Notes under the pieces: model-generated
Databases searched by the model: none
What the model saw: the letters and a program-made list of their open reading frames with translations, nothing else
Told to the model about the DNA's origin: nothing
Translations under genes and position numbers: made by a program
DNA from: Nostoc punctiforme PCC 73102
GTDB taxonomy: Bacteria > Cyanobacteriota > Cyanobacteriia > Cyanobacteriales > Nostocaceae
DNA: 32,000 bases
Direction: 5' to 3'
Assembly: GCF_000020025.1 (NCBI RefSeq)
Contig: NC_010628.1
Span: 3,930,001 to 3,962,000 of the forward strand
Part shown: positions 1 through 32,000 of the stretch, one piece after another
Layout: the number at the start of each line of letters is the position of its first letter
Position numbering within the stretch: the first letter of the stretch is position 1

Positions 1-1
1 A

Positions 2-1009
2 CTGTTAGAAGTAAGTTGGGAAGCTTTAGAAAATGCGGCTATTGCACCACAGAATCTTGTAGGAAGTCAGACAGGTGTGTTCATTGGTCTGATTTCCAAC
101 GAGTATATGCAACTGCAAATTCAGCACAAAGACCCAGAAAAAATTGATGCTTATTACGGTACAGGCGGTATTGGTAGTGCAGCGGCAGGGAGGATATCTC
201 ATAGCTTGGGGCTGCGCGGGCCTAGCTTGGTAGTGGATACTGCTTGCTCGTCCTCGCTGGTTAGCATTCATTTAGCAGTTCAAAGCCTGCGACGTGGAGA
301 GTGCAATTTAGCATTAGCGGGTGGCGTAAACTTGATACTTCTGCCGGAGACGAATATTTTCTTATCAAAATCCAAGGCTGTAGCTGCCGATGGACGCTGT
401 AAAACCTTTGATGCTTCAGCTAATGGCTTTGTTCGAGGAGAGGGATGTGGTGTAGTTGTATTGAAACGACTCTCTGAAGCTTTAGCTGATAATGACCCAA
501 TCTTGGCTGTAATTCGGGGTTCAGCAGTGAATCATGATGGACGTAGCAGTGGTTTTACCGTCCCCAGTACAACAGCGCAACAAGAATTGTTACATCAAGC
601 ATTAGCTAACGCCAATGTAGAAGCCCAGCAGGTGAGTTATATCGAAGCTCATGGGACTGGCACATCCTTGGGAGATCCGATTGAGGTTGGTGCATTAGCA
701 TCTGTACTCTGTGCAGGACGTTCTTTTGAACAGCCACTAGTAATTAGTTCCGTTAAAACTAACATTGGTCATTTGGAAGCAGCGGCTGGGGTAGCGGGTT
801 TGATGAAGGTTGTTTTGGCTCTACAGCATCAAGAAATTCCGCCACACTTGCACTTGCAACAACCTAATCCGATGATTGCTTGGGAGCAATTGCCATTGAG
901 TGTCCCTACATCTGGGCAATCTTGGGTAGTTAAGGACTCGGCGCGGATTGGTGGGGTGAGTTCTTTTGGGATGAGTGGTACTAATGCTCATGTGATTGTG
1001 CAGGAAGCA
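2..1009 (+). other. Module 1 KS domain (partial)
   Basis: [36 protein letters not shown]. Confidence 0.85.
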
Positions 1010-4000
1010 CCTTTGGGGGGAGCAGGAGAGCAGGGGAACAGGGGAGCAGAAATTACAATTGAGCGTCCTTTACACTTACTCTGCCTTTCTGCTAAACATT
1101 CCAATTCCTTGCGACAATTAGCTGAACAATACATCGACTATTTGGGCAAGCATGGCGATATTTCTTTGGCTAATATTACCTACACTGCCCAAGTCGGACG
1201 TTCTCATTTTTCTCATCGTTTGGCTGTTATTGCCTCATCTCATGCCGAGATGCAAGCAAAGCTGGAGGAAGCAGAGTATGACTATCAAGTAGATAGTGGA
1301 AATTTCACCAGATGCGCCTTTTTATTTACTGGGCAAGGGTCGCAGTATGTAGGGATGGGAAGACAACTGTATGAAACCCAACCTGGTTTTCGTCGGATAT
1401 TAGATGAATGCGATCGCATTCTCCAACTTTTCCTCAACAAATCCATCCTATCAGTCATCTTTGCTGACACCACAGAAAATCCACTCCTCGACCAAACTGC
1501 CTACACTCAACCAGCTTTATTTGTCTTAGAATACGCCTTGGCGCAACTGTGGATTTCTTGGGGTATCCGTCCCTCTGCGGTGCTTGGCCACAGTGTCGGA
1601 GAATATGTGGCTGCTTGTGTGGCTGGTATTTTCTCCCTTGAGGACGGATTGAAATTGATTGCCCACCGCGCCCGCCTGATGCAGGCATTACCGCAAACAG
1701 GAGGTATGGCTGCGGTTTTCGCCAGCGCAGAAGTTGTAGAACCCTTGATTGCATCCTATCCTCAACAACTCAGTATTGCTGCGTATAACGGAGAACAAAG
1801 TTTAGTTATCTCAGGCGAGATGCAGGCATTAACAGCAGTTTTGCAAAAACTAGAAAGTCAAAGCATCGAAACGCGAATTTTGCAAGTATCTCACGCCTTC
1901 CACTCGCCGTTAATGGCATCAATGTTGGCAGAGTTTGAGCAAGTTGCCCAGCAAATTGCCTATCATTCCCCACAACTGGAAATCGTTTCTAATGTTAGTG
2001 GGAAGTTGACAAATAATGCAGAGATGTCTAATGCTAGTTATTGGGTAGAGCATATCCAAGCCAGTGTCTATTTTGCTCAAGGGATGTCAGCACTTTATTC
2101 CGCAGGCTACAAAGTATTTTTAGAAGTCGGTTCTCATCCCACTTTAATCGGTATGGCACAACGAGATTATCCAGAAGAGTTGGATAATCAAGGTTTATGG
2201 CTAGCTTCGCTACGCAAAGGCAAGGAAGATTGGCAACAAATTTTAGAAAGTTTGAGCCAGTTATATCTCCAAGGAGTAGAAATTGATTGGCTCGGATTCG
2301 AGAACGGCTATACACGAAATAAAGTAATATTACCCAACTATCCTTGGCAGCATCAACGCTATTGGTTTGAAACCACTACCAAAAAACTAGTAGTACACTC
2401 ACAATTGCATCCCCTGTTAGGTCAACGCCTACATTCTCCACTGTTCAAGAGTTTAGTATTTGAGAGCGAATTCCACACAGATAATTTACCCTTTCTAGCC
2501 GATCATCGTATCTACGGGTCGATAGTTGCACCGGGAGCATCTTATATTGCTATGTTGACCCTAGCAGGTAGGCAGATTTTCGGAACTAATGCAGTGTCTC
2601 TTCAACAGATTACGTTTCGAGAGCCTTTAATTATACCTGAAGATGGCAGTATCAAAGTGCAATTGATTTTGCAACTGGGCAAGAATCAGGATTATAGTTT
2701 TGAACTATTCAGCTTAGAGGGTAATGAGCAGTGGTGTCTCCATGCAACTGGTGAGTTATCTACCTTGTATACTACGAGAGAAACTTGCTCTTGGACAGAA
2801 ATACAAGCGCGTTGTCCTGAAAAATCCACTGGTTTGCAGGTATTTTATCAGGATGTCGGAGATACTGGGCTAGATTTGGGTGTAACTTTTCAATGGATTG
2901 GTGATTTCTGGCGACGAGATGGGGAAGCTATTTGTCAGATGCAAGTACCACCAGGTTGTGAAACAGAGACTAAGTTATATCCATTACATCCGGGGCTGAT
3001 AGATTCTTGTTTGCGGCTGTTAGGAGGTACTTTACCAGCAGAGATTCGAGACGCTGATGTTTATGTACCGATTAGTTTAGGTGGCTTTCATCTTTGGCAA
3101 AATCTGGACTTGAGTCAGCCATTATGGTGTCACGCCCGCCTGCAAAGCAATAATCCAGAGATGATAGTAGGAGATGTACAATTATTAGATGAATCTGGAC
3201 AAGCGATCGCTCAATTCTCGGAACTCTGTTTAAAGCGATCGCCACAGCAAGCATTACTCAAGCAACCAAATCTCCAAGACTGGCTTTATCAAATCACTTG
3301 GCAACTCCAAGGACGAACAATTACGCAATCATCTTTAGTAGCACAACAGCAATATTGGATACTTCTAATTGATGAAGATGCTGTAGGTACAGAATTGGCA
3401 AAATTGTTTCAAGCTAAAGGTGAATCCTGTGTGGCAGTCATCCCTAGTTATACTTACCAATCTTTAGAACAAGGTAAAATTTACATTAATCCAGCTGAAC
3501 CCCAGCATTTCGACCGACTGCTTCAAGAAGTCTCAATTCAACCAGGAATAGCTCTCCACATTGTACATTTGTGGAGTTTGGCTACTGGAGATTTGCTAGA
3601 TTCTACACAAATGCGTATCTGTGGTAGTGTTTTACATTTAACTCAAGCCTTAGCTCGGATAAATTTCCCACTAGCTAGGCTGTGGTTGATTTCTAGGGGT
3701 AGCCAGTCAATTAATCTACAATCTGAAATCGCCCTGTCTCAAACACCTCTCTGGGGATTGGGGCGAGTTATAGCAACAGAATATAGCGAAGTTTTTGCAG
3801 GGCTAATTGATTTAGATCCCCAAAGTTCAACTGTAGAAGCTGCAACTCAGTTGTGGGCAGAATTTTCCCATCCAGAATTGGGCGAACAAGTCGCCTTACG
3901 GGGAAATCAGCGCTACGTCTCCCGTTTGCAACGCGTTCCCAACACCATAGATTTCTCTGCTTCCTTTAACCCTTCCCTTGGGACTTACCTGATTACAGGC

Positions 4001-5179
4001 GGACTAGGAGGACTGGGGTTAACAGTGGCGAATTGGTTGGTTGAGCGAGGTGTGCAACACTTAGTATTAGTGGGTAGGCGATCACCATCTGATAAAGCGA
4101 AAAGTGCGATCGCCTCCTGGGAAAACGCTGGCGTGCAAGTTACAGTCACCCAAGCAGATATTACACAACTTGAACAAATACAAAAAATACTTGAGGGCAT
4201 TGAACCTCAGTTTCCCTTACGAGGTGTTATCCATGCAGCCGGAATTCTAGACGATGGGATTTTACTCCAACAAAACTGGGAGCGATTTACTAGGGTAATG
4301 GCTCCGAAATTACAGGGTGCTTGGAATCTGCATATCCTGACTCAAGATAAACCTTTGGAATTATTTGTCTTGTTCTCCTCCGTTGCTTCTGTGTTGGGAA
4401 CCACAGGACAAGCAAACTACGCAGCAGCAAACGCCTTTCTTGATGGGTTAGCCGATTATCGTCGCTTTCAAGGGCTGGCGGGATTAAGTATCAACTGGGG
4501 GGCGTGGGCGGAAGTGGGAATGGCTGCAACCTCTACAGGTTCTCCAGTGGGAGTAGAGAAAATTTTACCCCAACAAGGATTACAAATCTTGGCAGCATTG
4601 ACGCATCAAGCCAATGCTAGACAAGTTGCGGTTTTACCAGTGCGCTGGTCAAAATTTATCGCCCATTACTACACCCAAAAAGTGCCGCCTTTGCTGAGTG
4701 AGTTTGTTGATTCAAGGCAAACCCAAGAGACTGCACAGCCAGTATTAGCAGCGAAACCATATATTTTACGACAACTCCAGGAGGCTCACACCGCAGATAT
4801 TCAGCAAATTTTATTTAATTACATCCGTGACGAAGTAGCAAAAATCTTACGGTTCAATTCATCTGAGGAACTGCAACTGCGTCAGCGTTTATTTGAAGTG
4901 GGGTTAGATTCACTCATGGCAATCGAGTTGAGAAATCGTTTGCAATCAAGTCTAGAGTGTTCGCTGCCAACCACCTTGTTATTTGATTATCCCACCTTAG
5001 AAACCTTAACTAAATATCTTACTAATGATGTTTTGGATGTGAAAACGGCATCTCCACCGCCAAAAAGCGATCACCCTGACACCGAAATCAGCGATATTCA
5101 ACAGCTTTCGCAAACAGAACTAGAGCGATCGCTAGCGGCAGAATTAGCCAGCATTGACGAATTAATGAAAAAAATCTAA
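2..5179 (+). CDS. Type I modular polyketide synthase, 5'-partial (module 1 of window: KS-AT-DH-KR-ACP + C-terminal docking helices)
   Basis: The frame is open from nt 2 ([17 protein letters not shown]...), with no stop before the GTG at 77 used by the ORF track, so the gene starts upstream of the window. KS: Cys in DTACSSS (TGC 245-247), [19 protein letters not shown]: GHSVGE (Ser AGT 1592-1594) plus HAFH. DH: HxxxGxxxxP (His CAT 2504-2506). KR: TGGLGGLG, LDD, S/Y/N. ACP: GLDSL (Ser TCA 4910-4912). Confidence 0.95.
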   Translation: MLEVSWEALENAAIAPQNLVGSQTGVFIGLISNEYMQLQIQHKDPEKIDAYYGTGGIGSAAAGRISHSLGLRGPSLVVDTACSSSLVSIHLAVQSLRRGECNLALAGGVNLILLPETNIFLSKSKAVAADGRCKTFDASANGFVRGEGCGVVVLKRLSEALADNDPILAVIRGSAVNHDGRSSGFTVPSTTAQQELLHQALANANVEAQQVSYIEAHGTGTSLGDPIEVGALASVLCAGRSFEQPLVISSVKTNIGHLEAAAGVAGLMKVVLALQHQEIPPHLHLQQPNPMIAWEQLPLSVPTSGQSWVVKDSARIGGVSSFGMSGTNAHVIVQEAPLGGAGEQGNRGAEITIERPLHLLCLSAKHSNSLRQLAEQYIDYLGKHGDISLANITYTAQVGRSHFSHRLAVIASSHAEMQAKLEEAEYDYQVDSGNFTRCAFLFTGQGSQYVGMGRQLYETQPGFRRILDECDRILQLFLNKSILSVIFADTTENPLLDQTAYTQPALFVLEYALAQLWISWGIRPSAVLGHSVGEYVAACVAGIFSLEDGLKLIAHRARLMQALPQTGGMAAVFASAEVVEPLIASYPQQLSIAAYNGEQSLVISGEMQALTAVLQKLESQSIETRILQVSHAFHSPLMASMLAEFEQVAQQIAYHSPQLEIVSNVSGKLTNNAEMSNASYWVEHIQASVYFAQGMSALYSAGYKVFLEVGSHPTLIGMAQRDYPEELDNQGLWLASLRKGKEDWQQILESLSQLYLQGVEIDWLGFENGYTRNKVILPNYPWQHQRYWFETTTKKLVVHSQLHPLLGQRLHSPLFKSLVFESEFHTDNLPFLADHRIYGSIVAPGASYIAMLTLAGRQIFGTNAVSLQQITFREPLIIPEDGSIKVQLILQLGKNQDYSFELFSLEGNEQWCLHATGELSTLYTTRETCSWTEIQARCPEKSTGLQVFYQDVGDTGLDLGVTFQWIGDFWRRDGEAICQMQVPPGCETETKLYPLHPGLIDSCLRLLGGTLPAEIRDADVYVPISLGGFHLWQNLDLSQPLWCHARLQSNNPEMIVGDVQLLDESGQAIAQFSELCLKRSPQQALLKQPNLQDWLYQITWQLQGRTITQSSLVAQQQYWILLIDEDAVGTELAKLFQAKGESCVAVIPSYTYQSLEQGKIYINPAEPQHFDRLLQEVSIQPGIALHIVHLWSLATGDLLDSTQMRICGSVLHLTQALARINFPLARLWLISRGSQSINLQSEIALSQTPLWGLGRVIATEYSEVFAGLIDLDPQSSTVEAATQLWAEFSHPELGEQVALRGNQRYVSRLQRVPNTIDFSASFNPSLGTYLITGGLGGLGLTVANWLVERGVQHLVLVGRRSPSDKAKSAIASWENAGVQVTVTQADITQLEQIQKILEGIEPQFPLRGVIHAAGILDDGILLQQNWERFTRVMAPKLQGAWNLHILTQDKPLELFVLFSSVASVLGTTGQANYAAANAFLDGLADYRRFQGLAGLSINWGAWAEVGMAATSTGSPVGVEKILPQQGLQILAALTHQANARQVAVLPVRWSKFIAHYYTQKVPPLLSEFVDSRQTQETAQPVLAAKPYILRQLQEAHTADIQQILFNYIRDEVAKILRFNSSEELQLRQRLFEVGLDSLMAIELRNRLQSSLECSLPTTLLFDYPTLETLTKYLTNDVLDVKTASPPPKSDHPDTEISDIQQLSQTELERSLAAELASIDELMKKI
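1015..1049 (+). repeat. Same octamer repeat family in the KS-AT linker of module 1 (degenerate, about 4 units)
   Basis: ggggggagcaggagagcaggggaacaggggagcag, encoding [12 protein letters not shown]. Confidence 0.75.
1316..2281 (+). other. Module 1 AT domain (malonyl-type motifs)
   Basis: [26 protein letters not shown]. Confidence 0.85.
2402..3241 (+). other. Module 1 DH domain
   Basis: HPLLG, LADHRIYGSIVAPG. The DxxxQ position reads DSCLR (3002-3016). Confidence 0.8.
3278..4516 (+). other. Module 1 KR domain (structural + catalytic subdomains, B-type)
   Basis: [25 protein letters not shown]...GQANYAAAN. Confidence 0.8.
4796..5029 (+). other. Module 1 ACP
   Basis: LFEVGLDSLMAIELRNRL. Confidence 0.85.
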
Positions 5180-5217
5180 TCCCAATCAACAAGATATTTA
5201 GCGACAAGGTTCATAGC

Positions 5218-8200
5218 ATGAATAAAATCGACACAAAACAAAACAACATCAATCAACTACAACGCGCATTGCTGGCATTAAAAGAAATGCGTGGTAAGTT
5301 GGAGGCGATCGAGCGTGCTAAAACAGAACCCATCGCTGTGATTGGTATGGCGTGTCGCTTTCCTGGGGGAGCCGATAACCCAGATGCTTTTTGGCAAATT
5401 CTCCAACATGGTGTAGATACCATTCAGGAAATTCCCCAAGAACGTTGGGATACGGAAGCTTACTACAGTCCAAATCCCGATGCTGAGGGAAAATCCTACA
5501 TTCGCTATGGTGGTTTTTTAAAAGATATCGATTTATTTGATGCCAACTTCTTTGAAATCTCTCCCAGAGAAGCTGTTAGTACAGACCCACAACAACGCTT
5601 ACTACTAGAGGTAAGTTGGGAAGCTCTAGAAAATGCCGGACAGTGTATCGAACAGCTTTCGCAAACTCAAACAGGCGTATTTATTGGGGTAATGAACAAC
5701 GATTACTCACGCCTCTATGCTGGTAACTCTAATAGTATTGACACTTACTTTGGTACAGGCAACAGTTTTAGTTTTATTTCCGGTCGCCTTTCTTATATTC
5801 TGGGTTTACAAGGGCCGAGCTTAGTTGTAGATACCGCTTGTTCATCATCTCTAGTATCGTTACATTTAGCCTGCCAAAGTCTGCGTTCTGGGGAATGCGA
5901 CCAAGCTCTAGCAGGCGGAGTTAACCTGATATTGTCACCAGACACAAATATTTTTCTCTCCAAAATGCGAGCAGTTGCACCCGATGGACGCTGCAAGTCC
6001 TTTGATGCCTCAGCTGATGGCTATACAAGAGGTGAAGGTTGTGGAGTATTGGTACTTAAACGTTTGTCGGATGCTGTGGCGGCTGGTGACTCTATCCTCG
6101 CATTGATTAAAGGTTCAGCAGTCAATCACGACGGCCCTAGTGGTGGACTAACAGTACCTAGCGGCCCCGCACAACAAAAACTACTGCGTCAGGCTCTAGC
6201 TAACAGTAGGGTTGCACCACAGCAAGTGAGTTACATAGAGGCGCATGGTACTGGTACCTCCTTGGGCGATCCCATTGAAATTAACGCTTTAGCCTCTGTT
6301 CTGTGCGAACAACGCTCTTTTGAGCAGCCTTTGGTTGTTGGTTCTGTCAAAACCAACATTGGTCACTTGGAAGCAGCTGCCGGAGTTGCAGGTGTAATCA
6401 AGGTAATATTATCGCTACAACACCAGAAAATTCCACCTCATCTTCACCTCAAGCAACCTAACCCCCATATTCCTTGGCAAGAACTACCACTAGCTATTCC
6501 TACCACACCTAAACCGTGGCATTCTGAGAACAATACTCGAATTGCTGGAGTGAGTTCTTTTGGCTTGAGTGGTACAAATGCTCATCTGGTGATAGAAGCA
6601 GCACCTTTGGAGGAGGCAGGGGGAGCAGGGGAACAGGGGAACAGGGGAGAAGAAATTAGAGAGCGTCCTTTACATCTATTAACTCTGTCAGCCAAACATC
6701 CTCAAGCCCTACAGCAACTCGCTCAAAACTACATCAAGTACCTTTCATCTCATCCAGATATAGCCCTTGGTAACATCACCTTTACTTCTCAAGTCGGCAG
6801 AACTCATTTCTCACATCGCCTCGCCATCATTGCCGCCGACTATCAACAAATGCAACAACAGTTGCAAGCCTACCTGAATGATACCGATGATTTCAGTATC
6901 CATCACGGACATAGCAGCCAGCAAACCAAAAAAATTGCTTTCCTCTTCACTGGACAAGGTTCACAATACCGCAATATGGGTCGGCAATTGTATGAAACTC
7001 AACCAAGTTTCCGCCAAACCCTTGACCAATGTGACACCCTACTGCAACCTCTACTAGGTGAGTCAATTTTATCGGTTATCTTCAGTGACAACTCAGAAAG
7101 CGATCGCCTCAACCATACCGCATATACCCAAGTTGCGTTATTCGTCATAGAATACGGACTTGCCCAACTGTGGCTATCCTGGGATATCCGTCCCACAGCA
7201 GTTGTAGGACACAGCGTCGGTGAATATGTCGCTGCTTGTATTGCTGGTATTTTTTGTTTAGAAGACGCACTGAAATTAATTGTCCAACGTGCTTCTTTGA
7301 TGCAAGCCTTACCCCAAGGTGGAGGGATGGCAGCAGTATTCGCTACTGTAGAACAAGTTAGACCTTTAATTGCTGACTATCTGCAACAATTGAGTATTGC
7401 AGCGATTAATGGCGAACAAAGTATTGTCTTATCTGGAGAATTAGAGATACTCAATTCGGTACTGCAAAAACTAGAAAGCCAAGGCATTGAAACTAGAAAA
7501 TTGCAAGTATCTCATGCCTTCCACTCGCCCTTGATGCAGCCGATGTTGGCGAAGTTTGAGCAAGTGACAGCAACAGTAAAATATCAACAGCCGAAATTAG
7601 ATATTGTCTCGAATGTCACAGGCAAGATTGTCAGACAACAGGAAATGTCAAATGCGGCGTATTGGGTAGAACATATCCGAGCGAGTGTGCAATTTGCTGC
7701 TAGTATGCTGGCATTGTATCAAGCAGGATATGAGGTGTTTGTCGAGGTGGGGTCGCATCCGACACTGTTGGGGATGGCACGGCGTGAGTGTCCAGAAGTT
7801 TTGGAGGAAAAGGGGTTATGGCTGGCTTCACTGCGAAAAAGCCGGGGAGATTGGCAGCAGTTGTTAGATTCAGTGGCGCAGTTGTATGTGGCTGGGGTGG
7901 AGATTGATTGGCGAGGGTTTGAGAGCGATTATGCTCGTAATAAGGTAATTTTGCCGAATTATCCTTGGCAGCGCCAACGTTATTGGCTACCTACTGCGAC
8001 GACAGTGCCATCGCCCTCTTCCCAATCCTCTCTCTCAGCAGAACTACAAGATTGGCTTTATGAGGTGCAATGGCAACCCCAAACCTCATCAGATAAAACA
8101 CTTGCGATCGCACCTGCCCATTGGTTGATTTTAAGCGATCGCACAGGCGTTGCTGATAACTTGGCGCAACTGTTAGCAGAACAGGGTCATACTTATACTT

Positions 8201-9900
8201 TAGTTTTCTCAGGCGATTGCACTCACTTTGAGCAACTGCTAGACGGTATCCCAACTCAGTTACCATTGCAGATTTTACATCTGTGGAGTTTGGATAATAC
8301 TAAAGAGGCAGATTTAATGTTGACAAATATTCAAAACCATGTTTCTGCTGTATTGCATCTCATCCAAGCACTAGCCAGTCGCCAGGAGTCGATATCGGCG
8401 CGGTTGTGGTTGGTAACAGAAGGGACGCAGGTAATTGGAGAACATTCTGGGGAAATTGCGATCGCTGCTGCACCATTATGGGGTTTGGGTGGAGCGATCG
8501 CGATGGAATACCCCGAAATCTGGGGAGGTTTGATGGATCTCGACCCCAGCAGTTCACCAGCTGATACTGCGGCTTTATTACTGGCAAAACTGCCAACCAT
8601 GATTTTAGGCGATCGCATTGCTTGGCGACATCAACAGTGGCATACTGCGCGTTTGGTGCGTAGTCAAATTTCACCAGTAGCCGCCAAATCCCTCAAATTC
8701 ACCCCAGAGGTAACATACTTAATTGCTGGCGGACTAGGTGCTTTGGGTTTGCAAATTGCCCGTTGGTGTGTGGAACAGGGTGCAAGATATTTAGTATTAC
8801 TCGGTCGAAGTTCTCCAAGTGAAAGCGCTCAAGCAACAATTCGAGAGTTAGAACAAACAGGTACGCAAATAACAGTAGTACAGGCAGATATTGCCCAAGC
8901 CGAACAGTTGCAGCCAGCACTGACGGCACTGCTAACAAACCATCCCCCATTGCGCGGCATTATCCATGCAGCAGGTGTTCTAGATGATGGGATGCTGCTA
9001 CAACAAAACTGGGAACGGTTTGCTAAGGTGATGGCTCCTAAAATCCAAGGTGCGTGGAATCTGCACACTTTGACACTGGATCAACCCCTAGATTTCTTCG
9101 TACTGTTTTCATCAACAGCCTGCATACTCGGTGCGCCCGGTCAAAGCAACTATGCTGCTGCCAATGCCTTTTTAGATGCTTTAGCACATTACCGCCAAAA
9201 ACAAGGATTAGGCGCTACCAGTATCAACTGGGGGCCGTGGGCAGAGGTCGGGATGGCAGCATCATTCGGTCAAAGGTTAGCGGCAGAGGGTATTGATTTG
9301 ATTCCACCAAACCAAGCCTTGCAGTTACTCAAACATTTCCTGCAACAGAGAGTTTGTCAGGTGACTGTACTCCCCATCAACTGGACGCAGTTTTTACAAC
9401 GCTTTCCTACAGGGCAACAACCTGCTTACTTTCGGGAATTGTTTTCGGATGGACAACAGCAAGAAAACCAGCCATCCGAACTACAACAACGCCTACAAGC
9501 AACACCTGTTAACGAATGGAAATCTCTGTTAGTTGCTCACATTAGCGATGAACTTACCAGCATCTTAGGCTTGATCTCATCCCAAACCATCGACCCCCTA
9601 CAAGGATTTGCAACGATGGGCATGGATTCACTCACGTCAGTGGAATTTCGGAATCGCCTACAAAAAAGTTTAGGTAAATCGTTGCCTTCAACACTGACAT
9701 TTAATTATCCCAACATCGATACATTAGCAAGTTATTTTGTCAATACCCTAGATAACCAAAATATGCCGCCTGAAACCAAACCAACATTAGTTAATCCCAG
9801 TCAATCTATGACGGTGACACAAATCAAACAACTCTCAGAAGAACAGGTCGAATCAATGATTGATGAAGAATTAGCTTCCCTGATTGAATTTAGTCATTAG
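5218..9900 (+). CDS. Type I modular polyketide synthase (module 2: docking-KS-AT-KR-ACP-docking; no DH)
   Basis: 1560-aa ORF. KS Cys in DTACSSS (5839-5841), [25 protein letters not shown] (Ser AGC 7213-7215) plus HAFH. The AT-KR linker runs straight into the KR structural subdomain. [24 protein letters not shown] (Ser 9628-9630). Confidence 0.95.
5326..6603 (+). other. Module 2 KS domain
   Basis: [39 protein letters not shown]. Confidence 0.85.
6609..6653 (+). repeat. Same octamer repeat family in the KS-AT linker of module 2 (about 4 units)
   Basis: ggaggaggcagggggagcaggggaacaggggaacaggggagaagaa, encoding [15 protein letters not shown]. Confidence 0.8.
6901..7923 (+). repeat. 1023-bp tract, copy A, nucleotide-identical to 11651-12673
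   Basis: I compared the two tracts line by line at a constant offset of 4750 nt and saw no mismatch. The track's identical antisense mini-ORFs (6999-7196 = 11749-11946; 7685-7867 = 12435-12617) independently show the identity. Confidence 0.9.
6937..7902 (+). other. Module 2 AT domain (malonyl-type motifs)
   Basis: [26 protein letters not shown]. Lies inside the 1023-bp tract identical to module 3. Confidence 0.85.
8050..9252 (+). other. Module 2 KR domain (B-type)
   Basis: [25 protein letters not shown]...GQSNYAAAN. Confidence 0.8.
9511..9747 (+). other. Module 2 ACP
   Basis: [18 protein letters not shown]. Confidence 0.85.
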
Positions 9901-9924
9901 TCATTTGTCCTTAGTTCTTTTCTC
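9890..9924 (+). repeat. STRR-like heptanucleotide tandem repeat (TTAGTCA family)
   Basis: ttagtca ttagtca tttgtcc ttagttc ttttctc, in register from 9890. Spans the stop codon of the module 2 gene and the 43-nt spacer before module 3. Confidence 0.7.
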
Positions 9925-9943
9925 CTCTGTTCTGTAAAGCAAA

Positions 9944-12900
9944 ATGAGCCAAATGGAAAGTATCGACCAGCTATCACCATCCCAACGCGCCCTTTTAGCG
10001 TTGAAAGAACTGCGTGCCAAGATTGATGCAATGGAACGGGCAAAAACAGAACCGATCGCAATTGTTGGTATGGCATGTCGGTTTCCGGGTGGTGCTGACG
10101 ATCCAGAAACATTTTGGCAGATATTACGGGACGGTACTGATGCCATTGTAGAAGTGCCGAGCGATCGCTGGGATATCGATACATATTACGACCCCAACCC
10201 AGATAGCCCTGGTAAAATGTCTAGCCGCTACGGTGGTTTTTTAAAGCAAGTAGATCGATTCGATGCCGAGTTTTTTGGGATCTCGCCACGGGAAGCAATT
10301 AGCATCGACCCTCAACAGCGTTTGCTATTAGAAGTCAGTTGGGAAGCTTTAGAAAATGCTTGTCAACCTCCTTCTGAACTTATGGGTAGTTCAACGGGGG
10401 TGTTTGTCGGTGTTACTACCAATGATTACACCCGCTTTTATGCCCAAGCGGGGGAACAGGGAATTGATGCTTATCAGGGAACAGGTAGCGCTTTTAGTGC
10501 AATGGTTGGTCGTCTTTCCTTTGTTCTGGGTTTTCAAGGGCCTTGTGTAGCACTGGATACTGCTTGTTCTTCTTCTTTGGTTTCCGTTCACCTGGCTTGT
10601 CAAAGCCTCCGCAACGGCGAGTGTGAGTTAGCTTTAGCCGGGGGAGTCAACCTGATTCTTACACCAGAAGCCAACATTATGTTCTCCAAGGCGAGAATGA
10701 TGGCAGCAGATGGACGTTGTAAAACCTTTGATGCCGCAGCTAACGGTTACGTGCGAGGAGAAGGTTGTGGCATAGTCGTACTCAAACGCCTTTCTCAAGC
10801 ACAAGCCCAAGGAGATAGAATCCTGGCGGTAATTCGCGGTTCAGCGGTCAATCAAGATGGTCGCAGCAGTGGGTTAACAGTACCCAACGGCATCGCTCAA
10901 GAAAACTTGATTCGGCAAGCGATCGCTAATGCTAAAGTACAACCACAGCAAGTAAGCTACGTTGAAGCCCACGGTACAGGGACATCTTTAGGAGATCCGA
11001 TAGAAGTAGAAGCGATCACTGCTACTTTAGGAAAAGAGCATACTACAGATAGACCTTTGGCGATCGGTTCTGTCAAAACCAACATCGGTCATTTGGAATC
11101 GGCTGCTGGCGTTGCAGGTTTGATGAAGGTGGTGTTGGCACTACAACATCAACAAATCCCACCCCATCTACATCTAAACCAACCTAACCCGTTGATTCCT
11201 TGGTCAGAACTGCCTTTAACAATTCCCACAACTCTTACACCTTGGCAAACCAACGGTGAAACTCGAATCGCTGGGGTAAGTTCCTTTGGATTTAGCGGCA
11301 CAAATGCCCACGCCATATTAGAAGAAGCACCTTTGGAGGAGGCAGGGAGAGCAGGGGAGCAGGGGAGCAGGGGGGCAGGGGGGCAGGGGGGCAGGGGAGA
11401 AGAAATTAGAAAGCGTCCTTTACATCTATTAACTCTGTCAGCCAAACATCCTCAAGCCTTACAGCAACTCGCTCAAAATTACATCAAGTACTTCTCATCC
11501 CATCCAGATATAACCCTTGGTGATATCACTCACACTTCACAAATTGGTAGAACACACTTTAGTCATCGCCTCGCCATTATTGCCCCTGACCATCAGCAAA
11601 TGCAACAACAGTTGCAAACCTATGTAGACAATAGTGAAATCATCGGTATTCATCACGGACATAGCAGCCAGCAAACCAAAAAAATTGCTTTCCTCTTCAC
11701 TGGACAAGGTTCACAATACCGCAATATGGGTCGGCAATTGTATGAAACTCAACCAAGTTTCCGCCAAACCCTTGACCAATGTGACACCCTACTGCAACCT
11801 CTACTAGGTGAGTCAATTTTATCGGTTATCTTCAGTGACAACTCAGAAAGCGATCGCCTCAACCATACCGCATATACCCAAGTTGCGTTATTCGTCATAG
11901 AATACGGACTTGCCCAACTGTGGCTATCCTGGGATATCCGTCCCACAGCAGTTGTAGGACACAGCGTCGGTGAATATGTCGCTGCTTGTATTGCTGGTAT
12001 TTTTTGTTTAGAAGACGCACTGAAATTAATTGTCCAACGTGCTTCTTTGATGCAAGCCTTACCCCAAGGTGGAGGGATGGCAGCAGTATTCGCTACTGTA
12101 GAACAAGTTAGACCTTTAATTGCTGACTATCTGCAACAATTGAGTATTGCAGCGATTAATGGCGAACAAAGTATTGTCTTATCTGGAGAATTAGAGATAC
12201 TCAATTCGGTACTGCAAAAACTAGAAAGCCAAGGCATTGAAACTAGAAAATTGCAAGTATCTCATGCCTTCCACTCGCCCTTGATGCAGCCGATGTTGGC
12301 GAAGTTTGAGCAAGTGACAGCAACAGTAAAATATCAACAGCCGAAATTAGATATTGTCTCGAATGTCACAGGCAAGATTGTCAGACAACAGGAAATGTCA
12401 AATGCGGCGTATTGGGTAGAACATATCCGAGCGAGTGTGCAATTTGCTGCTAGTATGCTGGCATTGTATCAAGCAGGATATGAGGTGTTTGTCGAGGTGG
12501 GGTCGCATCCGACACTGTTGGGGATGGCACGGCGTGAGTGTCCAGAAGTTTTGGAGGAAAAGGGGTTATGGCTGGCTTCACTGCGAAAAAGCCGGGGAGA
12601 TTGGCAGCAGTTGTTAGATTCAGTGGCGCAGTTGTATGTGGCTGGGGTGGAGATTGATTGGCGAGGGTTTGAGGCTGATTACCTGCGTCATAAGGTGGTT
12701 TTACCGAATTATCCTTGGCAGCGTCAACGCTATTGGTTGCCTACTGCTACCACCAAGCCGACAGTTAGACAAATCAGCGAAAACCTACTGCATCCTTTAT
12801 TGGGTTATCAGTTGCGATCGCCTTCTCTCAAGGATATTGTTTTTGAAACTCATTTGAACACAGCTAGTTTACCTTTCCTCGATGACCACCAAATTTATGA

Positions 12901-15562
12901 CACGGTGGTAGTACCGGGAGCTTCGCATATTTCTATGTTGTTGCTTGCAGGTCAAGAAATTCTGGGAACAGGGGCAATTTCGCTGAATAACATTACATTT
13001 AGGGAAGCGCTGACGGTTGGCGATCGCCAAACCATTAATGTACAACTTATTTTGCAACCTGAAGCCGCAGGTAAATATAAATTTGAACTCTTTAGTTTTA
13101 ATAAACAAATAGATAACTGGTTGGTACACGCTACAGGACGAGTCAGCCAAGATGTAGGCGATATTGAAAAACCTGTATCTTGGGCTGAGTTACAGACACG
13201 CTGTTCCCAAATACTGGCTGGTTCAGATTTCTACGCCCAAGTTAGAGAACAAGGATTGCAACTTGGTCAGCGTTTCCAATGGGTAGAATCTATGTGGCGG
13301 TGTGATGGTGAAGCATTGTGCCAAATGCAATTTCCCCAAGAATTTGCAGATGAAATTAACACTTATCTTCTGTATCCGGGATTAATCGATTCCTGTTTTC
13401 AGTTCTTAGGCTTTGCTTTACCCCAAGAACGACGAGATAACCAAGTTTACGTGCCCTTTAGCATAAATCACTTTTATTTTTGCGAGTCGCCAGATTTTAA
13501 CAGCCGTTTGTGGTGTTACGGAAAGCTAAATTCTCAAACGAGTTCAACAGCAGGAATGTTCATCGGTGATATCTGGCTGCTGAATGAAGCGGGAGAACTA
13601 GTAGCATACATTGAGGGACTTTGCTTAAAGCAAGCACCGCGTCAAGCTTTGCTCAGAGCCAACCAAGCACCAACTCAGGAATGGCTGTATCAAATCCAGT
13701 GGCAACCAAAGTCTAGATTATCAGAACAATTACCTGCTATTTCCGGTCGTTGGCTAATTTTCACCGATGCTAATGGTATTGGTAGAGTATTGGCACAAAA
13801 ATTAGAATATCAAGGCAAAGTTTGCATCCTTGTTTCTATCGGTGAAATTTATCAACAAATTGCTGAAAGTCAGTTTCAAATCGACCCCAGTCAACCGCAA
13901 CATTTCCATCAACTCTTACAAGATGTGGGGTCAGAGAATACACCATTGCACGGTATTATTCATCTCTGGAGTCTACTGGAAACCGAACAAACAAACTATC
14001 TAACGAGTTGCGGCAGTACTATCTACCTGTTGCAAGCCTTATCCAAATTATCAAACTGTCAAGCACGATTGTGGCTGTTTACCCAAGGCAGTCAACCTGT
14101 TGGTGATGAATTGACAATGAACAGTCTGACTCAAGCGCCTCTGTGGGGACTTGGGCGAGTAATTGCCATTGAGTATCCAGCAAATTGGGGCGGTTTGGTA
14201 GATATTGATACTAATAATTCTCCAGAACAGACAGCAGAGTTAGTACTAGGGGATATCTTACAGCCAGAGTCAGAAGATCATCTGGCTTTTCGCAATCATG
14301 AACGTTATGTGGCTCGTTTAGTTCGGGCAAAGCCTCAAGTATCAACACAACCTGTAAGATTTTCTGCCGATGCTACTTACCTAATTACTGGGGGATTAGG
14401 CGCACTGGGGCTAGAAGTTGCTCGTTGGATGATAAAGCAGGGAGTACAAAACTTAGTTTTAGTTGGTCGTCGTCCGCCTTCTGTAACTGCGTTGAATGCT
14501 ATTCAAGAGATGGAACAAGCAGGGGTTCAGGTGCAGGTAATACAGGCAGATATTACCGATTTCAACCAAGTTAAACAACTGCTGTCACCCTGCAAATCTC
14601 AACTGCGCGGCATTATCCATGCAGCTGGAGTGTTGAGTGATCGCATTATCTTACAGCAAACCTGGGAAAGTTTTACTCAAGTAATGGCTCCCAAAATTCA
14701 GGGAGCCTGGAATTTACACCATTTAACTCAGGATATATCGCTGGATTTCTTTGTAATGTTTTCCTCAGCCGCCTCTTTGTTGGGTGTAGCCGCACAGGGG
14801 AACTATGCAGCTGCAAATGCCTTTTTAGATGCCTTCGCCTACTACCGCCATTCTCAAGGACTACCTGCACTCAGTATCAACTGGGGAGCTTGGGCAGAAG
14901 TAGGGATGGCAGCAACCTTAGACCGCAGTCTGTCTGTAGGAGTGGAACGGATTGGAATTGAACAGGGATTACAGGTATTAGAGTCGTTGCTGAGTCGAGC
15001 CGATATGCCACAAGTAGGTGTGATTCCTGTCAATTGGCAAACCTTCCTCAAACAGTATCGCGCTGGTAAAGTACCGCCACTGCTCCAAGATTTTGCTGAG
15101 TATACCCAACCCGAAGAGAAATCAGAAACTACCCAAAGCACAATTCTGGAAAAACTGCAACAAGTTTCTGACGACAAACGACAGTCTTTGCTGCTAACCC
15201 ACGTCCGCAAACTGGCTGCGAAAGTGTTGAGACTCAACTCTTGGCAAAACCTTGATGCCGACAAACCCTTAATTGAAATGGGTCTCGACTCACTCATGGC
15301 GCTGGAGTTACGAAACGTTCTGGAAAATAGTTTGGCTTGTTCCTTACCAGCCACATTGTTATTTGATTATCCGAGTCTGCAAACTTTAGTGAATCATTTA
15401 ATCCAAGATGTGATGTCGTTGTCCAAATTAGAGGACTCATCATCTGCACCATCGCCAGAAGAGAGTGAACCATTAATCTCCCTGGAGGATTTAACCAGGA
15501 TGTCGGAAGCAGAAACAGAATTGCTACTCCTGAAAAAACTAGAACTGATAGATGGTAACTGA
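9944..15562 (+). CDS. Type I modular polyketide synthase (module 3: docking-KS-AT-DH-KR-ACP-docking)
   Basis: 1872-aa ORF. KS Cys 10565-10567. AT Ser 11963-11965 plus [20 protein letters not shown] (His CAC 12887-12889) and [18 protein letters not shown] (LxD), S/Y/N. ACP GLDSL (Ser TCA 15290-15292). Confidence 0.95.
10052..11329 (+). other. Module 3 KS domain
   Basis: [39 protein letters not shown]. Confidence 0.85.
11341..11400 (+). repeat. In-frame octanucleotide tandem repeat (GCAGGGGR)x6 plus a degenerate leading unit, in the KS-AT linker of module 3
   Basis: 11351-11398 parses exactly as gcagggga gcagggga gcaggggg gcaggggg gcaggggg gcagggga. It encodes ...[16 protein letters not shown]... 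Confidence 0.9.
11651..12673 (+). repeat. 1023-bp tract, copy B, nucleotide-identical to 6901-7923
   Basis: See copy A. Identity ends at gag|agc (7923/7924) versus gag|gct (12673/12674), and begins at catcacggac (6901 / 11651). Confidence 0.9.
11687..12658 (+). other. Module 3 AT domain (malonyl-type motifs)
   Basis: Nucleotide-identical to the module 2 AT. GHSVGE, HAFH. Confidence 0.85.
12782..13639 (+). other. Module 3 DH domain
   Basis: [25 protein letters not shown]. Confidence 0.8.
13676..14908 (+). other. Module 3 KR domain (LxD, B-type)
   Basis: [25 protein letters not shown]...AQGNYAAAN. Confidence 0.8.
15176..15409 (+). other. Module 3 ACP
   Basis: [18 protein letters not shown]. 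Confidence 0.85.
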
Positions 15563-18500
15563 GATGAGCAAAAGCAACGAGCGAGTTGAGGAATTATCCC
15601 CTTTAAAACGAGCTTTACTGGCATTAGAAACAATGCAAGGCAAGCTGAACCGTCTGGAATCGAAAAAGACAGAACCAATTGCGATCGTTGGGATGGGATG
15701 CCGTTTTCCTGGCGGTGTTAATAATCCTCAGACTTTTTGGCAGTGCTTGCGCGATGGTGTGGATGCAATGCAAGAAATTCCTGGCGATCGCTGGGATTTG
15801 GAAACATACTACAATGTCGATGCTGATGCTGCTGGCAAGATGTACACTCGTCACGGTGCTTTCGTTGATGACGTTGATAAATTTGATGCTGATTTTTTCA
15901 GTATTTCTCCCAGGGAAGCCGCATTTATTGACCCACAGCAGCGCTTGTTTTTAGAGGTATGTTGGGAAGCCCTAGAGCAGTCAGGAGAACGACCAGACCA
16001 ACTAGCAGGTAGTCGTACAGGGGTATTTGTCGGTGTGATGTACGCCGATTACTCGCGGTTACAGGGTACTGTAATTGATGCCTACAGCAGTACTGGCAAT
16101 AGCATGAGTGTGGTATCAGGACGGGTTTCTTACCTGCTGGGTTTGCAAGGGCCGAGTGTCACTTTAGATACAGCTTGTTCTTCTTCCTTGGTAACTGTAC
16201 ATTTAGCTTGTCAAAGTTTGCGCTCCGGTGAATGTAACTTGGCTTTGGCGGGTGGGGTGAGTCTGATGTTGATTCCCGACAACAACATTACCCTATGTCG
16301 CACCCGCGCTTTATCCCCTACGGGGCGTTGCAAAACCTTTGATGCTGATGCTGACGGCTTCGCGCGTGGTGAGGGATGCGGCACGATCGCTCTCAAACGC
16401 CTCAGTGATGCGATCGCAGATGGCAACCCAATCTTAGCGGTAATTCGCGGTTCTGCCGTTAATCAAGATGGACGCAGCAACGGTTTGACTGCTCCCAATG
16501 GCCCGGCTCAACAGGCAGTGTTACGAGAAGCTTTAGCCAACGCTGGAGTAAAGCCCCATCAAGTCAGTTATGTGGAAGCGCATGGTACAGGTACGCCTTT
16601 GGGAGACCCGATTGAGGTGAGTTCACTGGCGGCTGTTTTGGGTGAAGGGCGATCGCCAAATCACCCCCTAGCTTTGGGTTCAGTGAAAACCAATATTGGA
16701 CATTTAGAATCAGCAGCTGGTGTGGCAGGTTTAATCAAAGTTGTCCTGGCAATGCAGCATCAGCAAATTCCGCCCCATCTCCACTTCCAAAAGTTGAATC
16801 CTTACATTTCTTGGGGGAATCTGCCGATTTCGATTCCCACAGAACTCACTCCCTGGGATAGTGGCACAGAACGACGCATTGCTGGGGTGAGTTCCTTTGG
16901 CTTTAGCGGTACAAATGCTCATGTGATACTCGAAGAAGCACCGCTTTTGCCCACAGAGCCAGCTTTGGTATCAGTAAAAGATTATCTTTTACCTCTATCT
17001 GCTAAAAATCCCGCCGCACTCTTGGATATGGCGCAAGCTTACCGAGCTTTTCTTCCAGGTAAAACTAACTTGCTGGATATTGCTTATACTACTAGTCTGC
17101 GCCGTCCTCATCATAAGCATCGCATCGCTTTGGTAGGGCAGTCTATCGAGCAATTGACAGCAGCACTTGACGCTTTTGTAGAAGGTGAATCTCACCCCAA
17201 TTTAGTACCCAGTAACCCACATTCAGATGATTTATCTGGCTTGGTTTTCGTGTTTTCTGGACAGGGGGCGCAATGGATAGGGATGGGACGGCAACTCTTG
17301 GCACAGGAGCTTGTGTTTCGAGAGACTATACAAGAGTGCGATCGCATCTTAAAATCCCTCACTCATTGGTCACTACTCCAAGAACTAGCAGCACCAGAGG
17401 ACATTTCTCGCCTGCAAGATACTGAGGTTGCCCAACCTGCCATTTTAGCGATCCAAGTTGCCCTAACTGCCTTGTGGCGTTCTTGGGGCATTGAACCTGC
17501 GGCGGTTGTGGGTCATAGTCTCGGTGAAATCACTGGTGCTTATGTAGCAGGTGTCTTTAGTTTAGAAACAGCTTTGCGGATTGTTGTGCAACGAGCTTCC
17601 TTGATGCAGCAGGCTACAGGCAAAGGCAAAATGGCAGCTATCGGGATGCCTTGGCAAGAACTCAAACCCTGGCTAGAGGAATTTCCTGGTTTAGCGATCG
17701 CCGCTATTAACAGCCCCGCTTCTACCGTCGTTGCTGGTGATGCAACTGCTTTAGAAACTTTGTCTCAAAAACTACAAGCCCAGGAAATATTCTGTCGATT
17801 GCTGCGGGTCAATTATGCCTTTCACTGTCCACAGATGCAGCTTTACAGCGAGGAACTGGTTAACCTTTTGGCAGGATTGCAACCGCAAGTTGCCCAATTA
17901 CCCCTCTTCTCCACAGTTACCGGAACCAGCAGCGAAGGACGAGATTGGGATGCTGCTTATTGGGGGCGGAATATGCGATCGCCTGTGCAATTCAGTCAGG
18001 CTATTGAAAACTCGGTATATGAAGGATATACCTGTTTTGTTGAGGTCAGCCCTCACCCCGTCTTATCCCAGAATATTCAAGAATGTTTGCAGCACACAGG
18101 CAAAGCTGGAATTGTCCTCGCCTCTATGCACAGAGAGCGACAAGAGCGATATTTTTTACTCAGCGAGCTAGGTCGCCTCTACACCTTGGGCTATCAACCA
18201 CGATGGCAGGCTTTATATCCAGAAAATAGAAGGTGCGTTTTACTACCGACTTATCCCTGGCAACATCAACGCTACTGGTTAGAAGGTAGCAATTCTTTAC
18301 CAGCAAGAAGAACATCACGACAGCCGTTATTAGGGGAATCCTTGCCTAGTCTGGCGCACCTGCCAGAAATGCGGATTTGGCAAACACAATTGGATTTGCG
18401 ATCGCTTCCTTACCTCAACGACCATCGGGTACAAGGTGTGATGGTGTTACCTGGGTCAGGTTATGTAGAAATGGTATTAGCTGCTGCAACTGAGATATTT

Positions 18501-21143
18501 GGTGCAGGTAAACATACCCTAGAAGTTTTGCACTTTCAACAAGGTCTATTCATTCCCGAAGCAGAAACTCAGACTGTACAAATTTGCTTGCAACCAGGAA
18601 ACACACCAGACACTCTCAACTTTGATTGTTACAGCCGTCTTAGTATAAACCCAGAGACTAAATGGCGGCATCATGCCAGTGGTACGGTGTGCCGAGGTGA
18701 CGGGGAAATCACACCCACCATTCCCGTAACGGTGGCAGAAATTCAAGCCCGTTGTCAGGAAGTTATCTCTGGCACACAGCACTATCAACAAATGGCAGAA
18801 CAAGGTTTGCTTTATGGAGCCAGCTTTCAAGGCGTAGAGCAAATCTGGCGACGAGAAGGGGAAGCCCTCGGTCGCATCCACCTACCAGCATCTTTACACG
18901 CAGAAATCGCCAACTACCAAATTCATCCCGTTATTTTGGATGCCTGTTTTCAGGTAATAGCTTTGGCGACTCCCTTAGCTAACCCTGATGCTGAGGCAGA
19001 AGGAGCTTATTTGCCAGTACGTCTAGACAAACTCCGACTTTATCAGCAACCGGATGCCACAGGTTTGTGGGCACACTTGCAGTTAAAACCTGTAGTAGAA
19101 ACAGATGCCTTTGCTGCTGAGTTAGTCCTATTCAACGACCAAGGACAACGGATATTAGATGCTGAATGCTTGCGTATTCAGAAACTTGATAGTCAAAGTG
19201 AAAATAATTCTAGCGATTGGTTCTATGAGATTAGCTGGGAAAGACTTTTAAGACAGACAGACAGGGAGACGGAAGGACACAGCGAACAAAATCAAGGCTA
19301 TTGGCTGATATTGACAGACAGACAGGGAATTGGAGAGAATCTCAGCCAACAATTGCAGCAGCAAGGCGGAAATTGCATCTTAGCTTTTGCAGGTGAAACT
19401 TATCAGAAACAGGATTCACAGCATTATCAAATTCAGCCAAATTGTTTAGATGACTTCAAGCAACTCCTACAAACTGTTTCTAGTGAATGCTTGGGAATAG
19501 TGCATCTGTGGAGTTTAGATATCACTCCAGCAGAATTGACTACCCTAGCTTCACTAACTGGTGACGACAATATGGGAGATCGTCCACTTGGCGATCGCAA
19601 TTTGGGGTGTATCAGCACTCTTCATTTAGTCCAAGCATTGGCAGAAACAGGTTGGCAAAATACACCCCGTCTCTGGCTAGTTACCCGTGGCGCACAGCCT
19701 GTAGATTCGAATCTTAGTATTGCCCAATCGCCTCTATGGGGACTGGGACGCGTCATTGCTCAAGAACATCCAGACTGGCGTTGCTCAATGGTGGATTTGG
19801 CACCAGTACCTGAACCATCAGAAATTCCATCACTTTTACAGCTACTACAAGCAGACGATGTGGAAAATCAAATCGCTCTGCGTGGGGATGTGTCCTACGT
19901 TGCCAGACTGAAGCGATATTTACCCAGTTATTCAGAACTACCAAACTTCCACCCCCAAGCAACCTACCTCATTGCGGGAGGTCTGCGGGGTCTGGGTTTA
20001 CAAGTAGCTACTTGGATGGTGGAGAGGGGAGCTAGATATTTGGCATTGATGGCGAGAAGTCAGCTGACACCTGAAACCTTAGAAGTTTTACAAACTCTGG
20101 AAACTGCTGGAGCAAAAATTAAGGTGCTTCAGGCGGATATCAGCCAGGCTGAGGAAGTAGCTAAAGCGATCACTCAATTAGACCAAGATATGCCACCATT
20201 ACGGGGTGTAATTCACAGCGCTGCTGTTTTGGATGACGGCATTCTCTTACAATTAACCCCAGAAAGGTTGCACAAAGTCATGCAACCCAAGATAGAAGGA
20301 GCATGGAATCTCCACACACACACCCTCAACAAACCCCTAGATTTCTTTGTGCTGTTTTCTTCAGCTGCTTCACTCCTGGGTTCTGCCGGACAAGGAAACT
20401 ATGCGGCGGCCAATGCCTTTTTAGATGGGTTAGCTCATTATCGGCAAAGCCAAAATCTGCCTGCACTCAGTATCAACTGGGGTGCGTGGGCAGAAATAGG
20501 TTTAGCAGCAGCCCAGACAAATCGGGGCGATCGCATGGCATCTCTGGGTTTTAGTAGCATTCTCCCACAGCAAGGCTTAGATATTTTAGGACACCTGCTA
20601 ACGGATAAAACCGCACAATTAGGTGTGATTCCCATCAATTGGGCAAAAGTCTTACGTGCTAATCCAGCCGTTATCAAGATGCCTTTGTTTCAATTGCTGA
20701 CAGAGGTCTTTAGTAGCTCTGGAGAAATCGATACTGACAAAAGCACAAATTTTCTTTCCCGTCAAGCACTTTTAGCAACTCCATTAGATGAGCGTCAACT
20801 ACTTTTGGAAACCTACTTCCACGAACAAGTGGCTAGGGTGCTGCGAATGCCAGCCTCGAAACTCGATCGCCATCAGCCCCTCAACAGCCAAGGACTAGAT
20901 TCTTTAGTGGCGGTGGAGTTAAAGAACAAACTTAAAAACGACTTGGGCATTGATTTACCGATGATTCGCTTCATTCAAGGCCCTAGTATTGCCCAGTTAT
21001 CTGCACAAGTACTCACTCAAATTACACAGGAAATGTCATCAGTATCATCTGTCCTTGTATCTCCTCCTCATCTGAGGAGCAATTCTGCTAGACCTGTTGA
21101 ATTAGCCACCAGTAATCAAGAATGGGAGGATGGCGAACTATGA
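15552..21143 (+). CDS. Type I modular polyketide synthase (module 4: docking-KS-AT-DH-KR-ACP + acidic C-terminal tail)
   Basis: 1863-aa ORF. The ATG at 15552 overlaps the end of the upstream gene (stop TGA 15560-15562); an in-frame alternative ATG lies at 15564. KS Cys TGT 16176-16178. AT GHSLGE (Ser AGT 17517-17519) with [19 protein letters not shown] (His CAT 18423-18425) and DACFQ. KR LDD, K/S/Y/N. ACP GLDSL (Ser TCT 20901-20903). Clearly more diverged from modules 1-3 than they are from each other. Confidence 0.93.
15672..16940 (+). other. Module 4 KS domain
   Basis: [39 protein letters not shown]. Confidence 0.85.
17244..18206 (+). other. Module 4 AT domain (divergent; GHSLGE + YAFH)
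   Basis: [32 protein letters not shown]. Confidence 0.8.
18321..19187 (+). other. Module 4 DH domain
   Basis: [34 protein letters not shown]. Confidence 0.8.
19221..20501 (+). other. Module 4 KR domain (B-type)
   Basis: [25 protein letters not shown]...GQGNYAAAN. Confidence 0.78.
20784..21017 (+). other. Module 4 ACP
   Basis: [18 protein letters not shown]. Confidence 0.85.
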
Positions 21144-24100
21144 GCGCGAGTCAACTTCTGGATGATTTGACGCAAAATGGAGTGTATTTGTGGGCTGAAG
21201 GCGACAAATTGCGTTTTCGTGCCCCCAAAGGTGTGTTAACGGAAGAACTGCGCGATCGCTTGACTGCTCACAAGCTAGAATTGCTGGCAATTTTGCAAAC
21301 GCCCGTGCCAACGGCAGAATTCACCCTAGTTCATGCTCCAGAGGAACGTTATCAGCCATTCCCGCTCACTGACTTACAACAAGCTTATGCTTTGGGTGGT
21401 AGTGATTTTTTCGATTTGGGTAACGTGTCTGCTCATTTCTACGTAGAATTTGCCGTTACTAATCTTGACATCGAGCGATTGAATTTGGCTTGGCAACGTT
21501 TAATTGAGCGTCATGAGATGCTACGAGCAGTAATTTTACCGGATGCCCAACAGCAGATTCTCGAAACTGTGCCTCCCTTTGCTGTGGAAGTCATCGACTT
21601 ACGGGGTCAAAAAGAGGCGGAGGAGCAAATAGCAGCGATGCGCCAGCAAATGAAGGATAATGGCCCGTCACTCGATAAATATCCTTTATTTGAGGTGCGG
21701 GTACAGTTATTGGATGAGGAGCGATGTCTAGCGACAAGACGCTTCGCGTCTACGCAACTCCACATCAGCATTAGTTTATTAATCTGCGATGCTTTAAGTG
21801 GTGGGTTTGTCTTCCAAGATTTATATCAGTTTTACCTCAATCCCCAAGCACAGTTACCAGCCCTGAATCTCTCTTTCCGAGATTACATTCTGACGCTGAA
21901 TCAACGCCGTCAAACAGCAGCCTACCAAAAAGCCCGTGATTACTGGTGGCCAAGGTTATCTGAAATTCCCCCAGCCCCGGAATTGCCCCTAGCCAAAAGT
22001 CCAAGTGCTATTGAGAAACCCACTTTTACCCGTTGGCAAGGGCAACTAGCACCAGCAGTTTGGCAGCAATTCAAAACACGAGTCAGTCAGCTGGGACTAA
22101 CACCGGCGGCTGCGATTTGTGCTGCTTATGCCACCATCCTCACCACTTGGAGCAAAAACCAAAAACTCACAGTTAACATCCTCTACTTTAACCGCGAACC
22201 ATTGCATCCACAGGTGTATCAGGTTTTAGGTAACTGTAGTTCTACCCTACTGCTGACAGTTGATCACACCCAAAGCGAAAGCTTCGCCGCCCAAGCCAAA
22301 CGCTTACAAGAGCAGTTGTGGAGTGATTTGGAACATACGGCGGTGACTGGTGTGGAGGTATTGGGCGAACTCAATCGGATGCAAGGGGGAACTGCTAGAG
22401 CTGCAATGCCTTGTACTTTTGCTAGTGCTTTGGGTTTGGGAAACCGTGACACTCAAACTAATGCTGCGGGTGAGCAGGATTGGCAGGTAATTTGTAACGG
22501 CTTGTTGCAAACGCCTTTCGTCCTCCTCGACCACCAAATTGTTGAAGAAAACGGCGCTTTGCTCCTGAATTGGGATGCTGTAGAAGAAGCTTTTCCCCCT
22601 AATTTAATGGCCCAAATGTTTGATGCTTACCAACTGCTATTGCATCGTTTGGCTGAGTCAGACAATACTTGGCAGACTACCACAGAATGGTTAGTACCTA
22701 AAGCACAACTACAACAACGAGCAGCCGTCAATGCTACCAAAACTACCATTTCCACCCAGTTGTTGCATGAGTTGTTTGTTGAACAAGCGACTCAACACCC
22801 AGAAAAATTAGCGATCGCTGCTTCTCAATTGACTTTGACTTACGCCGAACTCGATCACCTATCTAACTACATTGGTAGACAACTGCGAGACTTAGGCGCT
22901 CGTCCCAATCAGTTGGTAGCCGTGGTGATGGAAAAAGGTTGGGAGCAGTTAGTCGCTGTTTTGGGAATTCTCAAATCAGGTGCAGCTTACTTACCAATCG
23001 ACCCCAGCCTACCCCAAGAACGTCTTAACTGGCTGCTGGATAACGCTGAAGTAGCGATCGCTTTTACCCAACCTCGGCTAGAAGTAAATCTCAGCTTCGC
23101 GACTCAAGTCAAATGGCTAACAATTGATGACTCAACCCTGGTACAAGCCTCTACCAGTCAACCTTTACCATCAATACAAACCCCAGAAGATTTAGCCTAC
23201 GTCATCTACACCTCCGGCTCAACCGGCATACCCAAAGGTGTCACCATTGACCATCGCGGTGCAGCTAACACCATCCTCGATATTAATCAACGGTTTGGCA
23301 TGACAGCAGAGGATCGGGTATTTGCTATTTCCTCCTTGAGCTTTGACTTGTCAGTGTATGACATATTCGGAACGCTCGCAGCTGGTGGTACAATTATCAT
23401 GCCCGATGCTCAAGGCAGCCGCGATCCGGCGCATTGGCTGGATGTTCTCCAACGGGAGCAGGTGACAGTCTGGAACTCTGCACCAGCGTTAATGAAATTG
23501 TTAGTCGAATATGCAGGCGATCGCTGCGATCGCTTATCGTCTTCCATACGGTTGGTGATGATGAGTGGCGATTGGATTCCGGTAACTCTACCGGAGCAAA
23601 TTCACTCCTTGGGTAACGATGTCCAAGTAATCAGTTTGGGAGGAGCTACGGAAGCTTCCATCTGGTCAATTTTCTATCCTATCGAGGCAGTTGACCCTAG
23701 CTGGACTAGCATCCCCTACGGTAAACCCCTGAGTAACCAAAGCATCCACATCCTTGATGAAGCCTTGCAACCCCGTCCTGATTGGGTTCCAGGACAAATT
23801 TACATCGGTGGTGTCGGTTTAGCTCAGGGATATTGGCGAGATGCAGCCAAAACCCAAGCCAGCTTTATTCAGCATCCCCGCACGGGAGAGCGTCTTTACT
23901 GCACAGGGGACTTGGGACGCTATCTGCCGGATGGTAACATCGAGTTTTTAGGAAGAATTGATTTTCAGGTTAAAATTCGCGGTTATCGAATAGAAATAGG
24001 CGAAATTGAAACTGTCTTGCAGCAACACCCAGCCATCCGTTCTGTTGCTGTTTCAGCCGTTGGCGAACAACGGGATGACAAGCAATTGGTAGCTTATATC

Positions 24101-25345
24101 GTTTTTGAGCAGGAACAATCAATTACTTCATTAGAATTGCGTAGCTACCTCCAGCAGAAGTTACCAGAATACATGATTCCCTCAATGTTCATGTTTATGG
24201 ACAGCTTGCCCTTGTCATCCAACGGTAAAGTCGATCGCCGTGCTTTACCTGACCCAGAACCAAGTCAAGCAGATTTAGAGGCAATTGTCGCACCCAGAGA
24301 CAGCTTAGAGTTACAACTTGTACAAATTTGGCAAGAAATCTTGAAATTGCCGGAGGTAGGTATTACTAATAATTTCTTTGAACTGGGTGGAACTTCTATT
24401 CAAGCTGTGCGCTTGATGACGCAAATTCACAAACTGTTTGCTCAGAATTTGCCCTTGTCTACGTTGTTCCAAGGTGGGACTGTTGAGCATTTAGCGCGGA
24501 CTCTGCGGGAATCGTCAGATAGTTCAGTGCCTTGGTCGCCTTTAGTCAGTATCCAGCCCTCTGGTTCTCAGCCGCCTTTCTTCTGCGTTCATCCAGCTGG
24601 TGGTAATGTGCTTTGCTATATGGATCTCTCCCGTCGCTTGGGTGCAGATCAGCCGTTCTACGGTCTTCAGGCTGTGGGCATGGATGGAGAACAACCACCG
24701 TTCACCACTATCGAAGATATGGCAACTGATTATATTGCCGCCATCCGCACCGTTCAACCACAAGGGCCATACTCTATCGGTGGCTGGTCTTTCGGGGGAA
24801 TTGCAGCCTTGGAAATTGCCCAGCAATTGCGCCAGCAAGGTCAAGAAGTCAATATGCTGGTACTTATCGACTGTCCCGCACCCTTATCTGGCGAAGATTT
24901 GGACGAAGCTACCTTAGCAGCTTGGTTTATCCAAGACTTAGAAGGTCGATTTGATCTTGATGCTACTAGATTGCAGCAGTTACAGCAACTAGATACCGCA
25001 CAACAGTTGAATTACATCCTAGAACAAGCCAGACTACTGCACTTAGTTCCGCCAGATGCTGGAGTTGAACAAGTCAACTATTTGTTCGAGGTGTTCAAAT
25101 GCAATATGCGAGCGATCGAATCCTACACACCGCGTCTCTACGAGGGGCTAGCAACACTGCTGCGGGCAGAAAACCAACCACTAGAAAATCCCACCAACCC
25201 AGCTTTAGATTGGCACAAATTACTCACCAATTTGGAAGTGCGTTGGATTCCAGGCAACCACTACACGATGGTCAGAGAACCAGATGTGCAAACATTGGCA
25301 ACCCAATTGAGGGCTTGTCTGGCAGTTATGAACAACTGGAAATAG
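21140..25345 (+). CDS. NRPS termination module (TubC-N-type docking domain, Cy-like condensation, A(Cys), PCP, TE)
   Basis: The ORF track starts at 21122. I prefer the in-frame ATG at 21140, which forms an ATGA overlap with the PKS stop (TGA 21141-21143). Motifs: [13 protein letters not shown] (Cy-type C1); A3 [16 protein letters not shown]; A4 [10 protein letters not shown]; [13 protein letters not shown]; NGKVDR; [14 protein letters not shown] (Ser TCT 24395-24397); TE GWSFGG (Ser TCT 24788-24790), LIDCPAP, PGNHYTM. Confidence 0.93.
21143..21295 (+). other. TubC-N-type (beta-hairpin) N-terminal docking domain of the NRPS
   Basis: [52 protein letters not shown]. Recognised from the L..L...GV.LW.EGD.LR.RAP.G.L...L...L..HK.ELL..L pattern. 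Confidence 0.75.
21347..22666 (+). other. Cy-type (heterocyclisation-family) condensation domain, variant active-site signature
   Basis: [59 protein letters not shown]. The signature window reads [15 protein letters not shown] (a single Asp). Confidence 0.8.
22754..24241 (+). other. Adenylation domain, predicted cysteine-specific
   Basis: Specificity residues read by eye against GrsA numbering: D742 L743 Y746 N785 M813 S815 L839 I847 W848 K1036, giving DLYNMSLIWK. That is one position from the canonical Cys code DLYNLSLIWK. Confidence 0.8.
24293..24505 (+). other. PCP (thiolation) domain
   Basis: [18 protein letters not shown], Ser at 24395-24397. Confidence 0.85.
24569..25321 (+). other. 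Thioesterase domain
   Basis: [34 protein letters not shown] (Ser/Asp/His). Confidence 0.85.
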
Positions 25346-25411
25346 GGAAGATAATTGCTCTCCTCCACCCTCTTACCCCAGCCTTTTCATCATTTCTTTA
25401 GGAGTTAACTT

Positions 25412-26095
25412 GTGGAACTAATAACACAATTTCAGTTTGCAGTGGCTTTCCCAGAACAACTACCACAAGTAGATGTCAAAGCCATTCTCTGCTTGGTTCA
25501 TTCACTGTATTGGCTATTAATTGTCAATGCATCCATCATTAGACGGCGCAAACTCAATAACCCAGAGTCATTTGTTGACACCTCCACAAAAGAACCAGTT
25601 GCTAGTGAGTCATCTATCACTCCTCAAGGTCCACCAGCACTATTTCTCACCAGTGCTACCTACGGTATCTTTTACATTTTGCTAGCAATTTGGTGGGCAA
25701 ATCCCGATGCGCTAGGATTTTTTGTATTTCAACCGACTTTTCCGATTCAAGCTTTAGGAATTGCTATTCTTGGTTTGGCATTAATTGTGAAAGTATGGTC
25801 TTTTTGGGTTTTTCGCAGTTGGCGGTTATTTCCCCACATCGATCCCGGTCATCAACTTGTGACCAAAGGGCCTTATAGTTTTGTCAGACATCCACTTTAC
25901 TTCGCTTTTCAACTTCTGTTTTTTGGCTCGTTTCTAATTGTTCCAAGACTGGGATTTTTACTGCAAGTAATTGCTAATTTCTTAGCTCATGATTTTCGCT
26001 GCCGAGTTGAAGAAAAAATATTGCTGCAAGCTTTTAATAATGCATACGAGGCATATAAAAAACGCACTCGTCGTTTATTGCCTTGGGTGTATTAA
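25412..26095 (+). CDS. Polytopic membrane methyltransferase, ICMT/PEMT superfamily
   Basis: 227-aa ORF starting at a GTG, with GGAG (25401-25404) 7 nt upstream, 67 nt after the NRPS stop on the same strand. It has several hydrophobic segments. The C-terminal block LVTKGPYSFVRHPLYFAFQLLFFG...RVEEKILLQAFNNAYEAYKKRTRRLLPWVY matches the signature I recognise from isoprenylcysteine carboxyl / phospholipid methyltransferase family proteins. Confidence 0.8.
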   Translation: MELITQFQFAVAFPEQLPQVDVKAILCLVHSLYWLLIVNASIIRRRKLNNPESFVDTSTKEPVASESSITPQGPPALFLTSATYGIFYILLAIWWANPDALGFFVFQPTFPIQALGIAILGLALIVKVWSFWVFRSWRLFPHIDPGHQLVTKGPYSFVRHPLYFAFQLLFFGSFLIVPRLGFLLQVIANFLAHDFRCRVEEKILLQAFNNAYEAYKKRTRRLLPWVY

Positions 26096-26111
26096 TATAG
26101 TCTAATGGCGT

Positions 26112-26139
26112 AGGGATATATTTTAAAAAATATGTCCCT
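26112..26139 (+). terminator. AT-rich hairpin/palindrome 17 nt downstream of the methyltransferase stop
   Basis: AGGGATATA(tttt aaaaaa)TATGTCCCT: a 9-bp stem with one G-U pair, extendable through the A/T tract. No clean U-tail. Confidence 0.3.
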
Positions 26140-26191
26140 TGGCTAAATTCTTAACTTTGCAAAACTAGACTTTATAGATTTAAGTTAAATT

Positions 26192-27514
26192 ATGAAATAT
26201 CAGTTTTTTGCCAAAACTATAAACTTGAAATTTGTTGTAATTTTAGGCGTTGCGGCTTTAGCTACTTGTGCTACTTCCTTTTATTTAGTTTTAAATAATC
26301 AACTAGAAAATCAAAAGCGATCGCAGCAGGCTATTGCAGCTAATAATAAAATTCAAGCAAGTCCCAATGCGGTTGCTGCTAGGGGGTATCTAGAGCCTAA
26401 AGGAGAAGTAATTAAGCTATCTGCTCCTACTTCTATACAAGGTGAAGGTGTACGACTTGCAAAGCTACTTGTCAAACAAGGAGACAAGGTAAAAACAGGT
26501 CAAGTAGTGGCAATTCTGGATAATCAAGAACGTCTGCAAGCAGCTTTGGAACAGGCAAAAACTGAAGTTAATGTTTCTCAAGCTAAACTAGAACAGACTA
26601 AAGCAGGCGCGAAAACAGGAGATATTAATGCTCAAACAGCAAAATATCAACAAACAAGAGCAGAACTAGAAGGTCAACTCACAATTCAAAGAGCAACTAT
26701 TGCCAATTTAGCAGCTCAGTTACAAGGAGAAAAGAATTCTCAAGCCGCAACCATTAAGAGGATTCAAGCTGAACTGCAATATGCTCAAACTGAATGCGAT
26801 CGCTATAATGCTTTGTATCAAAAAGGAGTAGTTTCAGCTTCTCAACGAGATAGCACTTGTCTACAAAACAATACTGCTCAAGAACAACTTGCAGAAGCTG
26901 AATCTAATTTACAAAAAATTATTACTACTAGAACAGAACAAGTCAAAGAAGCACAAGCCAATTTCAATCGCACATTAGCAACCTTAAAAAAGGAAGTTGA
27001 AGAAGCCAAAGCAACTCTAAATGCCACCGCAGAAGTCCGCCCTGTAGATGTCAATGTGGCAGAATCAGAGCTAAAAAATGCCCAGGCTGCTGTGAAAAAA
27101 TCTCAAGCAAACTTAAATTTAGCTTATGTGCGATCGCCTAAAAATGGACAAGTTTTAAAAATTCACACATGGGCTGGTGAAGTTATTAGTAACGATGGAA
27201 TTATCGAGTTAGGTCAGACAGAACAAATGTACGCGATCGCAGAAGTTTATGAAACCGATATTAGTAAAGTTCGTCTTGGTCAACAAGCAACTGTTACCAG
27301 TGGTGGATTAATCGAAGAACTTAAAGGCAATGTAGATGAAGTTGGTTTAAAAGTTGGCGTTTTAAATGCTTTAGGAACCGATCCTGTTGCGGATGCAGAT
27401 ACTAGAGTTGTCGAAGTGAAAATTCGTCTGTCTCCACAATATAGCCGAAAAGTTGCTAACCTAACTAATTTAGAAGTCAACGTCATGATTAATACTGAAT
27501 CACCCTCAAATTGA
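26192..27514 (+). CDS. DevB-like HlyD-family membrane fusion protein (ABC exporter adaptor)
   Basis: 440 aa with an N-terminal TM anchor (FVVILGVAALATCATSFYLVL). The motif VAARGYLEPKGEVIKLSAP...VKQGDKVKTGQVVAILDN is followed by a long Q/A/E-rich coiled coil and a C-terminal beta-barrel region. This is the typical DevB/HlyD layout. Confidence 0.88.
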   Translation: MKYQFFAKTINLKFVVILGVAALATCATSFYLVLNNQLENQKRSQQAIAANNKIQASPNAVAARGYLEPKGEVIKLSAPTSIQGEGVRLAKLLVKQGDKVKTGQVVAILDNQERLQAALEQAKTEVNVSQAKLEQTKAGAKTGDINAQTAKYQQTRAELEGQLTIQRATIANLAAQLQGEKNSQAATIKRIQAELQYAQTECDRYNALYQKGVVSASQRDSTCLQNNTAQEQLAEAESNLQKIITTRTEQVKEAQANFNRTLATLKKEVEEAKATLNATAEVRPVDVNVAESELKNAQAAVKKSQANLNLAYVRSPKNGQVLKIHTWAGEVISNDGIIELGQTEQMYAIAEVYETDISKVRLGQQATVTSGGLIEELKGNVDEVGLKVGVLNALGTDPVADADTRVVEVKIRLSPQYSRKVANLTNLEVNVMINTESPSN

Positions 27515-27710
27515 CACCTTTTTTATCTATAAATTTTCAAAAAATAAACAAAATAAATATTATTATACTATTTCTTTGTGTGCTTCGCGTCTATGCGGTT
27601 CGTTTTTTTTCTTATACTTCTCTCCTAATATGGTTTAGTGCATCTTAATACAGAATTGGTATTACGTCGATCTCTTTTTTAGTTTGTTGTAAATTTTAAA
27701 TATAAACATT

Positions 27711-28883
27711 ATGCGTAGCAAAAAAATACCAGTAGCTTGGTTACAACTTAGATATCAAAAAGCCAGATTAATTATTGCTTTATTAGGAGTAGTTTTTGCT
27801 GTAGTAATTGTCTTCATCCAACTAGGCATTCGAGATGCTTTATTTGACAGCGCTGTTCGTTTGCACCAAGGTTTACAAGGAGATTGTTTTTTGATTAGTC
27901 CTCGTTCTACAGCTTTAATTGCTATGGAAAGTTTTCCAGAACGACGTTTATCTCAGTCTTTAGCATTTCCAGAAGTTAATTATGTTGCACCGATATATTT
28001 AGGCTTTGGTCAATGGAAAAATCCTGAAACTAAAGACTATTGGCGGAATATATTTGTGATTGGTTTTGATATTCGCTATCAGGTCGTAGATTTTGCTGGA
28101 GTTGAGGAAAATATCAACAAACTAAAAATTCCAAATGTGGTTTTATTTGACCGCAGTTCTCGTGCTGAATTTGGGCCTGTGGTTGCAGATTTTGAGCAAA
28201 AAGGTAATGTAGAAACAGAAATTGGGAACCGTTCTTCAAATCGCCGGGTTAAAGTAGCTGGCCTATTTAATTTAGGTACATCTTTTGGTTCAGATGGAAA
28301 TTTAGTCACCAGTCATCTTAACTTCTTAAGGATTTTTAGCTCTCGTTATAAAGGATTAATTGATATTGGTTTAATCAAATTAAAACCAGGATATGATGTC
28401 CAAGAGTTTACAGGAAAATTAAAAACGTTTTTACCTAAAGATGTAAAAGTATTATCAAAAGAACAACTTATTGCTTTTGAAAAAAATTACTGGCAAACTA
28501 GTACAGCTATTGGATTTATTTTTAACTTAGGGGTAGGATTAGGAATTGTGGTAGGTATTGTAGTCGTATACCAAATTCTCTATACCAATGTTTCTGAACA
28601 TTTACCTCAATATGCCACTTTAAAAGCAATTGGTTATCAACAAAGATACCTTTTATCTATAGTTTTACAGCAAGCATTATTAATTGCAATTTTAGGCTAC
28701 ATACCGGGGTTTTTAATTTCTATAATTCAGTATGAATTTGCTAAAAAAGCTACACTTCTACCTATTGTAATGACAATAGATAGGGCTGCTTTTGTGCTGA
28801 TAGCAACTGTTATTATGTGTTTTGTTTCGGGCGCAACAGCCGTGAGAAAACTCAAACAAGCAGATCCGGCTGATATTTTTTAG
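27711..28883 (+). CDS. DevC-like ABC exporter permease (FtsX/MacB-type)
   Basis: 390 aa. The N-terminus IPVAWLQLRYQKARLIIALLGVVFAVVIVFIQLG is DevC-like. A large periplasmic loop is followed by a C-terminal FtsX-type 3-TM bundle (ATLKAIGYQQRYLLSIVLQQALLIAILGYIPGF...). Confidence 0.88.
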   Translation: MRSKKIPVAWLQLRYQKARLIIALLGVVFAVVIVFIQLGIRDALFDSAVRLHQGLQGDCFLISPRSTALIAMESFPERRLSQSLAFPEVNYVAPIYLGFGQWKNPETKDYWRNIFVIGFDIRYQVVDFAGVEENINKLKIPNVVLFDRSSRAEFGPVVADFEQKGNVETEIGNRSSNRRVKVAGLFNLGTSFGSDGNLVTSHLNFLRIFSSRYKGLIDIGLIKLKPGYDVQEFTGKLKTFLPKDVKVLSKEQLIAFEKNYWQTSTAIGFIFNLGVGLGIVVGIVVVYQILYTNVSEHLPQYATLKAIGYQQRYLLSIVLQQALLIAILGYIPGFLISIIQYEFAKKATLLPIVMTIDRAAFVLIATVIMCFVSGATAVRKLKQADPADIF

Positions 28884-28911
28884 TAGAGATGTAGCATTGC
28901 AACATCTCTAC
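28883..28911. terminator. Hairpin between the convergent DevC-like and SRPBCC genes
   Basis: GTAGAGATGT (28883-28892), 9-nt loop agcattgca, ACATCTCTAC (28902-28911): a perfect 10-bp stem starting in the devC-like stop codon. No U-tract follows, so the terminator role is uncertain. Confidence 0.4.
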
Positions 28912-28946
28912 AGGATTTATACGCATCGTGATTAATGTGAAATAGA

Positions 28947-29396
28947 TTAGTCTGCTGTTTTTTCTAAGTAACCTTGTCTAATACTTTCAGCTTCAGCTAT
29001 TTCCCTGATATTCTCCATCACTCTCGGTAAAACTTTTTTAAACTTTTTGCCGAGAAACCAACCAAATAAAAATGCCAAGGCTCCTTTAAATGAGACTTCA
29101 TGAGTAAATGATGTACTACCTGCATGAATATTCAAGTAGCGATATACATTTAACTTGCAAAATGGTAACTGAATTGTGAATGTATAACTCTTTCCTGGGC
29201 TAAACTGCGAAATTGTAAATTTAGAAGTTGTACCTGTTTTCGGTGTTAATTTACCTACCGCATTAAGCTTAAAAGGACTCTCAAGATATGAATCACACAC
29301 TTCGGTATCCCATACTGACCAATTATCTACATCAGTCCAAATCGCCCAAATTCTTTCAGGTGTGGCAAACGTTGTGACAGTATTGCTAAACTTCAT
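28947..29396 (-). CDS. SRPBCC (START/Bet v1-like, polyketide_cyc2-type) family protein
   Basis: 149 aa. N-terminus ...TFATPERIWAIWTDVDNWSVWD... plus the size and overall pattern are typical of SRPBCC ligand-binding proteins. GAGAG lies just upstream of the ATG on the minus strand. The gene sits 49 nt downstream of the YdhR-like gene, so the two are likely an operon. Confidence 0.7.
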   Translation of the reverse strand: MKFSNTVTTFATPERIWAIWTDVDNWSVWDTEVCDSYLESPFKLNAVGKLTPKTGTTSKFTISQFSPGKSYTFTIQLPFCKLNVYRYLNIHAGSTSFTHEVSFKGALAFLFGWFLGKKFKKVLPRVMENIREIAEAESIRQGYLEKTAD

Positions 29397-29445
29397 ATAA
29401 CTCTCTCATCTGGTTAGATACAATGCAGTATGCAATTTTTTGAGA

Positions 29446-29889
29446 TTATTTAAGCTGACTGATAGGGCCTCGTGTAACGATCGTAGGATCTTCAAGAATA
29501 TTGAACTTTTTGACTACGATATTACTAATTGCTGAGTTATTTCTCATCCCAACATTGAAAATATTTTCGACATAGTTGTTCAGAGATTTTTCATCTTCAA
29601 ACAGATAAAACCCACTAGCTTCTTTGTTACCTTCATCAATTGACCAAATTTTCCAGCGCAGTCCTGGTGCTTTGGCGATACGAGGTGCAACATCCTTCAT
29701 CTGCTTTCTAAAGTCAGACGTGGAATTGTTGTATTTGAAATTAATCTGAAGGATACGACTAGAAGTTGATGGAGTTGTCTGATTTTCAGCCAATAAATTT
29801 TGCGAAGTGACACTCGTCGCACCAGCAAAAGATCCTGCTAGCCCAACTGTACCAACCACAAACATCAAGCGAAGCAATCTCAATATCAT
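29446..29889 (-). CDS. Secreted YdhR-like dimeric alpha/beta-barrel protein (putative cofactor-free monooxygenase fold)
   Basis: The ORF track begins at 29985. I call the internal ATG (plus-strand CAT 29887-29889), which gives MILRLLRLMFVVGTVGLAGSFAGA|TS, a Sec-type signal peptide. The mature part (ILQINFKYN...APGLRWKIWSIDEGNKEASGFYLFEDEKSLNNYVE...VVKKFNILEDP) parallels E. coli YdhR as I remember it (LLQLHFAFNG...[34 protein letters not shown]...). The longer start would run through the operator/promoter region. Confidence 0.65.
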   Translation of the reverse strand: MILRLLRLMFVVGTVGLAGSFAGATSVTSQNLLAENQTTPSTSSRILQINFKYNNSTSDFRKQMKDVAPRIAKAPGLRWKIWSIDEGNKEASGFYLFEDEKSLNNYVENIFNVGMRNNSAISNIVVKKFNILEDPTIVTRGPISQLK

Positions 29890-29961
29890 AGTTTTTTGCC
29901 TTTTGATCGAGATTTGGCAACATTTGAGACACAAAGGACAAAAATGTCGTGAAAAAGTACT

Positions 29962-29980
29962 ATATTGACATTGCCAATAT
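29962..29980. promoter_or_regulatory. Candidate TetR operator 1 (19-bp palindrome ATATTGAC-ATT-GCCAATAT)
   Basis: ATATTG...CAATAT arms are perfect and the 8-bp half-sites match 7/8. Lies in the 123-bp divergent intergenic region. Confidence 0.55.
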
Positions 29981-29993
29981 GACATTAAATATT
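29965..29993 (+). promoter_or_regulatory. Putative sigma70-type promoter of the TetR gene
   Basis: TTGACA (29965-29970), 17-nt spacer, AATATT (29988-29993). It would give a very short leader before the ATG at 30013. Confidence 0.4.
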
Positions 29994-30004
29994 GTCACTG
30001 TCAA
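29976..30004 (-). promoter_or_regulatory. Putative sigma70-type promoter of the YdhR-like/SRPBCC operon
   Basis: On the minus strand: TTGACA (30004-29999), 17-nt spacer, CATATT (29981-29976). Mirror image of the tetR promoter. Confidence 0.4.
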
Positions 30005-30007
30005 TAT
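29989..30007. promoter_or_regulatory. Candidate TetR operator 2 (19-bp palindrome ATATTGTC-ACT-GTCAATAT)
   Basis: Same ATATTG-N7-CAATAT architecture, centre-to-centre 27 bp from operator 1. Ends 6 nt before the tetR-like ATG. Confidence 0.55.
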
Positions 30008-30012
30008 GACCT

Positions 30013-30618
30013 ATGAAACCAAAAGATAAATATCATCACGGTAATTTACGTAACAAATTAATTGCAATTGCAACAGAACTTCTGTCAGAAGAAGGCGCTC
30101 ATAGTTTGAGTTTGCGGAAGATTTCTCAAAGAGCAGGAGTCAGTCATAACGCTCCTTATATGCACTTTGCAGATAAAGAGGCGGTTTTAGCAGCGATCGC
30201 AGAAGAAGGTTTTCGGTTGCTGTCAGCGCAAGTAGAAACAGCAGTAGATAAAGTTAATCAAAATACTAAGCAGCAGTTAATTGCCGCTAGTAGTGCATAC
30301 GTTAATTTCGCATTACAGCATTCAAATCATTTACAAGTAATGTTCTGTTACTACAATCGAGAGAAATATCCGAGTTTGATCGAGGTTTCACAGGCATCCC
30401 TAGATCAATTATTCAAAATTGTCCAAGCAGGACAGAAAGACGGAACGCTGATTGCAGGCAATCCTCACGAAATAACTAAAACAATTTGGGCATTGGTACA
30501 TGGCGTAGCAGCGATTTCTATTGCTTATGAATCAAAGATTCTACTTCCAGAAAAAAATTCAGCACAAGAGGTAGTATCAACGTTTGTGACGCTGTTGCTG
30601 AATGGATTAGCCAGATGA
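30013..30618 (+). CDS. TetR/AcrR family transcriptional regulator
   Basis: 201 aa. N-terminal HTH: LRNKLIAIATELLSEEGAHSLSLRKISQRAGVSHNAPYMHFADKEAVLAAIAEEGF. Divergent to the YdhR-like/SRPBCC operon. Confidence 0.9.
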   Translation: MKPKDKYHHGNLRNKLIAIATELLSEEGAHSLSLRKISQRAGVSHNAPYMHFADKEAVLAAIAEEGFRLLSAQVETAVDKVNQNTKQQLIAASSAYVNFALQHSNHLQVMFCYYNREKYPSLIEVSQASLDQLFKIVQAGQKDGTLIAGNPHEITKTIWALVHGVAAISIAYESKILLPEKNSAQEVVSTFVTLLLNGLAR

Positions 30619-30764
30619 AGTAACCAACCCAGGGCAAACGCATCTAAATTACTCTTGATCGCAACGAAGTTAAGAACCAACGAAAAAATCAGGATTTCGA
30701 GTTTGATTATTAGACATGTCCTTAAAACAATCATTGGCGTTGCTGAATGAAGGGATGAATTGAT

Positions 30765-31281
30765 TTATAAAAGTATGGTTTGATACTTCAAGTAGTGGAG
30801 TAATAATTTAATTGAGTATCTCAGCATTTGTTCTGATTTGGAATAACATAAAGTTTTGCGATGAAGGCGTGCAAGATAATGTCTAAGCCTTGTATTTTCA
30901 TTTTCTACCCGCGTCATATATGTTTTACTCACAATTTGGTCTCCATCGGGAATAAAACTGGGGTAAACCTTCCAGCCATCAGTTACATAGAAATAGCATT
31001 TCCACTTTTCAATATTTTCCCAAAGTGGCTTAAAAGTTTCAGCTACTTCGACTTCGCTCAGTACAAGACTATGGTCTCCTAAAACCCAAGCTAAAATACC
31101 TTGAGTAAAGTGGTTTACTGCTGTCCACAGCCAAATTTTGTTTTTTTTGACCCAACAAATGTCTCTAATTCATCTAGTTCTCCCACTTCTGGAATCACAT
31201 TTTCTTCCGGGACATCTGGCAGTTTCTCGCCCATTTGTTTCACCCAGAAAATAATAGTTGTATGACAAGACCTTTGCCAAA
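30765..31281 (-). pseudogene. IS1-family (InsB-like) transposase remnant, 5'-truncated and frameshifted
   Basis: My own minus-strand translation gives ...CHTTIIFWVKQMGEKLPDVPEENVIPEVGELDELETFVGSKK, a frame break at the A8 run (plus-strand T8, 31141-31148), then IWLWTAVNHFTQGILAWVLGD...YFYVTDGWKVYPSFIPDGDQIVSKTYMTRVENENTRLRHYLARLHRKTLCYSKSEQML...*, with the stop at 30765-30767. This parallels E. coli IS1 InsB ([22 protein letters not shown]...MTDGWPLY...[33 protein letters not shown]). One extra A would restore the frame. The N-terminal zinc-finger/HTH part is missing. Absent from the ORF track because both pieces are under 60 aa from a start codon. Confidence 0.75.
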
Positions 31282-32000
31282 TTACGAGGGTTCAACGCCT
31301 GTGGAAACGGGATGAACACGTCCCAGGTAAGTAAGCGTTGCAAAAATTTGTGCTAATAAAATAGGCTTAGGCTTTTGAGGAAGTATTTTTAACATTTCAC
31401 GGACATATCGAAAACCACGGTAATAAGCTTTCAGGTCAATAATGCCAGAACCAGGATTATGTTTACGGAAATCAGCCAGAAGATGATGGGATAAATTAAC
31501 CATGAAGAAGGCCAGATTAGCAGCATTAGTCACAGCAGTCTGGCTCAAATTCATAAAATCTTCTAAACCCCAAAATTGCTTGGCATCACGGAAGTTAAAT
31601 TCGATTTGAAAATGGAGTTTGTAGTAATCTATTATTTTGTCAAATGATAAATCTAAGCCACTGGAAAAGAGAATTACATGGTTGCGAGCATTGGTTTTAA
31701 GATTAGTTTTGACCAAAATAACTACATTCAGAGGCTGGGAAAATTCTTTGTGAAGAAGAGTAGCTTGATAAATATCAGTTTTAATTTCATCCTCAATAGC
31801 ACTTTTACATAAATATTTGTCAGGTAGATTACGATAATCTAGCTTGTCGCCGTATTGACGACGGGAGCGTTTACTGGAGTCAGGATTTTCATAAGGGACG
31901 TATAATGCTGAATCATGGCGCAACTTGGAAATTATATGCAAGTTAACTTGTCGTGCCATCCGCAAAGCATTGTTGTTACCAAAATGACCATCTACTACCA
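31282..32000 (-). CDS. IS4-family DDE transposase, N-terminus beyond the window edge
   Basis: The track ORF starts at a TTG (31965), but the frame stays open up to nt 31998, the last complete codon before the window edge at 32000 (...VVDGHFGNNNALRMARQ...), so the gene continues outside the window. The C-terminal block YYKLHFQIEFNFRDAKQ fits the IS4 Y-x2-R-x3-E-x6-K signature, with His in place of Arg. Confidence 0.8.
   Translation of the reverse strand, partial: VVDGHFGNNNALRMARQVNLHIISKLRHDSALYVPYENPDSSKRSRRQYGDKLDYRNLPDKYLCKSAIEDEIKTDIYQATLLHKEFSQPLNVVILVKTNLKTNARNHVILFSSGLDLSFDKIIDYYKLHFQIEFNFRDAKQFWGLEDFMNLSQTAVTNAANLAFFMVNLSHHLLADFRKHNPGSGIIDLKAYYRGFRYVREMLKILPQKPKPILLAQIFATLTYLGRVHPVSTGVEPS

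What the first reader, a model, noticed from the sequence alone, without database searches (positions are those of the whole stretch)
1..25345. Apparently orphan cis-AT PKS/NRPS line ending in a cysteine module: predicted unbranched hydroxy-polyenoyl-cysteine (thiazoline) lipid
Seen in sequence: four consecutive same-strand PKS ORFs (the first truncated by the window) carry complete catalytic motifs. They are followed by an NRPS ORF whose ATG overlaps the last PKS stop (ATGA at 21140-21143). Domain strings are [..KS-AT-DH-KR-ACP][KS-AT-KR-ACP][KS-AT-DH-KR-ACP][KS-AT-DH-KR-ACP][dd-Cy-A-PCP-TE]. There is no ER, MT or Ox domain anywhere. ATs 1-3 carry GHSVGE + HAFH (malonyl-type). All four KRs carry the LxD (LDD/LSD) B-type signature. 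By established colinearity rules, the last eight chain carbons should read -CH=CH-CH(OH)-CH2-CH=CH-CH=CH-C(O)-, with E olefins and a D-carbinol. This chain would be joined to cysteine as an amide or thiazoline and released by the TE. Inference: from memory I cannot place this architecture on any characterised cyanobacterial pathway. Its pairing with a membrane ICMT-type methyltransferase and a DevBC-type exporter suggests a dedicated exported lipid. The loading module and any earlier modules lie upstream of the window.
Basis: partly seen in the sequence, partly recalled or inferred. Interest (0 to 1): 0.8.

Follow-up and report, generated by a model that had tools for sequence, protein, structure and literature searches.

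The report
Orphan Nostoc polyketide–cysteine lipid gene cluster
The window holds the back half of a large, intact and still product-less polyketide/peptide gene cluster of the model cyanobacterium Nostoc punctiforme; it should make a methyl-branched, hydroxylated polyene capped with cysteine, then methylate and export it, which makes it a genuine but fairly ordinary orphan pathway.

Summary
Four co-directional cis-AT PKS genes and a docking-Cy-A(Cys)-PCP-TE NRPS lie where stated, with the stated motifs. A PEMT/ICMT-type methyltransferase and DevB/DevC follow.

The window is Nostoc punctiforme PCC 73102, with a 100% match to a 2850-aa N. punctiforme PKS. The cluster recurs in at least 10 Nostoc-type strains.

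About 29 kb of cluster lies upstream:
- an HMG-CoA-synthase/ECH/ECH/ACP beta-branching cassette;
- a reduction-less KS-AT-ACP module and a KS-AT0 didomain;
- two or three further modules;
- a PDH-like E1/E2 + ACP set;
- in orthologues, an AprA-MT1-type C-methyltransferase.

So "unbranched" and "no MT" fail for the whole pathway.

Thiazoline formation is also uncertain. The Cy domain belongs to a TE-terminal clade that lacks both the first Asp of DxxxxD and the Thr equivalent to BmdB T1196.

The NRPS + ICMT-like MT (+ DevBC) unit is conserved across several otherwise different clusters, which supports methylation and export of the released product.

No paper in the searchable library assigns a product. 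The locus is probably the published "pks2", but that is unproven.

Verdict: a real orphan BGC and a new member of a known kind, of moderate interest.

The parts
2..5179 (+). C-terminal 1725 aa of a 2850-aa bimodular PKS: (KS, cut by the window edge)-AT-DH-KR-ACP. The missing N-terminus is KS-AT-ACP plus the start of this KS.
   Evidence: Pfam. 100% identity over 100% of the query to N. punctiforme protein P0121. The N-terminal half was read from L002. Motifs GHSVGE/HAFH, HxxxGxxxxP and LDD.
5218..9900 (+). PKS module KS-AT-KR-ACP. It has no DH and should leave a beta-hydroxyl.
   Evidence: Pfam. KR carries LDD. AT carries GHSVGE/HAFH.
9944..15562 (+). PKS module KS-AT-DH-KR-ACP
   Evidence: Pfam. 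The DH motif is [10 protein letters not shown] (Gly replaced by Asp) with the DxxxQ Asp present. KR carries LSD.
15552..21143 (+). PKS module KS-AT-DH-KR-ACP with a divergent AT (GHSLGE/YAFH)
   Evidence: Pfam (this AT scores 281 bits against about 206 for the other three). Motifs.
21122..25345 (+). Terminal NRPS: TubC-type docking domain, Cy-type condensation domain (non-canonical), Cys-specific A domain, PCP, TE. The alternative start is the ATG at 21140, which overlaps the PKS stop codon.
   Evidence: Pfam. Best solved relative is EpoB Cy, 355 bits. Specificity code DLYNMSLIWK. GWSFG and GNH TE motifs, SLLICDALS and PCTFAS. Start region.
21725..21751 (+). 27-nt in-frame insertion (9 aa, CLATRRFAS) just before the Cy core motif. 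It contains the hairpin AGACGC-TTC-GCGTCT.
   Evidence: Absent from the 96%-identical ATCC 53789 orthologue and from the 17 other aligned family members. It occurs once in the window.
25412..26095 (+). Membrane PEMT/ICMT-superfamily SAM methyltransferase, 227 aa
   Evidence: Pfam PEMT 46 bits and ICMT 34 bits, both above their cut-offs. Best PDB match is the 4A2N ICMT, E 2e-9. RHPLY motif and about four hydrophobic segments. A homologue lies immediately downstream of the NRPS in L001, L028, L030, L031 and L032.
26192..27514 (+). DevB-family membrane-fusion protein
   Evidence: NCBIfam TIGR02971, 321 bits against a cut-off of 129.
27711..28883 (+). DevC ABC-exporter permease. No DevA ATPase gene is adjacent.
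   Evidence: NCBIfam TIGR01185, 527 bits against a cut-off of 290. The remaining ORFs were scanned.
28947..29396 (-). SRPBCC (Polyketide_cyc2) protein. It could be a tailoring or lipid-binding protein; membership of the cluster is not established.
   Evidence: Pfam. The position is conserved in ATCC 53789.
29446..29985 (-). YdhR-type putative cofactor-free monooxygenase. Membership of the cluster is not established.
   Evidence: Pfam ydhR, E 4e-30. The position is conserved in ATCC 53789.
30013..30618 (+). TetR-family regulator, the likely downstream edge of the conserved block
   Evidence: Pfam and NCBIfam. The position is conserved in ATCC 53789.
31282..31965 (-). DDE transposase remnant. 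It marks the end of synteny with ATCC 53789, which has acyl-CoA dehydrogenase and GST genes at this position.
   Evidence: Pfam DDE_5 match covers only profile positions 196-267 of 272. Comparison with L001.

Best explanation
The window is the downstream half of one intact hybrid cis-AT PKS/NRPS cluster of about 58-63 kb on the Nostoc punctiforme PCC 73102 chromosome. It is probably the catalogued "pks2".

**Shown.** The gene order of the whole line is:
1. a stand-alone AprA-MT1-like C-methyltransferase (seen in orthologues only);
2. PKS KS-AT-KR-ACP;
3. an 83-aa ORF;
4. a type II TE;
5. a 76-aa ACP;
6. PDH-like E1alpha, E1beta and E2;
7. PKS KS-AT-DH-KR-ACP;
8. PKS KS-AT-KR-ACP-KS-AT0;
9. HMG-CoA synthase, ECH, ECH and an 87-aa ACP;
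10. PKS KS-AT-ACP-KS-AT-DH-KR-ACP (the window begins inside its second KS);
11. KS-AT-KR-ACP;
12. KS-AT-DH-KR-ACP;
13. KS-AT-DH-KR-ACP;
14. docking-Cy-A(Cys)-PCP-TE;
15. the ICMT/PEMT-type MT;
16. DevB and DevC.

**Inferred by colinearity and by the known chemistry of these families.**
- The E1/E2 set loads a short acyl starter onto its ACP.
- The reduction-less KS-AT-ACP module presents a beta-ketoacyl-ACP to the HCS cassette, which installs a beta-methyl-bearing olefin.
- The four window modules, with malonyl ATs and B-type KRs, then add E-ene, D-hydroxyl, E-ene and E-ene. This gives R-C(CH3)=CH-CH=CH-CH(OH)-CH2-CH=CH-CH=CH-CO-S-ACP.
- The docking domain recruits the NRPS, which condenses the chain with cysteine. 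It probably cyclodehydrates the product to a thiazoline; I put this at about 60:40, because N357 and D470 are kept while the first Asp and the T1196-equivalent Thr are lost.
- The TE hydrolyses the thioester.
- The membrane ICMT-type MT methylates the released lipid-cysteine acid, most likely on the carboxylate.
- A DevBC pump exports the product, using an ATPase and a TolC-like partner encoded elsewhere.
For: **Identity.** P0121 matches at 100%. The gene order HMGCS, ECH, ECH is consistent with the consecutive N. punctiforme accessions YP_001866566 to YP_001866568 listed in PMC4768178.

**Window domains and motifs.**

**Upstream genes in N. punctiforme's own reads.** L002 and L025. All reading frames are open.

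**Same architecture in other strains.** Nostoc sp. C110, DedVER02 and N. calcicola and ATCC 53789.

**Cy domain.** The best solved relative is EpoB Cy. The equivalents of EpoB N335/D449 and BmdB D1226 are invariant across 19 family members.

**Methyltransferase.** It has the ICMT fold and the RHPxY motif. A homologue lies immediately after the NRPS in the window and in 5 of the 7 other contexts examined; four of those five are different BGCs and the fifth is the ATCC 53789 orthologue.

**Exporter.** DevB and DevC score above their curated cut-offs. DevBC(A) recurs in L030 and L032.
Against: - There are no chemical or expression data here.
- The Cy domain lacks the first Asp of DxxxxD and the Thr aligned to BmdB T1196. 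It also carries a strain-specific 9-aa insertion next to the core motif.
- The HCS cassette has no Cys-to-Ser decarboxylating KS. Its neighbouring KS-AT has a dead AT (GGGVGE) and no ACP, so how the acetyl donor is made is unclear.
- No DevA ATPase gene is present.
- The MT scores below the NCBIfam isoprenylcysteine-MT cut-off, and its atom of attack (O or S) is untested.
- The order in which the upstream proteins act, the starter unit, and the presence of the MT1-like gene in PCC 73102 itself are all unverified.
- A gap of about 10-20 aa between contigs L025 and L002 was not read.
Confidence: 0.55

Rival explanations
1. The assembly line is the same, but the Cy-type domain only condenses. The product would be an open-chain N-(hydroxy-polyenoyl)-L-cysteine with a free thiol. 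The ICMT-family enzyme would then methylate it as eukaryotic ICMT methylates N-acylated, lipidated cysteine (on the carboxyl), or as MddA methylates a thiol (on sulfur).
For: - The Thr aligned to BmdB T1196 is Ala. By my recollection of Bloudoff et al. 2017 this Thr is needed for cyclodehydration but not for condensation. The mapping was checked by the 30-residue T-to-D spacing in 5T3E.
- The first Asp of DxxxxD is Ser.
- The two losses co-occur across the TE-terminal clade. Canonical D+T appears in 57 domains and about 17 domains have neither.
- The MT gives a weak NCBIfam match to the S-methyltransferase MddA.
- The MT is conserved next to this NRPS type.
Against: - N357 and D470, which are Cy-specific residues, are invariant across 19 members at 51-58% identity. 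That argues that heterocyclisation is still under selection.
- A Thr sits two residues upstream on the same strand (PVTFAS).
- No mutational data exist for this clade.
Confidence: 0.3
2. The TE releases the chain by macrolactonisation onto one of the chain hydroxyls rather than by hydrolysis, giving a thiazoline-containing macrolide. The MT would then act on another group.
For: At least two KR-only modules leave free hydroxyls. Type I TEs of hybrid lines often cyclise (general knowledge).
Against: - The tight and recurrent pairing of the TE-terminated NRPS with a carboxyl-MT-type enzyme across clusters with different chains fits a free acid better.
- E,E-diene geometry next to the ester disfavours small rings.
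Confidence: 0.08
3. The PCC 73102 copy is silent or crippled, a decaying cluster that makes no mature product.
For: - A 27-nt insertion lies beside the Cy core motif, and only in this strain.
- A transposase remnant lies at the downstream edge.
- No product is reported despite 20 years of work on this strain.
Against: - Every ORF examined is open and every catalytic motif is present.
- The insertion is in frame.
- The "orphan" BGCs pks2 and pks3 are reported as transcriptionally inducible in this strain (PMC9324945), provided this locus is one of them.
Confidence: 0.1
4. One reading: an unbranched hydroxy-polyenoyl-cysteine or thiazoline lipid with no methylation.
For: The window ORFs contain no MT domain, and ATs 1-3 are malonyl-type.
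Against: - The HCS/ECH/ECH/ACP cassette and a reduction-less KS-AT-ACP module lie directly upstream in the same operon-like array.
- Orthologues carry an AprA-MT1-type C-MT.
- A dedicated MT follows the NRPS.
Confidence: 0.03

Closest known systems
Epothilone EpoA/EpoB junction (Sorangium cellulosum)
   Same: A PKS hands its chain to an NRPS through a TubC-type N-terminal docking domain, followed by a Cy domain and a Cys-specific A domain. EpoB Cy is the best solved match (355 bits).
   Different: EpoB is an early, internal module with an Ox domain (giving a thiazole) and a canonical DxxxxD/Thr. Here the module is terminal, is fused to a TE, has no Ox domain, and has the non-canonical SxxxxD/Ala.
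Haliangicin (hli) cluster, Haliangium ochraceum
   Same: - It makes a polyene polyketide with an HCS beta-methyl cassette.
- Its HCS and both ECHs have this N. punctiforme locus's proteins as their top database hits (PMC4768178).
- It has a KS-AT didomain next to the HCS, and a bimodular PKS of about 2.9 k aa whose first module lacks reductive domains.
- Its terminal carboxyl is methyl-esterified; loss of hliD gives the free acids.
   Different: - It has no NRPS module and no sulfur.
- Release is by a metallo-beta-lactamase TE.
- Its carboxyl MT, HliD, is JerF-like. JerF is a class I soluble MT unrelated to the window MT.
Myxalamid (mxa) type polyene PKS with a single terminal NRPS module
   Same: Runs of KS-AT-DH-KR-ACP modules build a polyene that is finished by one amino-acid module. 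Several homologues carry the source name "myxalamid-type polyketide synthase".
   Different: Myxalamid uses Ala and reductive release (from my own knowledge). This line uses Cys, a Cy-type domain and a TE.
Curacin / jamaicamide pathways (marine cyanobacteria)
   Same: These are cyanobacterial cis-AT PKS/NRPS lines that combine an HCS cassette with a Cys/Cy module. CurL-type KS-AT linkers are found throughout.
   Different: In curacin the Cy module is internal. The cassette has a stand-alone Cys-to-Ser KS and tandem ACPs, and release is decarboxylative (from my own knowledge). None of these features is seen here.
Terminal Cy-A-PCP-TE modules of pyochelin (PchF) and barbamide (BarG)
   Same: They have the same terminal domain order and release a thiazoline/thiazole-carboxyl species. 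One family member is source-named "pyochelin synthetase".
   Different: Those modules follow NRPS modules and belong to siderophore or halogenated-peptide logic. No ICMT-type MT or DevBC is known to accompany them (from my own knowledge, not tested).
DevBCA / HgdBC heterocyst-glycolipid exporters of Nostocales
   Same: DevB and DevC are members of these families by curated HMMs. They are lipid exporters encoded beside PKS genes.
   Different: No DevA gene is present. The cargo here would be a polyketide-cysteine lipid, not a glycolipid, and no link to heterocysts is shown.
Isoprenylcysteine carboxyl methyltransferase (ICMT/Ste14)
   Same: It shares the same fold family, the RHPxY motif and a multi-pass membrane topology. 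The expected substrate is likewise a lipidated cysteine derivative with a free alpha-carboxylate.
   Different: It scores below the equivalog cut-off (69 against 160 bits). The lipid would be attached to N (or to C2 of a thiazoline), not to S. Activity is untested.

Membership tests
Modular cis-AT type I PKS | Each module has a KS with the Cys-His-His triad, an in-line AT with GHSxG, and an ACP with the DSL serine | tested here: met
   DTACSSS, HGTGT and NIGH, GHS(V/L)GE, and G(L/M)DS(L) are present in all four window modules. Pfam domains confirm the order.
Modular cis-AT type I PKS | The reductive-loop content matches the claimed domain strings: DH+KR, KR, DH+KR, DH+KR, and no ER | tested here: met
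   Pfam PS-DH/PKS_DH_N and KR hits, with no ADH_zinc_N/ER hit. The catalytic His and Asp of the DHs were checked.
NRPS heterocyclisation (Cy) module | DxxxxDxxS core motif in place of HHxxxDG | tested here: not met
   The motif is SLLICDALS, with the first Asp replaced by Ser. The same holds in 18 of 19 family members.
NRPS heterocyclisation (Cy) module | Cyclodehydration residues: the equivalents of BmdB T1196 and D1226, and of EpoB N335 and D449. The residue roles come from my own knowledge of the 2016/2017 PNAS papers, which are not held. | tested here: inconclusive
   D470 and N357 are present and invariant. The T1196 equivalent is Ala434 (PCTFAS against PVVFTS).
NRPS heterocyclisation (Cy) module | Overall sequence membership in the Cy clade rather than the LCL/DCL C-domain clades | tested here: met
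   The top eight PDB hits are all Cy domains or Cy-containing NRPSs (EpoB, Irp2, BmdB, HMWP2, 6lta and the dihydroaeruginoic acid synthetase 7emy), at 195-355 bits. Ordinary C domains score 44 bits or less.
Cys-activating A domain | Stachelhaus code DLYN(L/M)SLIWK | tested here: met
   DLYNMSLIWK, by alignment to GrsA-PheA. The ISLGGATE motif is also present.
Type I thioesterase | GxSxG nucleophile and catalytic His | tested here: met
   GWSFG and GNH are conserved in all 19 family members. Pfam Thioesterase, E 9e-32.
HCS beta-branching cassette | HMG-CoA-synthase homologue, two ECH-family enzymes and a discrete ACP, adjacent to a module that leaves a beta-keto group | tested here: met
   L002 encodes HMGCS (408 aa), ECH (269 aa), ECH (248 aa) and an ACP (87 aa), followed by KS-AT-ACP with no KR or DH. 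This lies outside the window, directly upstream.
HCS beta-branching cassette | A stand-alone decarboxylating KS with the active-site Cys replaced by Ser, and tandem acceptor ACPs | tested here: not met
   There is no such KS. Both neighbouring KSs keep the Cys (DTACSSS, DTGCSSS). The adjacent AT is dead (GGGVGE), and the acceptor ACP is single.
DevBCA-type tripartite ABC exporter | DevB membrane-fusion protein and DevC permease | tested here: met
   TIGR02971, 321 bits (cut-off 129). TIGR01185, 527 bits (cut-off 290).
DevBCA-type tripartite ABC exporter | A DevA ATPase encoded alongside, and a TolC-type outer-membrane partner | tested here: not met
   No ABC_tran ORF occurs in the window. The related locus L032 does carry one. 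The TolC partner cannot be tested from this window.
ICMT/PEMT membrane methyltransferase superfamily | Pfam PEMT/ICMT domain, the RHPxY SAM-site motif and a multi-pass membrane topology | tested here: met
   PEMT 46 bits (cut-off 25) and ICMT 34 bits (cut-off 24). RHPLY and about four hydrophobic segments. 4A2N match, E 2e-9.
Protein-S-isoprenylcysteine O-methyltransferase (equivalog) | A score above the NCBIfam NF040696 cut-off | tested here: not met
   68.8 bits against a cut-off of 160.
JerF/HliD-type polyketide carboxyl/enol O-methyltransferase | Sequence similarity to JerF | tested here: not met
   BLASTP against the JerF sequence printed in PMC6273487 finds no significant alignment (E 0.97).
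N. punctiforme "pks2" cluster (Liaimer et al. 2011) | Same locus tags or coordinates as the published pks2 | not testable with these tools
   The paper is not held. The indirect support is as follows. pks1, pks3 and pks4 are other loci. A review table lists pks2 as 62.7 kb, close to my estimate of 58-63 kb. The accession order places this locus between pks1 and pks3.
Any characterised BGC (MIBiG) | Gene-for-gene synteny with a cluster of known product | not testable with these tools
   MIBiG, antiSMASH and ClusterBlast are not available. Ten full-text searches found no product assignment.

The most novel reading that the evidence does not exclude
The cluster is the pks2 locus, whose exported product modulates hormogonium and heterocyst differentiation in N. 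punctiforme. That product would be a new structural class: a beta-branched hydroxy-polyene N-acyl-cysteine or thiazoline methyl ester. It would be released by a previously unrecognised, recurrent "finishing cassette" made of three parts:
- a TE-terminal Cy-type domain subtype lacking the first DxxxxD Asp and the T1196-equivalent Thr;
- a membrane ICMT-family methyltransferase acting on a small-molecule lipid-cysteine;
- a DevBC(A) pump.

This cassette is shared by several cyanobacterial BGC families with different chain-building logic.
Probability: 0.3. Interest if true: 0.6.

Novelty: new member of a known kind. Interest (0 to 1): 0.4.

Why it matters
N. punctiforme PCC 73102 is the genetic model for plant-cyanobacterium symbiosis, and its orphan PKS clusters are under active study. 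This analysis gives several things that can be used directly:

- **A mass-spectrometry target.** The corrected whole-cluster model predicts a beta-methyl branch, a PDH-like loading set, a possible in-trans C-methylation, a Cys cap that may or may not cyclise, and a methyl ester or S-methyl group. Together these predict one sulfur, a conjugated diene plus a methyl-diene chromophore, and +14 Da when the MT is present.
- **A cheap enzymology question.** The observation that TE-terminal Cy-type domains form a clade with correlated loss of two hallmark residues can be tested quickly: does this subtype still cyclodehydrate?
- **A possible new role for an enzyme family.** The recurrent pairing with an ICMT-family enzyme would extend that family to natural-product tailoring.
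- **A link to a known phenotype.** If the locus is pks2, the work would tie a structure to a published differentiation phenotype.

Tried and rejected
- **Exact look-up of the second PKS protein** found nothing on record. This is probably a start-codon difference and says nothing about the locus.
- **JerF/HliD analogy.** I recalled that the haliangicin carboxyl MT HliD and JerF might be ICMT-like. JerF's published sequence is a class I MT with no similarity to the window MT, so the analogy is rejected at the sequence level and kept only as a functional parallel.
- **The single genome-collection scan**, using the E2 protein, did not return N. punctiforme itself. The strain's own upstream region was recovered instead through a cluster-member look-up and Logan contigs.
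- **Literature.**
  - Searches for locus-tag prefixes Npun_R301-304 and Npun_F302-303 found nothing.
  - Liaimer 2011, Dehm 2019, Liaimer 2015, Guljamow 2017 and Bloudoff 2017 are not held.
  - The supplements of PMC9324945 are not held.
  - Calteau 2014 does not mention the strain or HCS.
  - The pks number therefore remains inferred.
- **Is the 27-nt insertion a dispersed repeat?** It has no second copy in the window or in the fetched loci. The 25-mer has no metagenome match. The 16-mer gives only chance-level hits in unrelated contigs. The result is uninformative.
- **Decarboxylative thiazole formation (barbamide-like) or an Ox-domain thiazole.** No Ox domain or candidate oxidase lies next to the NRPS, so I did not favour this.
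- **The repeat finder output** capped its reference copies at 300 nt and under-reported the AT duplication. I recomputed it directly.

Full report

Yes. The six-frame ORF list shows an open frame from base 2 to 5179, cut by the window edge. Further ORFs follow at 5218-9900, 9944-15562, 15552-21143 and 21122-25345, all on the + strand.

Pfam gives these domain orders:
- ORF 1: (partial KS)-AT-DH-KR-ACP
- ORF 2: KS-AT-KR-ACP
- ORF 3: KS-AT-DH-KR-ACP
- ORF 4: KS-AT-DH-KR-ACP
- ORF 5: TubC_N docking-Condensation-AMP-binding-PCP-Thioesterase

Domain E-values reach 1e-99. No ER, MT or Ox domain was found.

- KS Cys/His/His, and GHSVGE + HAFH in ATs 1-3.
- LDD, LDD, LSD and LDD in the four KRs.
- ATGA at 21140-21143, preceded by GGAGG at 21125-21129.

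An upstream in-frame ATG at 21122 is the start annotated in the ATCC 53789 orthologue. Either start is possible.

Aligning the A domain to GrsA-PheA gives the specificity code DLYNMSLIWK, the cysteine code (read by hand after correcting an off-by-one in my script).

AT4 is GHSLGE/YAFH and scores much higher against the general AT profile. DH3 has HxxxDxxxxP. KR4 has GGLRGLG.

**2. Where does the window come from?**

The truncated first PKS is 100% identical, over its whole length, to a 2850-aa type I PKS of Nostoc punctiforme on an 8.23-Mb contig. The NRPS is 96% identical to the orthologue in Nostoc sp. ATCC 53789. In that strain the same order of PKS, PKS, NRPS, ICMT/PEMT MT, DevB-like, DevC-like, SRPBCC(-), YdhR(-) and TetR is found.

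Orthologues of cluster genes at 82-95% identity occur in these strains:
- Nostoc spp. C110, C057, TCL240-02, FACHB-133, DedVER01b/02 and EkiNYC01
- N. calcicola FACHB-389/3891
- Desmonostoc muscorum FACHB-395
- a Trichormus MAG

**3. What lies upstream (outside the window)?**

Contigs assembled from N. punctiforme sequencing runs carry the following, directly upstream of the 2850-aa PKS:
- an HMG-CoA synthase (408 aa)
- two ECH-family proteins (269 and 248 aa)
- an 87-aa ACP

Before these lies the C-terminus of another PKS...KR-ACP-KS-AT. In that last AT the GHSxG nucleophile motif reads GGGVGE, and no ACP follows.

The missing N-terminal half of the window's first PKS is KS-AT-ACP with no reductive domains. 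It is therefore a module that leaves a beta-keto group, the normal substrate of an HCS cassette.

A table in the haliangicin paper lists N. punctiforme YP_001866566, YP_001866567 and YP_001866568 as the top database hits of the haliangicin HCS and its two ECHs (PMC4768178). Consecutive accession numbers are consistent with the HCS, ECH, ECH gene order seen here.

Further upstream, again in N. punctiforme reads, lie:
- the C-terminus of a PKS (...AT-KR-ACP)
- an 83-aa ORF
- a type II TE
- a 76-aa ACP
- E1alpha, E1beta and E2 of a 2-oxo-acid-dehydrogenase-like complex; E2 is ACC81620
- a KS-AT-DH-KR-ACP PKS
- the start of the KS-AT-KR-ACP-KS-AT0 PKS

All reading frames are open.

In Nostoc sp. 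DedVER02 and N. calcicola the first PKS is KS-AT-KR-ACP. It is preceded by a stand-alone protein of 516-570 aa with AprA N-terminal, winged-helix and MT domains. That protein's best solved relative is AprA methyltransferase 1, at E 1e-71. From my own knowledge, AprA MT1 is the iron-dependent malonyl-ACP C-methyltransferase.

The full line therefore has 8 or 9 KSs and spans roughly 58-63 kb. The word "unbranched" is contradicted.

**4. The cysteine module is not a textbook Cy module.**

By sequence it clearly belongs to the Cy clade. The top PDB hits are EpoB, Irp2, BmdB and HMWP2, plus two Cy-containing NRPSs (6lta and the dihydroaeruginoic acid synthetase 7emy), at 195-355 bits. Ordinary C domains score 44 bits or less.

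However, the core motif is SLLICDALS, not DxxxxDxxS. The motif aligned to PVVFTS is PCTFAS.

In the alignment to the BmdB Cy2 crystal sequence, the Thr of VFTS and the Asp of YLDN are 30 residues apart. This matches T1196 and D1226, the residues I recall from Bloudoff et al. 2017 as needed for cyclodehydration but not for condensation. That paper is not held, so this rests on my own knowledge.

The D1226 equivalent (D470) and the EpoB N335 equivalent (N357) are invariant in an alignment of 19 proteins of about 1400 aa with the docking-Cy-A-PCP-TE order. By contrast, 18 of the 19 lack both the first Asp and the Thr. The one member that keeps the Asp also keeps the Thr.

A crude motif scan of the top 120 homologues found canonical D+T in 57 Cy domains. 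The double deviation occurred in about 17 domains, almost all in TE-terminated proteins.

So this is a clade-wide subtype, not a lesion in one strain. I lean 60:40 towards a retained thiazoline-forming activity, because N357 and D470 are still conserved. An open-chain N-acyl-cysteine product is a serious rival.

Separately, the PCC 73102 allele alone carries a 27-nt in-frame insertion just before the core motif (21725-21751, encoding CLATRRFAS, with a 6-bp-stem hairpin).

**5. The downstream genes.**

*Methyltransferase.* The 227-aa protein matches Pfam PEMT and ICMT above their cut-offs. It has the RHPLY motif and about four hydrophobic segments. Its best solved relative is the Methanosarcina ICMT 4A2N, at E 2e-9. 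It falls below the NCBIfam equivalog cut-off for isoprenylcysteine MT, and it shows weak similarity to the lipid A phosphate O-MT LmtA and to the thiol S-MT MddA.

*Exporter.* DevB and DevC are members of their families by curated cut-offs. No DevA ATPase gene is present.

*Context of the NRPS family.* I examined the surroundings of six further family members at 52-58% identity:
- In four of them an ICMT/PEMT gene follows the NRPS immediately: Nodularia sp. UHCC 0506 and three metagenomic contigs.
- These four clusters otherwise differ from this one. Three carry an aromatic ammonia-lyase plus a CoA-ligase-type enzyme, with a halogenase or a glycosyltransferase; the fourth (L032) instead carries a type II TE and a full DevBCA set.
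- Two of the four also carry DevB/DevC, and one of those includes a DevA-like ATPase.
- The other two members (L029, L033) have neither gene.

This recurrent pairing is the best evidence that the MT acts on the released cysteine-capped product and that the DevBC pump exports it.

The SRPBCC, YdhR-like and TetR genes are conserved only in the very close ATCC 53789 genome. Their membership of the cluster is therefore open.

**6. How it most likely works.**

*Shown:* the gene and domain order above.

*Inferred from colinearity and from established rules (AT motif rules, the Caffrey LDD rule, HCS cassette chemistry):*
- The E1/E2 set makes an acyl-ACP. This is either a starter unit or, conceivably, the acetyl donor for the HCS, because no Cys-to-Ser decarboxylating KS is present.
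- The early modules add hydroxyl, ene and hydroxyl, possibly with an in-trans C-methylation.
- The KS-AT-ACP module and the HCS cassette install a beta-methyl olefin.
- The four window modules add E-ene, D-OH, E-ene and E-ene. This gives R-C(CH3)=CH-CH=CH-CH(OH)-CH2-CH=CH-CH=CH-CO-.
- The NRPS adds cysteine, as a thiazoline or as an amide.
- The TE hydrolyses the thioester.
- The ICMT-type MT methylates the product, on the carboxylate by analogy with ICMT. S-methylation is possible if the thiol is free.
- DevBC exports the product, using partners encoded elsewhere.

The role of the KS-AT0 didomain is unresolved. It may be the analogue of the haliangicin KS-AT protein HliL, which the authors assign to the branching cassette.

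**7. Comparison with what is known.**

The closest systems are listed in the closest-known section. No single one matches.

The literature I could search distinguishes the N. punctiforme clusters as follows:
- pks1 makes nostoclide and nostovalerolactone (PMC9324945).
- pks3 is ngl, making the nostochlorosides, at Npun_R3355-F3373 (PMC10849952).
- pks4 is Npun_R3425-3452 (PMC7660261).

None of these is this locus. pks2 is described as giving an exported product that affects differentiation, and one review table lists it as 62.7 kb. The size, the exporter genes and the accession order (between pks1 and pks3) make pks2 the likely identity. I could not read Liaimer et al. 2011, so this remains an inference, at about 0.6.

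Ten full-text searches found no product assigned to this locus, and a 2025 review lists none.

**8. Verdict.**

The Cys-terminated polyene line, the orphan status and the dedicated MT and exporter hold. "Unbranched" and "no MT" do not hold for the pathway as a whole, and thiazoline formation is uncertain.
- It is a new member of a known kind, a modular PKS/NRPS BGC in a well-studied strain.
- Two features are moderately interesting: the non-canonical TE-terminal Cy clade, and its recurrent pairing with an ICMT-family MT and a DevBC pump.
- Interest: 0.4.

Noticed in passing
window 6901-7923 and 11651-12673: A 1023-bp stretch covering the AT domains of the second and third PKS genes is exactly identical, and the flanks drop to about 80% and then to background. 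This looks like recent gene conversion between modules. It probably also explains why short-read assemblies of this strain break inside the PKS genes.
   Followed up: partly
window 21725-21751: A 27-nt in-frame insertion (TGTCTAGCGACAAGACGCTTCGCGTCT, with hairpin AGACGC-TTC-GCGTCT) sits in the Cy domain of PCC 73102 only. It is reminiscent of the small dispersed repeats described in Nostoc genomes (from my own knowledge), but no second copy was found in the window, the fetched loci or the metagenome scan.
   Followed up: partly
window 21122-22681 and proteins P0001-P0120: Loss of the first DxxxxD Asp and loss of the Thr of PVVFTS are correlated in Cy domains of TE-terminated docking-Cy-A-PCP-TE proteins (about 17 domains). 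Canonical D+T is found in 57 other Cy domains from the same search.
   Followed up: partly
window 26192-28883: DevB and DevC are present without a DevA ATPase gene. A related cluster (L032: 16014-18987) carries DevB, DevC and an ABC ATPase.
   Followed up: partly
L002:3-3956 (N. punctiforme, upstream of the window): The upstream PKS ends in a KS-AT didomain. Its AT has GGGVGE in place of GHSxG, and no ACP follows. It is fused directly before the HCS gene. The next KS-AT-ACP has unusual motifs (DTGCSSS, HGVGT, GYSLGE, QAFH). No Cys-to-Ser KS exists in the cassette.
   Followed up: partly
L025:3884-7212; L005:951-4279: A PDH-like E1alpha/E1beta/E2 set with its own 76-aa ACP and a type II TE is embedded between PKS genes. 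E2 homologues at about 33% identity occur in many Streptomyces genomes (L009-L024); I did not examine their contexts. The layout recalls the glycolyl-ACP-forming E1/E2/ACP systems of tetrahydroisoquinoline pathways (from my own knowledge).
   Followed up: no
L008:58-1770; L006:39-1589: A stand-alone homologue of AprA MT1 (6B39, E 1e-71) lies at the upstream end of the orthologous clusters. Its presence in PCC 73102 itself could not be checked, because contig L025 starts inside the next gene.
   Followed up: partly
L028, L030, L031: A second BGC family occurs in Nodularia sp. UHCC 0506 and in metagenomes. Its order is polyene-type PKSs, the same NRPS type, an ICMT/PEMT MT, a small ORF, an aromatic ammonia-lyase, a CoA-ligase-type enzyme and a halogenase or glycosyltransferase. 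This suggests aryl-primed polyene-cysteine products. No product is known to me.
   Followed up: no
window 28947-30618: An SRPBCC (Polyketide_cyc2) gene and a YdhR-type monooxygenase gene on the minus strand are divergent from a TetR gene. The arrangement is conserved in ATCC 53789. They could be tailoring enzymes and a regulator, or an unrelated unit.
   Followed up: no
window 31282-31965: A truncated DDE transposase ORF lies where ATCC 53789 has acyl-CoA dehydrogenase and GST genes. It marks the synteny break at the cluster edge.
   Followed up: partly
window 15552-21143: AT4 (GHSLGE/YAFH) is unlike the three other ATs. It resembles the ATs of the first upstream PKS and of the KS-AT-KR module. 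Its substrate is assumed to be malonyl, but this is not established.
   Followed up: no

Follow-up and report, generated by a model that had tools for sequence, protein, structure and literature searches.

The locus of Nostoc punctiforme PCC 73102 studied here raises the question of what becomes of cysteine in the last module of a PKS-NRPS assembly line when the heterocyclization-type (Cy) domain of that module departs from the usual signature. The window, that is, the whole stretch of DNA that was analysed, covers 32,000 nucleotides (contig NC_010628.1, positions 3,930,001 to 3,962,000). A sequence-only reading of it had claimed that the Cy domain holds a single Asp in its DxxxxDxxS motif, is paired with a Cys-specific adenylation (A) domain without an Ox domain and may therefore only condense, leaving a free thiol in place of a thiazoline. 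The assembly line and the genes that follow it comprise these features.

9944..15562, + strand: penultimate PKS module, KS-AT-DH-KR-ACP (Pfam)
15552..21143, + strand: last PKS module, KS-AT-DH-KR-ACP, enoyl-chain donor to the Cy domain (Pfam)
21122..25345, + strand: terminal NRPS, an ORF of 1407 aa, TubC_N docking domain-Cy-A-PCP-TE (ORF list, Pfam)
21347..22711, + strand: Cy domain, aa 76-530 (phmmer, AF2, Foldseek)
22778..24229, + strand: A domain of Cys type, code DLYNMSLIWK (motif-anchored extraction)
24314..24505, + strand: PCP (carrier) domain (Pfam PP-binding 6e-16)
24575..25276, + strand: type I thioesterase (TE), nucleophile motif GWSFGG (Pfam Thioesterase 9e-32)
25412..26095, + strand: membrane methyltransferase of the ICMT/PEMT family, 227 aa (Pfam PEMT 6.7e-12, ICMT 4.6e-8)
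26192-27514, + strand: DevB-type membrane-fusion protein (NCBIfam DevB 7e-96)
27711-28883, + strand: DevC-type ABC permease (NCBIfam DevC 3e-158)

Within the terminal NRPS, Pfam places TubC_N at aa 11-59, Condensation at 111-529, AMP-binding at 553-905 with AMP-binding_C at 961-1036, PP-binding at 1065-1128 and Thioesterase at 1152-1385. Motif-anchored extraction bears out the Cys-type code, which is one residue off DLYNLSLIWK, and a Pfam search of the NRPS and its neighbours shows no Ox or nitroreductase domain, in agreement with the sequence-only reading. Neither a P450 nor a cysteine lyase was found by domain search of the ORFs in the window. Upstream, the last PKS module has its ten-residue DH motif, and the corresponding motif of the penultimate module, also ten residues, keeps His and Pro and has Asp in place of Gly; the two modules together are predicted to deliver a 2,4-dienoyl chain.

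Downstream, the methyltransferase gene starts 67 nt past the NRPS stop codon. Its product scores above the Pfam cut-offs for both PEMT (46.2 bits, cut-off 25) and ICMT (33.8 bits, cut-off 24), matches the ICMT structure PDB 4a2n at 2e-9 and matches the NCBIfam models for isoprenylcysteine methyltransferase at 5.5e-19 and, weakly, for the thiol S-methyltransferase MddA at 1e-5. It is not an equivalog of protein-S-isoprenylcysteine O-methyltransferase (NF040696, 68.8 bits against a cut-off of 160). The DevB-type and DevC-type proteins (26192..28883) probably form an exporter. Our search of the literature on Nostoc, thiazoline and PKS and on ICMT in biosynthetic gene clusters found no description of this cluster, which N. 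calcicola FACHB-3891 carries as well.

The Cy domain and its replaced residues

The domain belongs to the Cy family both by sequence and by fold. In phmmer searches against PDB it matches the Cy domains of EpoB (8e-93) and HMWP2 (6e-84) and Cy2 of BmdB (1e-76), and its AF2 model (pLDDT 92.5) retrieves Cy domains as all of the top 19 Foldseek matches, with TM scores of 0.73-0.84 (best 0.81-0.84). The domain is under strong purifying selection in the Nostocaceae, where dN/dS is 0.05 for Cy versus 0.14 for the A domain, and its signature residues, S218 and A434 among them, do not vary across four Nostocaceae orthologues (89-96% identity). Because of this low dN/dS and these invariant residues, the domain appears to be an active enzyme rather than a relic, and a decaying or inactive Cy domain was rejected on the same grounds. 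The positions that set it apart lie in the following motifs.

21398..21400, + strand: G93, at the site of the conserved alpha1 Arg (AYxxGR; R1509 in HMWP2-Cy2) (alignment, survey)
21773..21799, + strand: C3 core motif S218-LLIC-D223-AL-S226, in place of DxxxxDxxS (phmmer alignments, survey)
22175..22195, + strand: N352-I-L354-Y-F356-N-R358, with Leu in place of Thr (T1753 in HMWP2-Cy2) (alignment, survey)
22229..22243, + strand: G-N371-C-S373-S, in place of the GDFTS core motif (alignment, survey)
22418..22426, + strand: F433-A434-S435, at the FTS motif (aligned to BmdB, EpoB and HMWP2 with no gaps)
22505..22537, + strand: L462-Q-T464-PFVLL-D470-H-Q472, with Leu in place of Ser462 (alignment, survey)

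The strings quoted in the sequence-only reading are all present: 13 residues at aa 80 (nt 21359-21397), SLLICD at aa 218-223 (nt 21773-21790; the last base of S226 is nt 21799), PPAPELPLA at aa 283, ten residues at aa 356, PCTFASAL at aa 430 and ten residues at aa 463, which put D470 where it had been claimed. Its claim of a single Asp also holds, as SLLICD aligns by phmmer on DLINVD of EpoB, DNLLLD of HMWP2 and DALLMD of BmdB, all of them solved Cy domains; the first Asp is thus Ser218, and D223 (the second Asp) and S226 are unchanged. An alternative register, in which the motif would start at D223-ALSGG, was rejected, since all three structural alignments put D223 on the second Asp. The Thr position, for which that reading had wanted a proper alignment, is Ala434 (T1196 in the catalytic dyad of BmdB), MPCTFASAL aligning ungapped on MPIVFTSML of BmdB, FPVVLTSAL of EpoB and MPVVFTSAL of HMWP2. 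D470 in LLDHQ aligns to LLDHQ of EpoB and YLDNV of BmdB.

Ser218 is one of seven concerted changes, the others being G93, L354, N371, S373, A434 and L462. The alpha1 Arg, salt-bridge partner of the first Asp, has given way to Gly at a position that is Arg in 398 of about 429 surveyed domains outside the clade described below; Thr, found at position 354 in 341 of about 429 such domains, is Leu; and the floor-loop Asp (D1770 in HMWP2-Cy2) and T1772 have become Asn371 and Ser373. Kept are Tyr89, Asn352 (N335 in EpoB), the gating Phe356, Arg358, the QTP Thr464, the catalytic Asp470 (D1226 in BmdB, D449 in EpoB) and the helper Gln472. The motifs FPLTxxQxAYxxGR, NxTLFNR, GDFT and SQTPQVxLD are therefore still recognisable, each with replaced residues. 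EpoB Cy (epothilone; PDB 5T7Z/5T81), the best sequence match at about 37-38% identity in structural alignment, likewise has a TubC-type N-terminal docking domain and receives its chain in a PKS-to-NRPS hand-off; the two domains also share N335, D449 and the Gln after it. It differs, however, in keeping DLINVD, the alpha1 Arg, LNITLFNR, GDFTS and VLTS, and in belonging to a non-terminal Cy-A-Ox-PCP module. Judged by its residues, the Nostoc domain departs further from the canonical type than the sequence-only reading had stated, so that its claim of an atypical Cy domain stands and is strengthened, while the condensation-only outcome that it drew is not supported by the sequence.

A rare clade of Cy domains in chain-ending modules

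To place the variant we surveyed about 530 Cy domains; among 435 full-length ones, 351 show the canonical DD/TD pattern; the domains were scored singly, as a ranking of whole proteins by summed score favours those with several Cy domains. The count of SxxxxD motifs that the sequence-only reading had proposed gave Ser218 in 10 of the 435 full-length domains, six of them in the clade of the Nostoc domain, and in none of the 351 canonical ones. Ser at this position is not due to chance. The clade is rare, with members in the Nostocaceae, Acidobacteriota and metagenomes, and a second profile search in a set of 5.8 billion proteins yielded no further members.

The clade remains monophyletic even with the 13 signature columns masked; this holds for the S-type group, consisting of 18 sequences and one with Cys at 218, to which a D-type group of five is the immediate neighbour, whereas a looser definition of the variant (L, M or I at 354 with N371) is not monophyletic owing to two distant N-type outliers. 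Some signature positions are relaxed within the clade, namely 93 (G/Q/R/F/H, reading G/Q/F/H/R/Q/Q across seven lineages), 218 (S/D/N/C) and 434 (A/T/V/G). Others are fixed: all 25 sequences have L or M at position 354, 462 is L or I, and 371 and 373 are always N and S, where the 351 canonical domains have D in 91% and T in 86%. Asp470, Gln472 and Thr464 never vary among the 25 sequences. In the survey Gln472 occurs in 40/40 Thr-less versus 388/464 Thr-containing Cy domains (Fisher p = 0.002, though with effectively two lineages only), and it varies in 16% of the Thr-containing ones.

Clade members nearly always stand in a chain-ending Cy-A(Cys)-PCP-TE module, which is inherited as a unit; downstream of the variant Cy module, 12 of 14 complete loci encode a homologous TE, and six or seven loci place the module after or beside a canonical Cy-A-Ox module. 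The idea that the signature is a requirement of terminal modules was rejected, since 18 canonical Cy domains are also terminal and position alone does not demand the changes. One locus, L009, is a mosaic in which gene conversion has made the rest of the variant module 100% identical to a neighbouring Cy-A-PCP-Ox module, while the two Cy types differ at every signature position. The A domain is among the identical parts and must therefore load Cys, as the Cy-A-PCP-Ox module has to do so for thiazole. Copper-handling genes adjoin two clade loci, L009 and L053, and MacB/DevC-type exporters adjoin several. The methyltransferase gene is syntenic in L001-L003 and L008 and missing from the remaining clade loci; with its restriction to Nostocaceae, we rejected it as a component of the chemistry of the whole clade.

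We found no description of this Cy variant in the literature, no characterised SxxxxD Cy domain, thiazoline-forming or not, in full-text literature and protein-set searches, and nothing relevant in full-text literature on Cy-A-PCP-TE and on uncyclized or inactive Cy domains. We regard the domain as an intact, strongly selected member of a distinct Cy subclass of chain-terminating Cy-A(Cys)-PCP-TE modules, one that is apparently undescribed so far.

Ring, thioacid or free thiol

From the sequence by itself one cannot decide between a ring, a free thiol and some other end of the product, and the reading that we prefer, that a thiazoline is still formed, receives a probability of only about 0.4. 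Through its TubC-type docking domain the Cy domain would receive the 2,4-dienoyl chain carried by the ACP of the last PKS module, and it would couple this chain to PCP-bound L-cysteine. The retained Asp470, Gln472 and Thr464 would engage the thiol, as has been proposed for the Thr-less PchE Cy1, with ring closure and dehydration still giving a 2-alkenyl-thiazoline-4-carbonyl thioester. The TE would hydrolyse this thioester, and the adjacent ICMT-family methyltransferase may methylate the product for export by DevBC.

The retention of N352, F356, R358, Y89, T464, D470 and Q472 is consistent with this reading, and so is PchE Cy1 (pyochelin; PDB 7EMY/7EN1/7EN2), which forms a thiazoline although it reads VFAS at the Thr position, and in which the proton-donor role has been assigned to T474 or Q482 (PMC8807600). 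The residues proposed for cyclodehydration in PchE, namely the QTP Thr, Asp and Gln, are all present there, and T464 and Q472 are the counterparts of T474 and Q482 in the Nostoc domain. The proposition that a Thr-to-Ala change proves the loss of cyclodehydration is contradicted by PchE and was rejected. PchE is only a partial precedent, however, because PchE-type domains share the Thr-to-Ala change alone and keep R93, D218, D371, T373 and S462, with Pro at 354 (G, S, N, S, L and L in the Nostoc domain); they belong to the N-terminal ArCP-Cy part of siderophore lines rather than to terminal modules, and the single one sampled (P0236_108_560) falls outside the clade in the masked tree. As for the first Asp, it has been described as a structural salt-bridge partner of the alpha1 Arg, not as catalytic (PMC9547227); a D-to-A mutation at the first Asp of PxbG Cy4 only halved the yield (PMC9396620). 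In cyanobacteria, the terminal Cy-A(Cys)-PCP-TE modules of LynB6 and BarG (lyngbyapeptin, barbamide; PMC10127204) have 2-thiazoline-4-carboxylic acids as their proposed products, but unlike here a diiron oxidative decarboxylase (LynB7/BarH) follows.

Other observations count against a thiazoline. Six or seven positions with 86-100% conservation among canonical Cy domains have shifted in concert and were then held constant in their new states, which is the usual signature of a changed function. T1753 and T1830 of HMWP2-Cy2 have been described as residues on the sides of the donor opening that touch the acceptor (PMC9547227), and both of these Thr are lost in the Nostoc domain (L354, A434). The placing of the variant beside a canonical Cy-A-Ox module and the distinctness of the L009 variant despite gene conversion weigh on the same side. 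By analogy, replacement of the dyad Thr, which marks non-canonical chemistry in AzsO and TlnC, would also speak against a ring. AzsO Cy (azaserine; PMC10445470), which forms an ester bond, resembles the Nostoc domain in its docking domain, Cys-like A prediction and replaced Thr; it differs in an intact DxxxxD, in having Asn for both Thr and Asp (A434 and D470 here) and in loading Ser.

A cleavage that off-loads the chain, which we hold to be rather improbable, would start from an Asp470-driven attack of the thiol on the new amide without dehydration. The acyl group would then shift from N to S and the C-S (or C-N) bond would break, releasing a polyketide thioacid (or amide) and leaving on the PCP a three-carbon remnant for the TE to clear, and the ICMT/MddA-family methyltransferase could methylate the thioacid. 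TlnC Cy (thiolactomycin; bioRxiv 10.1101/2024.12.18.629141) likewise receives its chain from an ACP, uses Cys as acceptor and keeps the Asp with Asn at the dyad Thr, and it makes a thiocarboxylate, not a thiazoline; it needs D140 (the second DxxxxD Asp) and D394 (the catalytic Asp), not the residue at the Thr position, and the Nostoc domain keeps D223, D470 and Q472 and has lost the Thr. In the terminal Cy4-T-TE of PxbG (photoxenobactin; PMC9396620) Cys is not kept as a ring, its sulfur passing to thioacid or dithioperoxoate termini, and the TE is proposed to clear the remnant from the T domain. The tie of the clade to a TE-containing terminal module and the MddA match of the methyltransferase, weak as it is, fit such a release. 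Yet TlnC has an intact DxxxxD, Asn rather than Ala, a separate A-PCP protein and a P450 partner, with no TE described, whereas the Nostoc module reads SxxxxD, pairs Ala with Asp and carries A-PCP-TE in cis, in a window without P450 or cysteine lyase. PxbG Cy4, for its part, carries a canonical DxxxxDxxS motif, the methyltransferase is confined to Nostocaceae loci, and TlnC, AzsO and PxbG are likened to the Nostoc domain by their published descriptions, not at the 13 signature positions.

We consider it unlikely that the domain only condenses, giving N-(2,4-dienoyl)-L-cysteine with a free thiol, a product that could undergo methylation at its carboxyl or sulfur, or addition of the thiol to the dienoyl system. 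N-acylated cysteine carboxylates are substrates of ICMT enzymes, and an ICMT-family gene comes after the NRPS; the copper-handling genes at L009 and L053 would be in keeping with products that bind metal through a thiolate. Ala at the dyad Thr and the loss of Thr354, Ser462, Asp371 and the Asp218-Arg93 salt bridge agree with this outcome, and T1196 and D1226 of BmdB have been reported to be crucial for heterocyclization (PMC8807600). A thiol left alone is nevertheless hard to explain given the invariant Asp470, Gln472 and Thr464 of the clade, the more so for Gln472, which ordinary Cy domains can dispense with. Condensation without cyclization thus does not follow from the sequence, because of the PchE precedent, the structural role described for the first Asp, this invariant set and the failure of our searches to find a characterised SxxxxD Cy domain. 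By the refuting test that the sequence-only reading had set for itself, its inference is neither overturned nor upheld.

It is also possible, though quite doubtful, that the changes reflect lineage drift in a mobile Cy-A-PCP-TE cassette, with compensated replacements in the network linking the DxxxxD loop, helix alpha1 and the floor loop and no chemical consequence beyond the fit to partner domains. Monophyly under masking, inheritance of the whole module, the relaxed positions 93, 218 and 434 and the R1509-D1620 salt bridge, which even the crystal structure of HMWP2-Cy2 shows as broken (PMC9547227), are in keeping with drift, but L354, N371, S373 and L/I462 are fixed clade-wide and the L009 mosaic separates the two Cy types at every signature position. 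Drift overlaps with thiazoline formation, and its share is counted inside the 0.4 given to the latter, not added to it.

Implications for product prediction and Cy catalysis

Prediction of NRPS/PKS products equates a Cy domain with a thiazoline or oxazoline, and TlnC, AzsO and CaeA2 are three experimentally studied exceptions in which small changes in the Cy active site can redirect the chemistry. It is conceivable, at somewhat less than an even chance, that the S218/L354/N371/S373/A434/L462 signature marks a new chain-terminating Cy class that does not end in a thiazoline, its Cys being either a sacrificial sulfur donor or a C-terminal thiolate. In the sulfur-donor version, by analogy with PxbG (proposed) and TlnC (shown), a thioacid would be released and the TE would clear the remnant. 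The products of the clade could be binders of soft metals such as copper, given the neighbouring copper-handling genes and the MacB/DevC-type exporters. If such a class is real, mining tools that call every such module "thiazoline" would be wrong across the clade.

The variant class is easily recognised by its seven signature positions, its spread over several phyla, the strong selection on it and its tie to the final module. These natural variants bear on what the DxxxxD loop, the alpha1 Arg and the floor-loop network contribute to Cy catalysis. For the orphan metabolite of Nostoc, the outcome at this one domain sets the predicted structure and reactivity, be it a thiazoline, a free thiol or a thioacid.

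Signature residues of the Cy domain

The Cy variant (query domain, aa 76-530) lies in the terminal NRPS ORF, for which Pfam gives the following domains.

21122-25345, + strand: NRPS ORF of 1407 aa, containing the Cy variant
aa 11-59 of the NRPS ORF, + strand: TubC-type docking domain
aa 111-529, + strand: Condensation-family domain
aa 553-1036, + strand: adenylation domain
aa 1065-1128, + strand: PCP
aa 1152-1385, + strand: thioesterase

A sequence-only reading had noted a single Asp in the DxxxxDxxS motif, and all the strings it quoted were located where it had placed them. By phmmer alignment with Cy domains of solved structure, SLLICD falls on DLINVD of EpoB, DNLLLD of HMWP2 and DALLMD of BmdB, so that Ser218 occupies the position of the first Asp, and D223 and S226 are kept. 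The position of the dyad Thr (BmdB T1196), which that reading had left to a real alignment, is Ala434, since MPCTFASAL aligns ungapped with MPIVFTSML of BmdB, FPVVLTSAL of EpoB and MPVVFTSAL of HMWP2. LLDHQ aligns with LLDHQ of EpoB, with both the catalytic Asp already recognized, D470, and the following Gln, Q472, in place. The 19 best PDB matches of the AlphaFold2 model (86 sequences; pLDDT 92.5, pTM 0.92) are Cy domains without exception (TM 0.73-0.84). A 9-aa insertion, CLATRRFAS (aa 202-210, nt 21725-21751), is found just before the strand leading into SLLICD, in a region of lower model confidence; N. calcicola (L002) shares it, and Nostoc sp. DedVER02 (L001) and Trichormus (L003) lack it.

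Our survey covered 435 full-length Cy domains, supplemented by some 95 from a metagenome scan, and the query's clade was compared with 351 domains of canonical pattern. Residue roles and numbers below are from the HMWP2-Cy2 structure paper (PMC9547227).

Variant residues, frequency of the canonical residue in the 351 domains, and HMWP2-Cy2 counterpart
S218: D, 100%; D1620, first Asp of DxxxxD, joined by a salt bridge to R1509 (helix alpha1)
L354: T, 87%; T1753, which together with T1830 borders the donor opening and comes close to the acceptor thioester
N371: D, 91%; D1770, conserved floor-loop Asp (D of GDFT)
S373: T, 86%; T1772 (T of GDFT)
A434: T, 100%; T1830, dyad Thr
L462: S, 63%; Ser that precedes the QTP Thr by two residues

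A seventh change, G93, corresponds to R1509. Arg is found there in 398 of about 429 non-clade domains; the residues in seven clade lineages are G, Q, F, H, R, Q and Q. With the R1509 and D1620 positions both changed, both sides of this salt bridge are given up. The residues kept include T83, Y89, N352 (EpoB N335), the gating Phe356, R358, S435 and T464. Judged from these alignments, these positions, near-invariant in ordinary Cy domains, were changed together in the query's clade and then conserved in the new state. No description of this variant was found in the literature searched.

Distribution of the variant and the L009 mosaic

With 13 signature columns masked, the S-type sequences (Ser at 218) still group together in the tree, 18 of them plus one more that carries Cys at 218, and their immediate neighbour is a D-type group (n=5) that keeps R93 and D218 and has L354, N371, S373, A434 and I462. 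The clade has members in Nostocaceae, in Acidobacteriota MAGs and on metagenome contigs of unassigned origin, at 42-55% identity to the query. Cy domains of three other surveyed proteins, P0252 (aa 1146-1607), P0261 (aa 1170-1628) and P0177 (aa 2938-3381), have N or C at 218 and V or G at 434 and share M/L354, N371, S373 and L462, that of P0252 also being in a terminal module. In the tree, two of the three lie apart from the main clade, so more than one origin of the signature is possible.

Of the 14 complete loci, 12 have the variant in a Cy-A-PCP-TE module and the other two have it last in the NRPS gene; canonical Cy domains in the same loci are terminal in 18 cases and not terminal in 42. 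In six or seven loci the variant directly follows another Cy-A-PCP module. Pfam confirms Cy-A-Ox-PCP upstream in locus L062 and Cy-A-PCP-Ox in L009; L043, L047 and L039 have the same gap of about 1 kb separating the A hit from the PCP hit, as an Ox insert would give, and a Cy-A module precedes the variant in L024 and possibly in the truncated L075. A PKS module precedes it in the loci of Nostoc and in L040, L041, L074 and L049, which are of D-type. Within Nostocaceae, constraint is stronger on Cy than on the other two large domains (dN/dS 0.05, versus 0.14 for the A domain).

Locus L009 (metagenome contig JAABUQ010001958.1, 5604-13195) carries consecutive dock-Cy(canonical)-A-PCP-Ox and dock-Cy(variant)-A-PCP modules. 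From QTPQVWLDHQ onwards and throughout the A domain the two show 100% protein identity, with a further identical 28-aa block within the Cy domain, a sign of recent gene conversion; on the upstream side of the breakpoint they differ at every signature position. This is, in effect, a natural experiment in which the signature differences were kept despite gene conversion. With identical A domains, the variant must act on the amino acid used by the thiazole-forming module, namely Cys.

Gene cluster and neighbouring genes

The Cys-type A-domain code, DLYNMSLIWK, stands as first read, and Pfam likewise finds no Ox domain across the whole window. Upstream of the NRPS the window holds four cis-AT PKS ORFs, the first (incomplete at the window start), third and fourth being KS-AT-DH-KR-ACP and the second KS-AT-KR-ACP; Pfam finds no ER domain in them. 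The last module (15552-21143) has the DH motif HxxxGxxxxP and an AT with YAFH instead of the usual HAFH or YASH, and the penultimate one (9944-15562) keeps the His and Pro of the DH motif with Gly changed to Asp. These motifs and the lack of ER make the 2,4-dienoyl donor assumed earlier plausible. Successive megasynthase genes overlap by 11 nt (15552-15562) and 22 nt (21122-21143), which suggests translational coupling, and GC, about 0.45-0.50 across the PKS/NRPS genes, is down to 0.35-0.38 after them (26001-32000). The following genes lie at the cluster edge.

29446-29985, - strand: YdhR-like monooxygenase
30013-30618: TetR regulator
31282-31965, - strand: DDE transposase ORF, with partial matches to transposase profiles

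The NRPS is followed 3' by a 227-aa ICMT/PEMT-family membrane methyltransferase and a DevB/DevC-type exporter (26192-28883), and gene order is the same in the nearest genomes, Nostoc sp. DedVER02 and N. calcicola FACHB-3891 (both 95% identity over Cy) and Trichormus sp. (91%). Among the clade loci compared, the methyltransferase is restricted to Nostocaceae. In ICMT relatives the group methylated is the carboxylate of N-acylated cysteine, and in MddA, one member of the family, it is a thiol; the enzyme of the window would fit a thiazoline, a thioacid-type or an N-acyl-cysteine product. Export genes recur beside this module type, with MacB_PCD/FtsX-type permeases directly 3' of the TE, in the place that DevB/DevC takes in the window, in L005 (14995-17439), L062 (13867-16512) and L047 (15804-18239). 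After the TE, the D-type loci L061 (5107-6083) and L041 (14508-15704) encode a luciferase-like monooxygenase and a protein with a flavin-reductase domain, respectively. Copper-related genes adjoin two S-type loci, a multicopper oxidase in L009 (15465-17060, - strand) and, in L053 (12812-18123, + strand), a 1259-aa Cu-oxidase_2 and DUF7482 protein followed by a PCuAC/SCO1/cytochrome c protein, and may hint at copper-binding products.

Chemistry of the variant domain

The observation behind the sequence-only reading is thus confirmed and extended; its interpretation, a domain that may only condense, is undecidable from sequence. We give a probability of about 0.4 to a thiazoline still being formed, in which case closure would be carried out by the retained Asp470, Gln472 and Thr464, as proposed for PchE. 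PchE Cy1 reads VFAS and forms the hydroxyphenyl-thiazoline of pyochelin, and its cryo-EM paper has T474 (the QTP Thr) or Q482 as the proposed stand-in for BmdB T1196 (PMC8807600); the query keeps both counterparts, T464 and Q472. The PchE-like ArCP-Cy1 group comprises 14 Cy domains, each the N-terminal one of a multi-Cy protein (e.g. P0236, aa 108-560), with Ala at the dyad Thr, Pro at 354 and Cys or Ser after the Ala, so that about 3% of surveyed Cy domains lack the "catalytic" Thr yet otherwise look canonical. Gln472 is invariant in 40/40 Thr-less domains (15 PchE-type, 25 from the variant clade) and differs in 76 of 464 Thr-containing ones; as only two lineages stand behind the 40, this is suggestive rather than conclusive of a retained cyclization role. 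D470 and T464 are invariant in 25/25 clade sequences. All this argues against a plain N-acyl-cysteine, which we consider unlikely, as does the first Asp, described as structural, with its salt bridge already open in the HMWP2-Cy2 crystal (PMC9547227); in PxbG Cy4, D2771A lowers output by only half (PMC9396620).

Off-loading by cleavage or sulfur transfer is possible, if doubtful. In TlnC, where Asn replaces the dyad Thr, the Cys sulfur is transferred to give a thiocarboxylate, a reaction that needs the catalytic Asp and not the residue at the Thr position (bioRxiv 10.1101/2024.12.18.629141), and in the terminal Cy-T-TE of PxbG the Cys sulfur ends in a thioacid, the TE being proposed to clear the remnant (PMC9396620). 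The substitutions may also reflect neutral drift, an explanation that partly overlaps with thiazoline formation; the remainder of our estimates goes to other outcomes.

There is also evidence against unchanged chemistry. PchE-type domains share with the query's clade only the Thr to Ala change, their other signature residues being kept, and a replaced dyad Thr goes with new chemistry in two characterised cases, TlnC and AzsO, the latter with Thr and Asp both Asn and an ester as product (PMC10445470). That the residues were replaced in concert and then fixed, that canonical Cy domains occur beside the variant and that the L009 mosaic keeps the two distinct all point to two functional types of Cy domain kept apart by selection.
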